Shown here: in pieces, positions 1 to 64,000 of the stretch | Layout of the letters: every line of letters starts with the position of its first letter | How positions within the stretch are numbered: the stretch's first letter is position 1 | Assembly (NCBI GenBank): GCA_013374855.1 | Contig: CP055308.1 | Span: 532,071-596,070 of the forward strand | Reading direction: 5' to 3' | Length of the DNA stretch: 64,000 nucleotides | DNA from: Candidatus Woesebacteria bacterium | GTDB taxonomy: Bacteria; Patescibacteriota; Microgenomatia; UBA8517 | The notes under the pieces: generated by a model | The model's database searches: none | Seen by the model: only the letters and a program-made list of their open reading frames with translations | What the model was told of the DNA's origin: nothing | Position numbers and translations under genes: made by a program

Positions 1-468
1 TTTGTCTTTTCTTTTGTTTTTTCGAGAATTATATCTTTCCGTTTGGGAAGATTTTTGTTTTTTGGGTTTATTTTTGTTTTTTTGGTTTACAATTTTTATC
101 TTTTTTCTATTTATTTTAGGGGAGAGTACCGGCGGTATAACCCTGTTTCTTTATCAGATGAGATTAAAGCTGTTGACTGGGTATATGAAGATGCTGGTGA
201 AGAAAAATTTAATGTGGATTTTTATGTTCCGCCTGTTGTTCCTTATTCTTATGAATATTTGTTTAAGTGGAGAGGTATGGAATTTTTTGGAAAGATTCCT
301 TCAGTGGAAATGGTTGATTTGCTTTATACTATAAGTGAACCTGACAATTTGCATCCTGAACGTCTTGAAATTTGGAGGATAAGGCAGGATAAAATAGGAA
401 GAGTAGAAGAGAAAATAGAAATTGGTTCACTTTTGGTAGAAAGAAGATCTAGAATAACTGGTGAATGA
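1..468 (+). CDS. Partial CDS (5' end outside window). C-terminal part of a membrane-anchored protein: one TM segment, then a soluble domain
   Basis: The frame of ORF 43..468 stays open back to nt 1 with no stop. A hydrophobic helix (FLFFGFIFVFLVYNFYLF) is followed by a charged soluble region. The stop lies 4 nt before the next start. ORF 2..334 in another frame is F/L-rich low-complexity. Confidence 0.4.
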   Translation, partial: FVFSFVFSRIISFRLGRFLFFGFIFVFLVYNFYLFSIYFRGEYRRYNPVSLSDEIKAVDWVYEDAGEEKFNVDFYVPPVVPYSYEYLFKWRGMEFFGKIPSVEMVDLLYTISEPDNLHPERLEIWRIRQDKIGRVEEKIEIGSLLVERRSRITGE

Positions 469-3400
469 GAACTAAAGTTTTTTTGTATTTTTTGAAAAGA
501 AGGGTTAATGTTTTTGTTTTTTTTGTGTTTCTTTTTTTAACTTTGTGGTTAAGTCGTTATTTTCTGGAGGCAGAATCCTTTTATTCTCATGATTTGGATT
601 TTAATTTAATAAGGAGCCTTGAGGCATATCTTTCATTGAAAGAAGGTCATTTTCCGTTGCGTTGGGCAGGTGACCTTAATTATGGTTGTGGTGTTCCTGT
701 CTTTAATTTTTTCTATCCTCTTGTTTATTATTTAATGAGTTTTATTTTTGTTTTTCTGGGTGATTTCCTTTTGTCTTGGAAAATATTGGTGTTTATTAGT
801 CTTTTTATTGGTAGTTGGTTTTTCTTTCTTTGGATTAAAAACGAAACTAAAGATACTCTTGCTTCTTTTGGGGGAGCTTTGATTTATCTTCTTGCGCCAT
901 ATAGATTTTCTTTGGTTTTTGTAAGAGGCTCTGTTGAATTTTTAGCCTACGCACTTTTGCCAGTTATTTTTTTTCTTGCTTCAAAGATTTTGTTTGATAA
1001 GAATAAATGTTTGTTTAAAAGAGGCTTTTTGTTTTCTTTGTTTTTAGCATTTTACTTTTTATCTCACAATATTGTGGTTTTGATTACCTTTCCAATTTTG
1101 TTGTTGTACACTCTTTTAAAACTTTTTAGAGAGAGAAGTGGTAATCCTGTCTTTATATTTTTTGTCTTTACTCTTGGTTTTTTAATGTCTTCTTTTTTTC
1201 TAGTTCCAGCATTTTTGGAAAAGGCATATGTGAGGCTGTCTATTGACAATGTTGTAGTTGATTATAGGAATCATTTTCCTACTTTAGGGCAGCTTCTGCG
1301 CTCAAGATGGGGTTATCTTTATTCTCTACCTGGTACTGATGATGGCATGTCGTTTATGCTTGGTTATCCTCAATGGCTTGTCTTGTCTTTGTCTTTTTTC
1401 TTTGCGATCTATTACATCTTTAAGACGAAGGAAAGAGCTATTGTCTTTTTGAAAAAAAATTTTTGGTTATTTTTTTATCTTTTCCTTTCTTTGCTTTCTA
1501 TTTTTCTTATGCTTCCATTGTCCTCTTTTATTTGGAGAAACATTAATACTCTACAGCAAGTTCAGTTCCCTTGGAGGTTTTTGGGATTGACAGTTTTTTT
1601 AGTAGCCTCCTTGTTTTCTTACCTGTTGGTTTTTTTAAGGAGAAGTTTTAATAAGAGAGTTTTGTATATTACTTTTGTAATAATATTCTTTATCGGTCTT
1701 TTTGGAAATAGAAATCACTTAAGAGTTTTTCCTTCGAGTGTTAAAGATTATAAAACTTTCAAAGATAACCTTTTGCGCTATTCTACAACTTCTATGGCGA
1801 ATGAGATTTTGCCTTATGGTAATTTGGCTATGTGTAGTCCTGAAGAGCCTTTCTCAAGCGAAGGGGAAATATTGGATCTTAAAAGGGGTTTAACTTATGG
1901 ATCTTTTAAGGTTAGATTTGATGAGGTACCAAAAGAAAAAGTTTTATTTCATTTAGGCTATTTTCCGGGTGTATATGAATTTACCATAAATGGCAGAGAT
2001 GGCGTGCCCTATTCAGATTGCGAAGGAAGGGTCTGTATTTCTTCAAACGAATTTGCTCCTTTTAGTTTTGTATCTTGGAAAGTAGTTCAGACTCCTGTAC
2101 AGAGGTTTTTTAATTTAATAAGTCTTTTCTCTTTTTTTGTTTGGATTATTTTGATTTTTGGTCTTTACCAAAAGAGGCAATTTTGGATCTTTCTTCTTTT
2201 GATGTTTTTATTTTTTAGACTTTATGGTCTGGAGAAAAAAATGGTTTTTGGTTGGGATCAGGAAAGAGACGCTTTTGTTGTTTCTGAGATCTTGAAGGGA
2301 AAATTAACTTTGATTGGACCGCGTGTTGTTGGCCCCAGTGGTTTTTTCCTGCCACCTTACTTTTTCTATATTCTTTCCCCTTTTTATTTTTTGGGCAGAG
2401 GTAACCCTCAGGTTTCGCTTTATCTTTTCCTATTTTCTTATTGGATTTTGTTTTTTGTTGTAGCTTATAAATCTTTTCTTAAATCTATAGGTAGAAACGA
2501 ATCCTTATTGTTTGTTTTGGTGTGGTCAACTTTGCCCCTTGCAGTTGTGGTGGATAGAATAGCTTGGAATCCTATTTTTATTCCTTTGGTTTTTATTGTC
2601 TTGTTGTTTTTTCATTATAGATACTATTCTACTGGGAGTGTTTTTTGGTTTTTTGTTCTTAGTATTTCTTATTTTTTGGGGGTATCATTTCATATACAAG
2701 GTTTGTTTTATTTTCCATTTATACTGAATGCGTTTTTGTTTGGTGGTAATAAGGTTTTTTTGAAAAAGTTTTTTTTGTTTATTTTTTCTGCTTTTTTGGT
2801 TTTTTTACCTATTATTTTGTTTGATTTGCGGCACAATTTTCTTAATTTTTCTTTGATATTTGGTTTTGGGCAAAACTCTTTGGTCAGGGGTGGTTTGTCT
2901 GATGTGTGGTCTAATTTTGTATCATCTTTTGTTAGTTTGAGGATTGGAAAATTATCAGCTTTTGTTTTTTATTTATTTTTTCTTTTTCTAAATTTCCTTT
3001 TGTTAATTAGAGTAAGATTAGCCTATAAAAAAGAACTGCTTTACTCTTTATTTTTGATTTTGCTCTCTTTTCCTATTGTTTTTTATTTTTATGGTTTTCG
3101 CCCATCAGAGTATTATTTTAATTTTTTAATCCCTGTTTTTGTTTTAATTTTTTCTCTTGCGCCCTTTGTAATTAGGCCAAGATTTGCTAGATTGTTTTTA
3201 TCTTTGGTTTTAGTTGTTTTTATTTTGTGGAGTACTTTGTCAAACCTAAAAAGTGTTGCTTACTATGATGGTGAAAGCCTCTATTTTAAGAAGAGGGTGG
3301 TTGGTTTTATTAAAGATATCACAGAGAATAGAAAATATGATTTGTCAATTGATTCAAAAAGTGGCAAAGATGCTGGGTTTTATTATCTTTTAAGTTTTTA

Positions 3401-3527
3401 TGGCCTTGAGCATAACAGAAATAATACTTTTTCCTTGATAAGAATAGTGGAGCCACCAGACAGCAGTTGCTTTACACGCTTTGGGATCTATTCTGTTTGT
3501 TTTTTGCCTCAAGATTTTGGTTGGTAG
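465..3527 (+). CDS. Very large (1020 aa) polytopic membrane protein with two GT-C-like modules. The N-module belongs to the RWxxD...FNFFYP / YRFSLVFVRG / FQFPWRF paralog family (YfhO / PTPS-related-like). The C-module has a WDQERDAF (DE-type) motif as in ArnT/PMT-like enzymes
   Basis: One continuous ORF. Residues about 1-560 align motif-for-motif with ORFs 13626, 16124 and 17757, including the terminal beta-rich soluble domain plus TM anchor. Residues about 600-1020 form a second multi-TM block that begins GWDQERDAFVVSEILKGKL. Confidence 0.55.
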   Translation: MRTKVFLYFLKRRVNVFVFFVFLFLTLWLSRYFLEAESFYSHDLDFNLIRSLEAYLSLKEGHFPLRWAGDLNYGCGVPVFNFFYPLVYYLMSFIFVFLGDFLLSWKILVFISLFIGSWFFFLWIKNETKDTLASFGGALIYLLAPYRFSLVFVRGSVEFLAYALLPVIFFLASKILFDKNKCLFKRGFLFSLFLAFYFLSHNIVVLITFPILLLYTLLKLFRERSGNPVFIFFVFTLGFLMSSFFLVPAFLEKAYVRLSIDNVVVDYRNHFPTLGQLLRSRWGYLYSLPGTDDGMSFMLGYPQWLVLSLSFFFAIYYIFKTKERAIVFLKKNFWLFFYLFLSLLSIFLMLPLSSFIWRNINTLQQVQFPWRFLGLTVFLVASLFSYLLVFLRRSFNKRVLYITFVIIFFIGLFGNRNHLRVFPSSVKDYKTFKDNLLRYSTTSMANEILPYGNLAMCSPEEPFSSEGEILDLKRGLTYGSFKVRFDEVPKEKVLFHLGYFPGVYEFTINGRDGVPYSDCEGRVCISSNEFAPFSFVSWKVVQTPVQRFFNLISLFSFFVWIILIFGLYQKRQFWIFLLLMFLFFRLYGLEKKMVFGWDQERDAFVVSEILKGKLTLIGPRVVGPSGFFLPPYFFYILSPFYFLGRGNPQVSLYLFLFSYWILFFVVAYKSFLKSIGRNESLLFVLVWSTLPLAVVVDRIAWNPIFIPLVFIVLLFFHYRYYSTGSVFWFFVLSISYFLGVSFHIQGLFYFPFILNAFLFGGNKVFLKKFFLFIFSAFLVFLPIILFDLRHNFLNFSLIFGFGQNSLVRGGLSDVWSNFVSSFVSLRIGKLSAFVFYLFFLFLNFLLLIRVRLAYKKELLYSLFLILLSFPIVFYFYGFRPSEYYFNFLIPVFVLIFSLAPFVIRPRFARLFLSLVLVVFILWSTLSNLKSVAYYDGESLYFKKRVVGFIKDITENRKYDLSIDSKSGKDAGFYYLLSFYGLEHNRNNTFSLIRIVEPPDSSCFTRFGIYSVCFLPQDFGW

Positions 3528-3563
3528 TTATTTTTTAGTTTCTAATTTGCTAATATAGGAAGC

Positions 3564-4340
3564 ATGAAGAAGGGTGAAATCTTTTTGTCTGTTGTTATTC
3601 CTTGCTATAACGAGGCAGAAAACATTAATCGCGGAGTTTTGGAGGGAGTTTATAACTATTTTAAAGACAAGGATTATTCTTGGGAAGTTTTGGTCTCAGA
3701 TGATGGTAGCAGTGATGAAAGCGTCTCTCTAATAGAAGATAGAATTAGATCTTTGCCTAATTTTTACTTAATAAAGAATTCTCATGGTGGCAAACCGAGT
3801 GCTCTCTTGGGTGGAGTTAAAGTGGCAAGAGGGAAATATGTGCTTTTTACTGATATGGATCAGTCTACTCCAATCTCAGAACTTGATAAACTTATTCCTC
3901 ATACGAAAGATAATGTGGAGGCTGTTATAGGTTCACGGGGTGTAATAAGGAAGGATTTCCCTCTTTACAGAAAAATTGGGGCTGTTGTTTTTATGATGGT
4001 AAGGAGAGTTTTGATTTTGCCGGAGTTGGTTGATACTCAATGTGGCTTTAAACTTTTTAGGTCAGACATCTTGAAGAAGGTCTTTCCCAAATTAGAGTTT
4101 TTTAAGAAAGAGGAAAATCGTGTTGGTTGGGTAGTTAGCTCATACGATGTTGAACTTTTGCACCTTGTAAAAAAAACAGGCGGAAGGATAGTTGAGATTC
4201 CTGTTTTGTGGAAAGATGAGGATAAAAGTAAAACTAAAGGCTCCTCTTTTAAAAGGTACTTCAAAGAATCAAAAGAGATGTTTTTCCAGATATTGAGGGT
4301 TAAGCTAAATGATTGGCGTGGTATGTATAAGGATTTATGA
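3564..4340 (+). CDS. GT2 polyprenol-phosphate glycosyltransferase (DPM1/GtrB/ArnC-like)
   Basis: LSVVIPCYNEAENI...VSDDGSSDES...TDMDQSTP is the classic GT2 DXD / DPM1 architecture. It is about 258 aa and has an AGGAAG 6 nt upstream. Confidence 0.75.
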   Translation: MKKGEIFLSVVIPCYNEAENINRGVLEGVYNYFKDKDYSWEVLVSDDGSSDESVSLIEDRIRSLPNFYLIKNSHGGKPSALLGGVKVARGKYVLFTDMDQSTPISELDKLIPHTKDNVEAVIGSRGVIRKDFPLYRKIGAVVFMMVRRVLILPELVDTQCGFKLFRSDILKKVFPKLEFFKKEENRVGWVVSSYDVELLHLVKKTGGRIVEIPVLWKDEDKSKTKGSSFKRYFKESKEMFFQILRVKLNDWRGMYKDL

Positions 4341-5857
4341 AACTTTTTTTGAGAAAGAATATTTTTTATTTTTTTGTCTTTTTGGTTTTAGTTTTTTCTT
4401 TTTTGATTCGTGTAGTCAAACTCTCTTATTGGCCTATTTTTGCCGATGAGGCAATTTACATTCGTTGGGCTCAGGTAATGAGGAGTGAAGTTAATCTTCG
4501 TTTTTTGCCCCTTTCCGATGGTAAACAACCTCTTTTTATGTGGCTTGTAATTCCTTTTCTTAAGATCTTTCAAGATCCCTTGTTTGCTGGTAGGCTTTTG
4601 TCGGTTATTTCTGGTACAGCTTCTGTATTGGTTGTTTTTTTAATTGCTCTTTTTCTATTTAAGGAAAAAAAGGTTGCTCTTTTTGCAAGCTTGATTGCTT
4701 CTATATTACCCTTTTTTGTTTTCTTTGATAGAAAAGCTTTGGTTGACAGCCTGCTTTTGTTTTTTGGTCTTTGTCTTTTCCTTTTTTCTTTTTTAGCTTT
4801 CTCTAGAAAAAGGTTTGATTTTGTTTTACTTGCTGGTTTTTCTTTAGGTGGGGCTCTTTTGACAAAATCGCCTGCTTTATTTTTTTCTTTGCTTTTACCT
4901 ACTTTTTTGCTTTTTTTTGATTTTAAGAAAAGTAAAAAACTTAGTTTTAGACAAGTTTTTTTGGCTTTATTTTATCTTTCTGTAATTTACGCAGTAGGTT
5001 ACCTTTTCTATAACATTCTTCGACTGGGACCAAATTTTCACCTTTTGGCTAGTCGCAATATGGATTATGTTTTTCCTTTTTTGCATGTTTTTCAAAATCC
5101 TCTTGACCCATTTCTATCCCATATTAAGGATATCTTTATTTGGTTTTTTTATTTTGGTATTTTATTTATACTACCTCTTTTTTTGCTAGGGTTTTGTTTT
5201 GGTCTTAAAAAGTATAGAAAGGAAGTACTAGTCTTGTTTTTTTGGTTTTTGTTTCCACTTTTAGTCCAGGCAGAATATGCTAGGGTTTTTACAGCTCGTT
5301 ATATTTTATTTACAATTCCTTTCTTTTTGATAATCTCATCTTTATCGTTGAGATTTGCAAATCGGTACAAATTTATCTTTTTTCCCTTCTTTGGATTATT
5401 TATTGTTTTTTCACTTTTCCAAAATTTCCGGTTTATTTTTAATCCAAATAAATCATTTCTGCCAAGAAATGAAAGATCTGGTTATCTTGAAGAGTGGTCT
5501 GCCGGAACTGGTATAAGAGAAGTGTCTGTATATTTGGTTGATTTTTATAGAAAAGAAAAAAGAGAGATTCTTGTTGGTACGGAAGGTTATTTTGGAACGC
5601 TTCCTGATGGATTACAGGTTTATCTAAATGATTATCCTCAGATTAAAGTGGCTGGAATGGGTATTAATTTTAATAATGTTCCTGAAGGATTGGTTACTTC
5701 AGCCGGTAGTGGCACACCGACATTTTTTGTAGTGAATAGTTCAAGGGCAAAGATAGAAGATTTGAAAAACCTAGAGCTTTTAGCAGAGTATCCGAAAGCA
5801 AAGAAAAAAGATGGTTCTTTTGAGAAACTTCTTTTTTATAGAGTTAAAAGTAACTAG
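4337..5857 (+). CDS. GT-C family membrane glycosyltransferase (ArnT/PMT, GT39/83-like) with a C-terminal soluble domain
   Basis: WPIFADEAIYIRWAQ carries the DE motif in the first extracytoplasmic loop. It has about 10 predicted TM segments and an ATGA overlap with the upstream GT2. Confidence 0.6.
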   Translation: MKLFLRKNIFYFFVFLVLVFSFLIRVVKLSYWPIFADEAIYIRWAQVMRSEVNLRFLPLSDGKQPLFMWLVIPFLKIFQDPLFAGRLLSVISGTASVLVVFLIALFLFKEKKVALFASLIASILPFFVFFDRKALVDSLLLFFGLCLFLFSFLAFSRKRFDFVLLAGFSLGGALLTKSPALFFSLLLPTFLLFFDFKKSKKLSFRQVFLALFYLSVIYAVGYLFYNILRLGPNFHLLASRNMDYVFPFLHVFQNPLDPFLSHIKDIFIWFFYFGILFILPLFLLGFCFGLKKYRKEVLVLFFWFLFPLLVQAEYARVFTARYILFTIPFFLIISSLSLRFANRYKFIFFPFFGLFIVFSLFQNFRFIFNPNKSFLPRNERSGYLEEWSAGTGIREVSVYLVDFYRKEKREILVGTEGYFGTLPDGLQVYLNDYPQIKVAGMGINFNNVPEGLVTSAGSGTPTFFVVNSSRAKIEDLKNLELLAEYPKAKKKDGSFEKLLFYRVKSN

Positions 5858-5882
5858 AGATTATTCATGGTAAAATTAACCT

Positions 5883-7379
5883 GTGTTAGGCTTTTCTAAA
5901 AAAAATATTTCAGAGGTTGAGGAAATTGATTTTCAGATTGTGAAGAAGAGAGCGGTTTCAGGTGTGGTTGTTCTGACAGGTAGAACTTTTTTCTTGAGCC
6001 TTCTTTCCTTTTTTGCTACAGCATTGCTTACTGTTTTTCTTGAGCCTTCGCAGTTTGGAGTTTTTTGGATAGTCTCTGCTGTAGTTAGTTTTCTTTCTTA
6101 TTTTAGCGATATAGGTTTGGCGGCAGCTTTGATTCAAAAAAAAGAAAAATTAAACCAAAATGATTTAAATACAACCTTTGTAGTTCAACAAGTCTTGGTT
6201 ATTTTTATTTTATTTTTGCTGTTTCTTTTTTCTCCAGCATTGGTGCGTTTTTATAGTCTTGATTTTGAGGGTAAGATTCTTCTTTATGCGCTTGGTGTAA
6301 GCCTTTTTATGTCGTCGCTTAAAACCATTCCTTCAGTTTTGCTTGAAAGAAACTTGGAGTTTGGAAAGTTGATAATACCACAAATATTGGAGAATTTAAC
6401 TTATAACGTTTTGGCAGTGTTTCTTGCTTGGCAGGGATTTGGTACAAGAAGCTTCACTTACAGTGTTTTGGCAAGAGGATTTGTGGGACTTATAGCCATC
6501 TATGTTATTTATCCTTGGAGACCAACTTTTTCTTTTTCTAAAGAGTCTTTGCGTTCTCTTCTTAAGTTTGGAGTCCCCTATCAACTTAACACGTTCCTTG
6601 CCACGATCAAAGATGATGGGCTAACTGCCTTTTTGGGTGGAATATTGGGTGGTTATGGTGTTGGACTTTTGGGTTGGGCGCAAAAATGGGGACAAGCACC
6701 TCTGAGATTTTTTATGGATCAGGTGATAAAAGTAACTTTTCCTGCTTTTTCTAGGATTCAAGATAACAAAGATGAATTAAGATCAGCCTTGGAGAGATCT
6801 TTGTTTTTTATTTCATTTTTGGTTTTTCCTTCTTTGTTTGGACTACTGGCTTTGGCGCCTCTCTTAGTTTACCTTATACCAAAGTATATTAAATGGGAAC
6901 CAGCGCTTATTCCGCTCTATTTGATTGGTTTTAATACAATTTTTGCCTCTATCTCTACGCAACTGACGAATTTTCTAAATGCAACAGGTAGAATAAAAAC
7001 GACTTTTAAACTTATGATTATGTGGACAACTCTTTCTTGGCTTTTTATACCTTTTCTTTCGTATAAGTTTGGAGTGATTGGGGCTGCCTTTGGGTATGCT
7101 TTGGTTGGCGTAAGTTCTTTAGTTGTATTCTTTGTTGTTTTTAGGTTTTTGCGGTTTTCTTTTTTAAGATCTTTTTTAAAGCCTTTGGTGGCTTCTTTGA
7201 TTATGTTTGTAACACTTTATTTTTTGAGAATAAAGTTAACAATTTCTTTTTTTTCTTTTTGGGTTCTTCTTGGTGTGGGTGGGATAGTCTATTTTTTGTT
7301 GATTTACCTTATGGTGGGCAATTTGCTTATAGAAGATGTTAAGAAAAGCACAAAGTTACTTTTTGGAAAAAAGAACTGA
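5883..7379 (+). CDS. Wzx-like oligosaccharide flippase / polysaccharide biosynthesis protein (MOP superfamily)
   Basis: About 12-14 TM helices spread over 498 aa. The N-terminal charged region, the helix layout and the G-rich loop (GGILGGYGVGLLGW) are typical of the Polysacc_synt family. It has a GTG start. Confidence 0.55.
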   Translation: MLGFSKKNISEVEEIDFQIVKKRAVSGVVVLTGRTFFLSLLSFFATALLTVFLEPSQFGVFWIVSAVVSFLSYFSDIGLAAALIQKKEKLNQNDLNTTFVVQQVLVIFILFLLFLFSPALVRFYSLDFEGKILLYALGVSLFMSSLKTIPSVLLERNLEFGKLIIPQILENLTYNVLAVFLAWQGFGTRSFTYSVLARGFVGLIAIYVIYPWRPTFSFSKESLRSLLKFGVPYQLNTFLATIKDDGLTAFLGGILGGYGVGLLGWAQKWGQAPLRFFMDQVIKVTFPAFSRIQDNKDELRSALERSLFFISFLVFPSLFGLLALAPLLVYLIPKYIKWEPALIPLYLIGFNTIFASISTQLTNFLNATGRIKTTFKLMIMWTTLSWLFIPFLSYKFGVIGAAFGYALVGVSSLVVFFVVFRFLRFSFLRSFLKPLVASLIMFVTLYFLRIKLTISFFSFWVLLGVGGIVYFLLIYLMVGNLLIEDVKKSTKLLFGKKN

Positions 7380-9039
7380 TTTGGCAATCTTTGCTGTTAT
7401 TTTTTTAGGCACTCTTGTGTGGTCTTTGACTATGGTAAGGAGCGGCCTTTGTTTTGATAGAAACTGTCAATCTGGTGTTGGATTTTGGGGAGCAAATGGA
7501 CATGATGGGGTATGGCATGTTGCTTTGATTAAAAGTTTGTCTTCTGGAAGTTTAGATAACCCTGTTTTTGCAGGAGAGCGTTTAAAAAATTACCATCTTG
7601 GTTATGATTTTTTTCTTTCTTTAATGTCCCGCTTTTTTAAAGTCAGTCCTTCGTTTTTGTATTTTCAAATTTTTCCACCCGTTTTGGCGTTTTTAATTGG
7701 TTTTCTTGTTTTTAAGTTGGTTTTTAAGATGGCAAGAAACAAACTTTTTGTCTTTTGGTCTTTATTTTTTGTTTATTTTGGGGGAGGGTTTGGTTTTCTG
7801 GTTAGCCTAGTAAGAGAGGGTAAACTTGCAGGGGACTCAATGTTTTGGGCCCAGTCGCAGGCTACAACGTTATTAAATCCTCCTTACGCTTTTTCTTTGA
7901 TTTTTTTACTTTTGGGTATTTTGTTTTTTGAAGGTTATTTGAAGAGGGGAAAATCTAGTTTTGCTTTATTAACAATAGTGTCATGGGGTTTTCTTTCTCA
8001 AATAAAAATCTATGCTTTTGTGTTGGTTATACTTTCGCTTGTTAGTTTGATTTTTTTGAGAATCTCTCATTTTAGGAAACTAACTACTATTTTTTTGGGA
8101 GTTTTGTTTTTGAATATTTTGATTTCTTTACCAATAAATCGGTTGCCCTCTTCGATTATTGAGTTTAGACCTTTTTGGTTTCTTGAGGCGTTGATGGCGT
8201 TTCCGGATCGATTGGGCTGGGCTAAATTTTATCAAGCGATGACCACTTTTGTATTGGCAGGTAATTATATGAAGGCTTCTATATTATATCTTATCGCTTT
8301 TATTTTATTCTTTTTTGGGAATCTGGGTTCTAGATTTTTATCTTTGAGAACATTTTTTAGGAAAAAGAATGGCCTAACTTTATTTTTGTATTTAATAATC
8401 TTTTGGGGATTGTTTCTGCCTCTTTTTTTTGTTCAAAGAGGAACACCCTGGAATACTATTCAGTTTTTTTATTATTCTTTGTTTTTTTTGAGCGTCTTTG
8501 CTGGTATCGAATTGGGTTTTCTTGCTTTGAAATTTAGGCGACGATTTTGGTTAACTTTGTTATTTTTTCTTATAACTTTACCGACAACTGCTACAACACT
8601 TGGGCATTATTTGCCACGTTTTCCGCAATCAAGATTGCCAAAAGGGGAAATTGAGGCTCTAAGTTTTTTATCGCAGCTTCCACATGGAAGAGTTTTATCT
8701 TTACAAGTCCCAGGAGTGGTTTATGATGATTATAATTCCCCCACCCCTTTGTATGCTTATGATTCAACTTCTTATGTTAGTGCTTTTTCTGGTAAAGAGG
8801 TTTATCTGGAGGATTTAGTTAATCTAAGCATAATGGGTTATGATTACAAGCCAAGACTTAATCAAGTTGAATCTTTTCTTAAGAATCCTGACTCGGGTAA
8901 TTCAAAAGAATTTCTTGATAAGGAAAAGATTGATTATATTTATATCGTTAGAAGATCCTCTCTTGATGAAAATAAGCTTAATTATTTAGAGAGGGTCTTT
9001 GAGAATGAAGATTCTTTGATTTTAAAAGTTGACATCTAA
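7336..9039 (+). CDS. Polytopic membrane protein with a C-terminal soluble domain (uncharacterized; possibly GT-C or polymerase-like)
   Basis: It has multiple TM helices, a GANGHDGVWHVALI motif and a C-terminal hydrophilic domain of about 150 aa. It overlaps the upstream gene by 44 nt, so the true start may be downstream. Confidence 0.4.
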   Translation: MLRKAQSYFLEKRTDLAIFAVIFLGTLVWSLTMVRSGLCFDRNCQSGVGFWGANGHDGVWHVALIKSLSSGSLDNPVFAGERLKNYHLGYDFFLSLMSRFFKVSPSFLYFQIFPPVLAFLIGFLVFKLVFKMARNKLFVFWSLFFVYFGGGFGFLVSLVREGKLAGDSMFWAQSQATTLLNPPYAFSLIFLLLGILFFEGYLKRGKSSFALLTIVSWGFLSQIKIYAFVLVILSLVSLIFLRISHFRKLTTIFLGVLFLNILISLPINRLPSSIIEFRPFWFLEALMAFPDRLGWAKFYQAMTTFVLAGNYMKASILYLIAFILFFFGNLGSRFLSLRTFFRKKNGLTLFLYLIIFWGLFLPLFFVQRGTPWNTIQFFYYSLFFLSVFAGIELGFLALKFRRRFWLTLLFFLITLPTTATTLGHYLPRFPQSRLPKGEIEALSFLSQLPHGRVLSLQVPGVVYDDYNSPTPLYAYDSTSYVSAFSGKEVYLEDLVNLSIMGYDYKPRLNQVESFLKNPDSGNSKEFLDKEKIDYIYIVRRSSLDENKLNYLERVFENEDSLILKVDI

Positions 9040-9049
9040 AGTGTAAAAT

Positions 9050-9973
9050 ATGCCTATGGCAAAAATAAAAGTCTCCCTTGTTATAAACACTCTAAACGAG
9101 GAAAAGAATATAGTTTCTGTTATTAGGTCTGTAGGTGATTTTGCTGATGAAGTTGTGGTTGTTGATATGGAATCCAGTGACAATACAGTTTCTTTGGCGA
9201 AGCAAATCGGTGCGCGAGTTTTTACACATCCAAGGATAGGTTATGTTGAACCTGCAAGAAATTTTGCTATAGAAAAAGCCAAAGGAGATTGGATTTTTAT
9301 TTTGGATGCAGATGAGAGAGCGAACCCAAGACTTCTTGCCAAACTCAAAAAGCTTATTAGGTATGAAAAACCTGATTATGTTTTGATTCCTCGGAAAAAT
9401 ATTATTTTTGGTAAATGGATTAGGAATTCGAGGTGGTGGCCAGATTATAACATTAGGTTTTTTAAAAAAGGGGCTGTTGTTTGGAAAAATGAAATACATA
9501 GTGAACCAGAGAGGAAAGGCAAAGGAGTAACTCTTTTACCCAAAGAAAAGTATGCTATTGTGCATAGAAATTACTCTTCAGTAAGCGACTATATCCAGAG
9601 AATGGATATTTATTCTTCTATTCAGGCGAAAGAGAAAGTATCTAGTGGTTATAAGTTTAATTTCTTGGATTTATTAGAAAAACCAGCAGCTGAATTTTTT
9701 GGTCGTTTTTTTTCGGGAAAGGGGTATAAGGATGGCGTTCATGGTTTGGCATTAGCCTTGTTGCAAACATTTTCTGAATTGATTATTTATCTTAAAGTGT
9801 GGCAAACTGAAGGTTTTGTTGATGGTGAGTTTGATTTTAAGAGTCTAGATAAGTCTTTAGTTAAGATGGAGAAAGATTTAAACTATTGGCGAGCTGATGT
9901 AAAACTTAAAAAAACTAATAGGTTTTTACAATCATTAATTTTGAAGATTAAGAGAAAATTTAGATTGATTTAA
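9050..9973 (+). CDS. GT2 glycosyltransferase, WaaE/KdtX-like
   Basis: VSLVINTLNEEKNIVSVIRSV..DEVVVVDMESSDNT...ILDADERANP...RWWPDYNIRFFKK is the WaaE-type NEE / DADE / RFFKK motif set. Confidence 0.7.
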   Translation: MPMAKIKVSLVINTLNEEKNIVSVIRSVGDFADEVVVVDMESSDNTVSLAKQIGARVFTHPRIGYVEPARNFAIEKAKGDWIFILDADERANPRLLAKLKKLIRYEKPDYVLIPRKNIIFGKWIRNSRWWPDYNIRFFKKGAVVWKNEIHSEPERKGKGVTLLPKEKYAIVHRNYSSVSDYIQRMDIYSSIQAKEKVSSGYKFNFLDLLEKPAAEFFGRFFSGKGYKDGVHGLALALLQTFSELIIYLKVWQTEGFVDGEFDFKSLDKSLVKMEKDLNYWRADVKLKKTNRFLQSLILKIKRKFRLI

Positions 9974-9980
9974 TAGAAAG

Positions 9981-10901
9981 ATGAATAAAAAAGTTTTTGT
10001 TGTTGTGCTAAATTGGAATAGAGCGGACGACACTTTAGATTGTCTTTATTCTCTTTCTACTCTTATCTTGGATAATATTGATTTAACGGTAGTTGTTGTT
10101 GACAATGCTTCTGTTGATAATTCGGTTGAAAGAATAAAAAAAGCCAGTTTTCCTTTTAAACTTGTTATTTTGGAAAATTCTGAGAACCTTGGTTTTGCAG
10201 GAGGTAATAATGTTGGTATTGAATACTCGCTTAAAGAGGGAGCTGATTATGTGATGGTATTGAATAACGATACGATTGTAGACAAAAAACTTCTTGTCGG
10301 TCTTCTTCCATCTTTTTTTGATAGAAATAAAAAAGTTGGAGTTGTGTCGCCTAAGATTTATTTTTTAAAGGGTTTTGAATTTCATAGGGATAGGTATTCT
10401 GAAGAGGAACTTGGGAAAGTTATTTGGTATGCTGGTGGAAAAATTGACTGGGGTAATGTTTTTGGGAGCAATAGGGGAGTGGATGAAGTTGATAATGGCC
10501 AGTTTGATAAAGAGTCTGAAACCGATTTTGCTACTGGTTGCTGTAGTCTTTTTTCCGCTTTGGCTTTGAGAGAGGTTGGTTTTTATAACGAACGTTATTT
10601 TATGTATTTTGAAGATACTGATCTTTCTGTTCGTTTGAATAAAGCGGGGTATAAGGTCCTATTTAATCCTAGTGGATTAGTTTTCCACAAAGTTGCTCAG
10701 AGCTCTGGAATTGGAAGCGACCTAAATGATTACTTTATTACTAGAAACCGTTTTTTGTTTGGTATGAAATATGCTCCTCTAAGAAGTAAGTTTGCTTTAA
10801 TTAGAGAATCTTTTAGATTATTGGTTAATGGTAGAAAATGGCAAAAGATAGGGGTTGTTGATTTTTATAGAGGGAATTTTGGGAAAGGGTCTTGGATATG
10901 A
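9981..10901 (+). CDS. GT2 glycosyltransferase (rhamnosyltransferase WbbL-like subfamily)
   Basis: VFVVVLNWNRADDTLDCLYSL...VVVVDNASVDNS...YFEDTDLSVR is the GT2_3-type motif set. Confidence 0.7.
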   Translation: MNKKVFVVVLNWNRADDTLDCLYSLSTLILDNIDLTVVVVDNASVDNSVERIKKASFPFKLVILENSENLGFAGGNNVGIEYSLKEGADYVMVLNNDTIVDKKLLVGLLPSFFDRNKKVGVVSPKIYFLKGFEFHRDRYSEEELGKVIWYAGGKIDWGNVFGSNRGVDEVDNGQFDKESETDFATGCCSLFSALALREVGFYNERYFMYFEDTDLSVRLNKAGYKVLFNPSGLVFHKVAQSSGIGSDLNDYFITRNRFLFGMKYAPLRSKFALIRESFRLLVNGRKWQKIGVVDFYRGNFGKGSWI

Positions 10902-11665
10902 AAAAGAAGAATAATGCTAAGGTGGGTGTTGTGATTATAGCCAAGAATGAGGAAAAGAATATTGTTGGTTGTCTTGAGAGTGTTAGCTGGGCTGATGAGA
11001 TAGTTGTTGTTGATGGAGGTTCGATTGATAAAACGAAACAAATATCTAAAAAATTTGGTGCTTCTGTTTTTGATTTTTTGAGTAATGATTTTTCTGAAAG
11101 GAGGAATTTGGGTACGGAAAAAATTAAATCTTATTGGGTGTTGCATATCGATGCTGATGAAAGGGTGACTCCTAGTTTAAAAAAAGAACTTTTTGACATT
11201 ATCGAGAATGATGGCTATGGCAATACCCAATTTGCAATACCCCGAAGAAATTATGTTTTCGATAAAGAGATGAAACATTGTGGTTTGTGGCCGGATTATG
11301 TTGTTAGGTTTTTTAAGAAGGAAAGCTTTATTCGTTGGAGTGGTAGGTTGCATGAACAGCCCAATGTGATAGGTGATCTAGGGTACGCGAATAATTTTTT
11401 TGTTCACTTAAAACATGATAATCTTTTTGATATTGTTAAAAAAACTAATTCTTGGTCAAAAATAGAAGCGGAACTTATGTTTGATGCAAACCATCCACCA
11501 ATGAATGTTCCTCGGTTTCTAACAGCTGTTTTTCGTGAGTTCTGGTTGAGATTGGTTAGACAGAAGGCCTTTCTTGATGGTGTAGAAGGGGTAATTTATG
11601 GAATATATCAGGTTTATAGCCGATTTTTAAGTTACGCCAAGCTTTGGGAAATGCAATTAAAATGA
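10892..11665 (+). CDS. GT2 glycosyltransferase, WaaE/KdtX-like
   Basis: VGVVIIAKNEEKNIVGCLESVSWADEIVVVDGGSIDKT...HIDADERVTP...LWPDYVVRFFKK closely matches the WaaE pattern. Confidence 0.7.
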   Translation: MDMKKKNNAKVGVVIIAKNEEKNIVGCLESVSWADEIVVVDGGSIDKTKQISKKFGASVFDFLSNDFSERRNLGTEKIKSYWVLHIDADERVTPSLKKELFDIIENDGYGNTQFAIPRRNYVFDKEMKHCGLWPDYVVRFFKKESFIRWSGRLHEQPNVIGDLGYANNFFVHLKHDNLFDIVKKTNSWSKIEAELMFDANHPPMNVPRFLTAVFREFWLRLVRQKAFLDGVEGVIYGIYQVYSRFLSYAKLWEMQLK

Positions 11666-12702
11666 AAGCAGCATTGTTTGACCCCTATCTTGATACTTTA
11701 GGTGGAGGAGAGAGATATTTGGTGGGGGTGGCAAGAGTTTTGGAATCTTTGGGTTTTGATGTTTTTTTGGAGTGGAGTGATGAGGGTATTTTGGAAAAGC
11801 TTGAACAAAGGTTCGGAGTAAAACTTGATAGAACTTTTGTTTTAGGGAACATTAAAAGAGGTTTGGGTTTTGATTTTTGTTTCTGGTTTTCTGATGGCAG
11901 TGTTCCATTTCTTCTTGCAAAAAAAAACTTTCTTCATTTTCAGGTGCCTTTTAGAGAAGTAAATGGTAAAAGTGTCAAAAACAGAATCAAGTTTTTGAGT
12001 ATAGATAAGATTATTGTTAACTCTCTTTTTACAAAGAGGGTGATAGACGAAGAATTTAGTGTTTCGAGTGATGTAGTTTATCCGCCGGTTGATGTTGATA
12101 GTTTTTTCAATAAAAGTACTAAAAAGGAAAATGTTATTGTTTCTGTAGGCAGGTTTTCTCAATTAAAACAAGCGAAAAGTCAAGATGTTTTGGTTAAGGT
12201 CTTTAAGGATATGATTAAAAGAGGATTAATTAAGGATTGGAAACTGGTGCTTGCTGGAGGTACAGAAGTGGGGTCTTCTGCTTATATTGGAGAATTAAAG
12301 AAAGAGTCTTTAGGTTATCCTATAGAATTTCTAGAAAGTCCTCCTTTTGATAAATTGGTTGAGACTTATTTGAGATCCAAAATTTTTTGGTCTGCCAGTG
12401 GTTTTGGTGTGGATGAGAATAAAAGTCCCGATAAAGTAGAACATTTTGGAATAACTTTGGTTGAAGCTATGGCGTCGCGCGTTTTCCCAATTGCTTTTGC
12501 TGCAGGAGGGCATAAGGAAATAATAGAAAATGGAAAGAGTGGTTTTTTGTGGAAAGATGAAAGGGAACTGGTTGATCTTACACTCTTGGTGATAAATAAA
12601 AAATTATATCTTAAAAGGGAAGATAATTTGGTTAAAAGAAGTAAAATGTTTTCTTATGAAGCTTTTTCTGATAAAATGAAAAACTTGTTGTCTGTTGCCT
12701 AG
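11662..12702 (+). CDS. GT4 glycosyltransferase (Glycos_transf_1)
   Basis: EHFGITLVEAMASRVFPIAFAAGGHKEIIENGKSGFLW is the E-X7-E region. I set the start at the ATG that overlaps the upstream stop (ATGA). Confidence 0.65.
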   Translation: MKAALFDPYLDTLGGGERYLVGVARVLESLGFDVFLEWSDEGILEKLEQRFGVKLDRTFVLGNIKRGLGFDFCFWFSDGSVPFLLAKKNFLHFQVPFREVNGKSVKNRIKFLSIDKIIVNSLFTKRVIDEEFSVSSDVVYPPVDVDSFFNKSTKKENVIVSVGRFSQLKQAKSQDVLVKVFKDMIKRGLIKDWKLVLAGGTEVGSSAYIGELKKESLGYPIEFLESPPFDKLVETYLRSKIFWSASGFGVDENKSPDKVEHFGITLVEAMASRVFPIAFAAGGHKEIIENGKSGFLWKDERELVDLTLLVINKKLYLKREDNLVKRSKMFSYEAFSDKMKNLLSVA

Positions 12703-12704
12703 AC

Positions 12705-13622
12705 TTGTTTTTTATGAATTTTATGAAGGATTTTTCTGTATCTGTTGTTATTACAAATTTTAATGGGCGGGAAATTTTGTCTCAAAATCTTCCTTCTGTT
12801 ATTGAGGCGAAGAAAGAACCTTTAAATAGGATAATTGAAATTATAGTGGTTGATGATGCCTCAAGGGATGACAGCGTTTCCTTTTTGAGAAAAAGTTTTC
12901 CGGAAGTTAAGGTTATAGCACATCGTAAAAATAGAGGTTTTTCAGCAACTGCGAATACTGGTATAAGAGCAGCAAAAGGCAATTTGGTTTGTATTCTTAA
13001 TAATGATGTTTTTGTAACAAAGGATTTTCTCAAAGAAGTGTTTGATATTTTTGCCGAAAATCCAAGTTGTTTTGGTGTTTCCTTAAGTGAGAGAGGCTAT
13101 GGACCAGCAGTTGGCTTTTTTGAAAATGGTTTTGTAAATCATTCTCCAAAGAAGAAAACGAAAAGTATTTCTAAAACCTTTTGGGTGAATGGTGGTAGTG
13201 GTATTTTTAGGAGAGATTTATTGATTAAGGTTGGTTCGTTTGATGAGGAGCTTTTTTCGCCATTTTACTGGGAGGATGTCGACCTGTCTTACAGAGCTTT
13301 AAAAAGAGGTTTTGAAATTTTTTGGCATCCCAATGCCAAAGTTATTCATGAACACGAGACAACAATAGGTAAAATAAATAAGAGGTACAGAAACAGAATC
13401 CAAGAGAGGAATCAGCTTCTTTTCATTTGGAAAAATATCACAAGCAATCGTTTGTTTATCAGGCATCTGATGGGTCTTTTAGATAGAATAATAAGGCACC
13501 CGGGTTATTTGATAGTATTTTTTATGGCTTTATCTAAAATTAAAAAGGTTTTTAAAGCTCGTCGCAGGGAGAAAAAAGAAGGTGTTGTGGCAGATGAGTT
13601 TATATTCTCTAGCTTTAATTAA
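12705..13622 (+). CDS. GT2 glycosyltransferase
   Basis: VSVVITNFNGREIL...VVDDASRDDS...YWEDVDLSYR. Confidence 0.7.
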   Translation: MFFMNFMKDFSVSVVITNFNGREILSQNLPSVIEAKKEPLNRIIEIIVVDDASRDDSVSFLRKSFPEVKVIAHRKNRGFSATANTGIRAAKGNLVCILNNDVFVTKDFLKEVFDIFAENPSCFGVSLSERGYGPAVGFFENGFVNHSPKKKTKSISKTFWVNGGSGIFRRDLLIKVGSFDEELFSPFYWEDVDLSYRALKRGFEIFWHPNAKVIHEHETTIGKINKRYRNRIQERNQLLFIWKNITSNRLFIRHLMGLLDRIIRHPGYLIVFFMALSKIKKVFKARRREKKEGVVADEFIFSSFN

Positions 13623-13625
13623 ATA

Positions 13626-16124
13626 GTGAAAAAGAAACCTTTAGTCTCTCTAGTAATATTAAATTATAATACACGCGAGCTTACTTTGAATCTTATTGAT
13701 TCTATTGAAAAAAGTAGTGATTTTGAGATTATCCTGGTTGACAATAATTCTACAGATGGTTCTTGGGAAAGTTTTAGAGAACTCAAAATTCCAAACTTGG
13801 TCCTTGTTCGTAATAAGGAAAATCTTGGTTTTTCAAAAGGTGTAAATGTTGGTATTAGGAAGGCAAGAGGTGAGTATATACTTCTTTTGAATTCGGATGT
13901 TAAAGTTAAAAAGGGATCAATTTTGGCGCTTGTTGATTTTGCTAAAAAAACTCCAGATGCGGGTGTCGTCGCTCCCAAGCTTATTTTAGGAAATGGCGAA
14001 GTTCAAAAGTCTGTTTTTCACTTTCCAACTATTTGGGGTGCGTTTAAGGAGTATATCTTAAAAATTAAAAATTCTTATGGGCCGTATTTGCCGAAATCTG
14101 AGAAACCACAAGCTGTTGATGTTGTTGTGGGTGCAGCTTTTCTTATCAAACGTGAAGTTTTGGAAAAAGTGGGACTTTTTGACGAGCGTTATTTTATGTA
14201 TTTTGAGGACATAGATTACTGTCGTCGTGTATGGAGAGCTGGTTATAAAGTTTATTACCTACCCGCAGTTTCTATGATCCATTATCATGGACAGAGTGTT
14301 AAAAAAATTGCAAGTCCAGAAAACCAATGGAAAATGCTTATTCCATCAAGCAAAATTTATTTTGGTGTTTTTAGACATTGGGCAATTTATTTCGTTACTA
14401 GGTTTGGAAGCTTAATCGACAAAGTTTTTCAGAATTCTCTTATTAGGATAGTTTTTATTTTAATCATTTTTATTTTTTTGACATTTCCTGTTGTAAGACC
14501 ACTTTTGCGAAAGGGATATTTTTATATGCAAGATGACCTTCAGGCTTTTAGATTGCATCAAATGGATAAATGTTTTAAAGATTTGCAATTTCCGTGTCGT
14601 TGGGTTCCAGATGCTGGCTATCAGTATGGTTATCCTCAATTTAATTTTTATCCTCCCTTCGTTTATTATCTGGGTGAATTAATTCATCTCTCAGGATTTC
14701 AATTTGTGGATGTGGTTAAGATATTATTTATTCTTGGTTATGTTTTTTCTGCTCTGGCTATCTTTATTCTTATTCGTACACTGGTTGGTTTTTGGCCAGC
14801 TCTTGTGGGATCTGTTGTTTATACATACGCTCCATATAAAGCAGTTGAGGTTTATGTAAGAGGTGCGTTAAGTGAATTTTGGTCTTTTGTTTTTTTTCCT
14901 CTTATATTTTGGTCTTCTTACCTCTTAATAAAGACTGATAAAAGGAAATATCTAATTTTTCTTTCTTTATTTTTAGCTTTTTTGTTAACCACTCATGTTT
15001 TAATGTCTATGGCATTTATTGTTCCTTTTGCTTTATGGGTTGTTTTTTGGTTAATTAAAGAGAGAAAGTTTAAGACATCTGTAGTTTTGAACCTTTTCTT
15101 TTCTTTTTTCTTGGCTTTTTGTCTTTCTGCTTTCTTTGTTTTGCCTCTTTTTTTTGAAAGAAAGTTTGTTCATGTGGAGACGATGATAATGGGTTATTTT
15201 GACTATCGAAAGCATTTTCTGGGGATCTATAAGTTGATTTTTGATAGGGATTGGGGTTATGGTTCTTCTGGTTTTCCTGATGAGAAATTAAATCTTTCTT
15301 TGGGGGTAGTTCAATTTTTGTCTTCTGTTTTGATTTTCCTTTATTCTTCTTTTATTTTGTTAAAGTTTAAAAGCGGAAGGGTTAAAAAGCTTTCGCTTCT
15401 TGTTGTTTTTTTGTTTTTTCTATCTTTGGCTAATCTTTTTATAATTCATCCCCGTTCTGTTTTTATTTGGGAAAGATTTCCACTTTTGCATTGGTTTCAG
15501 TTTCCGTGGAGATTTATGACAATAGTTCTTTTTTTAACTTCTGTCTTAATCGGAGTTGGCTTAGTTTTATTTCGTGGAAGAGCCGCGTTTTTAATTGGTT
15601 TTTCAATTTCTGTTTTGGCAATAGTTTTAAATTTAGCTTACTTTAGTCCTAGGGATTGGTATTACGATGTTGATGATAGTACTAAGTTTTCTGGGGAACT
15701 TTGGGAGAAGCAGCTTACGATTAGTATTTTTGATTATTTACCAATTTACTCGGTTTTGCCTCCTTGGGAGAAAGCACCAGAGCTACCTGAAGTTATTGAA
15801 GGTAATGCTAGTTTTAGCTATTACACAAAAGGTAGTCATTATCAGATGGGACGAGTTGATGTTTTGACGAATAATGCTTTGTTGAGAATTCCTTTGTTTG
15901 ACTTTCCTGGTATGAATGTTTTTGTTGATGGGAAAAAGGTACCCCATGTAAATGATAATTGTGTGGGTCAGCGCTATTGTTTGGGGCTTGTTACTTTTTC
16001 TGTATCAAAAGGGAGTCATTTAGTTGAGATAAGATTGCAAGATACGCCGGTGAGAAAGATAGGTAATTATTTAACCTTAATTTCCTTTTGTGCGATAGTG
16101 TTTTTGCTTGTAAAGAAAAGATAA
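13626..16124 (+). CDS. Fusion protein. An N-terminal GT2 glycosyltransferase domain (about 270 aa) is joined to a C-terminal paralog-family GT-C-like membrane domain (YfhO / PTPS-related-like)
   Basis: N-terminus: VSLVILNYNTRELT..VDNNSTDGS..YFEDIDYCRR. C-terminus: FPCRWVPDAGYQYGYPQFNFYPPFVYYLGE, YAPYKAVEVYVRGALSEF, FQFPWRF, then a beta-rich terminal domain plus a TM anchor. It has a GTG start. Confidence 0.65.
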   Translation: MKKKPLVSLVILNYNTRELTLNLIDSIEKSSDFEIILVDNNSTDGSWESFRELKIPNLVLVRNKENLGFSKGVNVGIRKARGEYILLLNSDVKVKKGSILALVDFAKKTPDAGVVAPKLILGNGEVQKSVFHFPTIWGAFKEYILKIKNSYGPYLPKSEKPQAVDVVVGAAFLIKREVLEKVGLFDERYFMYFEDIDYCRRVWRAGYKVYYLPAVSMIHYHGQSVKKIASPENQWKMLIPSSKIYFGVFRHWAIYFVTRFGSLIDKVFQNSLIRIVFILIIFIFLTFPVVRPLLRKGYFYMQDDLQAFRLHQMDKCFKDLQFPCRWVPDAGYQYGYPQFNFYPPFVYYLGELIHLSGFQFVDVVKILFILGYVFSALAIFILIRTLVGFWPALVGSVVYTYAPYKAVEVYVRGALSEFWSFVFFPLIFWSSYLLIKTDKRKYLIFLSLFLAFLLTTHVLMSMAFIVPFALWVVFWLIKERKFKTSVVLNLFFSFFLAFCLSAFFVLPLFFERKFVHVETMIMGYFDYRKHFLGIYKLIFDRDWGYGSSGFPDEKLNLSLGVVQFLSSVLIFLYSSFILLKFKSGRVKKLSLLVVFLFFLSLANLFIIHPRSVFIWERFPLLHWFQFPWRFMTIVLFLTSVLIGVGLVLFRGRAAFLIGFSISVLAIVLNLAYFSPRDWYYDVDDSTKFSGELWEKQLTISIFDYLPIYSVLPPWEKAPELPEVIEGNASFSYYTKGSHYQMGRVDVLTNNALLRIPLFDFPGMNVFVDGKKVPHVNDNCVGQRYCLGLVTFSVSKGSHLVEIRLQDTPVRKIGNYLTLISFCAIVFLLVKKR

Positions 16125-17785
16125 TGAAAAGGATTTTTTTTTGGTTGTCTTTTCTACTATCTTTGGTTTTTGTTTCTTGGCCACTTTTTCGCAGTGGTTA
16201 TTTTACTCACCACGATAACATTCAGATAATTAGAATTTTTGAGATGAGAAGATGTATTTTGGATTTGCAGATTCCTTGCCGTTGGGTACCTGATATGGGA
16301 TATGGGTATGGATTCCCGCTTTTTAACTATTATGCTCCTTCTGTTTATTATTTGGGGGCTATTTTGAGCTTTGCCTTGGGTTATATAGGAGCGGCTAAAA
16401 TGCTTTTTTTCTTAAGTTTTGTTGTTGGTTTTTTGGGTATGTTTGTTTTTTCAAAGTTGTTTTTTGGCTTTTGGGGAGCTTTGGTATCTTCAGTTCTCTT
16501 TACCTATGCTCCATATCGTGCTTTGGATGTTTATGTAAGAGGTGCTCTTTCTGAAATTTTTGCTATTTCTGTTTTTCCACTAGTTCTTTATTATTCTTAT
16601 CAGTTGCTTCAGTTTGGCAGGAAAAGGCATTTTGTTGGATTGGTTATCTCTCTTTCTTTTTTTCTGATAACTCACAATGTGATGGTGATGCTTTTTTTGC
16701 CAGTTGCTGTTTTGTTTTTCATTTTGATGACCTTTTTGGTTGAGAAAAAAAGCCGTCTTATTTCTTTATTTGTTGGATTAGTATTGAGTTTTGGTTTATC
16801 TTCATTTTTTGTTTTACCTGCTTTTTTGGAAAAAAATCTAGTTCAGATCGAATCTATGATTCAAGATGAACTTAATTTTAGAGCTCATTTTGTCAAAGTT
16901 GGCCAGCTTTTTTGGATTAGGGATTGGTATTATGGTGCTTCCCAACCTCAGCAGAATGAAACTATATCATTTCAAGTGGGTTGGCCTCATTGGTGGTTGG
17001 TAGCTGTTTCAATTCCGTTTTTGTTGCGGGAGCTTTTGAAAAGAGGGACTAAGGTTAGTAAGACATTTTGGATTGCTCTCTTGGCGGTTTTTGTTTTTAT
17101 AGTATCTGTTTTTATGACGCATAATAAATCTGCTTTTATTTGGGAGAAAATGGCTCTTTTGAGTTTTGCTCAGTTTCCTTGGAGATTTTTATCTTTGGCT
17201 ATTTTTTCTTCCTCTTTAGTTGGTGGGTATTTATTAAGCTTAACAAGGGGAAATTTGCTAAAATTTGCCTTTGCTTTGATTGTTTTGCTTGCAATTGTCT
17301 TGAATTGGAGATACTTTAGACCTGAAAGGTTTTTGGATATTGATGACGTTAGTGTTTTAGGTGGTGCTTTCTGGGAAGAACAGCAGAAGGGTTCTGTTAG
17401 AGACTATCTCCCAAAGGGTGCAAAAATACCATCTTCTATTGCTCCAACGCGGTTTTCCATAGATACTTCCGATGTTGTTTTGTATGATTTTGACAAATCT
17501 ACGAAAAGTTGGAAATTTAGTGCCAAAGTAGATAAAGAATTGGAGATAGAAATTCCAGTTTTCGACTTTCCTTATTGGAGTGTAAGAATTGGCGATTCTT
17601 TGGTTAACTATAAAGTGGGAGAGAACGGCCTTATGAGGTTAAAGTTACCAAGAGGAGAGTATATTGTTCAGGGTGTTTTACAAGATACGACAATAAGAAG
17701 ATTTTCTAATTTTATATTTCTTTTTAGTTTGACAGCCTTTTTGTATTTATTGAAAAATGGGAAGAGTTTTAAAATTTTTAGATAA
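16124..17785 (+). CDS. Paralog-family GT-C-like polytopic membrane protein (YfhO / PTPS-related-like)
   Basis: IPCRWVPDMGYGYGFPLFNYYAPSVYYLGA, YAPYRALDVYVRGALSEIF, FAQFPWRF. I set the start at MKRIFF, which overlaps the upstream stop (TAATG). Confidence 0.6.
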   Translation: MKRIFFWLSFLLSLVFVSWPLFRSGYFTHHDNIQIIRIFEMRRCILDLQIPCRWVPDMGYGYGFPLFNYYAPSVYYLGAILSFALGYIGAAKMLFFLSFVVGFLGMFVFSKLFFGFWGALVSSVLFTYAPYRALDVYVRGALSEIFAISVFPLVLYYSYQLLQFGRKRHFVGLVISLSFFLITHNVMVMLFLPVAVLFFILMTFLVEKKSRLISLFVGLVLSFGLSSFFVLPAFLEKNLVQIESMIQDELNFRAHFVKVGQLFWIRDWYYGASQPQQNETISFQVGWPHWWLVAVSIPFLLRELLKRGTKVSKTFWIALLAVFVFIVSVFMTHNKSAFIWEKMALLSFAQFPWRFLSLAIFSSSLVGGYLLSLTRGNLLKFAFALIVLLAIVLNWRYFRPERFLDIDDVSVLGGAFWEEQQKGSVRDYLPKGAKIPSSIAPTRFSIDTSDVVLYDFDKSTKSWKFSAKVDKELEIEIPVFDFPYWSVRIGDSLVNYKVGENGLMRLKLPRGEYIVQGVLQDTTIRRFSNFIFLFSLTAFLYLLKNGKSFKIFR

Positions 17786-19433
17786 AAATATCTGGTTATT
17801 GTTAATGTTACTTTCTTTGCCTTCTGTTTTTTCCCTTTTTGCAAGGAGAGGCTATTTTGGTGTTTCGGATGATATGCATGTAGCGTGGCTTTATGAAATG
17901 GTGAGAGTTTTGGAATCTGGTAAATTGCCTCCACGTTTTGTTCCCGATTTGAGTTTTGGTTTTGGTTATCCTCTTTTTAATTTTGTTTTTCCTTTGCCAT
18001 TTTATTTAGGTGCCTTGTTTTATTTTTTGGGTTTTAGTTTGGTGGATAGTACTAAGATAGTCTTGGCTATAAGTTTGCTTTTCTCGTCTTTGTTTATGTA
18101 CTTTCTCTTGAGGAAATTTGTAAACAAATATACTGCACTATTAGGTGGAGTGATTTATCTTTATGCACCATATAGGGCAACTGATGTATATGTAAGAGGT
18201 GCAATTGGGGAGTCGCTTGCTTTTGTTTTTCTTCCCCTTATAGTTCTATCTTTTGTAAATGTTTTGAATTTGGGAAGGAAAAAAAATGGTTTGAGGTGGA
18301 TTGGTTTGGGATCTTTGTTTATTGCAGGGTTGATTTTGTCTCACAATATAACAGCATATATGTTTTTGCCTTTTTTGATTGTTCTTCCTGTATTGTTTAA
18401 AAACAGAAAGAATATATTTTATTTGGTCTTATCTTTTTTGGGTGGTCTTTTTTTATCTTGTTATTTTTGGATTCCGGCTATTTTTGATAGTAAGTTAGTT
18501 AAATATGATACAGTTTTTTCCTATTTTGATCACTTTCCAACATTGAAACAGCTTGTTACTCCTCATTTTGGTTATGGAGCATCTGTTCCTGGTCCTTATG
18601 ATACTATGTCATTTTTTATTGGCGTTCCACAACTTGTGGTTTTATTTTTGGGTTTGTTTTTATTCTTGTTCAATTGTAGGGTATTCTTACAAAAGGAAAA
18701 AACTATTTTTCTCTGGGCACTGGTCTTGTTTTTTGTATCTCTTTTTATGATGAATTATCGATCTAGTTTTTTGTGGAGGATTATTCCTCTTTTAGGTTAT
18801 TTTCAATTTCCTTGGAGGTTCTTAACTTTGATTGTATTTTCTTCCTCTTTGTTTTTGATAGCGTTTGATAGGTTGAAAATTAATAAGTATGTTTTTTTGT
18901 ATTTGTCTTTTGTAATCTCCGCAGTCTCGTATTATGTTTATTTTAAACCAAGTGAATATTTGATGAGGGGTGATAGTTATTATATAAATCGCTATATCCC
19001 AGTACCCCAAGCAAGCTCTGAGTATAAAAAGATATCGGAGGAGTATTTAAGGTTACCTGTTTTAACTCAAAAAAGACCTGAAGATGTTTTGCCGGTTTTT
19101 TTTGGAAATGGTTTTCTTGTTGACAAGATTAATGATATTAATAATTTGGATATTAGAGCAAGAATATTTGTGACGGATAATAATGGGACGATAGTCAACT
19201 TTAGGAAGTATGATTTTCCTGGTTGGGTGGTTATGGTAGATGGAGAGAAGGTTAAACATTTTACTGGTACTCCTTATGGCCAAATTTCATTTTTTGTCTC
19301 TTCGGGTTATCATGATGTTAATATTGTTTTTAAGGAGACTACACGTAATATTTTGTTAAATTTTATATCTTTGTTTTCTTTATTGGTTATTTTTACTCTG
19401 GTTTTTAGAAAAGGGGATAAAGGTGGTTTTTAA
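17757..19433 (+). CDS. Paralog-family GT-C-like polytopic membrane protein (YfhO / PTPS-related-like)
   Basis: PPRFVPDLSFGFGYPLFNFVFPLPFYLGAL, YAPYRATDVYVRGAIGESLAF, FQFPWRF. Confidence 0.6.
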   Translation: MGRVLKFLDKNIWLLLMLLSLPSVFSLFARRGYFGVSDDMHVAWLYEMVRVLESGKLPPRFVPDLSFGFGYPLFNFVFPLPFYLGALFYFLGFSLVDSTKIVLAISLLFSSLFMYFLLRKFVNKYTALLGGVIYLYAPYRATDVYVRGAIGESLAFVFLPLIVLSFVNVLNLGRKKNGLRWIGLGSLFIAGLILSHNITAYMFLPFLIVLPVLFKNRKNIFYLVLSFLGGLFLSCYFWIPAIFDSKLVKYDTVFSYFDHFPTLKQLVTPHFGYGASVPGPYDTMSFFIGVPQLVVLFLGLFLFLFNCRVFLQKEKTIFLWALVLFFVSLFMMNYRSSFLWRIIPLLGYFQFPWRFLTLIVFSSSLFLIAFDRLKINKYVFLYLSFVISAVSYYVYFKPSEYLMRGDSYYINRYIPVPQASSEYKKISEEYLRLPVLTQKRPEDVLPVFFGNGFLVDKINDINNLDIRARIFVTDNNGTIVNFRKYDFPGWVVMVDGEKVKHFTGTPYGQISFFVSSGYHDVNIVFKETTRNILLNFISLFSLLVIFTLVFRKGDKGGF

Positions 19434-19469
19434 TTGTGTGGAGATTGTTTTATAATCCTTTATATTAGA

Positions 19470-20729
19470 ATGAAAGGCAAACTTTTTTGGATTGTTTTAT
19501 TTTTGGGGATAATTGTTAGGTTTTTCCTTGCTTTTTCATCAATACATCCTGATTTGGTAGCTTTTTACACAGGAGGTCAGATTGTTTTTGATGGTCATTT
19601 TTGGGATCTTTATGATTACATAGAGAAATTACCTTTTGATAGCCCTTTGAGAAAGATTTATCCTGCCGATCTTTTTATTTATCCACCACTTGTTTATCTT
19701 TTTTTTGGTTATGTGGCAACAACTTTTTCTACTATTGTCCCTGTTTATGTTCGTGAGGCTTTGATTTACGATCTGCCTTCGGTGCTTGGTGATTTAAGGC
19801 TTAATCTTTTTCTATTGTTGTTTAAGGTTAGTTATTTGCCTTTTGATTTGGGAATAGCTTTTTTGTTTTTGCAAATTTTTAAGGATAAGCCAAAAAAAGG
19901 ATTTTCAGCTTTCGTTCTTTGGATTTTTAATCCTGTTAACTTGTATGTTACTTACATGATGGGGCAGTTTGATGTTTTACCAACCTTTTTTGTAGTTTTT
20001 GCTTTTTATCTCATTGTTTCTTTTTATAAAACAAAACCTCATTATCTTTATCTGGCTGGATTTTCTTTAGGTGTGGGAGCCTCATTAAAAATTTATCCTT
20101 TACTATTTATACCTCTCTTAATGTTTTTAGAGAAAAATTGGTTTAGGAGGTTGCTTTTGTTTTTTGTCTCTTTTGGTGTTTATCTTTTGTCTATATTTCC
20201 ATTTTTAGACTCTCCTGGATTCCGATCTTCGGCGCTTTTGGCAGGACATACGCTTAAAAGTTTTTATGCAACAATACCAATCTCTGGAGGGCAGTCGATA
20301 ATTATTTATCTATCTCTTTTGTTTTTTGTTTATTGGGTTTTTTACTTTAGGGGAGTAACTTTAAATAATTTGTGGAGTGGTTTTTTTATTATTTTATTGT
20401 TGTTTTTTGTTTTTACACATTACCACCCTCAGTGGTTTTTATGGATAATCCCCTTTTTAATTTTTGATTTGATTGATTCAGATGGAAAAAACTGGCCTTT
20501 GGTTTTATTATCGGTCTTTGTGTTTTTTGGTTTGGTATTGTTTTTTGACAGGAGTCTAAGTTTGGGTCTGTTTTCCCCTCTGTTTCCCTCTCTTTTTAGT
20601 GGACAATCAATCTGGGAACTTCTTGGAGTAAATTTGGAATTAAATTTGTGGAGAAGTGTCTTGCACTCATTGTTTGTGTCGGTAGCTCTCTTTTACTTTT
20701 ACATTCTCATTCCCAAAAATTGGAAGTAA
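19470..20729 (+). CDS. Polytopic membrane protein, DUF2029 / GT87-like (putative mannosyltransferase-type GT-C)
   Basis: FNPVNLYVTYMMGQFDVLPTFF is an NP...GQ.D motif. It has about 10 TM segments. I set the start at the internal ATG (MKGKLFW), just after the upstream stop. Confidence 0.4.
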   Translation: MKGKLFWIVLFLGIIVRFFLAFSSIHPDLVAFYTGGQIVFDGHFWDLYDYIEKLPFDSPLRKIYPADLFIYPPLVYLFFGYVATTFSTIVPVYVREALIYDLPSVLGDLRLNLFLLLFKVSYLPFDLGIAFLFLQIFKDKPKKGFSAFVLWIFNPVNLYVTYMMGQFDVLPTFFVVFAFYLIVSFYKTKPHYLYLAGFSLGVGASLKIYPLLFIPLLMFLEKNWFRRLLLFFVSFGVYLLSIFPFLDSPGFRSSALLAGHTLKSFYATIPISGGQSIIIYLSLLFFVYWVFYFRGVTLNNLWSGFFIILLLFFVFTHYHPQWFLWIIPFLIFDLIDSDGKNWPLVLLSVFVFFGLVLFFDRSLSLGLFSPLFPSLFSGQSIWELLGVNLELNLWRSVLHSLFVSVALFYFYILIPKNWK

Positions 20730-20733
20730 GTTT

Positions 20734-22074
20734 ATGAACAGAAATTTAGTCCTTTTAATTTTTATTTTAGCTTTTTTGTTTAGATTATTTCTTTTGCCTT
20801 TTGGGAATCATCATGATCTGTTGGTTAATGCTGAATGGGGACAAACTTTGTTTGTGGAGGGAGCAGACTCATTTTATCAGAAAAAGGATTGGATTTATGG
20901 CTCACCAACGCAGTTTCCCTTGATTAATTTGATCTATTCTTATAATTTTCAATTCTTTGGAAAGTGCGTGGTTCTTTTTAATTTTATAAACGAGTTTTTA
21001 AGCGAGCACAACTTTTTTCCCACTTTGTTTTCTCATTGGTTCCGTTTTAACAGTTGGTTTTCTTGGACTTATTTTGACGAATCGCCTTTTATGAACGGTT
21101 ATTTGGTTGTGATGAAGCTGATACCTCTTGTTTTTGACTTGCTAACAATGCTTCTTGTCTTGTTTTTAGCAAAGAAGTTAAAGTTAAGGTCTAGACTTTT
21201 AATTCCTTTGTTATTGGGTGTTGCTTTTATGCCTTTTGTTTGGTATGAGAGTGTTTTGTGGGGGCAATATGATCAATTTTCTTCTTTTCTAGCTATTCTG
21301 TCATTGTTTGCTGTTTTTCTTTGTAAAAATAAGCAATTTGCTTTTGTTTTGTCATCTTTTTTGTTTTCCATTTCTTTTCAGATTAAACCAACTGTTTTGT
21401 TTGTTTTTCCACTGTTTCTTGTTTTTTATTTCCACTTGAGGCCAAAGGTTTTAACAATTATTTTTGCCTTGATTGTAAACTTAATGTTTTTGTTTTTTAC
21501 AACCTTACCGTTTTTGGGTGAAAAAGGTTTTCTTGAGTTTTTTATCCAGACAATAATTCCTACCGTTTTTAATAATAACAGATATGGTCTTGTTGGTAGG
21601 GCTTTTAATTTTTGGTCATTATTTGCTCATTTTGGTGTTTCCTCACTTGATTTCTACATTTTGGGTATTAAGGCTTTTTATATTGCATCTTTGTTTTTGG
21701 TTGCTTTTGTAGTTTTGTCAATTTACCTTTTTCTTAAAAATAGGAATTTAATTGGAGCGTTGATTAGCTTGTATTTGTTAAGTGGCGGTTTTTATATGTT
21801 CTTTATTGGAGTGTTAGATAGGTATTTTTATCTTCCCTTAATTGTTCTATTAATTGTTGCTTTATTTAATGGAAAGGTATTTTTGTCTTGGCTTGCTAGC
21901 AGTTTGATTTTCAGTTTTAACTTATTTTATTCTTGGGGTTATCCTTTTCTAACGATAGGGGAAGCTTGGGAAAATTTTTTTTTGGTTAGGGTTGGTAGTT
22001 TCTTGAGTATATTTGTTTTTATTTTTACATCTGTTTACTTTTTGTTTATTTTTTGCTACTCTGAGAAAGTATGA
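20734..22074 (+). CDS. Polytopic membrane protein, DUF2029 / GT87-like
   Basis: The VWYESVLWGQYDQF motif is analogous to the upstream gene, and the protein is multi-TM. Confidence 0.4.
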   Translation: MNRNLVLLIFILAFLFRLFLLPFGNHHDLLVNAEWGQTLFVEGADSFYQKKDWIYGSPTQFPLINLIYSYNFQFFGKCVVLFNFINEFLSEHNFFPTLFSHWFRFNSWFSWTYFDESPFMNGYLVVMKLIPLVFDLLTMLLVLFLAKKLKLRSRLLIPLLLGVAFMPFVWYESVLWGQYDQFSSFLAILSLFAVFLCKNKQFAFVLSSFLFSISFQIKPTVLFVFPLFLVFYFHLRPKVLTIIFALIVNLMFLFFTTLPFLGEKGFLEFFIQTIIPTVFNNNRYGLVGRAFNFWSLFAHFGVSSLDFYILGIKAFYIASLFLVAFVVLSIYLFLKNRNLIGALISLYLLSGGFYMFFIGVLDRYFYLPLIVLLIVALFNGKVFLSWLASSLIFSFNLFYSWGYPFLTIGEAWENFFLVRVGSFLSIFVFIFTSVYFLFIFCYSEKV

Positions 22075-22814
22075 AAAGACAACCTAAGATTGTAATAGTA
22101 ATGCCCGCATATAACGCAGAAAGAACTCTTAAGGACACTTATAAGGAAATTCCCAGAGAGTTTAGAAAGCACATTATTCTGGTTGATGATCAAAGCAAAG
22201 ATAAAACTGTAGAAGTGGCGAAAAAGCTTGGAATAAAAGTTTTTACTCATCCAAATAATCTTGGCTATGGTGGGAATCAAAAGACTTGTTATTGGGAAGC
22301 TTTAAAGTTAAAGCCTGATGTTGTTGTAATGCTTCATACGGATTATCAATATGATGCGACCATGATACCTTATCTTGTTCAGCCGATTCTGGATGGAAAA
22401 TTTGATTTTATGTTTGGGAGTAGAATTGCAAATAGAAGGGGTGCCTTGGAGGGCGGCATGCCTCCTCTGAAATACTATGTTAATAGAATTGTTTGCTTTA
22501 TCCAAAATATTCTTTTGGGAGTTAATTTTACAGAGCATTTTTCGGGATTCCGTGCCTACAGCAGTAAACTTTTGAAAAAGGTTCCTTTTCAGAGGTTTTC
22601 CAATGATTTTGTTTTTGATCAGGAGATGACAATTTCTGCTATAAGTTATGGTTTTAGAATAGGGGAGATTCCAATCCCCACAAGGTATCACGAAAGAGCG
22701 TCTTCTGTCGGGTTTTGGAAAGGGAGTAAGTTTATCTTAGAGGGCTTCTTGACAATCCTTGCTTATTTTTTACATAGGTGGGGCATTAAAAAGGATAGAA
22801 GGTTTAAGATGTAG
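22071..22814 (+). CDS. GT2 polyprenol-phosphate glycosyltransferase (DPM1/GtrB-like)
   Basis: IVIVMPAYNAERTL..VDDQSKDKT...HTDYQYDA...FSGFRAY. It has an ATGA overlap with the upstream gene. Confidence 0.7.
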   Translation: MKRQPKIVIVMPAYNAERTLKDTYKEIPREFRKHIILVDDQSKDKTVEVAKKLGIKVFTHPNNLGYGGNQKTCYWEALKLKPDVVVMLHTDYQYDATMIPYLVQPILDGKFDFMFGSRIANRRGALEGGMPPLKYYVNRIVCFIQNILLGVNFTEHFSGFRAYSSKLLKKVPFQRFSNDFVFDQEMTISAISYGFRIGEIPIPTRYHERASSVGFWKGSKFILEGFLTILAYFLHRWGIKKDRRFKM

Positions 22815-22817
22815 AAT

Positions 22818-23828
22818 TTACCAATTACCTGTACTTATAAATTTCTGGTATTTGGCGATAGTTAGGATTAGTTGAAAGATAAAAAGGATTGTAAGGTGGT
22901 TTTTCTTTAGTTTTGCGAAAGGAAGGGCAAAATAGATCCAACTGAAGTACCATAACTGCGCCTGATTGTATTTTGCCAATATTACAATTAAACTTACAAT
23001 TATCATTATTCTTGCTAAAGTTGTTTTTTTTGTTTTTTTAAGAAAGATTAAGGGAGAGAAAAGGATACTTATATATTTTGTTAATACAGAAAGAGAAAGC
23101 GCGATTATGCTTTTTGTTTTTTGAGAATTTTTCCAAAATAAAGCTGAAAGGAAGAACAAGAATAGCATTATTGTTTCGTTATGGGAGTTTATGACTAATT
23201 CTATTAAAAGAAGTGGGTTAGTAAACCAGAGATAAATTGCTTTCCTTTTGTTTTTTATAATTTTTGAGATTATTATTCCTGTTGCTATGAATAGGAGTAC
23301 ATTTAGAATTTTGCTGAAGTAAAAGATTGTTAAGAACTTCTCTACTCCAAAGATGAACATTGGTATTAAGGAAACAAAAAGAGCAAGTGGTCCATAAATA
23401 TATGGTCTGTGTGTCCAGTAGGTAAAAGATAGCCATATATCTTGATCACGGAGTGTTTCTGGAATAGTGGTGTATGGATTAAGTTTATAAAAGTAGAGAA
23501 TTTTTGCTGAGAAAAGGTAACTGAATATATCGCTGGATAAAAAAGGGTAGGCTAGTGAAAGACAAAAAATCCCCAGGAATATTAGTCTTGTTTTTAGCTT
23601 TTTTTTAGTAAAAACGAAATAGAGTTGAATTATGGTCAATGTTACGACTGTTGCGATAAACCAAAATTCAAAAATATGCCGGTTATAAATCATAAAACCC
23701 CTTAGTTGGAAAAGCTTATTGAATATAGGTTTTGTTTGCGAGATAAATGTTATGAAACCGTGATCAGAAAAAGCATAGCAAATTGCTGCTGTAAGAGACG
23801 ATATAAATATAAATATTATTTCTACCAC
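22818..23828 (-). CDS. Polytopic membrane protein, DUF2029 / GT87-like
   Basis: FTNPLLLIELVINSHNETIM is an NP..E...H(N/D)E motif of the GT87 type. It is multi-TM and convergent with the upstream + operon. Confidence 0.45.
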   Translation of the reverse strand: MVEIIFIFISSLTAAICYAFSDHGFITFISQTKPIFNKLFQLRGFMIYNRHIFEFWFIATVVTLTIIQLYFVFTKKKLKTRLIFLGIFCLSLAYPFLSSDIFSYLFSAKILYFYKLNPYTTIPETLRDQDIWLSFTYWTHRPYIYGPLALFVSLIPMFIFGVEKFLTIFYFSKILNVLLFIATGIIISKIIKNKRKAIYLWFTNPLLLIELVINSHNETIMLFLFFLSALFWKNSQKTKSIIALSLSVLTKYISILFSPLIFLKKTKKTTLARIMIIVSLIVILAKYNQAQLWYFSWIYFALPFAKLKKNHLTILFIFQLILTIAKYQKFISTGNW

Positions 23829-23951
23829 TTTCTAATTTTAACATTAATGTAAGTTTTATTTTATTTTCAGAATTTTGTTAAGATATTTTTCTTTTTTGAA
23901 ATAATCTTAGTGTAGGTTTAGCTTAATATTTAAGAATGATTTAAATTGTTT

Positions 23952-25463
23952 TTATTGTATTTTTGGAAAATTGGGAGGAATTATTTTTTCCCAGTTTGCA
24001 TTTATATAGAGAGTGGATTGGTAGTTCCACTTGATTGCAAATATAACCAGAAAGATTAAAATAATTTGACAGATTTTTGTTGCAAATTTAATCCTTTCTC
24101 TTGGCAGCAAGTTAAATAGTAAGAGTAGTGAAATTATTATTACAGATATTCTGTATTCTATTTTGTTTGGGTAATCTTTCAGTATTTGATGCCCCCAGTA
24201 GAAACTGCTTGAAAATGGGAGTAGGTAGAATACTACTGCAATATTTGTGTTAATATATTTTACCATTTTCCATAATATGTATCCGCTAGTTATGGAAAGG
24301 TATGGTATTAGGTGGAAGTAATACCAAGGATAACTTAAACCAGCAAAGAAAAGAACTATTAAAAATGAAGAAATTATAGGGATTAGAGACAACTCTAGTT
24401 TTAATTTGTTCTTTAATATAAAAGATGTAGTTAGTGCAGATATAAATCCCCATAACCACCAGCCATCCAAGTTTAGTTTATCAGACCACTGATGAGTAAA
24501 TATATTTATAAAATTTAAAGATCCTAGAAATTCTCTTTGAGAATTAGCTATTATCAATTTCCAGAAGAAATTGCCAGCAATCCAATTTCCCCACAGTAAG
24601 TATCCTAGTAGAGGAATTAATGCGAATAAAATAAACAGAATTAGATTTTTTTTATAATTCTTTTGCCTTGATAAAATAATGATACCTGCTATCAGAAATG
24701 ACACTCCCGCTTCTTTTGCAAGTATTGATAAACCAGCAAAAATTCCTGATATGATTGCCAATATTTTTGCGGTTTTACTGTAAGATTTCTTATTGAATAA
24801 TATGGAAAGGGTTAGGAAATTTATCATAATTAATGAAATAGTTGATAGAACATTTTCTAAAAGGGCATATCGGACATAGAAGAAAAATGAGGGTGCAGAG
24901 TTATAAGTTGCTGTGCTTAGTGTAGCGATCCAAGGGTTTTTAAATATCTGAATACTTAGCACAAATATTAGTAAGCTGTTTAACACTGCTAGGTATAGTG
25001 CCACTTTGCGGTATTGTTCTGGTTTGATTTGGTCTAGTCTGCTTACAGTTTTGGGAACACCTAAGCTGTAGATTAAACCACCTAATGGTGGGTGATCTAT
25101 AAAAGGTTGAACAATTTTGACATGCTCCATTCCGCGACCAAAATCGAATTGATTTACTGATATTACAGGTTTTGGAAATTTATAATAATTGGTTAATTTT
25201 GGTTTTTCTTCATCAACCTTTATATAGAAATCTTCTAGTTTGGTAGATATGTTTTTAAATGATTCAGTTTCATATTCATAAACATTTGACCAGCCTATTG
25301 GTATTCCATTTTTCCTTATGCTAATTCCTTGGATTACATAATTTCTTTCGTCAAATATTCCTGTGTCGGGTATCTTTTCATGACCAATTTGCCTATTTTG
25401 AGCGAATATGTGTGTTAAGTATAAAGTGATAATTATATTTATTATGATTATGCTCCGTTTCAT
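23952..25463 (-). CDS. Membrane protein: N-terminal signal anchor, a soluble domain of about 150 aa, then a multi-TM GT-C-like domain
   Basis: MKRSIIIINIIITLYL is the anchor. The TM region contains AGLSILAKEAGVSFLIAGIIIL, which is PMT/ArnT-like. Confidence 0.4.
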   Translation of the reverse strand: MKRSIIIINIIITLYLTHIFAQNRQIGHEKIPDTGIFDERNYVIQGISIRKNGIPIGWSNVYEYETESFKNISTKLEDFYIKVDEEKPKLTNYYKFPKPVISVNQFDFGRGMEHVKIVQPFIDHPPLGGLIYSLGVPKTVSRLDQIKPEQYRKVALYLAVLNSLLIFVLSIQIFKNPWIATLSTATYNSAPSFFFYVRYALLENVLSTISLIMINFLTLSILFNKKSYSKTAKILAIISGIFAGLSILAKEAGVSFLIAGIIILSRQKNYKKNLILFILFALIPLLGYLLWGNWIAGNFFWKLIIANSQREFLGSLNFINIFTHQWSDKLNLDGWWLWGFISALTTSFILKNKLKLELSLIPIISSFLIVLFFAGLSYPWYYFHLIPYLSITSGYILWKMVKYINTNIAVVFYLLPFSSSFYWGHQILKDYPNKIEYRISVIIISLLLLFNLLPRERIKFATKICQIILIFLVIFAIKWNYQSTLYINANWEKIIPPNFPKIQ

Positions 25464-25563
25464 TTTTTATTTTTATTTTAACATTTTATATTCTTTATTT
25501 TTAAAGGTTTGTTTTTTGTTTCTTCTGTTTTTCTTTATTCTTTTGGTAGGGTAAAATAGACCT

Positions 25564-27216
25564 ATGTTTAGCAAGAGGATTTGCTTTCTTGTTTTGTTTT
25601 TTGTTGTCATACTTTCCTTTTTTTTCCGTTTTTACAGACTAACGAGCGTCCCCCCTTCTCTGAATTGGGATGAGGTTTCGATTGGATATAATGCGTATTC
25701 TATTCTTAAGACGGGCAAGGATGAGTGGGGAGATTTTCTTCCCTTGCATTTTAAGTCTTATGGCGAATACAAGCTTCCTGGTCAAGTTTATTTTTCCATT
25801 CCGGCAATTGCTATCTTTGGCCTGAACGATTTTTCTGTTCGCATAACCCCTGTAGTTTATGGAACTTTAACTGTTCTTTTTGTTTATTTTCTGTCTCGCG
25901 AAATTTTTAAATCAGAAGCAATAGCTTTAATTTCTGCCTTTTTTATGGGGGTCTCGCCTTGGCATATTCAACTTACACGAGCATCTTTTGAGTCTTCTTT
26001 TGCCTTAATGTGGGTTGTTTTGGGGATGTTATTTTTTGTTAAAAGCTTTAGAAGATCGAAGCTTCTTTTTCTTTCTGCTTTGTTTTTTGCATTGGCAATG
26101 TATACATATAACTCTGCTCGTGGATTCTTGCCCTTTTTTGCTTTTTTTGTTTTACCTTTTTATCTCAAAGATTTTCTTAAGGAGAAAAAAACTGTTTTAC
26201 TTTCTTCTGTGTTTTTCTTGATTTTAATCTTGCCTATTTTACATTTTTTTCTCATTGGTGAAGGCAAAGCGCGTTACAAGCTTGTGAGTGTGACTGATGA
26301 AGCTGGTCTTATCCCAAGAATTGAGGAAAGAAGAAATCTTTCTGATATGCCTTATATTCTAAAGAAAATTATTTATAACAGGTACACATTTATAAGTTAT
26401 TACACAGTAAAAAATTACCTTTCCCATTTTACTCCCAGCTTTTTGTTTATAAACGGAGCACCCCATAAACAACATCATCCGCAGAAAATAGGAGAACTTT
26501 ACTGGATTCAGGCGCCGTTTTTGTTGTTGGGAATGTACCTTATTTTTAAGAAGAAAAATAAATATCGTTTTATTCTTTTGGTATGGCTTTTAACAGCCTT
26601 TATACCAGTATCTCTAACTCGAGATAGTATTCCGCATGCTTTAAGGACTCTAAATGCAGCACCTGTTTATCAGTTTCTAACAGCAGTTGGAGTTTATTAT
26701 TTTTTTAAATATATAAGATTAAAAAACATAATTGCTTTCTACTTTTTTCTTGCTACTACTTTTTTTATTTTCTTATTTCAGTTTGCAAAATATCAAATTT
26801 ATCTTTATAAAGAGTATCCTGTCTTGTATTCCCGTGATTGGCAATATGGATATAAAGAGGCGGTGAATTTTTTAGAAAAAAATTATGAAAAGTATGATTT
26901 AATAGTCTTTACTCGTGAGTATGGAGAGCCGCATATGTTTACTCTTTTTTATCTAAATTATCCACCGGATAGATTTCAAGGTGATAAAAATCTTGTTCGT
27001 TTTGAGACTTATGATTGGGTAAGGGTATTAAGGTTTGGTAAATTTTATTTTCCTGATCTTGGTGATGAGGGAACAACAGTTAATGATGTCAGAAAAGAAT
27101 TTCCTGGTAGGAAGATGCTGTTTATTGCAACTCCAGACGAGACTCCGGATGACACAAATATTCTGTATAAAGTTGATTTTCTTAATGGTAAACGTGCTTT
27201 TAACATTTTTGAATGA
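25564..27216 (+). CDS. GT-C family membrane glycosyltransferase (PMT_2/ArnT-like) with a C-terminal soluble domain
   Basis: SLNWDEVSIGYNAYSILKTGKDEWGDFLPLHF carries the DE motif. It is multi-TM and a tandem paralog of the next gene. Confidence 0.55.
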   Translation: MFSKRICFLVLFFVVILSFFFRFYRLTSVPPSLNWDEVSIGYNAYSILKTGKDEWGDFLPLHFKSYGEYKLPGQVYFSIPAIAIFGLNDFSVRITPVVYGTLTVLFVYFLSREIFKSEAIALISAFFMGVSPWHIQLTRASFESSFALMWVVLGMLFFVKSFRRSKLLFLSALFFALAMYTYNSARGFLPFFAFFVLPFYLKDFLKEKKTVLLSSVFFLILILPILHFFLIGEGKARYKLVSVTDEAGLIPRIEERRNLSDMPYILKKIIYNRYTFISYYTVKNYLSHFTPSFLFINGAPHKQHHPQKIGELYWIQAPFLLLGMYLIFKKKNKYRFILLVWLLTAFIPVSLTRDSIPHALRTLNAAPVYQFLTAVGVYYFFKYIRLKNIIAFYFFLATTFFIFLFQFAKYQIYLYKEYPVLYSRDWQYGYKEAVNFLEKNYEKYDLIVFTREYGEPHMFTLFYLNYPPDRFQGDKNLVRFETYDWVRVLRFGKFYFPDLGDEGTTVNDVRKEFPGRKMLFIATPDETPDDTNILYKVDFLNGKRAFNIFE

Positions 27217-28772
27217 AAAGCAAATTAATACTTTTATTTTTGGTTATACTCTTTTTGACAACCAGATTGTATTTTATTGGGAGTATTCCTGGTTCTGTTT
27301 ATTGGGATGAGGCTTCAATTGGATATAACGCGTACTCGATTCTTAAAACCGGAAGAGATGAATGGGGAGAATTTTTGCCGCTTCATTTTCGTGCTTTTGG
27401 AGAATTTAAACTTCCAGTTTATATCTATTCAACCATTCCCTTTATTTATGTTTTTGGTCTAAATGAAGTATCTGTAAGACTGCCGTCTGTTTTTTATTCT
27501 CTTTTTTCTCTGATAATTATTTACTTCTTGGTCAAAAAATTGACTGGAAATAATTCTGTTTCTTTCTTGTCTTGTTTTCTTTTTGTTGCCCTTCCTTGGA
27601 ATTTTATTTTTTCAAGAACAGGATATGAAGCAAGCGCTGGGCTTTTTTTCTTTCTTGTTTTTATTTCTGTTTGGTTTTATTTTAATCCGCTTGTTTTGGA
27701 TAAAAATAGGAAATTCAAAAGCCTTTTTTGGTGGCTTTTGTTTTTGTTTTCTTTTGTTTTATCTTTTTATTCTTACAATTCTTTTCGCTTTTGGAGTCCT
27801 GTTGTTTTTTTATTTCTTGTAGCTCAAATGTTTATAACTAAAAGAAAACTTTTTATAGGGAATTTACCTTTAATAATTCTATCTTTCTTTTTTATTATTG
27901 TCTCATTTTATCCTGTTTTTAGGCTTTACAAGTTTGATTATGGATTTTCAAGATATGAAGCAGTTGGGTTGACGGGTAGTTTTTTTGAAAAAACATCTAC
28001 ATTTTTTAAAAATTATTTCTCGCATTTCTCCTTTGATTTTCTTTTTGCAAAAGGAGATTTAAATATCAGAAGCCAAATACCCGGTTTTGGCCAAGTATTT
28101 ATTGTTAGCTTTCCATTTTTGATAATTGGTCTTTGGAGACTCTTAAAGAATAAAAATTTTAATCTTTGGTTTTTATTGTTTCTGTTTTTGATATCTCCTA
28201 TCCCATCAAGTATCACAAAAGAATCTCCCCATGCGCTTCGTTCTGTGCTTTTTGCTTTTGTCTTACCTGTTGTGTTATCTCTTGGAATAGTTGAATTTGT
28301 TGGTTTTTGGGGCAGGTTAAAAAAGTGGGTTTTGGGCTTAGTTTTGATTTCCTATTTTTCTTTTTTTGTTTTATACTTTTTAAAATTTGTCAATAATTAT
28401 AATTATCTTGCCTGTTCTCATTGGCAATGTGAATATAAAAAGATATTTAAAAATAAAAGTAGTTTAATCGAAAAAAGTGGTAAGGTTGTTGTTTCTGAAT
28501 CTCTTGCTCAGCCTTATATTTTTGCTCTTTTTTACAATAAATTTGATCCTTTGGAATTTAGGAAAAGTGTTTTATACAATCCACCAGATAGATGGGGTTT
28601 TTCTACTGTTTATTCTTTTGATAAGTTTGTTTTCAAAATTCCTGAAGAATCTGATATAAAATATGCAGATCTTATTTTTTCGGAAAGAGAATTGCCAGAA
28701 CTTAATATTTATTTGTTTGATAAAATAGAAATATCTGATAAATCATCAGTTTTTTGGGTCTATTCTAGATGA
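27213..28772 (+). CDS. GT-C family membrane glycosyltransferase (PMT_2/ArnT-like), tandem paralog
   Basis: SVYWDEASIGYNAYSILKTGRDEWGEFLPLHF. It has an ATGA overlap with the upstream gene. Confidence 0.55.
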   Translation: MKSKLILLFLVILFLTTRLYFIGSIPGSVYWDEASIGYNAYSILKTGRDEWGEFLPLHFRAFGEFKLPVYIYSTIPFIYVFGLNEVSVRLPSVFYSLFSLIIIYFLVKKLTGNNSVSFLSCFLFVALPWNFIFSRTGYEASAGLFFFLVFISVWFYFNPLVLDKNRKFKSLFWWLLFLFSFVLSFYSYNSFRFWSPVVFLFLVAQMFITKRKLFIGNLPLIILSFFFIIVSFYPVFRLYKFDYGFSRYEAVGLTGSFFEKTSTFFKNYFSHFSFDFLFAKGDLNIRSQIPGFGQVFIVSFPFLIIGLWRLLKNKNFNLWFLLFLFLISPIPSSITKESPHALRSVLFAFVLPVVLSLGIVEFVGFWGRLKKWVLGLVLISYFSFFVLYFLKFVNNYNYLACSHWQCEYKKIFKNKSSLIEKSGKVVVSESLAQPYIFALFYNKFDPLEFRKSVLYNPPDRWGFSTVYSFDKFVFKIPEESDIKYADLIFSERELPELNIYLFDKIEISDKSSVFWVYSR

Positions 28773-28791
28773 TTTGATAGACTAGATAATT

Positions 28792-29652
28792 ATGAGTAGA
28801 TTGTCTGTAGTTTTGGCAACGTACAACGAGGAAAAAAACTTGGGTAGATGTCTTAGTGCGGTAAAGGAAATTGCTGATGAGATAGTTATTGTTGATGGTT
28901 CATCAACCGATAAAACAGTGGATATTGCCAAAAGTTTTGGAGCAAAGGTTGTTGTTTGCGACAATCCTCCAATTTTTCATATAAATAAACAAAAAGCACT
29001 TGATCTGGCTTCTTCTGGTTGGATTTTGCAACTTGATGCTGATGAGGTGGTTACACCACAGCTTGCAAAAGAGATAAAAATGATTATTAGTCTCGATGAT
29101 AGGGAAATTGAGGTGTATCAACAAAATCTTAAGGAAAGAGACTTGTTTTTGCGACATCAAAGGTTAATTGAAGAAAGAGATGGAAAAATAGGGGAGGAGT
29201 CAAAAGAGTTTGCTGGTTTTTTTATTCCAAGGAAAAACTATTTCTTGGGCAAATTTTTAAGATATGGTGGAGTTTATCCTGATGGAGTTATTAGGCTGGT
29301 TAAGAAAGGCAAGGCTTACTTTCCTTGCAAAAGTGTTCATGAACAGATAGTCGTAAAAGGTAGGATTGGTTGGCTGGCAAATCCACTTTTACATTATGAT
29401 TCTCCTACTTTTTCTCGTTATCTAAAGAGGAATTCAAGGTATATAGACTTGATTGTTCAAGATTTAAAAAAACAAAAGGTTAAAAAGAATCTTTGGCAGT
29501 TTTTGAATTATTTTTTTTGGAAACCGTTGTGTTGGTTTTTACTAACAACATTAAGACACAAGGGTATATTAGATGGGTGGCAGGGAATTGTTTTTAGCTT
29601 TTTTTCTGCCCTTCGCTTTCCCAGAGCCTATTTTCGCTATCTCAACCTTTAA
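28792..29652 (+). CDS. GT2 glycosyltransferase, WaaE/KdtX-like
   Basis: LSVVLATYNEEKNLGRCLSAVKEIADEIVIVDGSSTDKT...LQLDADEVVTP. Confidence 0.7.
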   Translation: MSRLSVVLATYNEEKNLGRCLSAVKEIADEIVIVDGSSTDKTVDIAKSFGAKVVVCDNPPIFHINKQKALDLASSGWILQLDADEVVTPQLAKEIKMIISLDDREIEVYQQNLKERDLFLRHQRLIEERDGKIGEESKEFAGFFIPRKNYFLGKFLRYGGVYPDGVIRLVKKGKAYFPCKSVHEQIVVKGRIGWLANPLLHYDSPTFSRYLKRNSRYIDLIVQDLKKQKVKKNLWQFLNYFFWKPLCWFLLTTLRHKGILDGWQGIVFSFFSALRFPRAYFRYLNL

Positions 29653-29670
29653 GGGAGCCTCCTTTAAAGG
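29646..29670. repeat. REP-like 25-bp imperfect palindrome, copy 1 (cctttaagggagcctcctttaaagg), in inverted orientation relative to copies 2, 3 and 5
   Basis: Stem arms CCTTTAAGGGAG / CTCCTTTAAAGG. It sits in the 11-nt gap between the GT2 stop (29652) and the transposase 3' end, which lies on the other strand. Confidence 0.7.
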
Positions 29671-30362
29671 TCAATGGCAATTTTTTCTATTAGTTTTAAT
29701 GATATTGGCTCATTTTCTTCCCCTTCTACAAATTTTTGATAATTTTTGGTTTTTTTGAATTCTGGGGCTATAGATTTTTCAAAGAAGTTAAGTATAATTT
29801 CAGGTTTTAGCCAAATTGTCTTTCTTAATCTTAAATAATCGGCATAAGATGAGTACCAATTTATTAGATCTTTTGTTTTTTCTAATGGATTTTTGTGTAT
29901 GTATCTTGATAAGTGAAGGAGCTGCTCATCATTTTTTATTAGTACAGCTTTATAGTGTCCTTGGAATAATTTGCCCACCCTTTTGTATTTTTTGTTGAAG
30001 TACATAGAATATCTTGTTAATACCGAACGCATAAAGCTCTCCAGTAATCTTTTTTCGGACTGTCTTATTATAAGATGAAAATGATTTGGCATAAGACAGT
30101 AGGCAATTAGATCAACACGTTGATAATAATTTTTTGGCATTCTTGGAATACCTTTAAAGGAGGCTCCCTGCAAGATGAAGGTTTTTTCGATTTTTTCTGG
30201 GGGAGGTGGTTTGGTGAGTGATTCCTTTAGATATTTAAGAAACACTTTGTAATCTTGATCGTCTAAAAATATTTTTCTTTTTTCTACTCCTCTGTTATAT
30301 ACGTGGTAGTAGCTGTTTTCTACATATATCTTAATGGAATTTTTCTGTGGCATGGCCTTCAT
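29664..30362 (-). CDS. IS200/IS605-type Y1 (HuH) tyrosine transposase, REP-associated (RAYT-like)
   Basis: YHVYNRG ... CLMPNHFHLII (HuH) ... GKLFQGHYKAVLI ... SRYIHKNPLE (catalytic Tyr helix). It is about 230 aa and is flanked on both sides by REP-like palindromes. Confidence 0.75.
   Translation of the reverse strand: MKAMPQKNSIKIYVENSYYHVYNRGVEKRKIFLDDQDYKVFLKYLKESLTKPPPPEKIEKTFILQGASFKGIPRMPKNYYQRVDLIAYCLMPNHFHLIIRQSEKRLLESFMRSVLTRYSMYFNKKYKRVGKLFQGHYKAVLIKNDEQLLHLSRYIHKNPLEKTKDLINWYSSYADYLRLRKTIWLKPEIILNFFEKSIAPEFKKTKNYQKFVEGEENEPISLKLIEKIAIDL
30151..30174. repeat. REP-like palindrome, copy 2 (cctttaaaggaggctccctgcaag), located inside the transposase CDS, where it encodes LQGASFKGI
   Basis: Identical over about 30 nt, flanks included, to copy 3. 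Confidence 0.65.
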
Positions 30363-30371
30363 ATTATATTA

Positions 30372-30396
30372 CCTTTAAAGGAGGCTCCCTGCAAGG
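30372..30396. repeat. REP-like palindrome, copy 3 (cctttaaaggaggctccctgcaagg), immediately upstream of the transposase start
   Basis: It begins 10 nt beyond the transposase start codon, at 30362 on the minus strand. Confidence 0.7.
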
Positions 30397-30436
30397 TGGA
30401 ATTATGGTGGATTTATGATTATCATTAGTAAATACA

Positions 30437-31183
30437 ATGGATATTAAAGGAAAAAATGTTTTGATTCTTGGGGCAACAGGTGGTATTGGTAGGCATCTTG
30501 CTTTTGCCTTTGCCTCAAGGGGGGCAAACCTTTTGCTTTCAGGTAGGAGGAAGATGATACTTAGTGCTTTAGAAAGAGAATTAAAAAATTTATCTGTTTT
30601 GGTAAAGACATATTCGCTTGATGTTACAAGAGAAGCTGATTTTGTTTTTTTAACAAGGAAAATTAAAAAAGATTTTAAAAACATTGATGTCTTGATAAAT
30701 GCTTTTGGGGTGGGGGTTTATAAAAGTCTTGAGGAAACAAGTTTTGGTGATTTTAAGAAGTCATTAGATGTAAATTTGAGTGGGGTTTTTCTTTCGATAA
30801 AGTATTTCTTGCCATTTCTTAAAAAATCTCCAAAAGCTTATGTGATAAGTTTGGGTTCGGGCATGGGCAAAGTGGGGGTGGCTAAAAGGTTGGCATATTG
30901 TGCTAGCAAATTTGGTCTTCGAGGTTTGATGCTTTCTCTTGCTAAAGAGTATAAGGGCAAAAATATTAAGTTTTGTCTTTTTACTTTAGGTAGTGTGCTT
31001 ACTTCTTTCGGACCCCTTACTTTGGAAGAGAAAATTGAAAAACAAAAAGAAGGTAAAAATTATTTAGATCCTGTGCAATTGGCAAAGACAATTGTATCAA
31101 AAATAGAAAATGATACTTTGATTGAAGAAACTACTATTTATCCCAAGGATTATTATAAAGAAAGCAAGAAAGGAATAGTTTGA
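30437..31183 (+). CDS. Classical short-chain dehydrogenase/reductase (SDR) family oxidoreductase
   Basis: The N-terminus has LGATGGIGRHLA (TGxxxGxG). YCASKFGLRG is the YxxxK motif. It is about 248 aa. Confidence 0.7.
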   Translation: MDIKGKNVLILGATGGIGRHLAFAFASRGANLLLSGRRKMILSALERELKNLSVLVKTYSLDVTREADFVFLTRKIKKDFKNIDVLINAFGVGVYKSLEETSFGDFKKSLDVNLSGVFLSIKYFLPFLKKSPKAYVISLGSGMGKVGVAKRLAYCASKFGLRGLMLSLAKEYKGKNIKFCLFTLGSVLTSFGPLTLEEKIEKQKEGKNYLDPVQLAKTIVSKIENDTLIEETTIYPKDYYKESKKGIV

Positions 31184-32226
31184 TGAAAAAAATTGCCATA
31201 GATGCAGGCCCGCTGAAAACAGGCGATTCAGTTCGAGGAATTGGAGTTTATACAAGAGAGCTGATATATTATTTGCAAGAGATAATAAAAAAAGATAAAA
31301 ATTCTGTTGAAGTATCTCTTCTTGATTATTCTTTAGGTAATTTTGGAAAGATAGATTTTAAGAGGTATGATGTTGTTCATTTTACTCGTTTTAATCCATT
31401 TTTATTAAATGTACCTTTGGGATTGTTGGGAAATAAAAAAACTAAATTTGTTTTGACTATTTATGATGTTATCCCCTTAATTTATCCTGATCATTACCCG
31501 CCCGGCATAAGGGGTAGGATAAATTGGGAAATTAATAGATATTTGATTAAGAGAAAGATTGATTCCGTAATTACTATTTCTGAAACTTCAAAAAGTGATA
31601 TTTGTGATTTTATTGGGATACCTCCTGATAAGGTAAGTGCAATTTATTTAGCTCCCAGAAAGATTTTTAAAAAACTCGCGTTGGGTAGTTGGCAATCAGA
31701 AATTAGGGAAAAATTTAGTTTGCCCTCTCATTTTGTTCTTTATGTTGGTGATATTAATTACAATAAGAATATTCCTAATTTGGTTAAGGCTTGTAAAAAA
31801 GCTGGTTTGCATTTGGTTATAGCAGGAAAGCAAGCAAAGGAAATAGAAAATATGGATTTGAATCATCCAGAACTTGTTCATTTAAAAGAAGTTGATTGGT
31901 CGAGAGTTCTGCGACTTGGTTTTGTTCAAGATGAGGATCTGGTTAAAATTTACAATCTAGCAGATGTTTATGTACAACCATCTTTTTACGAGGGTTTTGG
32001 TCTGCCAGTTTTGGAAGCTCTAGCTTGTGGTACTCCAATAGCTTGCTCAAATACAAAGGCTTTAGTTGAGATTTTGGGAAATGGTGTATCTTATTTTGAC
32101 CCTTATGATGTAGATGATATGGTAAAGAAGATTTTATCTCCTTCAAAAAAGGTTGATTTACCAAGAAAATATTCTTGGCAGAAAACAGCGGAAGAAACAC
32201 TAAGAGTTTATCAAAGCCTGCTTTAG
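31180..32226 (+). CDS. GT4 glycosyltransferase
   Basis: VYVQPSFYEGFGLPVLEALACGTPIACSN. It has an ATGA overlap with the SDR gene. Confidence 0.7.
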   Translation: MMKKIAIDAGPLKTGDSVRGIGVYTRELIYYLQEIIKKDKNSVEVSLLDYSLGNFGKIDFKRYDVVHFTRFNPFLLNVPLGLLGNKKTKFVLTIYDVIPLIYPDHYPPGIRGRINWEINRYLIKRKIDSVITISETSKSDICDFIGIPPDKVSAIYLAPRKIFKKLALGSWQSEIREKFSLPSHFVLYVGDINYNKNIPNLVKACKKAGLHLVIAGKQAKEIENMDLNHPELVHLKEVDWSRVLRLGFVQDEDLVKIYNLADVYVQPSFYEGFGLPVLEALACGTPIACSNTKALVEILGNGVSYFDPYDVDDMVKKILSPSKKVDLPRKYSWQKTAEETLRVYQSLL

Positions 32227-32232
32227 TTTATT

Positions 32233-33522
32233 ATGAGGCTAAAGGATTTGACTTTCTTTAAAATCTTTTCTTGGTTTTTGTTATGGCGTATTTTTTTTAT
32301 TGCGTTTTTATCTGTTTTTTTCATACCCAAGTATGGCGCTACTTTTCCTTATGTAGAAAGAGTTTTGGAGATTACAAAATTGCCTAATTGGGTTTGGGGT
32401 TTTGGTGGTTTTGACGGAGTTCATTATTTGAGGATCGCTCAAGACGGTTATAAAGCAGCAGTTTATATACCTGCTTTTTTTCCTGTTTTCCCTCTAGTTA
32501 TTAGGTATTTTGCCTATCTTTTACCAAAAGATTATTCTCTAATTGATATTTATGTTGATCCTGCTTTTTTTTACGCAGGGATTTTTCTTTCTAATATTTT
32601 TTTCCTTATGGCTTTATTTCTTTTGTATAAACTTTTTATAATTGATTTTGATAAAAAAAACTCAAAACTTGCTCTTTTATTTTTGCTCTTATTTCCAACA
32701 TCTTTTTATTTTGGGTCTATTTATACAGAATCTTTGTTTTTGCTTTTAACTGTTATAACTTTCTATTTTGCAAGGAGAAGAAATTTTATTCTTGCGGGTG
32801 TTTTTGCTTCAATTGCCTCGGCTACTCGCTTTGCTGGCATATTTTTGTTTCCTGCCATTTTATTTGAATTATATTTGGCTATTAGGAATAAGGAAATTAA
32901 TCCTAGAAGTGTAAATTTTCTTTTTTCTCTTATTGGGGTACTAGTTTCTCCACTCGGATTGATTTTGTATATGTTTTACCTTTGGAGAGAGTTTTCTGAT
33001 CCTTTATATTTTATTTCAGCTCAACCTTATTTTGGAGCCCAAAGGTCTTCTAATATTATACTTTTACCTCAGGTTATCTATCGTTATATAAAGATATTTT
33101 TTGACATACCATTATTTTCATTACAGTTTTTTAATTCTTTTCTGGAGTTTGTTTTTTCTCTTGGTGCGATAACTTTAATTTTTCTGTATTTTAAAAAGAT
33201 TCGTTTTAGTTATTTTATATTTACTTTGTTTTCAATTATTACTCCCACTTTAACCGGTTCTTTTTCGTCTATGCCCAGATATGTTTTGCAAAGTTTTTTA
33301 ATTTTCCCTGTTTTAGTTCGCGCAATGGGGCGGTATAGAAGATTTTTTTTTTATAATTTCTGCTATTCTGGGAACAGTGCTTTTGACTCTTTTTATAAGG
33401 GGTTATTGGGTGGCGTAGAATTAAGAGAGCAGGAGAGTTGTAAGTTGGTTGTTGTTTGTTGTCTGTTCGCGCCAGCGGTAGTTGCTTTTACTTTTGTTTT
33501 GGTTATAAAATTACTCTTGTGA
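32233..33522 (+). CDS. Polytopic membrane protein, GPI-mannosyltransferase-2 (PIG-V, GT76)-like GT-C
   Basis: GFDGVHYLRIAQDGYK resembles the W/F-D..HYL.IA..GY signature of the Mannosyl_trans2 family. It is multi-TM. The C-terminal roughly 60 codons may be over-extension into the gmd start region. Confidence 0.4.
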   Translation: MRLKDLTFFKIFSWFLLWRIFFIAFLSVFFIPKYGATFPYVERVLEITKLPNWVWGFGGFDGVHYLRIAQDGYKAAVYIPAFFPVFPLVIRYFAYLLPKDYSLIDIYVDPAFFYAGIFLSNIFFLMALFLLYKLFIIDFDKKNSKLALLFLLLFPTSFYFGSIYTESLFLLLTVITFYFARRRNFILAGVFASIASATRFAGIFLFPAILFELYLAIRNKEINPRSVNFLFSLIGVLVSPLGLILYMFYLWREFSDPLYFISAQPYFGAQRSSNIILLPQVIYRYIKIFFDIPLFSLQFFNSFLEFVFSLGAITLIFLYFKKIRFSYFIFTLFSIITPTLTGSFSSMPRYVLQSFLIFPVLVRAMGRYRRFFFYNFCYSGNSAFDSFYKGLLGGVELREQESCKLVVVCCLFAPAVVAFTFVLVIKLLL

Positions 33523-34529
33523 AGAAAAAAAAGAAAGCGCTGATCACAGGAATTACAGGACAGGACGGTTCTTACTTGGCCGAATTTCTTCTTAAGAAGG
33601 GTTATGAGGTTTCCGGAATTGTCAGGAAAACTAGCCACTTTTATTATGCCAATATTGCCCATATTCAGCACGAACTTCATTTGATTCAGGCGGATTTGTT
33701 AGACCCAGTCTCCATAAGGGAGGTGATGCAAAAAGTTCAGCCTGATGAAATCTATAATCTTGCTTCCCAATCACATCCTGCAGAGTCTTTTCGCCAACCA
33801 ATTCACACAGCAGAAATAACAGGGATAGGTGCCCATCGTGTAATGGATGCCGCACTTGATGTTGTTCCTAATGCTAGGTTTTATCAGGCTTCCTCAAGTG
33901 AAATGTTTGGTTGGGTTAAAGAAATTCCTCAAAACGAAGAAACCGCTTTCAATCCTGCCAATCCGTATGCAGCAGCAAAGCTCTACGCACACAACATTGC
34001 AAAAATTTACAGAAGAAGCTATAAAATGTTTATTTCCTGCGGGATTCTTTTTAATCATGAGTCTCCTCGCAGAGGTTTGGGTTTTGTAACTCAAAAAGTA
34101 ACTTATGCCGCAGCTTGCGCTAAGCTTGGTATTAAAACAAGCCAACACTTGAATGAAGAAGGAGAGCCAATGGTAAGAAATGGTAAAGTAGCGCTTGGTA
34201 ATTTGGAGGCAAAAAGGGATTGGGGATTTGCTGGCGATTATGTTGAGAGTATGTGGCTTATGTTGCAACACAAAGAACCTGACGATTTTGTAGTCGGAAC
34301 AGGAGAAACTCATACAATAGCAGAGCTTTGCGAAGAAGCTTTTTCTTATGTTGGTCTTGATTGGAAGAAATATGTAGTAGTTGATCAGCGTTTTGTTAGA
34401 CCAACAGAAACAGGTCCTTTGGTTGCTGATTATTCAAAAGCAAAGAAAGTTCTGGGTTGGAAGCCAAAAACATCATTTAGTCGGCTTGTTAGGATGCTGG
34501 TTGATGCTCACATTGCAAGACTAAAGTAG
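33519..34529 (+). CDS. gmd: GDP-mannose 4,6-dehydratase
   Basis: KKALITGITGQDGSYLAEFLLKKGYEVSGIVRK...QPDEIYNLASQSHPAESFRQPIHTAEITGIGAHRVMDA is a strong match to the Gmd N-terminal Rossmann and active-site regions. There is a GTG start that overlaps the upstream stop (GTGA). Confidence 0.88.
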   Translation: MKKKKKALITGITGQDGSYLAEFLLKKGYEVSGIVRKTSHFYYANIAHIQHELHLIQADLLDPVSIREVMQKVQPDEIYNLASQSHPAESFRQPIHTAEITGIGAHRVMDAALDVVPNARFYQASSSEMFGWVKEIPQNEETAFNPANPYAAAKLYAHNIAKIYRRSYKMFISCGILFNHESPRRGLGFVTQKVTYAAACAKLGIKTSQHLNEEGEPMVRNGKVALGNLEAKRDWGFAGDYVESMWLMLQHKEPDDFVVGTGETHTIAELCEEAFSYVGLDWKKYVVVDQRFVRPTETGPLVADYSKAKKVLGWKPKTSFSRLVRMLVDAHIARLK

Positions 34530-34533
34530 CTTA

Positions 34534-35670
34534 ATGCTCGGAAAGAAAGATTTTTTATTTTTGTTTTTCTTTACTTTTGTTTTTATTGCTTTTTCTTGGT
34601 TTTTAAACCCTTCATTTTTTCAGAGTCGCTTTGATGAAAGATTGATTTCTGATTATCTGCGCAGTCAGGATATTGAGGACAGGGAAGATAAGATAAAAGA
34701 CAGACTTTTTATTTCAGACGATAAAATTTATTTTGCAAGTGGTGTTCTTTATGCAAGAGGGGAGCCGCCAACAAAATTTAATTTTCAGCATCCGCCACTT
34801 TTGAAATATCTTTTTGGCTGGTCAACTATCCTTTTTGGTTCACCTTTTCCTATTCAGATTTTTTTCTCTTTAGCTTTTATTTTTCTTGTTTATTTTTTGG
34901 CATTTCTTGTTTTTAAAAACAGGTTGGTTGCATTTTTGGCTGTTTGTTTTTTGTTTTTAGACCCCGTTTTTTGGGAAACATCGCATTTAACACTTCTTGA
35001 TGTGGGGCAGGTGGTTTTTGCTTTGGCATTTTTAATTTTGTTTTTCTTTTATCCCAAAAGGATATTTTTGCAAGGAGTTTTTCTTGGTTTTCTTTTTGCA
35101 TCTAAATTTTGGAGCGTCAGTTTTCTATATTTTGCGTTTCTTGTGTTTTACATAATTTGGTTTTTTAAGGATAAAAGTTTTGTCAAAAGTTTGCCGATTT
35201 TGATTTTTGTTTCATTTCTAGTTTTTTCTTCTTTTTATATTAATTATTTTTTAAGCGGAAATAGTCTTTTTGATTTCTTGTTTTTGCAAGCAAGAACGGT
35301 TAAGTTTATGTTGACGCATAACAATACTAATAATTTTGGTAATTTATTTTTGCTTTTTATAAGCGGTCATTATCTTTCTTGGTGGGATGGGGGAATTTGG
35401 GTTAAATCTCAATTTTGGAACCCAATTTGGCCTATTTCTTTTTTGGCAAGTATTTTTCTTGCCTTTAAACTTTCAAAAAATAAGAAAGCTTGGTTTATTT
35501 TTATTTTTCCTGCTTTTTATTTTTTGGTGAATTTAACAAACACTGCCTTTACCCGTTATATTCTTTTTGTCCTTCCATTCCTTTATATTTCCCTTGCGTA
35601 TGGAATTAGCTTGTTAGTTAATTCAAAAGTCGGTAAAAGAGCGGGAGAGTTGAAGAGTAGAAGTTGTTAG
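34534..35670 (+). CDS. Polytopic membrane protein, GT-C (PMT/ArnT)-like
   Basis: FNFQHPPLLKYLFGWSTILFG is the hPPL.KYL motif of GT39/83. It has about 9 TM segments. The 3' end carries the left copy of the 26-bp direct repeat. Confidence 0.45.
   Translation: MLGKKDFLFLFFFTFVFIAFSWFLNPSFFQSRFDERLISDYLRSQDIEDREDKIKDRLFISDDKIYFASGVLYARGEPPTKFNFQHPPLLKYLFGWSTILFGSPFPIQIFFSLAFIFLVYFLAFLVFKNRLVAFLAVCFLFLDPVFWETSHLTLLDVGQVVFALAFLILFFFYPKRIFLQGVFLGFLFASKFWSVSFLYFAFLVFYIIWFFKDKSFVKSLPILIFVSFLVFSSFYINYFLSGNSLFDFLFLQARTVKFMLTHNNTNNFGNLFLLFISGHYLSWWDGGIWVKSQFWNPIWPISFLASIFLAFKLSKNKKAWFIFIFPAFYFLVNLTNTAFTRYILFVLPFLYISLAYGISLLVNSKVGKRAGELKSRSC
35638..35663. repeat. 26-bp direct repeat, left copy (agagcgggagagttgaagagtagaag)
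   Basis: 24 of 26 nt match the copy at 36133..36158. The two copies bracket the coiled-coil gene. Confidence 0.6.
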
Positions 35671-35729
35671 TTATTTTTATAGAGATAGATCTAGTTGACC
35701 GGTTGTTATTGTCGTGTTTTAATAAATCT

Positions 35730-36098
35730 ATGCCCCAAAGTGCCAAGCAAGATTATATAACTAAAGAATTTTTCAAAAAAACTATAGAGGAGATGACCGA
35801 TACAATAATTCGTGGGATGGATGGTATTCACTCGGATTTGGTTGCCAGGATTGATAACTTAGAAAAAAGAGTTTCCAGACTAGAGGATAAACTTTATCAG
35901 GTAGAGATTAGATTATCTAATTTAGAAAATGAGTTATCCGAACTTAAAATTAAAGTGGCTAGTTTAGATGTCAGGCTGGCTGATATAGAGAAGAGGATTA
36001 AAGCTTTGGATAGAAAGTTGGATTTGCAGAGGAAACGGTTAAAAGAACAGGTAACTCGCATTGATAGATTAGAGGCACTTCAATCTCATCCGGCTTAA
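35730..36098 (+). CDS. Hypothetical coiled-coil protein
   Basis: Heptad-rich LEKRVSRLEDKLYQVEIRLSNLENELSELKIKVASLDVRLADIEKRIKALDRKLDLQRKRLKEQ. I set the start at the internal ATG (MPQSAKQ). The ORF as given starts at 35664. Confidence 0.4.
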   Translation: MPQSAKQDYITKEFFKKTIEEMTDTIIRGMDGIHSDLVARIDNLEKRVSRLEDKLYQVEIRLSNLENELSELKIKVASLDVRLADIEKRIKALDRKLDLQRKRLKEQVTRIDRLEALQSHPA

Positions 36099-36132
36099 AA
36101 CCCAACGCTTTAGAGAAGAATCACTGGAGGTT

Positions 36133-36158
36133 AGAGCAAGAGAGTTGAAGAGTAGAAG
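36133..36158. repeat. 26-bp direct repeat, right copy (agagcaagagagttgaagagtagaag)
   Basis: Matches the copy at 35638..35663. Confidence 0.6.
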
Positions 36159-36359
36159 GGGGAAGAAAGTATTGTGTATTTTGTGTTATGTATATAGATT
36201 CAGTAATAAAATTCCAAATTCCAAATCACAAATCACAATTCATTATCCACTATTCACAAATTCCGTCTTGTTAATTGTTAATAGTTAATTGTTATCTAAA
36301 TTTATTTTTAGCATCTATGTCCTGAAACGAGTTAGACTGACAAGGATGGACATTGTCAG

Positions 36360-36647
36360 TTATTTGAAGCTAACGACTAATTTTGATCCGAGAGCTTTTG
36401 CAATTTTGTTGATCTGATTAATAGAGGGATTTGCGTTCATTGTTTCAATATTTGAGATGATGGCTTGAGAAGTTTTTGCTTTTTTTGCTAGTTCTCTTTG
36501 TGACATTTTTTTCGCTAATCTTTTTTGGATGATAGCTTTAGCCAATAGGTATTTTGGTTCTTCTTTTTCCCAAGCCTTTCTAAAACCTTCGTCTTTGATG
36601 GCTTCGTTGAAATATTGATCAAATGTGTAAATTTTATTTCTTGCCAT
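36360..36647 (-). CDS. XRE-family helix-turn-helix transcriptional regulator (HigA/antitoxin-like), apparently orphan
   Basis: MSQRELAKKAKTSQAIISNIETMNANPSINQINKIAKALG is a canonical HTH_XRE. It is 95 aa. Confidence 0.7.
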   Translation of the reverse strand: MARNKIYTFDQYFNEAIKDEGFRKAWEKEEPKYLLAKAIIQKRLAKKMSQRELAKKAKTSQAIISNIETMNANPSINQINKIAKALGSKLVVSFK

Positions 36648-36684
36648 ACTGGTTTTTCAAATCTCTAAATTGATACTTTATATA

Positions 36685-36722
36685 GTATAATAATAAACGG
36701 TTTGACTTTTTTGTCAAGCCGT
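36685..36722 (-). promoter_or_regulatory. Putative sigma70-type promoter (-35 TTGACA, then N17-19, then ATTATT/TATTAT) overlapped by the palindrome ACGGTTTGAC-T6-GTCAAGCCGT, a candidate operator for the XRE regulator
   Basis: On the minus strand the sequence reads acggcTTGACAaaaaagtcaaaccgtttATTATTATactata. This lies about 40-75 nt upstream of the ATG at 36647. The palindrome has 10-bp arms with 1 mismatch. Confidence 0.35.
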
Positions 36723-36787
36723 ATCTTTTTCCCACATCTTGAGGCGACTTAAGGCAATTTTTATTTCTTTGTGGGGTTTTGTTTTTA

Positions 36788-36812
36788 CCTTTAAGGGAGC
36801 CTCCTTTAAAGG
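36788..36812. repeat. REP-like palindrome, copy 4 (cctttaagggagcctcctttaaagg). It has the same orientation as copy 1 and is intergenic, upstream of the GT2 gene at 36849
   Basis: Identical 25-mer to copy 1. Confidence 0.7.
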
Positions 36813-36848
36813 TAGTGGTTTTGCGACTGATTAGTTTATAATAGCTTT

Positions 36849-37619
36849 ATGAAATCTTTTCCTAAGATCTCGATAGTTATTCCGTCTTTTAACAAGGTTG
36901 AGTTTGTGGAGGAAACTCTAAGGTCTATTGTTGTTCAAAGATACCCCAACCTTGAGGTTATAATCCAAGATGGTGGTTCTACTGACGGAACTTTGGAGAT
37001 ATTAAAAAGGTATGCTAAAAAATACCCTAAAATTTTTAAGCTGGAAAGTAAAAAAGATAAAGGCCAATTGGATGCGATAAACAAAGGTCTTTCAAAGGCA
37101 AGTGGGGAAATAGTTTCTTTTATAAATGCAGATGATGTTTATGAAAAAGGTGCATTGAAAAAAGTAGCAGAAGCGTATCTTAAAAATCCTGATAGGCTTT
37201 GGTTTGCTGGAAAAGGAAGGGTAATAGATAAAAAAGGAAAAGAAATTGCCAAAATTGCCACTTGGTATAAGAGCTTTCTTTTATCTTTAAATAAAAAATA
37301 TTTAATTCTTGTTCTTAATTATTTGATGCAACCTTCTGTTTTTTTGACAAAGAAGGCTTACCAAAAGTATGGGCCATTTACCGGCACAAAGACTGCGGTT
37401 ATGGAGTATGACCTTTGGTTAAAACTTTTCCAAGTGCAAAAGCCTGTTGTTATACCTTTTTTTCTTTCTTCCTTTCGCCTTTATCCGGGCTCTATCTCGA
37501 CTTCTAAAATAAAGGAAATGATGAAAGAAGATGAAAAAATTGTTAAAAAATACACAAGAAATCCTTTAATAATTTTATTTCACAGAATTCACAATTTAGC
37601 AAGGTCTATTTGGGCTTGA
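36849..37619 (+). CDS. GT2 glycosyltransferase
   Basis: ISIVIPSFNKVEFVEETLRSIVVQRYPNLEVIIQDGGSTDGT...INADDV. Confidence 0.7.
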   Translation: MKSFPKISIVIPSFNKVEFVEETLRSIVVQRYPNLEVIIQDGGSTDGTLEILKRYAKKYPKIFKLESKKDKGQLDAINKGLSKASGEIVSFINADDVYEKGALKKVAEAYLKNPDRLWFAGKGRVIDKKGKEIAKIATWYKSFLLSLNKKYLILVLNYLMQPSVFLTKKAYQKYGPFTGTKTAVMEYDLWLKLFQVQKPVVIPFFLSSFRLYPGSISTSKIKEMMKEDEKIVKKYTRNPLIILFHRIHNLARSIWA

Positions 37620-38725
37620 TATTCAGATTATTTTTATTAAAATTGTGTTCAAACTTTTCTATGAGAAAAAACAAGTTGTTTAAAAATATTTTGGAGGTTA
37701 ATAATTTTATTTTCCCCTTTTTGATTCCACTTACTTATTTTTTTCTTTTTCTTGAAACATATTCTTATATTGGAGCTTTGAGGAAGTATATACTAGTTGA
37801 CTCAAGGTTTTTTTTAGCGCTATCTGTAGTTAGTGCTTTTGGTGTTTTGATCAAAAAAATATTGTTTGATGAGGGGAAAATGGAAGAAAATAATATGACC
37901 TCATTTGCTTTGAGATTCAATTTTATTCTTACTCCAATTTTTTTTGCTTTTTATTTTATTTTAATAGGTCTTGAAAATAGAAATTACCCAAATTATGTTT
38001 TCTCCTCTTATCATTTACAACCTGACAACTTTTTTAATTTAGTTTTGCTTGGATTGGTTTTGTCATTTGTTGGAATTTTTTATTTTTATAATGAAAACGG
38101 CAAAGGAAAGGTAGATAGATTAATTCGATTTTTATTGATAGAGTTTGGTGATTTTTCTTTTGAGAAGACACAAAAGAGTTCTGTCTTTAGGGATTTTTTG
38201 TCTAGATCTTTGTTTTTGGTTTCTTTGTTTTTGCTTGTTGTCTATTTTTTTAACAATCTGTCGAAGAGTCTTTCTTTATCTTTCAAGAACACACTCTACA
38301 TTTTTACACATCTGGACGCGACTTATGATGATAAAATGAGAAAAGTATGGGGGTTTTATTATGATTATATGAAGTTTGTAAAAGAAAACACACCAGAAAA
38401 TGCAACAATAGTTATTCCTCCACAGCAGGCCCCTTGGCTTTCCGAGGGTAATGTAGCATTAAGTAGATATTTTCTTTATCCTAGGAAGTTGCTAAATGGT
38501 TATTATGATTCTTTACCAAAAGAGCATTTTGATTATGTTTTATTGGCTTACGGAACTTGGCGAGCCAATAAAGACGAGGATTATGGTTGGCCTAAAGTTG
38601 AGTTGGAAGCTTCTGAAATAATTTATTTGGATCCAAAGAATAATGAGGTAGGAAAAATTAAAGATGTTGTTTACAGGCCTAATTTTAATGATAAAGTTTT
38701 GTGGGGAGTTATAAAAGTTAAATAA
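37610..38725 (+). CDS. Hypothetical membrane protein with a C-terminal soluble domain
   Basis: Several TM helices lie in the N-terminal two-thirds, followed by a hydrophilic C-terminus (YDDKMRKVWGFYYDYMKF...). The start is TTG, with an alternative ATG at 37661. Confidence 0.35.
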   Translation: MGLIFRLFLLKLCSNFSMRKNKLFKNILEVNNFIFPFLIPLTYFFLFLETYSYIGALRKYILVDSRFFLALSVVSAFGVLIKKILFDEGKMEENNMTSFALRFNFILTPIFFAFYFILIGLENRNYPNYVFSSYHLQPDNFFNLVLLGLVLSFVGIFYFYNENGKGKVDRLIRFLLIEFGDFSFEKTQKSSVFRDFLSRSLFLVSLFLLVVYFFNNLSKSLSLSFKNTLYIFTHLDATYDDKMRKVWGFYYDYMKFVKENTPENATIVIPPQQAPWLSEGNVALSRYFLYPRKLLNGYYDSLPKEHFDYVLLAYGTWRANKDEDYGWPKVELEASEIIYLDPKNNEVGKIKDVVYRPNFNDKVLWGVIKVK

Positions 38726-38735
38726 ATTAGAAAAT

Positions 38736-40085
38736 ATGTTTCTTTTAAAATTATTGCTATTTTTGTTTCTTTTATTTTTTTTAGGTTTTTTGATAACTTT
38801 TCTTTTTAAAATAAAATTTCATCTAATAGAAAGGATTTCTCTTTCCTATCTTCTAGGTATTGGCATTTTGACCTTTTTGATATTTATTATGAATTATTTT
38901 TTGGGTTTGGGTTTTAGTTCAAAAAATACATTTGTTGTTTTGTTATTATTGATTTTTGTTTTACTGGTTTTGGAGCGAAATAATTTTATTCTTTTCTTCA
39001 GAAATATAAGAAGATCGAATATAAGCATTTATTTTTTTAAAGATAAATATTCTTTAGTTTTTGCTTTCTCTATTTTTATTCTTTTGTTTTTTAGTCTGGT
39101 AAGAAATATTTATTGGCCTGTTTCTGATTGGGATGCTCTTGCTTTGTATGATTTTAGAGCTAAAGTCTTTCTATCTGAACCTAGTCTTTTAAAAGCTGGT
39201 TTGAATAACAGTTATTTTGTTCATTATCCACTTCTTACTTCTTTGGCACATCTTTTTGTGTATCAGACTGGCTTGAGTAATCCTAAATTTATTTATAGTC
39301 TTTTTTATTTGTCTTTTATTTTTATTTTTTATTTTTCTCTTCAAAGAAATGTTGGAAGTAATAAAGCAGTTTTTTTCTCATTAATTTTGGCACTAGTGCC
39401 TGAAATTTTTGGACATTCAACGATGGCGTATACAAATTTGCCTTATACTGTTTATTTGTGTTCTGGTGTTTTTTATCTTTATGAGTGGATAAAAAACAAA
39501 CAAAGATCTCTATTGGTTCTTTCTGGTTTGTTGGTTGGTCTTTCAAGCTGGGTTAGAATTTCAGAACCATTTTGGATGGTTCCTGTTTTGATAGTTATCT
39601 TTTTTTCAATCAAAAGAAAAGATTTTTTTAGTACATTTATTTATTTTTTTTCTGTTTATGTTTTCTACAAGGCGTGGTTATCTTTTATGGCAAAAGTAAA
39701 TTTTTTGAATTATGTTGAAGGCGGAGCAAGTTTGTCACTTATTGAAAGGTATTTGCCAATTTTGAAGACGATTAGTTTGGAGAGGATTATTTTGGTTGCT
39801 CAATACCTGTACAAAAATGTTTTTTCTAGTTGGGGATTGTTGTTTCCTATTTTTGTTTTGACTTCTTTATTTTTGTTCTTGAATTTGAGAAGAAGAAAAA
39901 AAGAAATAGAAGTTTTTTATTTTTGGTCTATAATATTTCTGTTTTTTATCTTTCTGTTTTTTGGCACTCTTCTTTTTTCTTACACTTTTCCCAATTGGCA
40001 ACATATTCCTGATTCGGCAAGAAGAATGAGTATGTTTTTTATCCCATTGATAATTTATTATTTTTCATTTGCAAATAATTTATAG
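38736..40085 (+). CDS. Polytopic membrane protein (uncharacterized; GT-C or polymerase-like topology)
   Basis: It has about 12 TM helices and no recognizable soluble domain. Confidence 0.35.
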   Translation: MFLLKLLLFLFLLFFLGFLITFLFKIKFHLIERISLSYLLGIGILTFLIFIMNYFLGLGFSSKNTFVVLLLLIFVLLVLERNNFILFFRNIRRSNISIYFFKDKYSLVFAFSIFILLFFSLVRNIYWPVSDWDALALYDFRAKVFLSEPSLLKAGLNNSYFVHYPLLTSLAHLFVYQTGLSNPKFIYSLFYLSFIFIFYFSLQRNVGSNKAVFFSLILALVPEIFGHSTMAYTNLPYTVYLCSGVFYLYEWIKNKQRSLLVLSGLLVGLSSWVRISEPFWMVPVLIVIFFSIKRKDFFSTFIYFFSVYVFYKAWLSFMAKVNFLNYVEGGASLSLIERYLPILKTISLERIILVAQYLYKNVFSSWGLLFPIFVLTSLFLFLNLRRRKKEIEVFYFWSIIFLFFIFLFFGTLLFSYTFPNWQHIPDSARRMSMFFIPLIIYYFSFANNL

Positions 40086-40257
40086 TGTAGCTTATTAATC
40101 AACTTAGAGCTAGCTGGTTTTATTTTCAATTACCAACTTGATAAAATATGGCTCGATACTTTTTTATTTTTTCACAGTGTATGCACAATATTTTTTGGTC
40201 TTATGTTATTTTAATGTTGTTAGATTTTGCAGTTTGAACAATCTATTCTTATATAAG

Positions 40258-41355
40258 ATGAAAATACTTTATGATTATCAGATTTTTAGTTTTCAAGAGT
40301 ATGGGGGTATCTCTAGGTATTTTTATGAATTGATCAAAGGAATGGAGAAATTAGGCAACGAAGTTTTTATTGATGGAAGGTTTTCTAATAATATTTTTTT
40401 GCCCAAATTAAAAGGTGGGGTTAAAAAATTTTTGCCTGATTATAAATTGCCATATAAAAATATTTTGTTATTTTATCTTAATAGATTTTTGGACGGTGAG
40501 AGATTGAAGAAAGGGAATTTTGATATTTTTCATCCTACTTATTATCATCCTTATTTTCTTCCGTTGCTAAAAGGCAGACCTTATGTGGTTACTGTTTTTG
40601 ATATGACTCATGAATTGTTTCCTGATAAATGTGGTGGTTTTATAAAGAAAACCTTAGAGTATAAGAGAAAGGTTGTTTTGGGAGCTAATAAGATTATTGC
40701 AATATCTGAAAGTACAAAAAATGATTTAATTAGATTATATGGTTTATCTAAAAGTAAGATAGAAGTCATATATTTGGGTAATCCATTGGAAGGAGTAAGA
40801 CCTTTAAAGGTTCCATCTCTGCCAGCGAATTACATTCTTTATGTTGGTAATCGCTCCGGTTATAAAAACTTTTTGTTTTTTGTGGAATCTATATCGACCA
40901 TTCTTATTAGAGAGAAAGATCTTTTTCTTGTGTGTGCCGGGGGTGGTGATTTTTCTAGCCAAGAGAGTAAATTGTTTTCTAAGTTGGGAATTCTTGGGAA
41001 AGTAAAACAAGTAAGTTTTAAAAGTGACAGAGAATTGGCTTATATTTACAAAAAAGCCAAAGTTTATGTACTTCCTTCACTATACGAAGGTTTTGGTCTA
41101 ACTGTTTTAGAGGCTTTTTCTATGGGCTGTCCTGTTATTGCAAGTAACAGAAGTTCTATACCTGAAGTTTGTGGAAAGGCTGCTGTCTATGTAAATCCAG
41201 AGGATAGAGAATCTATAAAAATAGCTGTTGAAAAAGTTTTGTCGGATGAAGATGTTAGAAATCATATAGTTTACTTAGGTTTTTTAACATTAAAGAGATT
41301 TTCTTGGGCCAAAACTGTTACAGAAACGTTGAATGTTTATAAATCTCTATGTTAG
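40258..41355 (+). CDS. GT4 glycosyltransferase
   Basis: VYVLPSLYEGFGLTVLEAFSMGCPVIASNRSSIPEV. I set the start at the internal ATG (MKILYDYQIF). The ORF as given begins at 40138. Confidence 0.7.
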   Translation: MKILYDYQIFSFQEYGGISRYFYELIKGMEKLGNEVFIDGRFSNNIFLPKLKGGVKKFLPDYKLPYKNILLFYLNRFLDGERLKKGNFDIFHPTYYHPYFLPLLKGRPYVVTVFDMTHELFPDKCGGFIKKTLEYKRKVVLGANKIIAISESTKNDLIRLYGLSKSKIEVIYLGNPLEGVRPLKVPSLPANYILYVGNRSGYKNFLFFVESISTILIREKDLFLVCAGGGDFSSQESKLFSKLGILGKVKQVSFKSDRELAYIYKKAKVYVLPSLYEGFGLTVLEAFSMGCPVIASNRSSIPEVCGKAAVYVNPEDRESIKIAVEKVLSDEDVRNHIVYLGFLTLKRFSWAKTVTETLNVYKSLC

Positions 41356-41370
41356 TCTTGATTTGAAATA

Positions 41371-42501
41371 ATGAGAAATGTTCTTTTTTTAACAAATGAT
41401 ATAAATTTGCAAAAAGGAGGTCAGGAGTTGGCAAATAAGTATTTAGTTGGTGTTTTGAGTAAAAAGTTTAATTTGAGTATTATAAATCTTAAGTTTTATC
41501 CAATCGCCACACACTATGGTAAGGTTAGATTGGATTTTGAAGTTGATTTTGTAAATTTGGGTTTTTTAAGTGGTTTTAAGCAATTGATATCTTTATTAAG
41601 AGAAGTTCTAAAAAAAAATAGTTTTGATTTGGTTGTGATATCTGCTAATCCATTTTCTACACTTCTTTTATTTTTTATTTTAAAGTCTCATTTCTTGTTT
41701 AAAAAACTTAAGGTGGTCCATTGGTGTCATATAGATCCTTTGTCTTCTATATTTCGGGCGTCTAGAATTCCGTTTATACTTTATCCTTTGGGTCTATTTT
41801 TGTATAGGAAATTTGATTTAATAGTTATTACGAACCCTTTTATGGGGAAAGTTTTTAATAATTATTATTTTGTTCCGAAAAGAAAGATGAAACTAATAAC
41901 TTATCCACTAAGACCTGATTTTGATAAAAAGATTAAGGAAAAGATAAAATTTAATTTTTCAAGGCCTGTGGTTGTTACTGCAACTAGGCTTACACAGACA
42001 CAAAAAGATCCAGCTACTTTAATTAAGGCTTTTAAGATTGTTAATAAAAAATTTCCGAGCGCTTCTTTATTGCTTTTGGGTGATGGTCCAGATAAGGAAA
42101 AATTAAGAATGTTAGCTAAGGAGTTAGGTATCTATAATAGTGTCCATTTTCTGGGTTTTGTTGATAACCCGCTTGGGTATTTTAGACGATCTGATGTTTT
42201 TGTTTTGTCTAGTAGAAGTGAAGGTACCCCAATTGTACTTGTTGAAGCTCAAGCTTGCGGTGTGCCAATAGTGGCTACTGATTGTCCAGTGGGTCCAAGG
42301 TGGGTTTTGGATTCGGGGAAAGCTGGTATTCTAACTAAAGTTGGTTCTTCTGATGAATTGGCAAATGCTATAATAAATCTGTTAAGCAAAAAAGAACCAG
42401 CTAGTAAAATGGTGAATAGGGGATTGTTATTATCAAAAAGGTTTGCTTTTAGGAAATTTGAGCTAGATTGGGTTAGGACTTTAAATAAATTAATAAGTTA
42501 A
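41371..42501 (+). CDS. GT4 glycosyltransferase
   Basis: VFVLSSRSEGTPIVLVEAQACGVPIVATDCPVGPR. Confidence 0.7.
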   Translation: MRNVLFLTNDINLQKGGQELANKYLVGVLSKKFNLSIINLKFYPIATHYGKVRLDFEVDFVNLGFLSGFKQLISLLREVLKKNSFDLVVISANPFSTLLLFFILKSHFLFKKLKVVHWCHIDPLSSIFRASRIPFILYPLGLFLYRKFDLIVITNPFMGKVFNNYYFVPKRKMKLITYPLRPDFDKKIKEKIKFNFSRPVVVTATRLTQTQKDPATLIKAFKIVNKKFPSASLLLLGDGPDKEKLRMLAKELGIYNSVHFLGFVDNPLGYFRRSDVFVLSSRSEGTPIVLVEAQACGVPIVATDCPVGPRWVLDSGKAGILTKVGSSDELANAIINLLSKKEPASKMVNRGLLLSKRFAFRKFELDWVRTLNKLIS

Positions 42502-42502
42502 T

Positions 42503-43642
42503 ATGAAATATTTTAATTCTAAAGAGGTTTTACTAGATGTAATTTCTGATTGCCAAAAAAACTTTTTAAATAATTTCAATACCAGTTTTGTTTATTTTTC
42601 TAAGTCGATTAGGGCAGACAATTTTTTATATGTACTTTTTCGTACCTTTACGAACCAAAGAATTAGAGATCGAGTTTTTAGGTTGATTGGTTTTTTCAAA
42701 AATTTGAAAAGCAAGGAGTATGATTTTAAGTATGTGGATAATAATGAGTATGAATATTTAAAGTGTTATTCTTTAGATTATCTAAATTATGTTTTTAAGT
42801 ACAATCCGCTTCTTAATTTATCTTATTTTTCTTTAAGGGATAAGAAAGAAATTCTTAGTTTTATTAAGAAATATTTTTATTTTGTTTTTCTGGGAAAAAT
42901 TCCAAAATCTCTTTTTACTGATGAGGAGTTGTTTTTTGAGAAAAAAAGAATAGAAGAGCAAGACAAGATTAGAATTGTTTCTGGTCATTTTGAATATCGT
43001 GGTTTTAAGACTTGTTTTCCAGCGATTATTAACCTTGTAGATTTTAGTTGCTATAAAGTTTCTAATAGAAGAATTAAGATCGCTTTAGATTTGGGTGGTT
43101 TTATCGGAGATACTGCTTATGCTATTTATAGAACCCTAAGTCCCGATAAGATTTTTGTTTTTGAACCAAACCCTGAGAATATGTCTATTTTGAGACAAAA
43201 TATTAAACTAAATTCGCTAGATAAATTTGTTGTACCGGTAGAGATGGCTGTAGGTCTAAAAGAGGGTAGATTTTCTTTTAAAATGGCGGGTGGTGCTTCT
43301 GGGTTGTTGGGTAGTAATGTTCTAAGCAGTAATGATTCTGTTATTAATGTAAAAGTTACATCTATAGATAACTTTGTTAAGAAGAATAAAATAAACAAAG
43401 TTGATTTTATAAAGATGGATATTGAGGGAGCAGAATTTGACGCGCTAAAGGGTGCTGTTAATACCTTAAGAAGAGATAAACCTGATTTGTTGATTGCTAT
43501 TTATCACAAAGGAGAGCATTTTTTTGAAATCCCCGGTTGGCTTAAGAAGCAAGTTCCTGAGTACAATCTTAGATTTGTGGCGATGAATGGTGCCTCTCCT
43601 ATAATGGAAAGGTATATTGCCGCTTCTGTCAGAAAAATATAA
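42503..43642 (+). CDS. FkbM-family SAM-dependent methyltransferase with an N-terminal extension of about 190 aa of unknown function
   Basis: ALDLGGFIGDTAYAIYRTLSPDKIFVFEPNPENMSILRQNIKLNSL...VPVEMAVG is the Methyltransf_21/FkbM signature. Confidence 0.6.
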   Translation: MKYFNSKEVLLDVISDCQKNFLNNFNTSFVYFSKSIRADNFLYVLFRTFTNQRIRDRVFRLIGFFKNLKSKEYDFKYVDNNEYEYLKCYSLDYLNYVFKYNPLLNLSYFSLRDKKEILSFIKKYFYFVFLGKIPKSLFTDEELFFEKKRIEEQDKIRIVSGHFEYRGFKTCFPAIINLVDFSCYKVSNRRIKIALDLGGFIGDTAYAIYRTLSPDKIFVFEPNPENMSILRQNIKLNSLDKFVVPVEMAVGLKEGRFSFKMAGGASGLLGSNVLSSNDSVINVKVTSIDNFVKKNKINKVDFIKMDIEGAEFDALKGAVNTLRRDKPDLLIAIYHKGEHFFEIPGWLKKQVPEYNLRFVAMNGASPIMERYIAASVRKI

Positions 43643-43873
43643 TCTAGTTTGTTTGGCTCGATCTCTTAAACTGCCATTTTTTGACAGTATGTTGAAATGT
43701 ACCTGGATTGCTTATTCTATAAATGGGGGAGGTGTTTAAAATTTTTTTTATATCTTATCTTCTGTAGTATAATTTTCTCTAATGTATCTTTCATTTTCTG
43801 ATGCTAATAAGTTTGCTCTTGACGGCGTATAAAGTTTTGGTGGGGTAATGGTTCATTTGACAAAATATGATTT

Positions 43874-44530
43874 TTGTTTCACAATTACTACCAAATGTGG
43901 GGTATTTCTGAAATAAAAAATAAGGATTTAATAGAAAACAAGCCTTATATTACTCGCAGTGAGCTTGCTATTTTGCTTGATAAAAGCAGCAAAAACCTTG
44001 ATAAAAAAATTTTAAGTCTTATCAAAAGCCGGTATTTACTCCCTCTCAAGAAAGGTCTTTATACAACCACAATCTATAAAATTAAATCCCCGCCGGGTTT
44101 TGAGGAATACCTTGCTAATATTATTTACTATCCTTCATATCTTTCATTGGAGTATGTTTTGTCAAAAGAAGGTGTGATACCCGAGTCTGTTTATGTATAT
44201 ACTTCTATAACTTCAAAGACAACTCGTTTTTTTGAAAATGAGGTGGGCAAGTTTAGTTACAGGAAAATTAGCGGCAAATTGTTTGATGGGTTTACTCTTA
44301 AAGATTTTGAGAGCGGACTGAAGATAAAAATAGCTTCAAAATCAAAAGCGCTTTTTGATTTTTTCTATTTGAAGCCTTTCAAAAATATAGAGTTAGAGAT
44401 TGACGATCTGAGGATAAACTGGAATGTGTTTGATTTATCTGATCTTAATGAGTTTTATTTTTGGGTTGATGTTTCCCAATCTCCAAAGATGGAAAAAATA
44501 AAGAAAATAGTTAGAGATAAAATTTTATGA
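43874..44530 (+). CDS. AbiEi-like protein: putative type IV antitoxin / transcriptional regulator partner of the downstream AbiEii
   Basis: The N-terminus has ITRSELAILLDKSSKNL...LKKGLYT, which is winged-HTH-like. It is about 218 aa and has a 4-nt overlap with the downstream nucleotidyltransferase gene. Confidence 0.45.
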   Translation: MFHNYYQMWGISEIKNKDLIENKPYITRSELAILLDKSSKNLDKKILSLIKSRYLLPLKKGLYTTTIYKIKSPPGFEEYLANIIYYPSYLSLEYVLSKEGVIPESVYVYTSITSKTTRFFENEVGKFSYRKISGKLFDGFTLKDFESGLKIKIASKSKALFDFFYLKPFKNIELEIDDLRINWNVFDLSDLNEFYFWVDVSQSPKMEKIKKIVRDKIL

Positions 44531-45369
44531 TACTTGATAACCTAAAATTAACAGTAGATAGAAATAAAGATAAGAATAAACTTTATTTGAGAAACCTTCT
44601 GAAAGAGGAGCTGCAGTATTATGTTTTGAACTATGTCTATAATTCTGTTTATGGACCAAAGTTTTTATTTAAGGGTGGAACTGCTCTTCGTTTTTGTCTT
44701 GATTTGCCTAGAGTTTCTGAAGATTTGGATTTTGATGTTTTTGATTATGAGAATTTTAACCATTCTGACTTTGCTGGTGATTTAAAGGATTATTTTTCTA
44801 AAAGACTGGGGTTTGACGACTTGAATATTAGTATTTCGGGGAAAAATAAGATAATTTATCTTAAGTTTTTTGTGCTAGATAAGATTGGTTTTCCTTTAGA
44901 GAAAGGCAAACCTTCGGATAAAAATCTTTTCTTGAGGATAGACTTGGCTCCTGTTATGGGAGAGTTTTATAAACAGGAAGTTTCACTTAAGTCTGCTTAT
45001 GATTTTTCCTTCATTATTAAAAGATACTCTTTTGAGGACATTTTGTCCGGAAAAATTTTTGCCGTGTTAAGTAGGTGGAGATTTCAGGGTAAAAATATAG
45101 AACCGCGATTCAAGGGCAGAGATTATTTTGATATATTCTGGCTTTCAGGGAAGGGTATAAAACCGAATCTTAAGTATCTTTACAGTCTTGTGGGTTTCAA
45201 GAATAAGAAGCTCCTCAAAAGTAAAATTCAAGAAAAGATTAATCAGGCATTAAAAAAGAAAGAAATGATAAGAGATGATTTAATACCCTTTTTCCAAGAG
45301 AGGAAATTTGTTGACGATTTTATTGAAAATTTTGAATCTTTTGGAAGATATTTTCTTGAAAATCTTTGA
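44527..45369 (+). CDS. AbiEii/AbiGii-family nucleotidyltransferase toxin (DUF1814)
   Basis: LFKGGTALRFCLDLPRVSEDLDFDV is the hallmark GGTAL...R.S.DLDF motif. Confidence 0.65.
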   Translation: MILDNLKLTVDRNKDKNKLYLRNLLKEELQYYVLNYVYNSVYGPKFLFKGGTALRFCLDLPRVSEDLDFDVFDYENFNHSDFAGDLKDYFSKRLGFDDLNISISGKNKIIYLKFFVLDKIGFPLEKGKPSDKNLFLRIDLAPVMGEFYKQEVSLKSAYDFSFIIKRYSFEDILSGKIFAVLSRWRFQGKNIEPRFKGRDYFDIFWLSGKGIKPNLKYLYSLVGFKNKKLLKSKIQEKINQALKKKEMIRDDLIPFFQERKFVDDFIENFESFGRYFLENL

Positions 45370-45380
45370 TTTTATAGATT

Positions 45381-46940
45381 ATGTTTTCGCTTTTTCTTTC
45401 TTTTTCTGATGCTGCTAAATTTGCTGATGTTGCAAGGAATTTTGTGGAAGGAAAAGGTTGGGGTTCTTCTTTTTCTTTTTTTTCTCCTTCTATTTTTGAC
45501 CAGCTCTCAAGGCCAGTTTTTGATATGGGAATTTTTCCGCTTCAGCCGTTTTTTATTTCCTTGTTTTTTCGTGTTTTCGGAATAAGTGACTTTGCTGTTG
45601 TTGCCACTTCATTTTTCTTTTATTTGCTTTCTTTAATTTTTGTATTTTTATTGGCAAATAAAGTTTTTGAAAATAAAATTATTGCTTTTCTTTCTTTTTT
45701 GGCAGTTGCTTTTAACATAAATCTTATTGATTATGCAACAAGTGGGGCATCAGAACCCTTGTTTATTGCGGAGGTTGTCTTGGCTTTTTATTTGGTTTCT
45801 TTTAAGAAAAGAATTGCGGATATTTTTGCAATTTTTGTGCTTATTTTGGCTTATTTTACAAGAGCTCATGCTTTTATTTATATAGCAGGGGCAATTCTTT
45901 TTTGGCTTTCCTTGAGATTTAACCTGAAAAAAACTGTTTTTTATTTTGGTGCGGTTTTATTTTTGGGGGTTTTATTTGATCGACTGGTTTTATACCCATT
46001 GTCAGGCAAGTTTTTTATTTATTCAGTGTTGGGAAGCGGACAGTTTGCTGTTTTGCAACACAGCCCGGATTGGGCGGTGTCGGATACTTTGAGGGGGCTT
46101 CCACGGCAGTCTTTTGATTTTTTGGCTTTGTTTAAAAAAGTTTTCTATAACCTTTACAATTTCTATAAGTTAATGCCAAATATTCTAAACCCATATCTTT
46201 TTGCTCTTTTTGTTATTTCTTTTTTTGTTCCTTCAAAATCAAAAACAATTGGTGCTTTTAAGACTGCATCTTTTTTTGTCTTTATTTTTGTTTTTTTAGT
46301 GGCGGCGCTGACTATTCCTTTTTACCGCTATCTTCACCCTGTGGTTCCTTTTGTTTATGTATTGGGGGTAGCAACTTTAGTTGGGTTCTTGAATGCAGAT
46401 TATAAAATGGGAAAGAAGATAGGTTCTTTTTCAATTCGCGGTTTTCTTGCTGTATTTTTGATTTTTATATTTGCAGTTGGGCAGAGTGTTGGTGTTTTAG
46501 TGTTGGACAGGCGGTTTGAAAGAAAAATTTATAATTTTGGAAAACCTCCGGTTTACGTGGAGCTTGCTCATGTTTTGAAAGAAAACACAGATGAAAACCA
46601 AGTAGTAGTTACCAATCTTGATACTTGGGGAAGCTGGTATGGAAAGCGTAAGACTGTTTGGTTTCCTCTTGAACCAAAACAATTGATTAACCCTAAAAAT
46701 GGGGAAATTCCTTTTGATGCGATTTATCTGACAAACTACAAAATGGACGACCCGAATTATTATATGGGAAAAGAATGGCGGATGATTTTTGAAAATCCTC
46801 AAAATCCAGAAAAATGGGAGTGTGATGGGTGTTTTGAGATTGCAAAGAATTATACTCTCAAGGTAATTTACAAAATTAGCCCCGGTGATGTTTATGAAAA
46901 AGAGGAGGGGGTAGGAGTACTTTTTGTTAAAAAGAATTGA
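45381..46940 (+). CDS. ArnT-like GT-C membrane glycosyltransferase (GT83-like) with a C-terminal soluble domain
   Basis: DAAKFADVARNFVEGKGWG resembles the ArnT D(E)..YAEIAREM..G.W motif. It has about 11 TM segments. Confidence 0.55.
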   Translation: MFSLFLSFSDAAKFADVARNFVEGKGWGSSFSFFSPSIFDQLSRPVFDMGIFPLQPFFISLFFRVFGISDFAVVATSFFFYLLSLIFVFLLANKVFENKIIAFLSFLAVAFNINLIDYATSGASEPLFIAEVVLAFYLVSFKKRIADIFAIFVLILAYFTRAHAFIYIAGAILFWLSLRFNLKKTVFYFGAVLFLGVLFDRLVLYPLSGKFFIYSVLGSGQFAVLQHSPDWAVSDTLRGLPRQSFDFLALFKKVFYNLYNFYKLMPNILNPYLFALFVISFFVPSKSKTIGAFKTASFFVFIFVFLVAALTIPFYRYLHPVVPFVYVLGVATLVGFLNADYKMGKKIGSFSIRGFLAVFLIFIFAVGQSVGVLVLDRRFERKIYNFGKPPVYVELAHVLKENTDENQVVVTNLDTWGSWYGKRKTVWFPLEPKQLINPKNGEIPFDAIYLTNYKMDDPNYYMGKEWRMIFENPQNPEKWECDGCFEIAKNYTLKVIYKISPGDVYEKEEGVGVLFVKKN

Positions 46941-47507
46941 ATAGTTTTTTAGAAGCTGGCTGTTAAATGAATAATCATTTTTTGCTTTTTGTTAAAACCT
47001 TCTTTGCTGCTGAAATAAATGATTGTTTGGCGTGACCGACCTCATACAATAAGGTAAAAGTTGCGGGTATATAAAACATCTAATCTCGCATATGCCTTTT
47101 TCTTTTTTGTAGGAACAATATGTTTCTTCATTTTCATCTAGTTTTATTATTTTTATCTTGCTTATAATATTTTTGTTTTTGGGGTCTATTTTCTTCTAGA
47201 AAAAGTTTGTTATTTCTTATGCTTCTTCAATAAAGTTTTTGGTGATATTTTTGGGTATGCCGGTTTTTTGGCTTATTTGTTCTATGAAGTTTTTGTATCC
47301 TTTTTGTTTTGACTCTTGGTTTAGAAGCTTTGTAAGCTTGGTGAAGTGTCTTTCAGCTTCTTTCAATAATTTTATGTGTTTGCCAAAGCTTGTGACCTTT
47401 TCTTTGTAAGAAACCTTGGAGATTGGTATTTTTCTTATTTTAGGTGGGGTAATAATTTTTTAATCTTTTTGTATTCTTTTTTTCCACTTAATTATTTTTT
47501 AAAGAAG

Positions 47508-47933
47508 TCATTTTATTTTAGTTTGTAATTTAAAAACTTTTTTTCTAGTTTCCATTTTTGTTTGGGTCTTTGAGTAATCTAGCACTTCTTCTAGGAATTG
47601 CTTAAAAAATGGTGAATCTGGATGTCTTACATAAAAACCAAGTTCTGCTGCTGATTCGATGGCAGAGAAAAGTGTCTTTTCCTCTTCAATTAGTTTTCTC
47701 ACTTTTACCATAAAGTTAAAAAGCTTTTCTGAAATTGAAGAAAGTTCGTCAATTGAAATTTTTCCTTTTTCAAAATCTTTTATTGTCATAAGAAAAATTT
47801 TTTTTATCTGGTCTGTATTAATTTCTTTTTTTTCACTTTCAATTCCAGCTTTCTTTTTGTATTCCTCGAATTTTTTATAAGGGAAGGGGATTGTAATAAT
47901 TTTATTTATTTTCTTGGTTTTTAGACTTTTCAT
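47508..47933 (-). CDS. Hypothetical protein, paralog of 57259..57618
   Basis: Shared blocks are ISIDELSSISEKLFNF...GFYVRHPDSPFFKQFLEEVLDY in this copy and YSIDDLSAVCMKLFDI...SFYIRKPDLLPQFTKLLEEFFDI in the other. Confidence 0.45.
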   Translation of the reverse strand: MKSLKTKKINKIITIPFPYKKFEEYKKKAGIESEKKEINTDQIKKIFLMTIKDFEKGKISIDELSSISEKLFNFMVKVRKLIEEEKTLFSAIESAAELGFYVRHPDSPFFKQFLEEVLDYSKTQTKMETRKKVFKLQTKIK

Positions 47934-48115
47934 ATTGTATTTTTCTGATTACTGTCTAATTATAAAATAAACAAAGGGGTTGTTGAAGTTGCTTAAAAAA
48001 GTTTGGAAGGATAATCAGATATAGTTAGAAGATTAAATTAATTCTATCCTTGTGGTTCTGAGGATTTTTGTAATTTTGTTTGCTATTTAGTTTTTTAAAT
48101 TTATAAAATGATATT

Positions 48116-49417
48116 GTGAAGATTTTTAAGGTGCTTTTCTATTTGCCCACCTTTTCTATTGTTTTGGTTGGTTTTTATCTTATTGTTTCAACGTCGCTTT
48201 ATGTTCGTTATTGGGTTGATGATTTTTGTTCTGCTGCTTTTTTAAAAGATAATGGTTTTTGGGGCGCTCAACTTGGTTGGTGGAAAAGTTGGACAGGTAG
48301 GTATTCAGCTGTATTTTTTACTAGTCTATTTGAGCTTGTTGGTCCATGGGTAGTAAGGTTTTTGCCTATTTTTTTGTTTTTATTGTTGGTTTTTACATCT
48401 TATCTTATTCTTAAAAATTTTTTGATATCTGCTTTGTTTGTTATTTTAGTCTTTATTAATTCACCAAACATTATTCAATCTTTTTATTGGCAAACAGGAT
48501 TATTGAATTACACAGCAGAGTTTGTATTTCTTAATATTTTTCTAGTTTTTTTGCTTTTTAAGAAAAGAGCCAGCCTTATTTTTCCTTTTTTATTTACTTT
48601 TATTGCCGGCGGTTTTTCTGAGGCTTTTGCTCTTGGGTCAATTCCATTTTTTTTGTGTCTGGGAGTTGCCTTGCATTTTTTTTATAGAGAAAAAAGAGAT
48701 AAAAAATTAAAAGTTTGGATTGCAGGTCTATTGGGTATTTTGTTCTCGCTTTTTCTTATGAGCCTTTCTCCCGGTAATGCAACAAGATCTGAATTTGTTA
48801 CAAGACCTGAGAGTTTTTCCTTTGTCGCAAGGTCTACTTTTTTGGCGACTAGGTGGTACTTATTAAGAATGTTTTCTATTAACACTTTTGTTTATTCTTT
48901 GTTTGTTGCTTTTCTGACTATATTTTTATTTTTTAGAGAGGTTAAGTTGAATTTAAGAGATGGGTTTCTTTTTTCTTTTATTTTTTTTATAGGGGGGATT
49001 TTTTCTGTGATGCTTGTAATATTTTCTGGTTTTTATTCTATGTCGATATTACCACCTGAGAGAACTTTATTTTTAGCGGTGTGTTTGTTTTTTTATTGTT
49101 TTTTTATTGCTTCATTTTTTGTTGTAGGAGTTGTTAATAAATATCTGGTCAGTAAACTTAATAATATTGTTAATATAGCATTTATTTTAAATATGTTTTT
49201 TTCTGTAATTTTATTTTTTAATTTCTACCCTCATTGGATAAATGTTAGAAAAGAAGTTAAAGATTATGCAATTGCTTGGGATGTTGAGGTAAGAAATTTA
49301 CCTGAAGTAAAAAATGTAAAACCAGTTGGGGGTCTTGATAGCTTTACTGATAATAAAGGTTGGGTTTCTTCATGTATTGCAAGATATTATGGTTTTGAGG
49401 AAATTATTGTGAAGTAA
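48116..49417 (+). CDS. Polytopic membrane protein (uncharacterized)
   Basis: It has about 12 TM helices, a GTG start and a short soluble C-terminus. Confidence 0.4.
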   Translation: MKIFKVLFYLPTFSIVLVGFYLIVSTSLYVRYWVDDFCSAAFLKDNGFWGAQLGWWKSWTGRYSAVFFTSLFELVGPWVVRFLPIFLFLLLVFTSYLILKNFLISALFVILVFINSPNIIQSFYWQTGLLNYTAEFVFLNIFLVFLLFKKRASLIFPFLFTFIAGGFSEAFALGSIPFFLCLGVALHFFYREKRDKKLKVWIAGLLGILFSLFLMSLSPGNATRSEFVTRPESFSFVARSTFLATRWYLLRMFSINTFVYSLFVAFLTIFLFFREVKLNLRDGFLFSFIFFIGGIFSVMLVIFSGFYSMSILPPERTLFLAVCLFFYCFFIASFFVVGVVNKYLVSKLNNIVNIAFILNMFFSVILFFNFYPHWINVRKEVKDYAIAWDVEVRNLPEVKNVKPVGGLDSFTDNKGWVSSCIARYYGFEEIIVK

Positions 49418-49548
49418 TTTTTTTATCCTTTTTTAGATAGATTTTTTCTTATTTTTGCAAGATCTTATTTTGTCTTATGGATTTCTCCAATGGTTGCATT
49501 TTTTTTATAATTACTTGCCTTTTGTAATTTTTATTTGATTTAAGGTTT

Positions 49549-49800
49549 CTAGTAATCTTTTCTGTTGCTTTTGCGGTTGGATTCTCTCCAGAGTTGGACA
49601 GAGTAGCACTCGTTAACATTTGAGCATTTGCCTCCTTGGACTGGACACTCTTTTGATTTTCTGCCATTTACTCGTTGTCCGCAATCTCTTCTATAAATTT
49701 GATTCCAAGCCTCTGTTTCGGTGTCTGGTTCTACATTAATTCCTATTTCTTCCATTAATCTGCGCGCCGCTTCGTCAAGTGATGTTTTTCTTTCTCCCAT
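49549..49800 (-). CDS. Small hypothetical Cys-containing protein (83 aa)
   Basis: The ORF sits in a locally GC-richer segment. Cys residues fall at about 40/52/59/65. It is an alternative to the overlapping ORF 49449..49667. Confidence 0.25.
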   Translation of the reverse strand: MGERKTSLDEAARRLMEEIGINVEPDTETEAWNQIYRRDCGQRVNGRKSKECPVQGGKCSNVNECYSVQLWRESNRKSNRKDY

Positions 49801-49898
49801 ATTGGGTCATATTTTATAATTTTTGAGTTTAATAATCAAATTTTTGAATGAGAATTAAGAGTAGATAAATAATCTGTAATCTTTGCTAAAATAAGACA

Positions 49899-51176
49899 GT
49901 GAAAAAATATATAGATAAAGCAAAGACGCTTGCTTTTTCGTCTACTGCCAAAGACACCTACTTTCTTTTTGTGGGTAATATTGTCTCTGCCATTTTTCAT
50001 TTTTTGTTTATTTGGTTTATTGCCCGCGCGCTTTCTGTTCCTGAATTTGGAATTTTTTCTGCTGTTTCCAATTTGGTTTATATTATCTCTCCTTTGGTGG
50101 ATCTTGGAATATCGGGGGGATTAATTGAGTTTGCTTCTTATTTTAGATCAAGAGGAGAAGAAGAAAAAGCAAAAGAGTTTGTGAAAGCTGCCTTTATTGC
50201 TCGTTTTTTGTTTCTTCTTTTGGCTTGTGTAATCTTGGTAATGATTTCTCCTTTTTGGGGAGAAAAGCTTTTTGCTTCTTCTGATTTTTATCTTTCTTTA
50301 TGGACTGTGATTATTCTTCTTGGAATTTTCTGGAGTTATTTTTTTTCTTCAACGCTTCAGGCGTATCGAAGATTTATAGCTTCATCTGTTGTTGATAACG
50401 CTTATGCGGCAGGAAGGGTGATCTTTGTAATTTTTCTTTCTATTGGCGGGCTTACGCTTTATAAGGCTTTGGGTGCTTTTGCTTTAGCAGGTATCGTTGC
50501 TTTTTTTGCTGCCCTTTTTACTTTTGGCTTTTCTTTTCTGAAGACAAAACCTTCTTTTTCGGTCTATAAGAAACTTATTTCTTTTTCCGGCTGGCTTGGG
50601 GTAAACAGAGTTCTTTCTTCAGTTTCAGGAAGAGCTGATATTCAGATGCTTGCTGCTCTTGCTGGGGCAACTGTCACTGGGTATTATTCTGTTGCCTCGC
50701 GGCTTTCCTTTTTTATAGTGGTTTTGACTTCAAGCTTTGCTTCTGTAATTTCCCCACGGCTTGCTTCTATGGGAGACAGGGAAAAAGAAAAAGTTTTTAT
50801 TAGAAAATCTCTTTTGGCGGTATTGGGGGTTAGCCTTGGAATTATAGTTTGGGTTTTATTGGCGCGGCCTTTTATACTTTTTCTTTTTGGAGAAAAATAT
50901 AAAGACTCTATTGTTGTTTTCCAGTGGCTTGCTTTGTCTATGATTCCTTTTGTTTTTACTGCTCCTTCTGTTTCTGCTGTTGTTTATGCTTTAAAAAAAC
51001 CTAAGGTTATTGGAGTTTTTTCTTTTGTTCAGACCGCGCTTATTTTTATTCTAAATTACCTGCTTATTCCGAAAATTGGTCCATTTGGGCCTGTTGTAAC
51101 TTATGCTATAACAAATACTGCTCTTGCTTTGTGGACTTGGTGGATTGTCTTAAAATTTTATTGGGGAAAACACTAA
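49899..51176 (+). CDS. Wzx-like flippase / polysaccharide biosynthesis protein (MOP superfamily)
   Basis: It has about 12 TM helices. The N-terminus TAKDTYFLFVGNIVSAIFHFLFIWFIARALSVPEFGIFSAV is typical of Polysacc_synt. Confidence 0.6.
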   Translation: MKKYIDKAKTLAFSSTAKDTYFLFVGNIVSAIFHFLFIWFIARALSVPEFGIFSAVSNLVYIISPLVDLGISGGLIEFASYFRSRGEEEKAKEFVKAAFIARFLFLLLACVILVMISPFWGEKLFASSDFYLSLWTVIILLGIFWSYFFSSTLQAYRRFIASSVVDNAYAAGRVIFVIFLSIGGLTLYKALGAFALAGIVAFFAALFTFGFSFLKTKPSFSVYKKLISFSGWLGVNRVLSSVSGRADIQMLAALAGATVTGYYSVASRLSFFIVVLTSSFASVISPRLASMGDREKEKVFIRKSLLAVLGVSLGIIVWVLLARPFILFLFGEKYKDSIVVFQWLALSMIPFVFTAPSVSAVVYALKKPKVIGVFSFVQTALIFILNYLLIPKIGPFGPVVTYAITNTALALWTWWIVLKFYWGKH

Positions 51177-51186
51177 GGCAATAGAT

Positions 51187-52026
51187 ATGAAAGTTTTTGC
51201 TCACAGTTTGGTTTGCAATGAAGAGCGATGGCTTTGGTTTTCTGTCTCCTCAGTTGTTGATTATGTTGACAAAGTTTTGCTTTGGGATACTGGAAGCACA
51301 GACAATAGCTTAAAAATTGAAAGAGAACTTAAAAAAAGATGGCCTGATAAGATTGATTTAAGGCAATATGGCAAAGTTGATGCTTTTTCTTTTACTAAAG
51401 CAAGGCAGGAAATGCTTGAAATTTCAGATTGCGATTGGGTAATGATTTTAGATGGAGATGAGGTTTGGTGGGAGGATAGGCTTAAGCGCGCGCGGCAGAT
51501 TATAGAAAAAGAAGGCAAAAAACTTGACTCAATGGTTCATCGGTATTACAACTTGGTTGGCGACATCTACCATTATCAGGAAGAGGAGGCTGGCAGGTAT
51601 AGAATCGATGATCAAGTTGGACATTTAACTATTAGATTTTTTAATCGAAAAATTGATGGCTTGCATTTTGAGAAAGAGCATGGAGTGCAGGGTATTTTTG
51701 ATGGGAATGGTGTTTTAATTCAGGAAAGAGATAGAAAGAAAAGGTTTCACACGGGCGATTATTATTTGCACTTTACTCATTTAGTGCGCTCAAGCACTAG
51801 GCAGGATGATTTAAAAGTAGTAAAGCGAGCTTTAAAGTATAAGTATGAGCTAGGCATAAGATTTCCTTCTGATTTTGTCTACCCGGAAGTTTTTTATAAA
51901 AGCTATCCTTCGTTTATCGAAAATCCTTGGCAAAAAAGAAGTTTGGGTTATGTGGCGCGGGCATTGATTGAGACGCCATTGAGGAAAATTAAGCGCAGGC
52001 TTTGGTGGGGAAAGGTTGGGTATTAA
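51187..52026 (+). CDS. Putative glycosyltransferase (GT2-like, with a WaaE-type NEE motif)
   Basis: VFAHSLVCNEERWLWFSVSSVVDYVDKVLLWDTGSTDNS...ILDGDEV. It is a divergent GT2. Confidence 0.45.
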   Translation: MKVFAHSLVCNEERWLWFSVSSVVDYVDKVLLWDTGSTDNSLKIERELKKRWPDKIDLRQYGKVDAFSFTKARQEMLEISDCDWVMILDGDEVWWEDRLKRARQIIEKEGKKLDSMVHRYYNLVGDIYHYQEEEAGRYRIDDQVGHLTIRFFNRKIDGLHFEKEHGVQGIFDGNGVLIQERDRKKRFHTGDYYLHFTHLVRSSTRQDDLKVVKRALKYKYELGIRFPSDFVYPEVFYKSYPSFIENPWQKRSLGYVARALIETPLRKIKRRLWWGKVGY

Positions 52027-52035
52027 TAGGGTCGT

Positions 52036-53388
52036 ATGGAGGAAAAACATATTTTCAGAAATGTTTATTTTTTGTTTGCTTTTTATTTGGTTTTTTGTTT
52101 GTTTTTTCTTGGTCTTATTAGATTCACTGCTTGGCCGGAAATGCTTGCTTGGCCTTATCTTATTTTGAAAGGTTGGTTGCCTTACCGTGATATAGCAATA
52201 GCCCATAATCCATTACTTTTGCTTGATGTTTCTTTGTTTTACAAAATCTTTGGTGTTGGAGTTGTCCAGCTTAAATTTTTTACTTGGCTTCTTTTTTCTC
52301 TTGCTGCTCTTATTCTTTTTTGGGTGGTAAAAGATTTGTGGGGGAAAAGAGTTGCCTTTTTCTCTGTTGTTTTTTATTTTCCTCTTTTTGTTTTTTATGA
52401 AGGGAATGGTCTTTGGTTTGATTTTTATATGGGTATTTTTGCTTTTGCCTCTTTTTACTTTGCACAGAAGAAGGAATTTTTTTGGGCAGGTGTTTTTTGG
52501 GGTCTTTCTTTTTTGGCAAAACAGACCGCTTTTTGGTTTCTTTTACCTCTTGTATTGATGCTTTTACCTTTAAAGGAGGCTCCCCTAAAGGTAGGGAAGG
52601 TTATGCTAGGAATGGCTTTGGTCTTAGGGTTATTTTTCATTGGGCTTTTTTATTTTGGAATTTTTTCTGATTGGTGGAATTGGGCTTTTAAGTTTGGGGT
52701 TTTGACCTTGCCTCGACTTTCAGGACAAATTCAGCTTCCAACATTAAGACAATTTTTAATTTCTCTTTTACCATTTTCTATTTTTGTTTATCTTATTTTA
52801 AATTACAAATATAGATTCACAAATCTTTTTTTGTGGGCTGTCGCTGGTTTGATGGGAGTTTTTCCAAGGTTTGAGTTTTTCCATTTTCAACCGGCGCTTT
52901 TTTATCTTTCGATAGCTTTGGCTTTGGTTTTTTCGAAGAAACTACCAGTAAAAAATTATAAATTTATGCTTTTTTATTTGTCTTTTTTGGCGCTTGTTTT
53001 TGGGAGATTTTTATTTTCCAGTTTTAAACAAGAAACTCGTTTTTATGAAAAAAGTGTACAAGAGGTACAAAATGAAGTTTCAAAGATTGTTGCACCAGGA
53101 GAGAAAATTTATATTGTTTCCTATTGGGATAGTCTTTATGCTTTAACTGATACTCTTCCTGCAACAAAGCCACTTGTGCCTTTTATTCCTTGGTATTTAA
53201 AACTTAATGGAGTTGAAGAGAAAATATTGAAAAGTCTAGAAGAAGAAAAACCAAAAGTTATGGTTGCTTACTATCCATCTATTAAAACAGGTCTGATACA
53301 CAGGTCTGATTTGATTGAAGAATTTATAGATAAAAATTATTATGAAGAAGAGTGGTTTGGGGAAGTTTTTGTTTTTGTAAGAAAATGA
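52036..53388 (+). CDS. Polytopic membrane protein, GT-C-like, carrying an in-frame REP-like insertion
   Basis: It has about 11 TM segments. REP copy 5 encodes LKEAPLKVG in a loop at residues 178-186. Confidence 0.45.
   Translation: MEEKHIFRNVYFLFAFYLVFCLFFLGLIRFTAWPEMLAWPYLILKGWLPYRDIAIAHNPLLLLDVSLFYKIFGVGVVQLKFFTWLLFSLAALILFWVVKDLWGKRVAFFSVVFYFPLFVFYEGNGLWFDFYMGIFAFASFYFAQKKEFFWAGVFWGLSFLAKQTAFWFLLPLVLMLLPLKEAPLKVGKVMLGMALVLGLFFIGLFYFGIFSDWWNWAFKFGVLTLPRLSGQIQLPTLRQFLISLLPFSIFVYLILNYKYRFTNLFLWAVAGLMGVFPRFEFFHFQPALFYLSIALALVFSKKLPVKNYKFMLFYLSFLALVFGRFLFSSFKQETRFYEKSVQEVQNEVSKIVAPGEKIYIVSYWDSLYALTDTLPATKPLVPFIPWYLKLNGVEEKILKSLEEEKPKVMVAYYPSIKTGLIHRSDLIEEFIDKNYYEEEWFGEVFVFVRK
52567..52591. repeat. 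REP-like palindrome, copy 5 (cctttaaaggaggctcccctaaagg), in frame inside CDS 52036..53388
   Basis: It is the same 25-mer family as copies 1-4. Confidence 0.65.
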
Positions 53389-54452
53389 AAAAAATTGCTT
53401 TTTTAAATATTTACAATGGGGTTGTAAACAGGGGTGCTGAGACCTTTGTAAAAGAGTTGACTTCTCGTCTTTCCTCAAAATATAAAGTTGAAGTTTTCCA
53501 AGCAGGGGAAGCTAAGGGTAATGAAAATTATAGAGTTATCCAAATTCCAGCAAAAATTTCAAGTAAAGTTGACAATGCTGGTTTTTTTTCTAGGCTTTTT
53601 ATTACAAGAAACGACTTTTCAATTTTGTTTTTTACTCTTAAGGCAGTTCATAGAATTTTAAAGGAAAAGCCTGACGTTGTAATTCCTGTTAATGGTGGAT
53701 GGATGCCTGCTATTTTGAGGATAGTTACTTGGATTTATGGAGGCAAACTTGTTATCTCAGGTCAATCAGGAGTAGGTTGGGATGATAGAAATAATCTTTG
53801 GTGTTTCCCTAATGTTTTTGTTGCTCTTTCTTCTTATGCTGCTTCTTGGGCAAAAAGAGCTAATCCTTTTGTAAGGGTTGTCTATATTCCAAATGGTGTG
53901 GATCTAATCAAATTTAGAAAGTTGGCAAATAGAAAAGACAAAGATAAGAGTAAAGTGGTTCTTGCTGCTTGCGCTTTTGTAAAGTCAAAAAGACTTGATT
54001 TGGCGATAGAGGCAGTTTCTAGACTTAATGATGTAAAGCTAATTATTGCGGGGGGAGGGGGAGATCTAAGGGATAAGATTTATGATTTAGGATCTAGAAA
54101 ATTGGGTGATAGATTTGAGATTGTTTCGGTTCCTTTTGAGGATATGCCTGAAGTTTACAGAAAAGCTGATGTTTTTACTTTGCCATCGGAGAGTTCGGAG
54201 GCTTTTGGAAATGTTTTGGTTGAAGCAATGGCTTCAGGACTTCCAGTGGTTGCAACAGATGATCCAATTAGGAGAGAAATTGTAGGCAAAGCTGGAATTT
54301 TAGTTGATCCAAAAGATATTGATTCTTATACCACGGCTTTAGAGACTGCTTTGAAAAAAGATTGGGGTAATTTACCTCGAAAGCAGGCAGAAAAATTTTC
54401 TTGGGATAGAATAGCTAAAATGTATGACAAACTTTTTGAAGAGATTGCCTGA
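53385..54452 (+). CDS. GT4 glycosyltransferase
   Basis: SESSEAFGNVLVEAMASGLPVVATDDPIRREIVG. I set the start at MKKIAFLN, which overlaps the upstream stop (ATGA). Confidence 0.7.
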   Translation: MKKIAFLNIYNGVVNRGAETFVKELTSRLSSKYKVEVFQAGEAKGNENYRVIQIPAKISSKVDNAGFFSRLFITRNDFSILFFTLKAVHRILKEKPDVVIPVNGGWMPAILRIVTWIYGGKLVISGQSGVGWDDRNNLWCFPNVFVALSSYAASWAKRANPFVRVVYIPNGVDLIKFRKLANRKDKDKSKVVLAACAFVKSKRLDLAIEAVSRLNDVKLIIAGGGGDLRDKIYDLGSRKLGDRFEIVSVPFEDMPEVYRKADVFTLPSESSEAFGNVLVEAMASGLPVVATDDPIRREIVGKAGILVDPKDIDSYTTALETALKKDWGNLPRKQAEKFSWDRIAKMYDKLFEEIA

Positions 54453-54453
54453 T

Positions 54454-55293
54454 ATGAAAATAAGTGTGATTATTCCAACTTATAATGAAGAGGCTGTTAT
54501 TTCTGATTGTATTTTATCTCTTTCGAAACAAACTTATCCTGATTTCGAGATTATTGTCGTTGATGATGGAAGTAGTGATAAGACACTTCAGATTTTGTCT
54601 GGTTTGAGGGCTAAATTCAAAAATCTGAAAGTTTTAAGGCAAAACCACAAAGGACCGGGAGCGGCAAGAAATTTTGGAGCAAAAAGGGCAAAAGGTGAAA
54701 TCTTGGTTTTTGTTGATGCTGATATGACTTTTGATAAAGATTTTTTGAATAATTTAACTTTTCCTATTAGAAACGGCAAGACTAAGGGTACTTTTAGCAA
54801 GGAAGAGTTTGTTTCCAATTGGGAGAATGTTTGGGCTCGTTGTTGGAATATTAATGAGGGCTGGGAGGAGAAAAGAAGACACCCTAAAGACTATCCTGAT
54901 TTTCAGCCTGTTTTTCGCGCGATTCTAAAAGAAGAGTTTGATAGAGTTGGAGGATTTACACCTGGTGGTTATGACGATGATTGGAGCTTAAGTAATAAGT
55001 TAGGTTATAAAGCTTCTGTTGCAAAGGGGGCTATTTTTTATCATAAAAACCCTTCTAGTCTGAAGGAGGTTTTTAATCACTCGAAATGGGTTGGAAAAAG
55101 AAAATATAAGCTAGGTCTTTTGGGATATTTGGTTGCTTTGAGCCGGTCTTCTTTTCCGATTTCTTTATTGGTTGGTTTTTACAAGAGTATTATGAAAAAA
55201 GAGCCTAGATTTTTAATTTTTAAACTGGTTTATGATTTTGGTCTTTTCCTCGGGATAATCGAATACTTATTAACTGGTTATGGTTCGAAGTAG
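54454..55293 (+). CDS. GT2 glycosyltransferase
   Basis: ISVIIPTYNEEAVISDCILSLSKQTYPDFEIIVVDDGSSDKT...VFVDADM. I set the start at MKISVII. Confidence 0.7.
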   Translation: MKISVIIPTYNEEAVISDCILSLSKQTYPDFEIIVVDDGSSDKTLQILSGLRAKFKNLKVLRQNHKGPGAARNFGAKRAKGEILVFVDADMTFDKDFLNNLTFPIRNGKTKGTFSKEEFVSNWENVWARCWNINEGWEEKRRHPKDYPDFQPVFRAILKEEFDRVGGFTPGGYDDDWSLSNKLGYKASVAKGAIFYHKNPSSLKEVFNHSKWVGKRKYKLGLLGYLVALSRSSFPISLLVGFYKSIMKKEPRFLIFKLVYDFGLFLGIIEYLLTGYGSK

Positions 55294-56653
55294 GTTTTTT
55301 GTGAATAGACTTTTTGCTGATAGTTTTTTTGTTAGGATTTGGGAACAAAAAATATTTGTGTTTTCTTTGAGTTTGGGATTAGTTTTAAGGTTGGTATCTC
55401 TTAATCAATCATTATGGCTTGATGAGGCAACTACTGCGCTTGTTGCCAAGATGAGTTTTACAGATATTTTTACTAAATTTTTACCTGGAGACTTTCATCC
55501 ACCTTTATATTACTTGCTAATTAAGGTTTGGGTTTTTTTGTTTGGTAATTCGGAGGTTGTGTTAAGGATTCCGTCTGTTATTTTTGGTCTGGGCACAATA
55601 GTTTTTACCTATCTTATAGCTAAGGAATTATTTGGCATTAGGGTGGCAAATATTGTCTCTTTTCTTACTGCTACCTCTGGTCTTTTAATTTATTATTCTC
55701 AGGAGGCAAGGATGTACTCAATGGCTGTTTTTTTGGTTTCTTCTGTTTTTTATTTTTGGATTAAAAAGTGCTGGTTTTGGTTCTCCCTTTTTCTTTTTCT
55801 CTTGGGATTGGTTGATTATGTTGCTTTATTTGTTGTACCAGTTTTTTTAATTTGCGAGAAAAATAGGAAGAAATTGATTTTGAGTTTTCTTCCCCTTTTT
55901 TTGGGATTTGCTGTATGGTTACCTGTTTTTCTAAAGCAGTTTTATGGTGGCCTTTCGAATACAGGTAATGCTTGGTGGAATATTTTGGGTGCTTTAAACC
56001 TAAAAAATATTGCTCTTATTCCTGTTAAGTTTGTTTTGGGGAGAATAAGTTTTGATGACAGGTTTTTGTATTTTTTGATTGCTTGTGTTTCTATCAGTTT
56101 GTTTTTTTATCTTTTATTTAGGTCTTTTGGGAAAAATAAAGTTATACTTTTGTGGTTTGTTTTACCCATTTTTATTGGTGTTATCATGAGCATTAAAATT
56201 CCAATTCTTTATTATTTTCGTTTTATTTTTTGCCTGCCTGCTTTTTATATTTTGGTTTCTTCTGGTTTGTCGACATTGCGGGGGATTTATTTTAAAGCCA
56301 TTCTTTTTGTTGTTGTTTTTATTAATATTTTTTCTTCTATTTTTTATCTTACTTCTTATAGATTCCAGCGTGAAGATTGGAGATTAGCGTTGAGAACAAT
56401 TGGCAATGATTTTTTGATAATGCCTAATAATACTCACAAAGAAGCGGTGATTTATTATGGTAAAGAAGATAATTTGTTAGATATTGGAAGCCTTAAAGGA
56501 GATGAAAATTATATTTGGTTATCGCGTTATGTTTGGGAAATAACAGACCCTCAAGATTATACTCGTCTTGAAATTGAAAAATTAGGTTTTGAGAAAGTTG
56601 GTGAGTATAATTTTAATGGAGTGGTTTTCTGGAAATATCAGAATAAAAGATAA
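55280..56653 (+). CDS. GT-C family membrane glycosyltransferase (PMT_2/ArnT, GT39-like)
   Basis: SLWLDEATTALVAKMSF...DFHPPLYYLL carries the DE and hPPLYY motifs. Confidence 0.6.
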   Translation: MVRSRFFVNRLFADSFFVRIWEQKIFVFSLSLGLVLRLVSLNQSLWLDEATTALVAKMSFTDIFTKFLPGDFHPPLYYLLIKVWVFLFGNSEVVLRIPSVIFGLGTIVFTYLIAKELFGIRVANIVSFLTATSGLLIYYSQEARMYSMAVFLVSSVFYFWIKKCWFWFSLFLFLLGLVDYVALFVVPVFLICEKNRKKLILSFLPLFLGFAVWLPVFLKQFYGGLSNTGNAWWNILGALNLKNIALIPVKFVLGRISFDDRFLYFLIACVSISLFFYLLFRSFGKNKVILLWFVLPIFIGVIMSIKIPILYYFRFIFCLPAFYILVSSGLSTLRGIYFKAILFVVVFINIFSSIFYLTSYRFQREDWRLALRTIGNDFLIMPNNTHKEAVIYYGKEDNLLDIGSLKGDENYIWLSRYVWEITDPQDYTRLEIEKLGFEKVGEYNFNGVVFWKYQNKR

Positions 56654-56765
56654 TATTTTTCAACCGAATAGGTAATTTTATAATATCTTCTGCTGGTAGT
56701 ATTTGATATTTGTCTATCTTAAATTGCTTGTTTAAGATTATTGTAAATACTTGAAAAGGATTTGC

Positions 56766-57197
56766 TTATTTTTTGTCTTTATCTCTAAGAGCGATCTCTC
56801 TGGTGAGAGTTGTTATTTGTCTTTCTAATACTTCAATAATGGAAAGAATTCTGAAGAGGATCATAAAAACCACAACAAAACCAAAGAATATAAGAGTGTT
56901 CAAATTACTACCCATACCTAGTTTTCTTGAGACAAAATAAGCAAAATCTGGAAAAAGAGAGATTGTAAGAATTACACCCCAGATTATAATGGTTGATGCG
57001 GTTTTGAAAAAACTTTGAGATGTTTCTTTTTTAACAAAGCGAGAAACACCCCTTCCTATCATATAAGAAGAAAGTAATATTAACGCCCAGCGTATAACAG
57101 AAATTCCAAAAATCATAAGCTTATTATAGCAAAATAGAATAAACAGCTTTGGTTTATTGTAATTGAGAAGATATTTTGTTAATCTAAAAGTTGTCAA
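56766..57197 (-). CDS. Small membrane protein, DUF2304-like (usually partnered with DPM1-like GT2)
   Basis: It has 3-4 TM helices and a charged C-terminus (LERQITTLTREIALRDKDKK). The true start may be the internal MIFGIS. Confidence 0.4.
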   Translation of the reverse strand: MTTFRLTKYLLNYNKPKLFILFCYNKLMIFGISVIRWALILLSSYMIGRGVSRFVKKETSQSFFKTASTIIIWGVILTISLFPDFAYFVSRKLGMGSNLNTLIFFGFVVVFMILFRILSIIEVLERQITTLTREIALRDKDKK

Positions 57198-57258
57198 AGA
57201 TCAAACTAGATATTTATCTGTTAAATTTGCTTGTAGACATAAAAGCTGGCTCTTTTTT

Positions 57259-57618
57259 ATGAAATACTATTCTGATAAAAGTTCGATAATAATTTCTTAT
57301 ACAGATTCTGATTGGGATAAATTGCTAGAGAGCTCTAATGTTTCAATTTTAGAAAACGAGGAGTCAGTAAAAAAGGTATTTTCCTTGGCTTTTGAGTGGT
57401 TTATTAGTGGCAAGTATTCTATTGATGATCTTTCTGCTGTTTGCATGAAGTTGTTTGACATATTACAGGTTATTGGAAGCAACAAATATCCAGAACTTTT
57501 TGATGCTCTAGATGATGGGTCTGAACTTTCATTTTACATAAGAAAACCTGATCTTTTGCCCCAATTTACTAAGCTTTTGGAAGAATTTTTTGATATCTAT
57601 GAAGGATTAAATAAATAA
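57259..57618 (+). CDS. Hypothetical protein, paralog of 47508..47933
   Basis: See the paralog entry. I set the start at the internal ATG (MKYYSDK). Confidence 0.45.
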   Translation: MKYYSDKSSIIISYTDSDWDKLLESSNVSILENEESVKKVFSLAFEWFISGKYSIDDLSAVCMKLFDILQVIGSNKYPELFDALDDGSELSFYIRKPDLLPQFTKLLEEFFDIYEGLNK

Positions 57619-57713
57619 TCTATAGTTTCCTTCAATTCTTGCCGGTAAATTTGTTTCTAATTTAATTTAGCTAATATTTAAAGACATTAAAGTTGATTTT
57701 TACAGATACTAAG

Positions 57714-58391
57714 TTACTGGCTTAATATTATTCGTACCATTGTTTTAATCCCATTAACCAAGTTTTGTTTTTGTTTTTTTGATTTTGAATATTCTGTATA
57801 GAAGACATCTATTGGTATTTCTGTATATTTTAGTTTGTTTCTTGCGATTTCTCTTATTACTTCACTATCAAATTCATAACGATCCATTTTTAAGTCAAGA
57901 AGTTTTAAAGCCTTTTTACTGTATGCGCGAAAACCAGATTGGGAATCTGAGACCATTATCCCATAAACCAAAAAAATAAGAACGTTGGCAAACTTATTAG
58001 CAAGTTTGTTGAAAGTTGGTATTTTGTTTTTCTTCTTCTTGAATCTTGTTCCCATCACTACATCAAAACCTTCTTCTATTTTTTTGACCATTTTTTTGAT
58101 TTCTTTTGGGTTATTTTGTCCGTCGCCGTCTATTGTTACTACAATATCGGCGTCTTTTGTTTTTGCAAACTCAAGACCTGTTTTGACAGCTGCTCCTTTA
58201 CCTCGATTTATAACGTGCCTTAGTACAAAAACTTTTTCTTCTTTTGCTTTCTGTAGCGTATTATCTGTTGACCCGTCATCAACTAAAATAATATTTTTCC
58301 AGCCCTCATTTTTAATGTCTTTTATTACCTTTTTGATTACCTTTTCTTCGTTATAGCAGGGGATAACAATAAACACCTTTTTGCTTGCCAT
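57714..58391 (-). CDS. GT2 polyprenol-phosphate glycosyltransferase (DPM1/GtrB-like)
   Basis: VFIVIPCYNEEKVIKKVIKDI..ILVDDGSTDNT...VTIDGDGQN...SGFRAY. Confidence 0.75.
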   Translation of the reverse strand: MASKKVFIVIPCYNEEKVIKKVIKDIKNEGWKNIILVDDGSTDNTLQKAKEEKVFVLRHVINRGKGAAVKTGLEFAKTKDADIVVTIDGDGQNNPKEIKKMVKKIEEGFDVVMGTRFKKKKNKIPTFNKLANKFANVLIFLVYGIMVSDSQSGFRAYSKKALKLLDLKMDRYEFDSEVIREIARNKLKYTEIPIDVFYTEYSKSKKQKQNLVNGIKTMVRIILSQ

Positions 58392-58445
58392 AGCAGTATT
58401 TTATCAGATTTATGGCCTTTTTGTGGTATAATTGAGGATACTAAG

Positions 58446-58739
58446 ATGTCTGTTTCTCTTTTAGCTTTCAAAAAACTCTTTTGGGATGTTGATTTTTCTA
58501 AAATTGATCCTGTTAAAAATAAGCGGTTTGTTATTGAAAGAGTGCTTGAATATGGCGACCTTTCCCATTTTAAAAAGCTAAAAGAGGTTTATTCTCTTGA
58601 TGACATAAAGGAAGTTCTTAAAAACTCAAGAACAATATCGTTTAAAACTGCCAACTTTTATGCTTTAATATTGCATGTTCCCAGAAAGGATATTTTATGT
58701 TTGAGAAAGCCATTGATACAAAAACAAGACAGGTTTTAA
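58446..58739 (+). CDS. Small hypothetical protein, putative partner (antitoxin) of the downstream nucleotidyltransferase
   Basis: It is 97 aa and overlaps the downstream gene by 43 nt. It has no recognizable motif. Confidence 0.3.
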   Translation: MSVSLLAFKKLFWDVDFSKIDPVKNKRFVIERVLEYGDLSHFKKLKEVYSLDDIKEVLKNSRTISFKTANFYALILHVPRKDILCLRKPLIQKQDRF

Positions 58740-59311
58740 GAAAAATAAAAGAAACTGGGGTGTTGGATAATTTTTATCTTGCCGGAGGTACTGCTCTTTC
58801 TTTAATTTTGGGACACAGAAAGTCTATTGACCTTGATTTCTTTTCTTCCAAATTTCCAAAGATTGAGATATTGCTTGCCAAGTTAAAGCCTCTTGTGCCT
58901 GAGATTATTAATCAAGATAAAGGGACGCTTGATTTGTATATAGATGGTGTGAAGGTGAGTTTTTTGAGATATGATTATCCTTTAATTGGAGATTTATTAG
59001 AGTTTGATGGGGTGAGGATTGCTTCGATTTTTGATATTGCTTGTATGAAGCTTTCTGCAATATCCTCTCGTGGATCAAAAAAGGATTTTGTTGACCTTTA
59101 TTTTATTCTTAAAGATAAAGGGTTTGGTAGACTTCTTTCTCTTTTTCAGAAAAAATTTAAAGGCGTTGACTATCAGATGACCCACATCTTAAAGTCTCTT
59201 GTTTATTTTAAGGATGCGGAACAAGACCCAGATCCTGTTTTTTTGGTTCCTTTTGACTGGAAGAAAGCAAAGGAAAGATTAAAAAAGGAAGTTCTTTCTT
59301 ATGTTTTATAG
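58697..59311 (+). CDS. Nucleotidyltransferase, AbiEii/AbiGii-like (DUF1814-type), short form
   Basis: FYLAGGTALSLILGHRKSIDLDFFS is a GGTAL...R.S.DLDF motif. Confidence 0.55.
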   Translation: MFEKAIDTKTRQVLRKIKETGVLDNFYLAGGTALSLILGHRKSIDLDFFSSKFPKIEILLAKLKPLVPEIINQDKGTLDLYIDGVKVSFLRYDYPLIGDLLEFDGVRIASIFDIACMKLSAISSRGSKKDFVDLYFILKDKGFGRLLSLFQKKFKGVDYQMTHILKSLVYFKDAEQDPDPVFLVPFDWKKAKERLKKEVLSYVL

Positions 59312-59315
59312 AAAG

Positions 59316-61025
59316 CTAAAGAGGCAAGTTTATCCAATTTAAACAAAAGTCTTCATGTTTTAATTTTTCTATTTCGTAAAGTCTGACTGTGTGGAATCTT
59401 CTGTAGGTTTCTTTACTGTATTCTTTGCAGATTTGACTGTTGTATATTTTGAAGATGGTTCCAGAATCCTTTTGGTCTGTTATATTGAAAGATTGTTTTT
59501 CTTTAATTTCGCACCCTGTATCCTGATTAATAGCCAATATTTGATCAGTGTTAATTTTTGTGGGGCAGATGTTGGTTATTTCTATATTGCCAAGATTGTA
59601 TTTAACAAGCCCTTCGGTGTATGGCAGTTCTTGTTTTTCTAAGATTTGTTTCTGAGTATTATTTTCAGACATTGTTACAAACCTAAGATAAGTTGATCTT
59701 GGGCGGTTGGTTACAACAGTAACTTTTTGAGTATCTTCTGCGTAGGAAAGATATTTGAAAAGAACACGCTCTCCCAGCCAATAGTTTTCTTGGTTTGTAA
59801 TTGGAAATCTTGCAAAGTAAAAATTGAGGAAATTGGCAAAGATTATAGCGTAGATGATAATTATCAGATAGTTTATTACCTTTTTATTAAGACTTATTAT
59901 TTCGTTTATTCCAACTGAGATGATTATTAAAAATAAGGGCAAAATTAAAAATGATCTGTTGATAACAGATGTTTCGACACGGCTTATTGCAGTTGGAAAG
60001 GGGGCAACAAGAATAAGTGAGGCAAGAAGGAAAAACTTTGCTTTATCCTTTTTATAGATAGCAACAAGACCAAGAATCAGAAAGATAATATCTATTATGT
60101 AAAACAATCCGTGGTCACCGAAACGGTATGTTGTCCTTTTGTCACCGCTTATTGTCAGGGTTTCAGGAGAAAATGCATCTAAATAATTTTTAATAAAAAT
60201 TTTGACTGTTTCTGTTGCTTTGTTGACAAAAAGATTATTTAATGGAAATTGAATTTCCTGCCTTCTTTTATTGTCTACTATTTGACTTATATATTGATTA
60301 TCAAAAATAAGATCAGTTTTTCTTGAATTCAAAATTGACCCTTCTGTGTTTGTACTTATTAACCAAAATATTGCCACTATTGCAAGCGATGAAAATATAA
60401 TAGCCAACTGGTATTTTTTGGTTTGTTTGTTTTGGTATAGATTATATATGACAAGAATTAAAACAATGGGTAGAAATATAAATTTTGCGGCGTGATACGA
60501 AAAAAAACCAAGTACTAGAAACAAAGATGAGAGGGTTGTATTTTTCTTATTTGACTTGCTTAGTAGTAAGTAAATTCCAAGCATATAAAAGAGAAAAGCA
60601 AAAGGTGCTTCAACAGCTGTTCTTGAATAGTAAAAGTTCCAAGGGTTAATTAAGAAAAGAAATGAACTGATTAGTGCTATTCTTTTTGAAAATAATTTTT
60701 TGGTAATCAGGTAAAGAGGAATCAACGTTACCAGGTTTATTATAACAAAAACTATTCTTATATTTGCTTGATTTAGTGGAATTACACTAAAGATTGGAGA
60801 AAGCAAAAGAGGTGGTATTGCGCTTATTATTCCGTCAGTTTGAGTCTTAAATAAAGATAGGGGAAATGAATATCCGGAAACATCTTTGCCAACCAGTGCA
60901 TAAGTTTTTGCGCTTATTGCATATTCAATCTCATCGTTTGAGAGACCTACAGGAAACTTATCAACAAAGACAAACCTTGTTGTCAAAAGAAAAATTAAAG
61001 CTAGAATTATGATTGGTTTGCGCAC
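59316..61025 (-). CDS. GT-C family membrane glycosyltransferase (PMT_2/ArnT-like) with a C-terminal soluble domain
   Basis: GLSNDEIEYAISAKTYALVGKDVSGYSFPL carries the DE motif. It has about 12 TM segments. Confidence 0.5.
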   Translation of the reverse strand: MRKPIIILALIFLLTTRFVFVDKFPVGLSNDEIEYAISAKTYALVGKDVSGYSFPLSLFKTQTDGIISAIPPLLLSPIFSVIPLNQANIRIVFVIINLVTLIPLYLITKKLFSKRIALISSFLFLINPWNFYYSRTAVEAPFAFLFYMLGIYLLLSKSNKKNTTLSSLFLVLGFFSYHAAKFIFLPIVLILVIYNLYQNKQTKKYQLAIIFSSLAIVAIFWLISTNTEGSILNSRKTDLIFDNQYISQIVDNKRRQEIQFPLNNLFVNKATETVKIFIKNYLDAFSPETLTISGDKRTTYRFGDHGLFYIIDIIFLILGLVAIYKKDKAKFFLLASLILVAPFPTAISRVETSVINRSFLILPLFLIIISVGINEIISLNKKVINYLIIIIYAIIFANFLNFYFARFPITNQENYWLGERVLFKYLSYAEDTQKVTVVTNRPRSTYLRFVTMSENNTQKQILEKQELPYTEGLVKYNLGNIEITNICPTKINTDQILAINQDTGCEIKEKQSFNITDQKDSGTIFKIYNSQICKEYSKETYRRFHTVRLYEIEKLKHEDFCLNWINLPL

Positions 61026-61075
61026 ACTAGTTTATTTTATCATTTGTTATGAGATAATATTGATAAGTTTTAAAT

Positions 61076-62164
61076 ATGCGTATAGGAATAGATATTTCAC
61101 AGATTGTTTATAGAACTGGTGTTTCTACATACACTGAAAATTTAGTTAAGTCTTTGTTTGAGATAGACAAAGAAAATCAATATGTTTTGTTTGGAGGCTC
61201 TTTAAGGAGAAGGGAAGGTCTTTTGACTTTTGCCAGAGAACTTGATTATAAATATAAGGCTCGTGTTCAAAGCCGTCTTTTTCGTTTCCCACCGACTCTG
61301 CTTGATCTTTTATGGAATAGGCTTCATATAATTCCTGTTGAGAGATTTATTGGTAGAGTTAATGTATTTCATTCTTCTGATTGGGTACAGCCTCCAAGTT
61401 ATTCTTTTCGTGTTACGACAATTCATGATCTTTCCCCTTTAAGGTTTCCCAAACTTACTCACCCCAAAATAGTTGAGGTTACTCAAAGAAGATTAAAGTG
61501 GGTAAAAAAGGAAGTTGATAGGGTTATAGTTCCAAGCCATGCGACTTATGAGGATTTGCTTATTCTTGGTTTTAAGAAGTCAAAAATAAGAATTATTCCG
61601 GAAGCAGCTGATGATTATTTTAAGCCAGCTTCTCTGAAAGATCAGGCAATTGTGAAGAAGAAATACAAGCTGGATGATTTTATTTTAGCAGTAGGTACAA
61701 ATAAAAGGAAGAATTTAGATAGAATTATTTCGGCTTTTGACTTGGCAAGGGCTGGTAAAGGTTTTAAGTTGGTTGTTGTGGGCGAGAAAACAGAAGGCTT
61801 GGAAGAAAGGAGAGGAATTGTTTACACAGGACATATCTCAAAGGAAGATTTGAGGAGGCTTTACAGTGCTGCGCTTTGTTTGGTTTACCCCTCTTTGTAT
61901 GAAGGATTTGGCTTGCCAATCTTGGAGGCTTTTGCTTGTAATTGTCCTGTGGTTACTTCAAACTTATCAAGTTTGCCTGAAGTGGCAGGGAAAGCTGCTA
62001 TTATGGTTGATCCTTTTAGTGTTAATTCAATAGCGGAGGGGATTAGTAAAGCTATAAAAAGAAGAAAAGGTTTAATCAGAGCGGGCAAGAAGAGGCTTTC
62101 TTATTTTTCTTGGGAAAGGACGGCTTTATTAACGCTTAGTGTCTATCGGGAGAGTTTATTATGA
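61076..62164 (+). CDS. GT4 glycosyltransferase
   Basis: VYPSLYEGFGLPILEAFACNCPVVTSNLSSLPEV. Confidence 0.7.
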   Translation: MRIGIDISQIVYRTGVSTYTENLVKSLFEIDKENQYVLFGGSLRRREGLLTFARELDYKYKARVQSRLFRFPPTLLDLLWNRLHIIPVERFIGRVNVFHSSDWVQPPSYSFRVTTIHDLSPLRFPKLTHPKIVEVTQRRLKWVKKEVDRVIVPSHATYEDLLILGFKKSKIRIIPEAADDYFKPASLKDQAIVKKKYKLDDFILAVGTNKRKNLDRIISAFDLARAGKGFKLVVVGEKTEGLEERRGIVYTGHISKEDLRRLYSAALCLVYPSLYEGFGLPILEAFACNCPVVTSNLSSLPEVAGKAAIMVDPFSVNSIAEGISKAIKRRKGLIRAGKKRLSYFSWERTALLTLSVYRESLL

Positions 62165-63318
62165 AAAGAGTGAGAGTAATAGGGATTGATGGAAATGAAG
62201 CAAATGTTAAAAGTAGGGTGGGAGTTAATGTTTATGCCTTTAATTTGCTTTGGAATATATATAAACTACAGGATAAAGTTTCTACAAACTATAGGTTTAT
62301 AGTTTATCTTTCGTCTCTACCCCTTGATGATATGCCCACAGAGAAACCTGGCTTTTGGGAATACAAAATCCTTGAGGGTGGTGGTCTTTGGATACTAAAG
62401 AAACTCACTCCTTATTTGTTGTTTAACAAGGACGAACTTGATCTTTTCTTTACTCCTAGTCATTATACACCCCCGTTGTCAAGAGTGCCGGTGGTTTGTT
62501 CAATTATGGATTTAGGATATTTGGAATTTTCGGAACAATTTGAAAAAAAAGTGTTTTGGCAGTTGAAGTATTGGAGTGCTACCTCCATTTTTGTATCAAA
62601 AGGTATCATTGCTATATCAGAAGAGACAGCTCGTGATATTTTACGACATTACCCTTTTGCTTCTGGAAAAATTGAAGTTACTTATCCTGGTTATGATAAA
62701 GAGAAGTTTTATTTTCCATACCCGCAAAATCTTGTGCGACAAGTGAAAAGAAAGTATAAAATTGGTAAAAACTATATCCTCTATCTTGGGACATTAAAAC
62801 CAAGTAAGAATATTGAGGGAATAATTGATGCCTTTAACATAGTAAAAAATGAATCTACTGATTTTCAACTTGTGATAGCTGGCAAGAAAGGTTGGCTTTT
62901 TGATGGGATTTTCCAAAAAGTGAAAAGTTTGGGGCTTGAAAAACAGGTTGTTTTTACTGATTTTGTGAGTGAGGAAGACAAACCTGCTTTAATGGCTGGG
63001 GCTTCTGTTTTTGTTTCTCCGTCTTTTTGGGAGGGATTTGGTTTAATTGCGATTGAGTCAATGGCTGTAGGAACACCGGTTGTAGTCTCAGATAGAGGAA
63101 GCTTCCCTGAAGTTGTGAACGGGGCTGGAATTTTGGTTGATCCTGAAGATTATTGTGATATTGCAAATGGAATTAAAAAAGTAATCACAATGGAAATTAA
63201 AGAGTATAATAGGTTGGTGAAGGAGGGATTAAAAAGGGCTAGTCTTTTTTCTTGGGAAAAAACAGCTTGGAAAACACTTTTGTTTTTTGAGAAGATTATA
63301 GAATATAAAAAAAGATGA
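62161..63318 (+). CDS. GT4 glycosyltransferase
   Basis: VFVSPSFWEGFGLIAIESMAVGTPVVVSDRGSFPEV. It has an ATGA overlap with the upstream gene. Confidence 0.7.
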   Translation: MKRVRVIGIDGNEANVKSRVGVNVYAFNLLWNIYKLQDKVSTNYRFIVYLSSLPLDDMPTEKPGFWEYKILEGGGLWILKKLTPYLLFNKDELDLFFTPSHYTPPLSRVPVVCSIMDLGYLEFSEQFEKKVFWQLKYWSATSIFVSKGIIAISEETARDILRHYPFASGKIEVTYPGYDKEKFYFPYPQNLVRQVKRKYKIGKNYILYLGTLKPSKNIEGIIDAFNIVKNESTDFQLVIAGKKGWLFDGIFQKVKSLGLEKQVVFTDFVSEEDKPALMAGASVFVSPSFWEGFGLIAIESMAVGTPVVVSDRGSFPEVVNGAGILVDPEDYCDIANGIKKVITMEIKEYNRLVKEGLKRASLFSWEKTAWKTLLFFEKIIEYKKR

Positions 63319-63920
63319 GAAGTTTTTTTAAAGACAAGCACGGAAAGCAATTAAGCTGGGAGGAAGCTTTAAAGAAAATAAAAAATCGTTTCTTTAATTA
63401 TCTCCTTGATTTTGAACTTATGCTTCTTCGCTGGGTGGGGCATATTCCAAGTCATATAGTGCGTAAGTTTTTTTACAGACTAAGTGGTGTGAAAATTGGT
63501 AAGGGATCGACTATTCACATGTGGGCAAGTTTTTTTGATCCGAGAAATATTGTAATTGGGGAAGATACAATAATTGGGGATCATGCATTTTTAGATGGTA
63601 GGGAAAAGATAGAAATAGGAAATCACACCGATATTGCATCTTCTGTTATGATTTACAACAGTGAACACGATTTGTCAGATGAAGAATTTAAAGCAATAAA
63701 TGCGCCAGTTAGGATAGGTGATTATTGTTTTATTGGCCCGCGAGCGATAATTTTGCCTGGGGTAAACATAGGAAAGGGAGCAGTTGTGGCTGCGGGCGCA
63801 GTTGTGACAAAGGATGTGGCTGATTTTCAGATAGTTGGAGGAGTGCCTGCAAAACCCATAGGGGAGAGGAAAAATAGAAATCCCAATTATAAGCTTGGTC
63901 GAGCTAGACTTTTTCAATAA
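63315..63920 (+). CDS. Left-handed beta-helix (hexapeptide-repeat) sugar O-acetyltransferase (WbbJ/MAT-like)
   Basis: IGNHTDIASSVMIY...IGDYCFIGPRAIILPGVNIGKGAVVAAGAVVTKDVADFQIVGGVPAKPIGER. Confidence 0.75.
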   Translation: MRSFFKDKHGKQLSWEEALKKIKNRFFNYLLDFELMLLRWVGHIPSHIVRKFFYRLSGVKIGKGSTIHMWASFFDPRNIVIGEDTIIGDHAFLDGREKIEIGNHTDIASSVMIYNSEHDLSDEEFKAINAPVRIGDYCFIGPRAIILPGVNIGKGAVVAAGAVVTKDVADFQIVGGVPAKPIGERKNRNPNYKLGRARLFQ

Positions 63921-64000
63921 TGGTTTTTAAAATGACAAGGCTTGTGTTTTTTTCTTTTTCTTTTCTATTCTTTTTTTATTTAGTTTGGCCTTTTGAGCCA

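Follow-up and report, generated by a model that had tools for sequence, protein, structure and literature searches.

A patescibacterial gene that probably joins two different GT-C-fold membrane glycosyltransferases in one polypeptide

We identified a single gene, close to the start of the window (the whole stretch of DNA analysed, 64 kb in length), whose product is probably a tandem of two different, autonomous membrane glycosyltransferases with the GT-C fold, likely to carry out two sugar additions in one pathway. The host is an uncultured Microgenomates-type bacterium. The two parts are referred to here as the N module and the C module. The gene and its parts are:

465..3527, + strand: fused gene (N module plus C module), 1020 aa, from the ORF list
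465..1709, + strand: membrane core of the N module, aa 1-415, PF10131/YfhO-like GT-C
588..593, + strand: H42-D43 of the N module, an invariant pair with a candidate catalytic Asp
1710..2093, + strand: soluble beta-rich domain of the N module, aa 416-543, with strands at 468-540 in the model
2094..2177, + strand: terminal TM anchor of the N module, aa 544-571, a helix in the model
2169..2180, + strand: basic inter-module linker QKRQ, aa 569-572, from the junction alignment
2181..3278, + strand: membrane core of the C module, aa 573-938, PMT_2/ALG12-like GT-C
2253..2270, + strand: first-loop motif of the C module, W597-D598-Q-E600-R601-D602, predicted to lie outside and with acidic residues that are candidates for catalysis
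3279..3524, + strand: terminal alpha/beta soluble domain of the C module, aa 939-1020 (residues 371-452 of this half in the model)

The reading frame starts with ATG and runs uninterrupted, with no internal stops. An earlier note on this DNA had described it as one continuous 1020-aa frame, open to doubt if a stop or frameshift were found near nt 2150-2250. None is present there. The junction is colinear in 59 of 59 homologs, and the frame is stop-free here, in about 60 distinct proteins and in 12 complete loci. The full-length fused homologs (about 60; 994-1071 aa, 35-73% identity) come from Woesebacteria, Shapirobacteria and other Patescibacteria. The possibility that a sequencing or assembly error joined adjacent genes in this genome could draw on split orthologs with overlapping frames, and on a related locus (L019) that has a frameshift within its N module. 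However, the protein is 100% identical to P0001, which is encoded on an 802,554-bp contig; the fused homologs are independent, come from different samples and assemblers, and are colinear over the junction down to 35% identity; and the 12 fused loci (L003-L014) belong to GTDB species representatives. We thus regard an artefact as effectively refuted.

The halves were modelled separately (pLDDT 93-94, pTM 0.91-0.93), and both have a multi-spanning GT-C fold, which upholds the earlier claim of two different GT-C-like membrane modules in one polypeptide. Each half's model matches 21 GT-C structures ahead of any other fold. Pmt4, Pmt2 and Pmt1 are among the closest solved folds, and AftD, AftA, AftB, EmbA and PimE are also among the matches. 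The concern that the second half might lack GT-C similarity is removed by its model. Across the GT-C core the two modules are distant homologs (profile-profile comparison, 90% probability, E 1.4e-6). No NCBIfam family is matched by the fusion, the N half or the C half. Median identity is 40% for the N module and 34% for the C module, and both contain invariant residues; judged by this conservation, neither module looks degenerate. PF10131 belongs to the Pfam GT-C clan, in which the active-site acidic motif is in the first external loop (PMC7801869).

The window encodes three further copies of the N module:

13626..19433, + strand: region of the three N-module paralogs (BLASTP, HMM, Pfam)
13626..16124, + strand: paralog with an N-terminal GT2 and an N module as its C-terminal 540 aa (BLASTP)
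16088..17785 and 17757..19433, + strand: standalone N-module paralogs (BLASTP)

From aa ~31 to aa 571, the fused protein aligns with these three paralogs up to their C-terminal ends (BLASTP, E 1e-33 to 1e-43), and an HMM of the standalone family spans aa 9-571. The terminal anchor helix also ends the standalone paralogs. Together with the strands and helix of the model, these matches confirm that the N half is a complete module of the paralog family, ending in a soluble domain and a TM anchor. The evidence supports placing this module in the PF10131/YfhO-like branch, with about 12 TM helices, a beta-rich domain on the outer side and a closing TM helix peculiar to the family. Against PF10131 the query reaches 23.7 bits, under the gathering cut-off of 26.4. 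This family is matched by 36 of the 57 N-family members (best E 1e-18), and others match DUF6541, PMT_2, YfhO or STT3. For PF09586 (YfhO) there is no match to the query, and three of the 57 relatives match (best E 1.9e-6); the N module is related to the YfhO family without being a member of it. H42-D43 lies about 13 residues past TM1 (helix 2-29 in the model). The pair is identical in all 59 fused homologs, and its conservation reaches at least 90% among 57 standalone or paralogous N modules. In the soluble domain, Cys 457, 519 and 524 are invariant among fused homologs. Helix parity and the positive-inside rule would place this domain outside the cytoplasm, and the terminal anchor would bring the chain back.

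An HMM of standalone PMT_2-like proteins of ~450 aa spans aa 572-1012. A second multi-TM block does follow the N module directly, as had been proposed, but it does not start at the acidic motif. Its own TM1 (aa ~573-590) begins ~25 residues earlier, and the motif (region aa 597-628, from nt 2253) comes after this helix in the model. Likewise, an acidic first-loop motif is present, but it is not of the DE type of the neighbouring PMT_2 protein: the C module has D-x-E-x-D, the neighbour a contiguous DE (FADEAIY). W597, D598, R601, D602, G618 and P619 are invariant in the 59 fused homologs, and E600 is at least 90% conserved; among 73 standalone C relatives, D598 is invariant and D602 at least 90% conserved. 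The query reaches 17 bits against PF13231 (gathering cut-off 26.1) and a construct of aa 569-1020 has no match, whereas 47 of the 73 standalone relatives match (best E 4e-13). Thus, we place the C module on the margin of PMT_2, as a divergent subfamily. PF02366 and MIR were not matched by the fusion in Pfam, and its soluble domains are beta-rich (N) and small alpha/beta (C). In NCBI, homologs are labelled 'glycosyltransferase family 39 protein', an automatic name with no membership test behind it.

The junction consists of the N family's own terminal TM anchor and a short basic linker, which in the alignment of all fused homologs has 2-15 residues and is rich in K/R. Split N proteins end directly past the anchor and split C proteins start at TM1. 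Because the N module ends in a TM helix that would return the chain to the cytoplasm, a basic turn of four residues would suffice to connect a C module in its normal N-in orientation. The two soluble domains, and the two first loops that carry the invariant acidic residues, would consequently lie side by side on the outer side of the membrane.

Fusions of GT-C with GT-C are uncommon, as had been supposed. A search of 1.84 billion cluster representatives returned 785 strong matches, and about eight of these are full-length fused representatives. We found no published description of such a fusion in the literature on GT-C/Patescibacteria, fused GT-C pairs and PF10131, in coverage lying mostly outside subscription journals. 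Orthologs with the modules as separate genes, which the earlier note had suggested looking for, do exist: N and C genes overlap in this order in L001 (by 23 nt) and L002 (by 4 nt), and the modules are also split in L016. At the same syntenic position, two loci have the N module only (L082, L084) and two the C module only (L085, L086), with the rest of the cluster kept. The occurrence of split, N-only and C-only states at one position implies that the modules are separable enzymes. Locus L084 had been taken from Pfam labels for a split N-then-C locus; this was rejected, as HMM and BLAST identify its downstream gene as the upstream-type PMT_2 paralog. L019 was also rejected as a split locus, because the N module runs on into its second ORF; the gene there is fused but frameshifted. 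L083, where the sequence stops 75 nt past the N module, was left out as uninformative. In a neighbour-joining tree, computed without support values, fused sequences form one clade and split sequences its sister clade. The tree suggests a single origin of the fusion within one clade of Microgenomates; read-through may have joined two adjacent, overlapping genes.

The genes around the fusion are:

1..468, + strand: 3' part of the upstream PMT_2-like GT-C gene, truncated at the start of the window (orthologs; ATGA overlap)
3564..4340, + strand: GT2 of 258 aa, candidate polyprenyl-phosphate-sugar synthase (PF00535, E 1e-24)
4337..5857, + strand: PMT/PMT_2 GT-C of 506 aa, first-loop FADEAIY (PF13231, E 3e-15; PF02366, E 1e-12)
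5883..7379, + strand: Wzx-like flippase, Polysacc_synt_3 (PF13440, E 5e-55)

This order (PMT_2 GT-C, fusion, Dol-P-Man-synthase/ArnC-like GT2, PMT GT-C, Wzx-like flippase) is conserved. The ATG of the fusion overlaps the stop codon of the upstream gene (ATGA, 465-468), and the two may be translationally coupled. Upstream-gene orthologs (38-49% identity) are directly 5' of the fusion in L005, L008, L012, L014 and L019; their scores with the C-module HMM are 170-206 bits. We considered ORF 1..468 as a standalone copy of the C module and rejected this, given that BLASTP against the fusion was not significant and that orthology identifies the tail of a different PMT_2-like paralog. In 10 of 12 fused loci, the gene immediately after the fusion is an ortholog of the GT2. 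Among solved structures, the GT2 is closest to the Pyrococcus Dol-P-Man synthase (E 5.6e-12), ArnC (E 1.3e-10) and GtrB; it is far under every NCBIfam equivalog cut-off and appears to lack TM helices. Our guess, from homology, is that it may be a lipid-sugar synthase supplying the donor. The PMT GT-C and the flippase have syntenic orthologs (41-49% and 44-67% identity, respectively). Two small GT2 genes are in the conserved cluster of most relatives. Fusions of GT2 with PMT_2 and of GT2 with the N module were found in the same clusters, which connects the small GT2s with GT-Cs as consumers. The cluster has at least four GT-C modules side by side. No tRNA or Rfam elements were identified in the 64-kb window.

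The architecture, both folds, the conserved residues, the fused, split, N-only and C-only loci and the synteny are observed; the topology, the catalytic roles, the kind of donor and a shared pathway for the two modules are inferred. At the inner face, the adjacent GT2 would charge polyprenyl phosphate with a sugar taken from a nucleotide sugar, and the lipid-linked sugar would then be flipped. Each GT-C module would use a polyprenyl-phosphate-linked sugar as donor and pass the sugar to an acceptor outside the cytoplasm, which could be a cell-surface glycopolymer or a Ser/Thr-rich surface protein. Thus one polypeptide would form two different glycosidic linkages in the same pathway. Two extracytoplasmic transfers by one protein, as the earlier note supposed, are the best inference. 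Genomes that keep just one of the modules at the syntenic position, N or C, weaken the idea of successive transfers to a single acceptor. Neither module requires the other there, and the fusion may be without mechanistic coupling. A polyprenyl-phosphate or -diphosphate sugar donor, used by both modules at the outer face, would have indirect support in the syntenic DPMS/ArnC/GtrB-like GT2.

The modules could instead be a covalent heterodimer, one obligate unit on one acceptor like Pmt1-Pmt2 or EmbA-EmbB, in which, for example, one module binds or positions the acceptor or donor for the other. We consider this unlikely, though it deserves some weight. The closest folds include Pmt4, Pmt2 and Pmt1, which work as obligate dimers (PMC12705809); the very short linker makes neighbours of the helices on either side of it, the N anchor and TM1 of C; and the 4-23 nt overlap of split orthologs suggests translational coupling and equal stoichiometry. 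However, obligate co-occurrence at the locus is contradicted by the N-only and C-only loci, and each module retains its own invariant acidic motif. It is less probable still, at long odds, that one module is a non-catalytic GT-C fold serving as acceptor scaffold or in lipid handling, so that only one transfer takes place. PIG-U is such an inactive GT-C relative, but catalytic GT-Cs outscore it by far in both fold searches. Also against this, each module exists alone in other genomes, and in 59 fused and more than 50 standalone relatives both first loops retain an invariant Asp/Glu, besides many further polar residues that do not vary. Similarly improbable, in our estimation, is a bifunctional extracytoplasmic co-polymerase, whose two active sites, kept side by side by the four-residue linker, would alternate two different sugars, from two different polyprenyl-phosphate donors, to build a repeating heteropolymer outside the cell. 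If true, the protein would be to GT-Cs what the two-domain glycosaminoglycan synthases are to GT-A enzymes, and would amount to a GT-C heterodimer with its partners covalently joined. Two autonomous glycosyltransferases in tandem is the reading we prefer.

GT-Cs are large and hard to study, and make N- and O-glycans, GPI anchors, lipid A modifications and mycobacterial cell walls. Several form non-covalent homo- or heterodimers, for reasons still debated. A covalent tandem of two GT-C cores is a compact object for structures addressing core packing and the sharing of lipid-linked donors, with the fused, split, N-only and C-only forms as natural controls. It provides a Rosetta-stone link between an uncharacterised PF10131-like family and a PMT_2-like family. 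It also suggests a structural rule, in which a terminal TM anchor leaves the C-terminus in the cytoplasm; this would explain the repeated N-family tandems (N+C, N+N, N+N+N). Microgenomates have tiny genomes, and the at least 15 GT-C-type modules within the 64-kb window point to an unusually GT-C-rich envelope-glycan pathway. The tandem alone settles no long-standing question.

Many GT-Cs in one window is a likeness to the mycobacterial and corynebacterial sets (Ppm1 with MptA-D and PimE; AftA-D; EmbA/B/C), in which a GT2 polyprenyl-phosphate-sugar synthase feeds GT-Cs that build polymer outside the membrane. AftD and Emb have one GT-C core with carbohydrate-binding domains and no second GT-C core, and the fusion has no sequence-level relationship to them. 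The analogy to AftD and EmbC drawn earlier is therefore loose: these are multi-domain GT-Cs, but their extra domains are not GT-C. Unlike the fusion, which lacks MIR, Pmt1-Pmt2 and Pmt4 (GT39) are separate chains forming non-covalent dimers, with a MIR beta-trefoil (identity 8-13%). ALG12, ALG9 and ALG3 (GT22, GT58) and PIG-M (GT50) are single-module, Dol-P-Man-dependent enzymes of the eukaryotic ER (identity to the fusion 9-13%).

Multi-component transmembrane glycosylation systems are known from Gram-positive bacteria (CsbB/GtcA/YfhO, GacI/GacK/GacL, PgfS/PgfM1/PgfM2 and GtrB/PgtC2; PMC8035078, PMC12041528). As in these, a GT-A/GT2 related to polyprenyl-phosphate-sugar synthases, a flippase (Wzx-type, cf. 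GacK) and GT-Cs are encoded together, and the N module is in the PF10131/YfhO-like branch. The Pgf operon pairs one GT-A with two GT-C enzymes, as here (PMC8035078, PMC12041528). On gene order, the cluster would match the published definition of such a system (PMC8035078). It differs in that two GT-Cs are one polypeptide, that the C module is PMT_2/ALG12-like rather than YfhO-like, that four or more GT-C modules are adjacent, and that the host is a Patescibacterium.

Further parallels are other tandems of the N family: N+N (P0245, P0248), N+N+N+DUF3105 (P0281) and GT2+N (13626..16124). An extra membrane block of 390 aa in P0312 has no Pfam match and no PDB sequence match. The N-family tandems have a common principle with the fusion, an N-in membrane module appended to the cytoplasmic end after the terminal anchor. 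They combine N modules with one another or with a soluble GT2, whereas the fusion combines two different GT-C families.

The window is AT-rich (G+C ~32%) and nearly all of its genes lie on the plus strand. We identified one gene that encodes two GT-C modules in a single polypeptide, an N module (aa 1-572) and a C module (aa 573-1020). The start codon of this gene shares bases with the stop of the gene before it (ATGA at 465-468).

465..3527, plus strand: fused gene, ATG start, 1020 residues, predicted product ~118 kDa, no internal stops

The region at nt 2150-2250, flagged in an earlier note for a possible frameshift, reads through cleanly. NCBI and Logan both list the identical protein, encoded on a contig of 802,554 bp. 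BLASTP among the window ORFs matches residues ~31-571 to three paralogs (E 1e-33 to 1e-43):

16088..17785: N-module paralog
17757..19433: N-module paralog
13626..16124: N-module paralog in the C-terminal 540 residues

The alignments reach the C-terminal ends of the paralogs, in agreement with the earlier description of the N half as the module of that family. For the C half, BLAST gave no paralog among the window ORFs. HMMs from standalone relatives cover aa 9-571 (N-module HMM, 601 bits) and aa 572-1012 (C-module HMM, 409 bits). Pfam scores of the query are below cut-off for both PF10131 PTPS_related in the N half (23.7 bits, cut-off 26.4) and PF13231 PMT_2 in the C half (17 bits, cut-off 26.1), and the fusion has no match in NCBIfam. 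PF10131 is matched by 36 of the 57 N-type relatives (best E 1e-18), others matching DUF6541, PMT_2, YfhO or STT3; PMT_2 is matched by 47 of the 73 C-type relatives (best E 4e-13). PF10131 is a member of the Pfam GT-C clan, of unknown function (PMC7801869).

Each half was aligned with whole standalone relatives (alignments A2, N-type, n=57, and A3, C-type, n=73) and its structure was then predicted (pLDDT 93.9 and pTM 0.93 for the N half; 93.1 and 0.91 for the C half). By sequence profile, the C family matches one solved protein, GPI mannosyltransferase 1 (PIG-M; E 3.5e-6), and the N family matches none. The N and C modules are themselves remotely homologous to each other, with ~190 columns of the core aligned in a profile-profile comparison (probability 90%, E 1.4e-6). 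Thus, the second half does have the GT-C fold similarity that the earlier note supposed. Each half is a complete GT-C module, and the two belong to different families.

Conservation was assessed in an alignment of 59 fused homologs (A1; mean column identity 49%). Invariant in the N module are H42, D43, R50, R66, Y141, P145-Y146-R147, R154, E158, H201-N202, E252, H270-F271-P272 and W370-R371, and cysteines 75, 457, 519 and 524. In the C module they are R585, W597, D598, R601, D602, G618-P619, D697, W701-N702-P703, H743, F786-D787, N794 and Y883-Y884, and E600 is conserved in at least 90%. In the standalone families, D43 is conserved in at least 90% and D598 is invariant (A2, A3). In both models the acidic motif sits between the first TM helix, which it directly follows, and the first loop helix. 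The GT-C active-site acidic motif occupies the same place, after the first TM helix (PMC7801869), and we consider the acidic residues of both modules to be putative active-site residues. Neither module looks degenerate, with median identities to the query of 40% (N) and 34% (C).

Three features, the order of helices in the models, a basic N-terminal end (MRTKVFLYFLKRR) and a basic linker, suggest that the TM helices of the N module are even in number (about 12). The beta-rich domain (aa 416-543) would lie outside, the last N helix (aa 544-571) would return to the cytoplasm, and a four-residue turn (QKRQ) would lead into TM1 of the C module, placing the WDQERD loop outside. The linker is 2-15 residues long and K/R-rich in all fused homologs. 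A linker this short forces the final N helix and TM1 of the C module to lie side by side in the membrane.

A word-indexed search identified ~60 full-length homologs (994-1071 aa, 35-73% identity, 95-100% coverage). Where names are given, the labels read Woesebacteria, Shapirobacteria or Patescibacteria; some homologs were automatically named 'glycosyltransferase family 39 protein'. Scanning the GTDB species representatives yielded 79 loci. In an HMM census of their stop-to-stop ORFs, the two modules share a single ORF at 12 complete loci (L003-L014) and on two fragments at contig ends (L018, L041); in L019 the gene is also fused, but a frameshift breaks it within the N module. Among the 785 proteins that exhaustive HMMER searching of 1.84 billion cluster representatives returned at E <= 1e-30, there are only about eight N+C representatives of full length, with four fragments besides. 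The fusion is therefore real and conserved, yet rare relative to the standalone modules.

GTDB titles of L003, L007, L013, L019 and other SRP*_co* MAGs read 'uncultured Gammaproteobacteria' or 'Pseudomonadales bacterium'. The loci in these records are 36-42% identical to, and syntenic with, Woesebacteria/Shapirobacteria loci, and the titles look like placeholder mislabels.

The nearest standalone N modules (~40% identity) include ones whose next gene is the true C-module ortholog. Separate-gene orthologs, for which the earlier note had suggested a search, occur at three loci:

L001: N of 575 aa, then C of 456 aa, 23-nt overlap
L002: N of 615 aa, then C of 463 aa, 4-nt overlap
L016: N of 625 aa, then C of 487 aa

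The C-module HMM scores 492-557 bits on these split C genes. L023 is a weaker, more distant split case, and in L022 and L058 the order is reversed (C then N). Split N proteins stop right after the terminal anchor (e.g., ...SDKKR*) and split C proteins start with a short basic head and TM1, so loss of the stop codon and a frame adjustment would be enough to make the fusion. In an NJ tree of N modules (without support values), all fused sequences form one clade and the verified split loci are its sister clade, which points to a single fusion event between genes that were already adjacent. L082, a member of the fused clade by its N module, encodes only that module at the syntenic position of the fusion; the GT2 gene begins 123 nt downstream, a spacing that suggests the C module was cleanly deleted. 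The same position holds N only in L084 and C only in L085 and L086. Given the N-only and C-only loci, the modules are separable enzymes.

Other tandem fusions involve the N family. P0245 and P0248 (1116 and 1093 aa) have two full N modules each, P0281 (1670 aa) has two full N modules, a partial third and a C-terminal DUF3105, and P0312 (980 aa) has an N module and a 390-aa multi-TM block. These fit a rule in which the terminal TM anchor leaves a cytoplasmic C-terminal end, onto which another N-in membrane module can be attached. A 1364-aa ORF of an Acidobacteria MAG ('Sulfopaludibacter'; L079:3550-7641) has its N module at aa 785-1336, preceded by ~780 residues without a Pfam match.

Gene order around the fusion is kept in 10 of the 12 fused loci.

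Conserved gene order, upstream to downstream, with window orthologs
GT2 (~240 aa), upstream
PMT_2 (~520 aa), then intervening genes
PMT_2-like (~500 aa), directly before the fusion: ortholog of truncated 1..468, 38-49% identity
Fusion, then GT2 (~255 aa): ortholog of 3564..4340, 36-59% identity
PMT/PMT_2 (~515 aa): ortholog of 4337..5857, 41-49% identity
Wzx-like flippase: ortholog of 5883..7379, 44-67% identity
Membrane protein: ortholog of 7336..9039; then another GT2

The best solved relative of GT2 3564..4340 is Pyrococcus dolichol-phosphate-mannose synthase (E 5.6e-12, residues 8-215), followed by ArnC (E 1.3e-10) and GtrB; its NCBIfam scores are far below equivalog cut-offs. The upstream GT2 and PMT_2 genes, elsewhere separate neighbours, are fused in L012 (1316-3451) and L037 (1413-3617), with the GT2 at the N-terminal end, and 13626..16124 in the window joins a soluble GT2, at the N-terminal end, to an N module. 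These Rosetta-stone links tie the small GT2s, candidate lipid-sugar synthases, to GT-C consumers.

The window encodes at least 15 GT-C-type modules (PMT_2, PMT, GtrII, PF10131-like, DUF6056) and about a dozen GT2 and GT1/GT4 genes, an unusually large glycosylation share for an organism with only a ~0.8-Mb contig on record. Four large predicted proteins (431-567 aa) within the glycosylation cluster have no Pfam/NCBIfam match; at least the product of 7336-9039 is a multi-TM membrane protein, and other genomes carry its ortholog in synteny with the fusion cluster. The whole 64-kb window contains no tRNA and no Rfam RNA.

GT-C-type, flippase and unmatched genes of the window
GT-C-type examples: 1-468, 465-3527, 4337-5857, 13626-19433, 25564-28772, 38736-40085, 45381-46940, 48116-49417, 52036-53388, 55280-56653, 59316-61025
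Wzx-like flippases (two): 5883-7379; 49899-51176
Without Pfam/NCBIfam match: 7336-9039; 19434-20729; 20734-22074; 23952-25463 (minus strand)

We count as established a single polypeptide with two complete, different GT-C modules and conserved putative active-site residues in both, the minimal cytoplasmic linker, a gene order conserved between loci, and the four evolutionary states. The protein probably uses its two modules to make two linkages in one pathway. The GT2 would load a sugar onto polyprenyl phosphate and the lipid-linked product would be flipped. On the outer face, each GT-C module would then pass a sugar to a glycopolymer or glycoprotein of the cell surface. Loci with N only or C only speak against the modules depending strictly on each other; that both transfers occur sequentially on the same acceptor is therefore no more than plausible. 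The same loci count against an obligate heterodimer, in which N and C would work only as one unit; the short linker would hold such a pair together, but we consider this unlikely. It is less probable still that one module is a non-catalytic pseudo-enzyme; the putative active-site residues are conserved on both sides of the linker. With an uninterrupted reading frame and fused homologs in other genomes, a sequencing or assembly error is scarcely credible. Two active modules serving one pathway remains the best explanation overall.

The sequences are already public, under automatic names only. In the literature, for which searchable coverage is incomplete, we found no description of a GT-C+GT-C fusion and no functional work on PF10131. 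The fusion is well supported and useful for GT-C structural biology and candidate-phyla envelope biology. By itself it opens no long-standing question.

Three assignments were rejected: a strict GT39 PMT (the fusion has no PMT-domain match and no MIR domain), the YfhO family, and an AftD/Emb-type protein, which has one GT-C core plus carbohydrate-binding domains. Multi-component (three-component) transmembrane glycosylation systems combine a GT-A-type lipid-sugar synthase, a flippase and a GT-C; the published definition takes in systems whose flippase is of Wzx type (GacK) as well as two-GT-C operons (PgfM1 and PgfM2) (PMC8035078, PMC12041528). The fusion cluster would match this set, with GT2 3564..4340 as its candidate lipid-sugar synthase beside the flippase and GT-C. 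Structurally, the closest known proteins are Pmt4/Pmt2 and the ALG12/ALG9/ALG3/PIG-M mannosyltransferases. Functionally, the closest are the Gram-positive multi-component transmembrane systems and the sets of mycobacterial GT-C enzymes that Ppm1-type synthases supply.

Follow-up and report, generated by a model that had tools for sequence, protein, structure and literature searches.

A tract making up about 8% of the ~0.8 Mb genome of a Microgenomates (CPR/Patescibacteria) bacterium forms a near-continuous cell-surface glycosylation block. Do so many transferases serve a single pathway, as a sequence-only reading had proposed, and on what acceptor would they act? In the window, the whole 64,000-nucleotide stretch analyzed, coding density reaches 95% between positions 465 and 63920, where 45 of 54 ORFs, covering 87% of bases, are glycosylation-related. 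We consider it probable (roughly 0.7) that this island makes cell-envelope glycoconjugates at both membrane faces on a polyprenol-phosphate carrier, with a conserved core and a variable part.

Enzyme complement

Pfam and NCBIfam models identified 19 Leloir glycosyltransferases at 465-63920, comprising 12 GT2 (PF00535) and seven GT4 (PF00534) enzymes (Table 1). The ~19 counted from sequence alone therefore hold if the DPM1-like GT2s are included, since 16 are ordinary GT2/GT4 enzymes and three are of the DPM1/ArnC/PpgS/AglJ type; if 19 plus four separate synthases were meant, the figure is ~3-4 too high. NCBIfam models support three polyprenol-P-sugar synthase-like GT2s rather than the four claimed. 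The gene at 57714(-) matches PpgS nearly end to end, the gene at 22071 matches AglJ, PpgS, and Dol-P-hexose transferase models over its full length (E 1e-22 to 1e-15), and g3564 is weaker, with ArnC as its best NCBIfam match (52 bits). Pfam also confirmed both predicted Wzx-like flippases, gmd, the FkbM methyltransferase, and the acetyltransferase, the last as a hexapeptide acyltransferase.

The predicted ~20 GT-C-like transferases correspond to 20 supported modules in 19 genes plus one probable module at 23952(-), with the truncated GT-C at the window start additional to this count. These belong to PMT_2/PMT, PTPS_related, GT87/MptB/PIG-M-like, PIG-V-like, GtrII, and GtrC-type families and the unannotated g7336 family. 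An acidic motif lies directly after TM1 in nearly all candidates, and its acidic residue never varies in the two families that were aligned (D57 in one, D43 in the other). The supposedly novel paralog family is PTPS_related (PF10131), a listed member of GT-C clan CL0111 (PMC7801869), and includes the paralogues g465 (N-terminal half), g13626 (C-terminal part), g16088, and g17757 (E 1e-33 to 1e-103). Fusions suggest coupling between enzyme classes, namely a DPM1-like GT2 joined to a PMT_2 GT-C in a related locus (L002:3141-5321), GT2 joined to GT-C in g13626, and two GT-C modules in g465.

Table 1. Features of the island. Genes are named by start coordinate; L numbers denote related loci.
Position	Strand	Assignment	Evidence
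1..468	+	PMT_2-type GT-C, 3′ end (~155 aa), running off window start	Frame 1 open from base 1; tblastn to residues ~393-499 of ~500-aa proteins in L008/L009/L011 (E 1e-28 to 1e-34), themselves PMT_2 above cutoff
465..3527	+	g465, 1020 aa, two fused GT-C modules (N, PTPS_related paralogue; C, PMT_2-type)	N half to g16088/g17757, BLAST 1e-43; C half (561-1020) to ~460-520-aa PMT_2 proteins of related loci, 1e-46 to 1e-8; ~19 TM segments
3564..4340	+	GT2, ArnC/DPM1-like candidate polyprenol-P-sugar synthase	PF00535 1.2e-24; PpgS aligned 4-208 of 226; orthologues in L008 and L010, 1e-109 to 1e-112
4337..5857	+	GT-C, PMT_2/PMT type	PF13231 57 bits, PF02366 48 bits; 'ADE' after TM1; orthologues 1e-99 to 1e-149 in every locus of sufficient length
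5883..7379	+	Wzx/MOP-family flippase, core	PF13440 4.7e-55, PF01943 4.5e-23
7336..9039	+	g7336, unannotated GT-C family, oligosaccharyltransferase-like	
9050..9973	+	GT2 (Leloir), core	PF00535 3.3e-21; orthologues 1e-94 to 1e-110
9981..10901	+	GT2 (Leloir, rhamnosyltransferase-like), core	PF00535 5e-15, TIGR01556 3.3e-18; orthologues ~1e-111 to 1e-119
10892..11665	+	GT2 (Leloir), core	PF00535 2.6e-17; L009 orthologue 6e-91
11644..12702	+	GT4 (Leloir), core	PF00534 1.6e-21; L009 orthologue 3e-80
12705..13622	+	GT2 (Leloir)	PF00535 2.6e-22; L003 orthologue 1e-98
13626..16124	+	g13626, 832 aa, N-terminal Leloir GT2 fused to PTPS_related GT-C	PF00535 3.3e-24 (residues 8-182); weak PTPS_related match at 339-509; C-terminal part to g16088, 2.8e-103; halves are two separate genes in L003
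16088..17785	+	g16088, PTPS_related (PF10131) GT-C with C-terminal beta-sandwich	
17757..19433	+	g17757, third in a tandem series of PTPS_related GT-C paralogues	BLAST to g16088 1.4e-55, g13626 4.5e-60; 'SDD' after TM1
19434..20729	+	GT-C, GT87/PIG-M-like, assigned via orthologue	No direct Pfam match; L003 orthologue (E 1.5e-43) matches GT87 29 bits (cutoff 25), PIG-M 24 bits (cutoff 23.4); 10 TM segments; 'HPD' after TM1
20734..22074	+	GT-C, GT87-like	Match to P0123, which has two GT87 (PF09594) domains, E 1.5e-5 in a 5.8-billion-sequence database; pairwise E 8e-10 across WGQxD region
22071..22814	+	GT2, AglJ/PpgS/Dol-P-hexose-transferase-like polyprenol-P-sugar synthase; core end	TIGR04182 3.6e-22, NF058614 2.8e-18, NF041391 2.6e-15, each near full length
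22818..23828	-	GT-C, MptA/MptB family (GT87-like)	NF038066 MptB 40.9 bits (cutoff 40), TIGR03459 4e-11; precomputed PF26314 MptA_B_family match
23952..25463	-	Probable GT-C, motifs sole basis	8 TM; 'FDE', 'DHPPLGGL' resemble PMT loop 1; zero family or profile matches
25564..27216	+	GT-C, PMT/PMT_2	PF13231 44.5 bits, PF02366 41.7 bits; 'WDE' after TM1; mutual paralogue of g27213 and g59316(-), 1e-22 to 1e-60
27213..28772	+	GT-C, tandem paralogue of g25564	BLAST 2.6e-60; PMT_2 23.6 bits, sub-threshold
28792..29652	+	GT2 (Leloir)	PF00535 1.8e-19
29664..30362	-	IS200-like Y1 transposase with flanking palindromes	PF01797 1.4e-9; palindromic repeat copies at 29640-29674, 30149-30193, 30370-30414
30437..31183	+	Short-chain dehydrogenase, sugar modification candidate	PF00106 1.2e-39
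31180..32226	+	GT4 (Leloir)	PF00534 3.8e-27
32233..33522	+	GT-C, PIG-V-like	PF04188 29.5 bits (cutoff 22.4); 'FDGVHY' motif
33456..34529	+	GDP-mannose 4,6-dehydratase (gmd)	PF16363 2.7e-114, 382 bits
34534..35670	+	Short (~360 aa) PMT_2-like GT-C of CPR genomes	'FDE', 'QHPPLLKYL' motifs; 56 homologues, named ones all Patescibacteria/Woesebacteria, PMT_2 or PMT matches in three, JGI names PMT- or ArnT-like
36849..37619	+	GT2 (Leloir)	PF00535 3.3e-31
37610..38725	+	Polytopic membrane protein, 5-6 TM and C-terminal soluble domain	Zero profile matches; GT-C loop motif absent
38736..40085	+	GT-C, weak PMT_2	PF13231 25.0 bits (cutoff 26.1); 8 TM
40138..41355	+	GT4 (Leloir)	PF00534 2.9e-30
41371..42501	+	GT4 (Leloir)	PF00534 2.6e-38
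42503..43642	+	FkbM-type methyltransferase	PF05050 3.3e-22
43874..45369	+	AbiEi antitoxin and AbiEii toxin pair, inserted	NF047376 5e-8, PF08843 3.4e-21
45381..46940	+	GT-C, PMT_2	PF13231 29.5 bits
48116..49417	+	GT-C, GtrC-type	PF19528 (formerly DUF6056, newer Pfam name GT_STM0557_N) 1.2e-27, full length; 'VDD' after TM1
49899..51176	+	Second Wzx/MOP flippase	PF01943 2.7e-20
51187..52026	+	GT2 (Leloir)	PF00535 4.6e-12
52036..53388	+	GT-C, PMT_2	PF13231 27.4 bits
53352..54452	+	GT4 (Leloir)	PF00534 1.9e-28
54424..55293	+	GT2 (Leloir)	PF00535 1.9e-36
55280..56653	+	GT-C, PMT_2	PF13231 36.3 bits; 'LDE', 'FHPPLYYLL' motifs
56766..57197	-	Small DUF2304 membrane protein of the GacJ/Rv3632 family, paired with adjacent GT2	PF10066 5.1e-17
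57714..58391	-	GT2, PpgS/GacI/AglJ-like polyprenol-P-sugar synthase	NF058614 (PpgS) 1.6e-51, 175 bits, aligned 2-218 of 226; TIGR04182 2.8e-39
58697..59311	+	Lone or truncated AbiEii gene, 204 aa, inside three-component module	PF08843 1.4e-17
59316..61025	-	GT-C, GtrII/PMT_2 type	PF14264 38.7 bits (cutoff 30), PF13231 33.8 bits; 'NDE' after TM1
61076..62164	+	GT4 (Leloir)	PF00534 4.2e-26
62161..63318	+	GT4 (Leloir)	PF00534 7.3e-38
63315..63920	+	Hexapeptide-repeat acyltransferase	PF00132 1.4e-17

Conserved core and variable part

As judged from gene conservation, the island is a two-part structure, a ~22-kb core followed by 41 kb of variable sequence, rather than one pathway. The core (1-22,814) is a tight array of ~16 co-directional genes whose set and local order are kept at 10 loci in related MAGs, from Woesebacteria-like and other Microgenomates genomes. 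Shared by these loci at E 1e-90 to 1e-190 are g3564, g4337, three PTPS_related genes, the GT87-like gene, Wzx, g7336, and the GT2/GT2/GT2/GT4 run, and named homologues come from Microgenomates, Daviesbacteria, and Woesebacteria. Since the core is conserved in relatives, its product is probably a lineage-wide housekeeping envelope glycan; no prior description of the first third of the island was found in the searchable literature. The GT-C count had been called far above typical, which holds against most bacteria but not against relatives, whose loci carry 6-10 GT-C genes in the corresponding 21 kb. GT-C density is a lineage trait.

The variable part (22,818-63,920) has no counterpart in the flanks of the 10 related loci, nor do its genes have orthologues there, and "variable" here means absence from those 10 loci with flanks of up to 10 kb. 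It is broken by an IS200-like gene, an HTH gene, and two AbiE loci, and contains self-contained modules: a Wzx, GT2, GT-C, GT4, GT2, and GT-C block at 49.9-56.7 kb and a GacL/GacI/GacJ-like trio of GT-C, GT2, and DUF2304 protein at 56.7-61 kb. GacJ and Rv3632 are stimulators of their own GT2 partners (bioRxiv 10.1101/180810). This part probably encodes strain-variable surface decoration. What stands of the one-pathway proposal is its logic of GT2/GT4, gmd, DPM1-like, Wzx, GT-C, and methyl/acetyl functions; its unity does not, as the 41 kb have their own Wzx.

Acceptors and final transfer

As had been noted earlier, no initiating phosphoglycosyltransferase or Wzy was found in the island: Bac_transf, MraY/WecA, Wzy, Wzy_C ligase, and LCP gave zero Pfam matches in any ORF scanned in the window. 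Nor were these functions found in the 10-kb flanks of relatives, leaving the start and end of the pathway without an anchor. The accompanying claim of no ligase holds for Wzy_C and LCP but is softened by g7336, whose family always lies directly downstream of the core Wzx in related loci. Because of this position and a fold closest to the oligosaccharyltransferases STT3/AglB/PglB, with DPY19 also close, g7336 stands out as the leading candidate to transfer a flipped oligosaccharide en bloc to the final acceptor. It has an AglB-like C-terminal domain and no STT3 Pfam match, and WWDYG occurs in none of 45 family members. The Wzx-type proteins GacK (bioRxiv 10.1101/180810) and AglR (PMC3871713) can flip polyprenol-P-monosaccharides instead of oligosaccharides, so the core Wzx and g7336 need not be an en-bloc system.

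Chiefly polysaccharide or lipid acceptors are a tentative possibility, in which the core would build a wall- or membrane-anchored glycopolymer with a cytoplasmically made backbone and many three-component (GT2, flippase, and GT-C) side-chain decorations added outside, on the model of streptococcal GAC/Rgp, teichoic-acid glycosylation, and O-antigen Gtr. The GacL/GacI/GacJ-like trio, the GtrII and GtrC-type enzymes, the L002 fusion, and the documented Wzx-type polyprenol-P-sugar flippases cited above all point this way, as does the beta-sandwich of g16088, which resembles carbohydrate-binding modules of polysaccharide-acting GT-C enzymes. Pfam searches of the window, however, found no backbone ABC transporter, Wzy, LCP ligase, or phosphoglycosyltransferase, and a pure side-chain model leaves the OST-like g7336 unexplained.

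Similarly tentative, and slightly less favored, are mainly protein acceptors, such as S-layer proteins, pilins, and other secreted proteins, with PMT_2/PMT enzymes O-glycosylating Ser/Thr and g7336 acting as a protein oligosaccharyltransferase. PMT/PMT_2 matches and the likeness of g7336 to protein-modifying GT-C enzymes agree with this, and the envelope of CPR cells is reported as Gram-positive-like, with pili in abundance (PMC6744442). Yet PMT_2 is shared with ArnT and Gtr, which modify lipid A and polysaccharides, Pfam scans found MIR/PMT_4TMC domains in none of the PMT-like proteins, and the window yielded no gene for an acceptor protein; the lack of WWDYG and the g16088 beta-sandwich also weigh against it.

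It is improbable that ~45 genes make one giant lipoglycan or wall polysaccharide like LM/LAM or arabinogalactan, elongated and transferred by the GT-C enzymes. Nearly every gene runs in the same direction with little space between neighbors, an MptB-family GT-C is present among many extracytoplasmic GT-Cs alongside polyprenol-P-sugar synthases, and GT-Cs that both polymerize and transfer have been proposed before (for example TfpW), but conservation limited to the first 22 kb, two separate Wzx genes, the self-contained modules, the interrupting genes, and the absence of Emb/Aft (Arabinose_trans) matches and DPA-pathway genes from the window argue otherwise. That the polytopic proteins are transporters or permeases misread as transferases is effectively refuted, although 7336, 19434, 20734, 23952, 34534, and 37610 lack a direct Pfam match.

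Proposed mechanism and known systems

The evidence extends to family and fold assignment, beyond which we infer every mechanistic step of the two-part envelope glycosylation system. At the cytoplasmic face, Leloir enzymes would build lipid-linked oligosaccharides while DPM1-like GT2s would load polyprenol-P with single sugars. Flippases would carry these sugar-lipids to the outer face, where GT-C enzymes may use them to extend, branch, and attach glycans, and g7336 may move a flipped oligosaccharide en bloc to its final acceptor.

The likeness drawn earlier to mycobacterial LM/LAM and arabinogalactan machineries is conceptual, given the missing Emb/Aft-type and DPA-pathway components. Experimental precedents for the pathway logic are the GacI/J/K/L proteins (bioRxiv 10.1101/180810), Gtr and three-component systems (PMC11127046), and the Haloferax proteins AglJ/G/I/E, AglB, AglD, AglR, and AglS (PMC3871713).

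Composition of the glycosylation island

With a GC content of 0.28-0.37 the window is AT-rich; its GC skew is positive throughout, 95% of it is coding, the plus strand carries almost every gene, and a tRNA scan and an Rfam scan of it returned no matches. Every ORF of at least 140 aa was scanned against Pfam, with start codons taken from the longest ORFs; genes are named here by their start coordinate, with a trailing m for the minus strand. Forty-five of the 54 ORFs, covering 87% of bases, are glycosylation-related. Pfam recognized 19 Leloir glycosyltransferases (GTs), comprising 12 GT2 and 7 GT4 enzymes, together with two flippases, gmd, an FkbM methyltransferase, and an acyltransferase, in agreement with the sequence-only reading, whose 19 Leloir GTs are matched when the DPM1-like GT2s are counted among them. 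Near gmd, the sole reductase candidate is a classical SDR, and neither a GDP-fucose synthase nor an Rmd-type reductase was recognized.

A hydropathy scan identified 21 polytopic proteins other than Wzx. The GT-C candidates have 5-19 hydrophobic segments each, multi-helix bundles are present in both AlphaFold models (g7336 and g16088), and 13 proteins match the GT-C clan directly in Pfam. An acidic motif (DE, DD, or HD), the catalytic-loop hallmark of GT-C enzymes, lies right behind the first transmembrane segment in nearly all candidates and is not clear-cut in g37610 and g38736; in the family alignments this acidic residue never varies, being D57 for the g7336 family and D43 for PTPS_related. 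A reading of the polytopic proteins as transporters or permeases was rejected.

The PMT N-terminal domain PF02366 was found in g4337 (48.3 bits) and g25564 (41.7 bits; cutoff 22.7), and neither had a Pfam match to PMT_4TMC or MIR at E<=0.01; because they are without PMT_4TMC, these enzymes are better named PMT_2/ArnT-like than GT39 PMT proper. The family of g48116 is settled by PF19528, which is DUF6056 in older Pfam and GT_STM0557_N in a newer release, STM0557 being a Salmonella GtrC. The N-terminal half of g465, the C-terminal half of g13626, g16088, and g17757 form a paralogue family with E-values of 1e-33 to 1e-103 in all-against-all BLAST. This paralogy had been noticed from the sequence alone, but its supposed novelty does not hold, since the family is PTPS_related (PF10131), listed as a member of GT-C clan CL0111 (PMC7801869). 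A family of ~500-aa proteins, whose members in related loci score above the PMT_2 cutoff, takes in the C-terminal half of g465 and the truncated ORF at 1-468. The MptB/MptA_B family includes g22818m, by a marginal match to NF038066 (40.9 bits, cutoff 40; 336 aa against 553 model positions) and a recorded PF26314 MptA_B_family match. The database protein P0123, which bears two GT87 domains, is matched by g20734, while g19434 was assigned through its orthologue in the related locus L003, which exceeds the GT87 and PIG-M cutoffs; BLAST between g19434 and g20734 was not significant. The ~360-aa family of g34534 has named members exclusively from Patescibacteria/Woesebacteria, and a few of its members have PMT_2 or PMT matches.

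The assignments of g27213 and g38736 are below threshold, and g23952m carries 'FDE' and 'DHPPLGGL' motifs only, without statistical support (hhalign probability 40% against family alignment A3 and 0.3% against A2; g48116 reached 7% against A2). No family match or GT-C loop motif was found for g37610. For 465-63920 this makes 20 supported modules, spread over 19 genes, with one further module probable and one protein unclassified; the earlier estimate of about 20 is borne out, and the partial ORF at 1-468 adds one more. Neither phmmer searches of PDB sequences (queries g7336, g19434, g20734, g23952m, and g48116) nor searches with profiles of alignments A1 and A3 gave anything meaningful. The kinship of these families with solved GT-C enzymes is confined to the fold.

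Features of the island and of the boundary of its conserved core in related loci (window positions unless a locus is named; lists give gene starts)
Feature	Position	Strand	Basis or remark
GT2 (12 genes)	3564, 9050, 9981, 10892, 12705, 13626 (N-terminal domain), 22071, 28792, 36849, 51187, 54424, 57714(-)		Pfam
GT4 (7 genes)	11644, 31180, 40138, 41371, 53352, 61076, 62161		Pfam
PMT_2/PMT	4337, 25564, 27213 (weak), 38736 (weak), 45381, 52036, 55280, 59316(-)		Pfam
GtrII	59316	minus	Pfam
PIG-V	32233		Pfam
PTPS_related	16088 (strong), 465 and 13626 (weak)		Pfam
PF19528	48116		Pfam
MptA/B family	22818-23828	minus	
Wzx-type flippases	5883, 49899		Pfam
gmd	33456-34529		Pfam
Classical SDR	30437-31183		
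FkbM methyltransferase	42503		Pfam
Hexapeptide acyltransferase	63315		Pfam
DUF2304 protein	56766-57197		PF10066
GT2 of the DUF2304 module	57714-58391	minus	PpgS-like
GT-C of the DUF2304 module	59316-61025	minus	
Lone AbiEii, 204 aa	58697-59311		Between GT-C g59316m and its PpgS-like GT2 partner
AbiEi/AbiEii complete pair	43874-45369		
IS200-like Y1 transposase	29664-30362	minus	Pfam
Palindrome ACCTTTAARGGAGSCTCCYTTAAAGGT	29640-29674, 30149-30193, 30370-30414, 36784-36830, 52563-52609		
Coiled-coil protein, 144 aa	35664-36098	plus	
XRE-type HTH gene, 95 aa	36360-36647	minus	
Small non-glycosylation ORFs (two or three)			No recognized family
DHH/DHHA1 boundary genes	L009:963-4966, L010:945-1949, L011:2881-3885		Related loci

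Conserved core and the g7336 family

A scan of a genome collection with g16088 returned 10 loci, whose ORFs, with flanks of up to 10 kb, were mapped to the window proteins. The cluster shared with the first 22,814 bases includes one or two copies of a PMT_2-type GT-C, a DPM1-like GT2, a g4337-type PMT_2, a small GT2, three tandem PTPS_related GT-C, often a GT87-like GT-C, a Wzx followed directly by a g7336 orthologue, and a run of three GT2 and one GT4, with E-values of core orthologues typically from 1e-90 to 1e-190. Although lineages differ in local gene order, the PTPS_related triplet is kept throughout, as is the pair of Wzx and g7336. Those homologues of g16088 and g34534 that carry names are from Microgenomates, Daviesbacteria, Woesebacteria, and Patescibacteria. 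In the related loci there are 6-10 GT-C genes in ~21 kb. The high density of these enzymes, which the sequence-only reading took as exceptional, is real at ~20 modules here but is thus a trait of the lineage. Upstream, the core in relatives ends at DHH/DHHA1 phosphoesterase genes of ~330 aa, present singly or in tandem runs of up to three; these had been candidates for a phosphoglycosyltransferase (PGT) directly upstream of the core, a possibility that their family rejects.

In the related locus L002, one 726-aa ORF (3141-5321) joins a DPM1/PpgS-like GT2 to a PMT_2 GT-C, a 'Rosetta-stone' fusion of donor synthase and extracytoplasmic transferase, and in the window a Leloir GT2 is fused to a GT-C in g13626 and two GT-C modules are fused in g465. 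These fusions reinforce the view that the enzyme classes are functionally coupled.

The core gene g7336 has no Pfam (E<=10), NCBIfam, or PDB sequence or profile match, although an exhaustive HMMER search collected 1116 cluster representatives of its family. Named homologues, from Daviesbacteria and Parcubacteria, are annotated as 'hypothetical protein', and P0121 and P0122 were found by protein homology search. An AlphaFold model built on a 45-sequence alignment (pLDDT 93.4, pTM 0.93) combines a transmembrane domain with a C-terminal globular domain, as in OST-type folds, and its first 17 Foldseek matches are STT3, AglB, and PglB chains and DPY19 (E 4e-9 to 7e-5), with AftA (9e-5), ArnT (1.6e-4), and Pmt (0.14) lower down. 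It does not belong to STT3 PF02516, and a regular-expression search for WWDYG was negative in all 45 family members and in all window proteins, placing g7336 outside GT66 as far as its sequence is concerned. The modeled fold, together with the invariant adjacency of Wzx and the run of Leloir GTs, suggests g7336 as a candidate en-bloc transferase.

Roughly half of the g7336 family consists of longer proteins (1000-1640 aa) with an extra N-terminal domain of ~450-600 aa with no Pfam match (for example, P0121, P0122, P0126, P0139, and P0179, and in related loci L002:15933-19442 and L005:8389-11847). This domain is probably extracytoplasmic and could be an acceptor-binding or glycan-processing module.

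Donor synthases and the variable region

Four polyprenol-P-sugar synthases had been proposed from the sequence alone; NCBIfam sets apart three, and no fourth candidate emerged among the window GT2s, the GT2 domain of g13626 being similar by BLAST to ordinary rhamnosyltransferase-like GT2s. The best of them, g57714m, matches the mycobacterial polyprenyl-phospho-GalNAc synthase PpgS (NF058614) over its full length at 175 bits against an equivalog cutoff of 370, with further matches to AglJ, ArnC, PgfS, and haloarchaeal Dol-P-hexose transferase. Near full-length matches to AglJ, PpgS, and Dol-P-hexose transferase (E 1e-22 to 1e-15) were found for g22071, and the top match of g3564 is ArnC at 52 bits. 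Because every score is below the equivalog cutoff, membership holds at family level only and the sugar is not assignable. These three DPM1/PpgS/AglJ-like GT2s and the L002 fusion provide circumstantial context for the use of polyprenol-phosphate donors by the window GT-C enzymes.

Next after g57714m comes a DUF2304 protein (62.5 bits; cutoff 25.5). Other members of its family are GacJ and Rv3632, partners that bind GacI and PpgS and stimulate them (bioRxiv 10.1101/180810). The GT-C of this module is g59316m (Glucos_trans_II 38.7 bits, cutoff 30; PMT_2 33.8 bits). By family membership, 56766-61025 resembles a Gtr/Gac-type three-component module in its GT2, DUF2304 partner, and GT-C. No GtrA or SMR match that could mark a dedicated flippase was found anywhere in the window, and the closest Wzx (49899) is 5.6 kb off.

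Genes between 22.8 and 64 kb had no orthologue in the 10 related loci (flanks of up to 10 kb), and the only copies found are near-identical and come from other samples containing this organism (L001 and L012-L014). With its own Wzx block, Gac-like trio, and mobile and toxin-antitoxin insertions, this 41-kb part looks like a surface-diversity region. Two AbiE-type toxin-antitoxin loci sit inside the glycosylation island. A palindromic element of ~28 nt, ACCTTTAARGGAGSCTCCYTTAAAGGT, occurs in five copies in the window, three of which flank or fall within the 5' extension of the Y1 transposase ORF, while the fourth lies just upstream of the GT2 gene g36849 and the fifth inside the GT-C gene g52036. 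Their appearance suggests subterminal hairpins of the IS200/IS605 kind or a REP/RAYT-type system. The HTH and coiled-coil genes, which could be a regulator or a mobile-element remnant, occupy the one sizeable stretch without glycosylation genes; it separates the gmd block from the GT2 block that follows.

Proposed pathway and comparison with known systems

What the island displays is the families and folds of its genes, together with their paralogy, synteny, and fusions; from these we infer the steps of a mechanism. Leloir GTs at the cytoplasmic face would build lipid-linked oligosaccharides carrying deoxyhexose (through gmd), methyl, and acetyl modifications, and the three DPM1-like GT2s would make polyprenol-P-monosaccharides. 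The MOP flippases would export lipid-linked species, after which glycans would be extended, branched, or attached by the GT-C enzymes on the outer side of the membrane and g7336 would carry out en-bloc transfer. The acceptor may be a protein, a polysaccharide, or a lipid. Alternatively, the Wzx-type proteins may flip monosaccharide donors instead of oligosaccharides, a role with precedent in GacK (bioRxiv 10.1101/180810) and AglR (PMC3871713).

The sequence-only reading had also seen no obvious PGT, Wzy polymerase, or ligase in the island, and Pfam scans of the window ORFs and the scanned related loci were likewise empty for Bac_transf, Glycos_transf_4, Wzy, Wzy_C, and LCP. A PGT may be encoded elsewhere in the genome, or an AglJ-type GT2 may initiate directly on polyprenol monophosphate, by analogy with Haloferax (PMC3871713). 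An extension of the proposed pathway, which we consider unlikely, is that the core is a bacterial counterpart of the archaeal and eukaryotic lipid-linked-oligosaccharide pathway, with g7336 as its STT3/AglB-like transferase. An AglJ/DPM1-like GT2 would then start the glycan on polyprenol monophosphate, and this direct start would explain why no PGT was found. Five or six Leloir GTs would extend the glycan, Wzx would flip it outward, the PTPS_related triplet and the GT87-like GT-C would add outer-face sugars as ALG3/9/12 or AglS do, and g7336 would move the finished glycan to surface proteins or another acceptor by a recognition independent of WWDYG. If this were true, Microgenomates would have a lineage-wide, ER-like two-stage glycosylation and a previously unrecognized OST-like branch.

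The CPR/Patescibacteria are ultrasmall, few have been cultured, and a host-attached life is presumed for many of them; to our knowledge, little has been established about their surface make-up and its role in attachment and in phage or host specificity. The window amounts to ~8% of the genome, given a CPR-sized genome of ~0.8 Mb, and devoting such a share to ~45 genes of glycosylation suggests that these organisms invest centrally in surface glycans. The syntenic core of ~16 genes offers a concrete locus for a lineage-wide envelope glycan across Microgenomates, and it holds three tandem PTPS_related GT-C and an OST-like 'hypothetical' GT-C family of more than 1000 sequence clusters, while the variable 41 kb suggests serotype-like diversification. 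Every building block is of a known kind. The literature on CPR, with thin coverage of subscription journals, yielded no account of an expanded GT-C set, of an OST-like enzyme, or of this cluster; no description was found of the scale (~21 GT-C modules within 64 kb, in a genome of 0.8 Mb), the Microgenomates core operon, or the g7336 family. The searched passages of Méheust et al. (PMC6744442) present Microgenomates-enriched hypothetical membrane families without a glycosylation reading. Unannotated GT-C families would widen CAZy/Pfam coverage and would re-interpret some of those membrane families.

Among known systems, Wzx/Wzy O-antigen and capsule loci are alike in a Wzx flanked by GT2/GT4, gmd, and methyl- and acetyl-transfer genes, and in a variable layout laced with mobile elements. 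Unlike in them, no PGT, Wzy, chain-length regulator, or ligase was detected in the window, where GT-C enzymes replace these numerically. Mycobacterial and corynebacterial LM-LAM and arabinogalactan machineries (MptA/B/C, PimE, Emb, Aft, and Ppm1) also employ many GT-C that use polyprenol-P sugars to elongate glycans outside the membrane. The analogy with LM/LAM drawn from the sequence alone keeps its MptA/B-family member and the GT87-like g19434 and g20734, but it fails for the Emb/Aft and DPA pathways, as no window ORF matched Arabinose_trans (Emb/Aft), Arabino_trans_N, UbiA, or DprE. Further differences are the lack of a mycolate context, the ultrasmall CPR host, and the dominance of PMT_2 and PTPS_related. 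By its family matches, the island does not qualify as a GT39 PMT system proper, a Wzx/Wzy locus, or an arabinan machinery.

The three-component systems (GtrA/B/C, GacI-GacJ-GacK-GacL, PpgS-Rv3632-Rv3779, and the CsbB/YfhO type) combine a GT2, a DUF2304 protein, and an extracytoplasmic GT-C, and the contiguous genes of 56766-61025 resemble the Gac-type system of S. pyogenes and the PpgS system of M. tuberculosis, with GtrII- and GtrC-type GT-C and two more DPM1-like GT2s also present in the window. Known loci of this type have one GT-C that decorates a polymer made elsewhere, whereas the window has ~21 GT-C modules and 16 Leloir GTs, no GtrA-type flippase, and a trio interrupted by the AbiEii gene. 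STT3, AglB, and PglB (GT66) provide the best fold match of g7336, including an AglB-like C-terminal globular domain, yet g7336 has ~10-12% structure-based identity to them. In the Haloferax Agl pathway, AglJ, AglD, AglR, and AglS are paralleled by the AglJ-like GT2s and PMT_2-type GT-C of the window, and g7336 adjoins a Wzx-type flippase and a Leloir GT run. The eukaryotic ER pathway (ALG1/2/11, RFT1, DPM1/ALG5, ALG3/9/12/6/8/10, and STT3) has the same division of labor, with cytoplasmic Leloir steps, a flip, luminal GT-C fed by Dol-P-sugars, and STT3-type transfer; ALG12, ALG9, ALG3, and ALG6 are among the structural neighbors of both AlphaFold models, and the likeness is architectural only. 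The closest mechanistic precedents are the Gtr/Gac/PpgS systems, archaeal Agl, and eukaryotic ALG/OST, with the mycobacterial GT-C enzymes as a conceptual parallel.

Follow-up and report, generated by a model that had tools for sequence, protein, structure and literature searches.

A candidate domesticated REPtron-type unit with hairpin palindromes around and inside a Y1 HUH gene of Candidatus Woesebacteria

The stretch of Candidatus Woesebacteria DNA analysed here (64,000 nucleotides of contig CP055308.1, hereafter the window) contains a Y1 HUH transposase-like gene that is bracketed by copies of a short palindrome and carries a further copy in frame within its coding sequence. The gene and its repeat are best read as a domesticated unit of the 'REPtron' type (probability roughly 0.7), consisting of a single-copy, vertically inherited Y1 HUH gene and a hairpin palindrome that the encoded enzyme would recognize. 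The palindrome comprises about 25–29 nt with a core A-x-GG-N5-CC-x-T and a stem of up to 13 bp, and is placed just before the start codon, across the stop codon, inside the gene and at a few other sites of the window. The in-frame copy within the gene is its most distinctive feature. Since most of the related genes sampled from the candidate phyla radiation (CPR) share the layout, it represents a variant, specific to this lineage, of a system already known, and not an oddity of the window genome.

Results

The window gene encodes a Y1 HUH enzyme

The gene lies on the minus strand at 29664..30362 and is listed as an open reading frame (ORF) of 232 aa. Its true start is probably Met4 at 30353, giving a protein of 229 aa, because the sequence MPxKNS opens all homologues. 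The sequence-only reading had assigned it to the Y1 tyrosine transposases on the basis of three motifs, all of which were found in the ORF: YHVYNRG (residues 19–25, nt 30288–30308), the HuH motif NHFHL (residues 93–97, nt 30072–30086) and the catalytic-Tyr motif RYIHKNP (residues 153–159, nt 29886–29906, with Tyr154 at 29901–29903). Comparison with profile models upheld this assignment, with a match to Pfam Y1_Tnp (PF01797) at E=1.4e-9 and 38.6 bits (cut-off 23). The score against the RAYT equivalog model of NCBIfam, REP_Tyr_transpos (NF047646), was 48.7 bits (E=6.9e-13), below the cut-off of 80. The Y1_Tnp match spans only residues 82–158, since the in-gene palindrome interrupts the N-terminal portion.

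The AlphaFold2 model of the protein (pLDDT 88.3, pTM 0.86) is closest to 4ER8_A, the RAYT-REP complex of E. coli YafM, which was the top Foldseek match in the PDB (E=4.4e-7, target-normalised TM 0.66). The runner-up was 2XO6 (ISDra2; E=9e-4), and the transposases of IS200, IS608 and ISDra2 all ranked behind 4ER8. A profile search of PDB sequences gave no match, and the kinship with 4ER8 is visible by fold comparison alone. In an alignment of 62 homologous sequences, the HuH histidines, the tyrosine, and the H and N-P of YIHKNP are invariant. The Y motif is of the Y---NP type, as in class 2/RAYT proteins, and not of the Y---Q type of IS200. Motifs and predicted fold together place the window protein among the Y1 HUH enzymes, in the REP-associated (Y...NP) type.

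Five copies of the palindrome in the window

A search for the 25-mer with up to 3 mismatches returned five copies in the window, compared with 0.00 expected from 100 dinucleotide shuffles, and loosening the search to 6 mismatches added no further copies there. A half-site, ACCTTTAAAGGT at 40800, was considered as an extra copy and rejected, as one additional match is at chance level. The palindrome extends beyond the 25-mer core to about 29 nt (TACC...GGTA); the foot of the window copies reads (T)ACC...GGT(A), and the GT[AG]G of canonical REPs is absent.

Two mutually inverted copies had been described at the ends of the gene, and both were recovered. The 5' flanking copy (30370..30398, core 30372–30396, plus strand) occupies part of the 74 nt that separate the ORF from a divergent short-chain dehydrogenase (SDR) gene, ending 9 nt ahead of the first ATG of the ORF and 18 nt ahead of the conserved Met4. 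The 3' flanking copy (29644..29672, core 29646–29670, minus strand) is inverted relative to it and holds the TAA stops of two convergent genes, namely that of a GT2 glycosyltransferase (29650–29652) and that of the transposase-like gene (29664–29666). The single consensus proposed for the two has to be corrected, since they differ at positions 20–21 (TA versus GC). They show 2 mismatches when read inverted and 5 when read direct; because the element is almost symmetric, the call of orientation rests on few positions.

The three remaining copies had been overlooked in the sequence-only reading. The internal copy (30149..30177, core 30151–30175, plus strand) lies in frame inside the transposase-like gene, on whose strand it encodes I-L-Q-G-A-S-F-K-G, residues 63–71 of the ORF. 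In the AlphaFold2 model this peptide is predicted to fold as a beta-hairpin that follows helix A and precedes the HuH strands, 22 residues ahead of the HuH motif. The internal and 5' copies are identical at 24 of 25 core positions, and the 5' copy reproduces an asymmetry of the internal copy that is imposed by coding (TTGCAG = Leu-Gln). The other two copies are dispersed and form perfect hairpins. One is intergenic (36786..36814, core 36788–36812, minus strand), 35 nt upstream of a GT2 gene at 36849..37619; the other (52565..52593, core 52567–52591, plus strand) is in frame in a GT39/PMT_2-type ORF at 52036..53388 and contributes the residues LPLKEAPLKV to a variable loop of the membrane glycosyltransferase. 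All five copies fall within 23 kb of each other.

The same layout in related genes

Homologues of the window protein number more than 7,800 at 90% clustering, with 406 clusters at E<=1e-30, and the few for which a source is named come from Woesebacteria. About 70 loci with a homologous gene were sampled from metagenomes, 68 of them with complete genes, and matching palindromes were present at both gene ends in 61 of the 68. A hairpin-bracketed gene of this kind is thus common in the CPR, not unusual as had been supposed. Most of the sampled genes also carry one or two in-frame internal copies, which fall at two fixed hot spots (residues about 50–64 and about 150–173); an internal copy unique to the window gene was thereby ruled out. 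The internal site of the window gene is also used in homologues, where the internal copy matches the flanking copies of the same gene.

In a gap-free alignment of 97 palindrome copies, G13, G14, C20 and C21 are invariant and the core A-x-GG-N5-CC-x-T is near-invariant, whereas the foot columns are not conserved. Opposed stem positions were paired in 84.5% of cells, compared with 63% in shuffles and 32–51% when the partner column was slid, and 325 cells were changed on both sides against 122 +/- 8 expected, a statistic inflated by the fact that the set was picked partly for palindromicity. The internal copies were compared with sequences encoding the same peptides in the gene's own codon usage: they have 10.5 of 13 complementary positions where 6.6 are expected, and 28 of 31 lie at or below 5% in this test. 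By this codon-level measure, the internal copies are under constraint at the DNA level.

Copies within a genome share one variant

The palindrome varies between genomes and its copies within one genome agree. Dispersed copies carry the gene-linked variant in the window and in L088/L090, L062, L071 and L030. Such copies are sparse, with 2 in the 64 kb of the window (one of them intragenic) and 11 in related flanks totalling 429 kb, a density of about one per 39 kb. The exact 18-mer core of the window had 6 single matches, and never a multi-copy one, in 185,579 representative genomes, a set that does not include the source genome.

In-frame copies were found in two unrelated proteins, in the GT39 loop and in the interdomain linker of Fmt, and peptides derived from the palindrome also occur in the GT39 loop of homologues at about 50% identity. 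From the core of the GT39-loop palindrome in P0134 (GGGGAACCCC), a transposase-like protein with the sequence QGEPFKG was predicted; in P0069, from the same sample, the 5', internal and 3' copies all have exactly this core. Loci L098 and L100 share a sample and have syntenic clusters, and may come from one genome. Genome C (L092/L094) has a GT39 orthologue that lacks the palindrome, hence it provides no readout of covariation.

Hairpin folding and a possible regulatory role

Three of the five window copies fold as hairpins in single-stranded DNA at -6 to -7.7 kcal/mol. The 3' copy is stable at -6.7 kcal/mol, a value reached by 0 of 200 shuffles, and the intergenic copy at 36786..36814 reaches -7.7 kcal/mol. 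The 5' copy (-3.7 kcal/mol) and the internal copy (-1.4 kcal/mol) are poor hairpins, no better than shuffles; not all copies need be substrates of the enzyme.

The leading alternative to a domesticated unit, which we regard as unlikely, is that the palindromes are mainly cis-regulatory, either as an autorepression operator or as RNA hairpins that mask the ribosome-binding site and stabilise or terminate the transcript, that the enzyme does not cleave DNA at them, and that the dispersed copies are incidental relics. The position of the copies would suit such a role: in most loci the 5' copy ends 5–25 nt ahead of the start codon, with its 3' arm (AAAGG) at the place of a Shine-Dalgarno sequence, and the 3' copy overlaps or adjoins the stop codon. 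A promoter-like match upstream would place the 5' copy in the 5' UTR, a match not above chance, and a promoter/terminator consensus scan yielded nothing exceeding chance. No T-run follows the 3' palindrome on either strand. An Rfam scan of the entire window and a tRNA scan gave no matches, and the palindrome is therefore not a known RNA family. Transcribed REPs have been discussed as RNA elements (PMC3733652). The low copy number and the stable position of the copies between genomes of 93% identity would fit local regulation as well. However, the in-frame copies in the GT39 loop and the Fmt linker share the gene-linked, genome-specific core, which would be needless for a purely local regulator, an operator role would hardly account for internal copies at two hot spots, and the enzyme has retained all its catalytic residues. 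Moreover, a cis-regulatory role and a role as substrate are compatible with each other.

Genomic context points to a domesticated gene

The transposase-like gene lies between the SDR gene (adh_short, 30437..31183, plus strand), a divergent neighbour that marks the fixed position of the unit, and the convergent GT2 glycosyltransferase gene (28792..29652, plus strand), the last two codons and stop of which are inside the 3' palindrome. The order adh_short, transposase-like gene, GT2 is kept in relatives at 57–69% identity. In all, 5 relatives retain the adh_short neighbour, which was seen in L088, L092, L013 and L102, and the GT2 orthologue directly adjoins the gene in L088 (79.9% identity) and in L100. 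One exact homologue was read on 24 contigs, where it has one single genomic context. Comparison of about 15 kb with a relative of 93% nucleotide identity revealed no insertion polymorphism, and the GT39-loop copy of that relative is at the same place as in the window. The gene looks domesticated, single-copy and fixed in context, because the 24 contigs share one context and the adh_short neighbour is conserved, in agreement with an earlier suggestion that it is domesticated rather than mobile. Such genes should not be annotated as active transposons.

It is far less probable that the unit, 755 bp in length, is an IS200-like insertion sequence that moves autonomously and whole, with the terminal hairpins as its left and right ends. 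Its size, its single tnpA-type gene and its subterminal hairpins resemble IS200/IS605 elements, and the flanking copies are direct in 15 of 20 loci, as are IS200/IS605 ends, and inverted in 5, a count that depends on few deciding positions in a near-symmetric element. Furthermore, the SDR and GT2 neighbours are conserved among closer relatives only and not family-wide, an SDR gene being found upstream in just 2 of the 42 loci with enough upstream sequence, and some contigs (L042, L062, L071) carry two paralogues. These same-contig paralogues, however, are 31–43% identical to the query, and the one in L062 has a different palindrome. Near-identical duplicates, as expected of a multi-copy element, are absent: the closest homologue is 87% identical and most are 58–69% identical. 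The single context of the exact protein and the synteny kept in relatives also argue against mobility, as do the Y...NP motif (class 2, RAYT-like) in place of the Y...Q of IS200 (Table 1, PMC6006769), the nearer structural match to 4ER8 and the absence of a tnpB gene. Finally, chance likeness or a purely local, functionless duplication, which the presence of just five copies within 23 kb might have suggested, is ruled out for practical purposes by the shuffles, by the same architecture with other palindrome sequences in the 61 of 68 loci and by compensatory changes in the stem.

Discussion

A possible mechanism

If it works like E. coli TnpA_REP and the TnpA proteins of IS608 and ISDra2, the enzyme of the domesticated unit would act as a dimer that binds the hairpin in single-stranded DNA, and would use Tyr154 and the HuH metal site to cut and rejoin the strand beside it. 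The copies may be kept matched to one genome-specific variant either by this activity or by selection for being recognized, and new copies would be created only rarely. The internal copy encodes a predicted surface beta-hairpin of the enzyme, and the GT39 copy sits in a permissive loop.

The internal copy may itself be a working part of the unit, as a protected master from which the flanking and dispersed hairpins are refreshed by enzyme-catalysed strand exchange or local gene conversion, an idea that we consider quite improbable. It could serve as a protected master because selection on the protein holds it, and such a role would explain why the 5' copy has the TTGCAG asymmetry alongside perfect dispersed hairpins. 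Within the DNA hairpin, the variable bases at the apex specify the two variable residues at the turn of the protein beta-hairpin. Should this beta-hairpin touch the DNA loop, a single stretch of DNA would physically couple the specificity of the enzyme to the sequence of its substrate.

The cellular role of the widespread REP-associated transposases is unsettled, and the CPR clade provides a stripped-down case: tiny, densely coding genomes with apparently few hairpin copies, a near-invariant hairpin core with a genome-specific centre, and copies at fixed orthologous sites, in the enzyme's gene and in other proteins, that track the genome-specific variant. Whether enzyme and hairpin are matched by copy correction or by parallel selection becomes a question testable with sequence data and a small recombinant protein.

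Comparison with known systems

A REPtron consists of a TnpA_REP/RAYT gene with flanking REPs, as in E. coli YafM (Nunvar 2010; Bertels & Rainey 2011; Ton-Hoang 2012; Messing 2012). The window unit resembles it in the Y1 HUH fold, the HuH and Y...NP motifs and the best structural match, 4ER8; in having a single-copy gene in a fixed context, bracketed by a hairpin repeat that is also found elsewhere; and in a repeat sequence specific to the genome and its enzyme. The classical RAYT + REP configuration that had been claimed for it does not hold in several respects. The window family lacks the 5' GT[AG]G foot (criterion of PMC6006769), its dispersed copies in the window and related flanks are very few instead of the hundreds of the classical case, its flanking copies more often read as direct (15 versus 5, decided at few positions), and its score of 48.7 is below the NCBIfam equivalog cut-off of 80. 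The protein is also longer (227–232 aa), with an SS-containing C-terminal tail and FQ instead of WQ/WE, and the host lineage is CPR. A literature search for RAYT in CPR or Patescibacteria found no relevant paper. The window unit differs from IS200/IS605 elements in having no multiple near-identical copies, no Y---Q motif and no tnpB.

The palindromic elements found within proteins of Rickettsia were reportedly described by Ogata and colleagues in 2000. The best-known of them, RPE-1, are about 100–150 bp long and are not known to have a cognate enzyme. The copies described here are similar to the Rickettsia elements and to 'REP-decorated' proteins (PMC3733652) in being short palindromes placed in frame in permissive loops and linkers. 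They differ from the Rickettsia elements in that the insert is only about 9–10 residues long and corresponds to the repeat that accompanies a linked Y1 enzyme.

Both REP–RAYT coevolution and in-frame REPs within tnpA_REP genes have precedents (PMC6006769), and a claim of novelty for in-gene REPs as such was therefore discarded. In TnpA_Y1 subclass 2.4 (Bertels group 4), cognate REPs lie inside the tnpA_REP gene with the frame kept (Quentin et al. 2018, PMC6006769). The window family shares with this subclass a cognate REP in the gene, an unbroken frame and a location in a peripheral part of the protein, whereas its internal copies precede the HuH strands, between helix A and strand 2, or follow the Y motif. 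Characteristic of subclass 2.4 are WQ, YIxNNP, GTAG 'double foot' REPs, a median length of 194 aa and occurrence in Cyanobacteria and Bacteroidetes (PMC6006769); the family described here has FQ, YIH(K/L)NP and hairpins without GTAG, and the window protein, with LFQG and YIHKNP, falls outside the subclass. On motifs only, as distinct from the authors' HMMs, it is assigned to subclass 2.1 (Bertels group 1), whose members have NH[YF]H, FQ, Y[IV]HLNP and SS in the tail, are about 238 aa long and occur at low copy number (Table 1, PMC6006769). Subclass 2.1 was reported without nearby REP-like hairpins, in contrast to the family described here. As in TIRYT (Di Nocera 2013), flanking repeats may overlap the gene ends and form small families; the TIRYT repeats are terminal inverted repeats with GGGGWSAS, whereas those described here are AAGG-N5-CCTT hairpins. 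Since in-gene REPs are known from subclass 2.4, the window system is a variant within a known type, one in which hairpins do accompany, in the CPR, a motif class that had been reported to lack REPs and in which in-frame hairpin insertions have shaped a conserved beta-hairpin of the enzyme.

Y1 enzyme and its relatives

The minus-strand gene at 29664..30362 encodes a Y1 enzyme of the REP-associated type, flanked on both sides by its own palindrome, as the sequence-only reading had held; the flanking copies and the fold of the enzyme bear this out, and the finding is real and that core reading correct. The 232-aa product carries all three motifs named in that reading, YHVYNRG (residues 19-25), the HuH motif NHFHL (residues 93-97) and RYIHKNP (residues 153-159, including Tyr154), and the Pfam Y1_Tnp match that it had called for lies above the cut-off and covers only residues 82-158, because an insert splits the domain. 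The NCBIfam profile REP_Tyr_transpos is hit with E=6.9e-13, but its 80-bit cut-off is not reached (48.7 bits). A sequence-profile search of the PDB found no relative of the enzyme. The top solved-structure match of an AlphaFold2 model (62 homologues as input; pLDDT 88.3, pTM 0.86) is 4ER8 (E=4.4e-7), the E. coli REP-associated transposase in complex with a REP hairpin, with the ISDra2, IS200 and IS608 transposases behind it. Every aligned homologue retains the HuH histidines together with the Tyr and N-P of the Y motif. Judged by motifs only (NHFH, LFQG, YIH(K/L)NP and a tail SS motif, in a protein some 230 aa long), the enzyme appears to fit class 2, subclass 2.1 of Quentin et al. 2018 (PMC6006769).

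More than 7,800 homologues were found at 90% clustering, and 406 clusters (50% identity) at E<=1e-30; named homologues are Woesebacteria, and the names on other matches and loci are Microgenomates or Patescibacteria. Many family representatives between P0244 and P0390 reach 340-470 aa; these long forms have an additional C-terminal region missing from the window protein. Three metagenome loci (L042, L062 and L071) each hold two divergent enzyme paralogues about 7 kb or less apart, and the second paralogue of L062 has its own, different flanking palindrome.

Palindrome copies in the window

The 25-mer CCTTTAAAGGAGGCTCCC..AAGG was found at either end of the gene where the earlier reading had placed it, at 29646-29670 (3' copy, minus strand as best match) and 30372-30396 (5' copy, plus strand). 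That inventory was incomplete: it had overlooked an internal copy within the enzyme gene (30151-30175) and two dispersed copies, one intergenic (36788-36812) and one inside the ORF 52036..53388 (52567-52591). These five copies occur at <=3 mismatches, with none in dinucleotide shuffles, and rescanning the window at six mismatches gave no further copy. The 25-mer is the sole discrete short-repeat family of the window; the full palindrome spans about 29 nt (TACC...GGTA), and the two convergent genes both have their TAA stop codon within the 3' copy. Folding of single-stranded DNA gives -6 to -7.7 kcal/mol for the 3' copy and both dispersed copies. With -3.7 for the 5' copy and -1.4 for the internal one, these two stay at shuffle level because one arm is TGCAAG, not TTAAAG. 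A small XRE-type helix-turn-helix ORF (36360-36647, minus strand) adjoins the intergenic copy, in a cluster where relatives have AbiEii/DUF6922 and 23S_rRNA_IVP genes. A lone self-complementary 12-mer, ACCTTTAAAGGT, at 40800-40811 within a plus-strand ORF, corresponds to the outer stem without the centre; it could be either a remnant or fortuitous, since one additional CCTTTAAAGG in the window against 0.28 expected is at chance level.

Architecture across the family

Eighty metagenome loci and several long contigs were sampled. In 61 of 68 complete genes the 5'-flank palindrome is matched at the 3' end; with this frequency and the number of homologues, the unit is not the rarity in CPR that it had been taken for. 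In family loci the spacing from the end of the 5' copy to the ATG is mostly 5-25 nt, and the stop codon often lies within the 3' copy. The palindrome varies from genome to genome (centres include GGAGCCTCC, GGACAGTCC, GGTCCAACC, GGCGAGGCC and GGGGAACCC), and copies within a locus are alike, often across 25-30 nt. In a gapless alignment of 97 copies, G13, G14, C20 and C21 never vary, and A11 and T23 are each above 90%, giving the core A-x-GG-N5-CC-x-T. With the stem taken as 14 pairs, pairing holds in 84.5% of cells (63% in shuffled and 32-51% in slid controls) and both sides have changed in 325 cells against 122 +/- 8 expected, in a set chosen partly for palindromicity. The window has single copies only, and inverted doublets occur in some other genomes. 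Such REPIN- or BIME-like doublets lie at 9940-9995 of L092 and near gene ends of L014, L020, L023, L047, L052, L057, L065, L074, L077 and L079; in L053 and L077 the 5' and 3' gene flanks are alike over 30-60 nt outside the palindrome.

In-frame internal copies

What sets the unit apart most is the in-frame copy within the gene, which encodes a beta-hairpin. The family has two hot spots for in-frame copies, and in most genes one or both are occupied: residues about 50-64, ahead of the HuH strands, and residues about 150-173, directly past the Y motif; a helical-linker subfamily is without the first and often has the second occupied. The window copy translates as I-L-Q-G-A-S-F-K-G, a segment modelled as a beta-hairpin that follows helix A and precedes the HuH strands; its own strands span model residues 57-61 and 64-68, equal to ORF residues 60-64 and 67-71. 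Nearest homologues keep F-x-L-Q-G-x-x-F-K-G, in which the two adjacent x residues are free, and both are encoded by the palindrome's variable central bases. Internal copies are self-complementary beyond what the peptide demands: 10.5 of 13 positions are complementary against 6.6 under synonymous randomisation, with 28 of 31 copies at or below 5%. The window copy is weaker (8 positions against 5.6; 6%). Any account of how copies stay alike, or of a role for the in-gene copies, would be inferred.

Dispersed copies

A search of 429 kb of flanking sequence with each locus's own core detected 11 copies at a distance from the gene (about 1 per 39 kb), 4 of them within long ORFs. The window's own GT39-type protein has the palindrome in a variable loop, where homologues of about 50% identity carry palindrome-derived peptides, among them LPLKVRPLKG, PPLKGNPLKV and LPLKEAP. 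On the Patescibacteria contig L004, the Fmt gene (1492-2520, minus strand) contains an in-frame palindrome of the window type in its interdomain linker, and an enzyme paralogue about 600 bp away (3131-3787) has a flanking palindrome of another type, which implies that a genome can have more than one enzyme-hairpin pair. Dispersed and gene-linked copies have a common genome-specific centre in the window and in the related loci L088/L090, L062, L071 and L030. In a prediction test, the GT39-loop palindrome of protein P0134, AAAGGGGAACCCCTT, led to the expectation that the linked enzyme reads QGEPFKG; P0069, from the same sample, contains QGEPFKG, with ACCTTGCAGGGGGAACCCTTTAAAGGT at the 5', internal and 3' positions, the two contigs being tied by shared sample and syntenic clusters only, with one genome not established. 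In both the window and this contig pair, 5' and internal copies carry TTGCAG and dispersed copies are perfect hairpins.

Genomic context and mobility

The window (1-64000; 32.5% G+C) is one long cell-envelope glycosylation cluster of GT2, GT4, GT39/PMT_2 and polysaccharide synthase genes, in which ORFs >=180 aa span about 93% and nearly all lie on the plus strand, the enzyme gene being among the few on the minus strand; no tRNA gene or Rfam match was found in it. Three tandem paralogous ORFs with a spacing of about 1.65 kb (repeat families D1 and D3) occupy 13623-19433.

The closest homologue of the enzyme has 87% identity, and one exact homologue occurs on 24 contigs in a single context. The adh_short neighbour is common to the window, L088, L092, L013 and L102, and the GT2 neighbour is found in L088, L011 and L100; neighbours vary over the wider family. 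In a relative at 93% nucleotide identity the GT39 copy occupies the equivalent position, and the comparison revealed no other difference in copies. As tnpB is also absent, we conclude that the gene is not moving as a whole and that hairpins seldom insert at new sites; the earlier suggestion of domestication is probably right, given the one context on 24 contigs and the conserved neighbours.

Comparison with known systems

REPtrons (a transposase gene with flanking REPs) and REP-RAYT coevolution are established, as is REPIN decay once the RAYT is lost (PMC6006769; bioRxiv 10.1101/2021.07.10.451892), and intragenic REPs are already known (PMC3733652). Literature searches gave no publication describing enzymes of this kind from CPR. 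The configuration is not the classical RAYT and REP one that the sequence-only reading took it to be: the hairpin core is AAGG-N5-CCTT without a GTAG foot, and, unlike in known REPtrons, the flanking copies are mostly direct, the copy number is very low and the host lineage is a different one. The clade also differs from known intragenic REPs in its insertion sites, ahead of HuH and past Y, and from subclass 2.1 as published, a motif class reported to be REP-less, in that hairpins are present.
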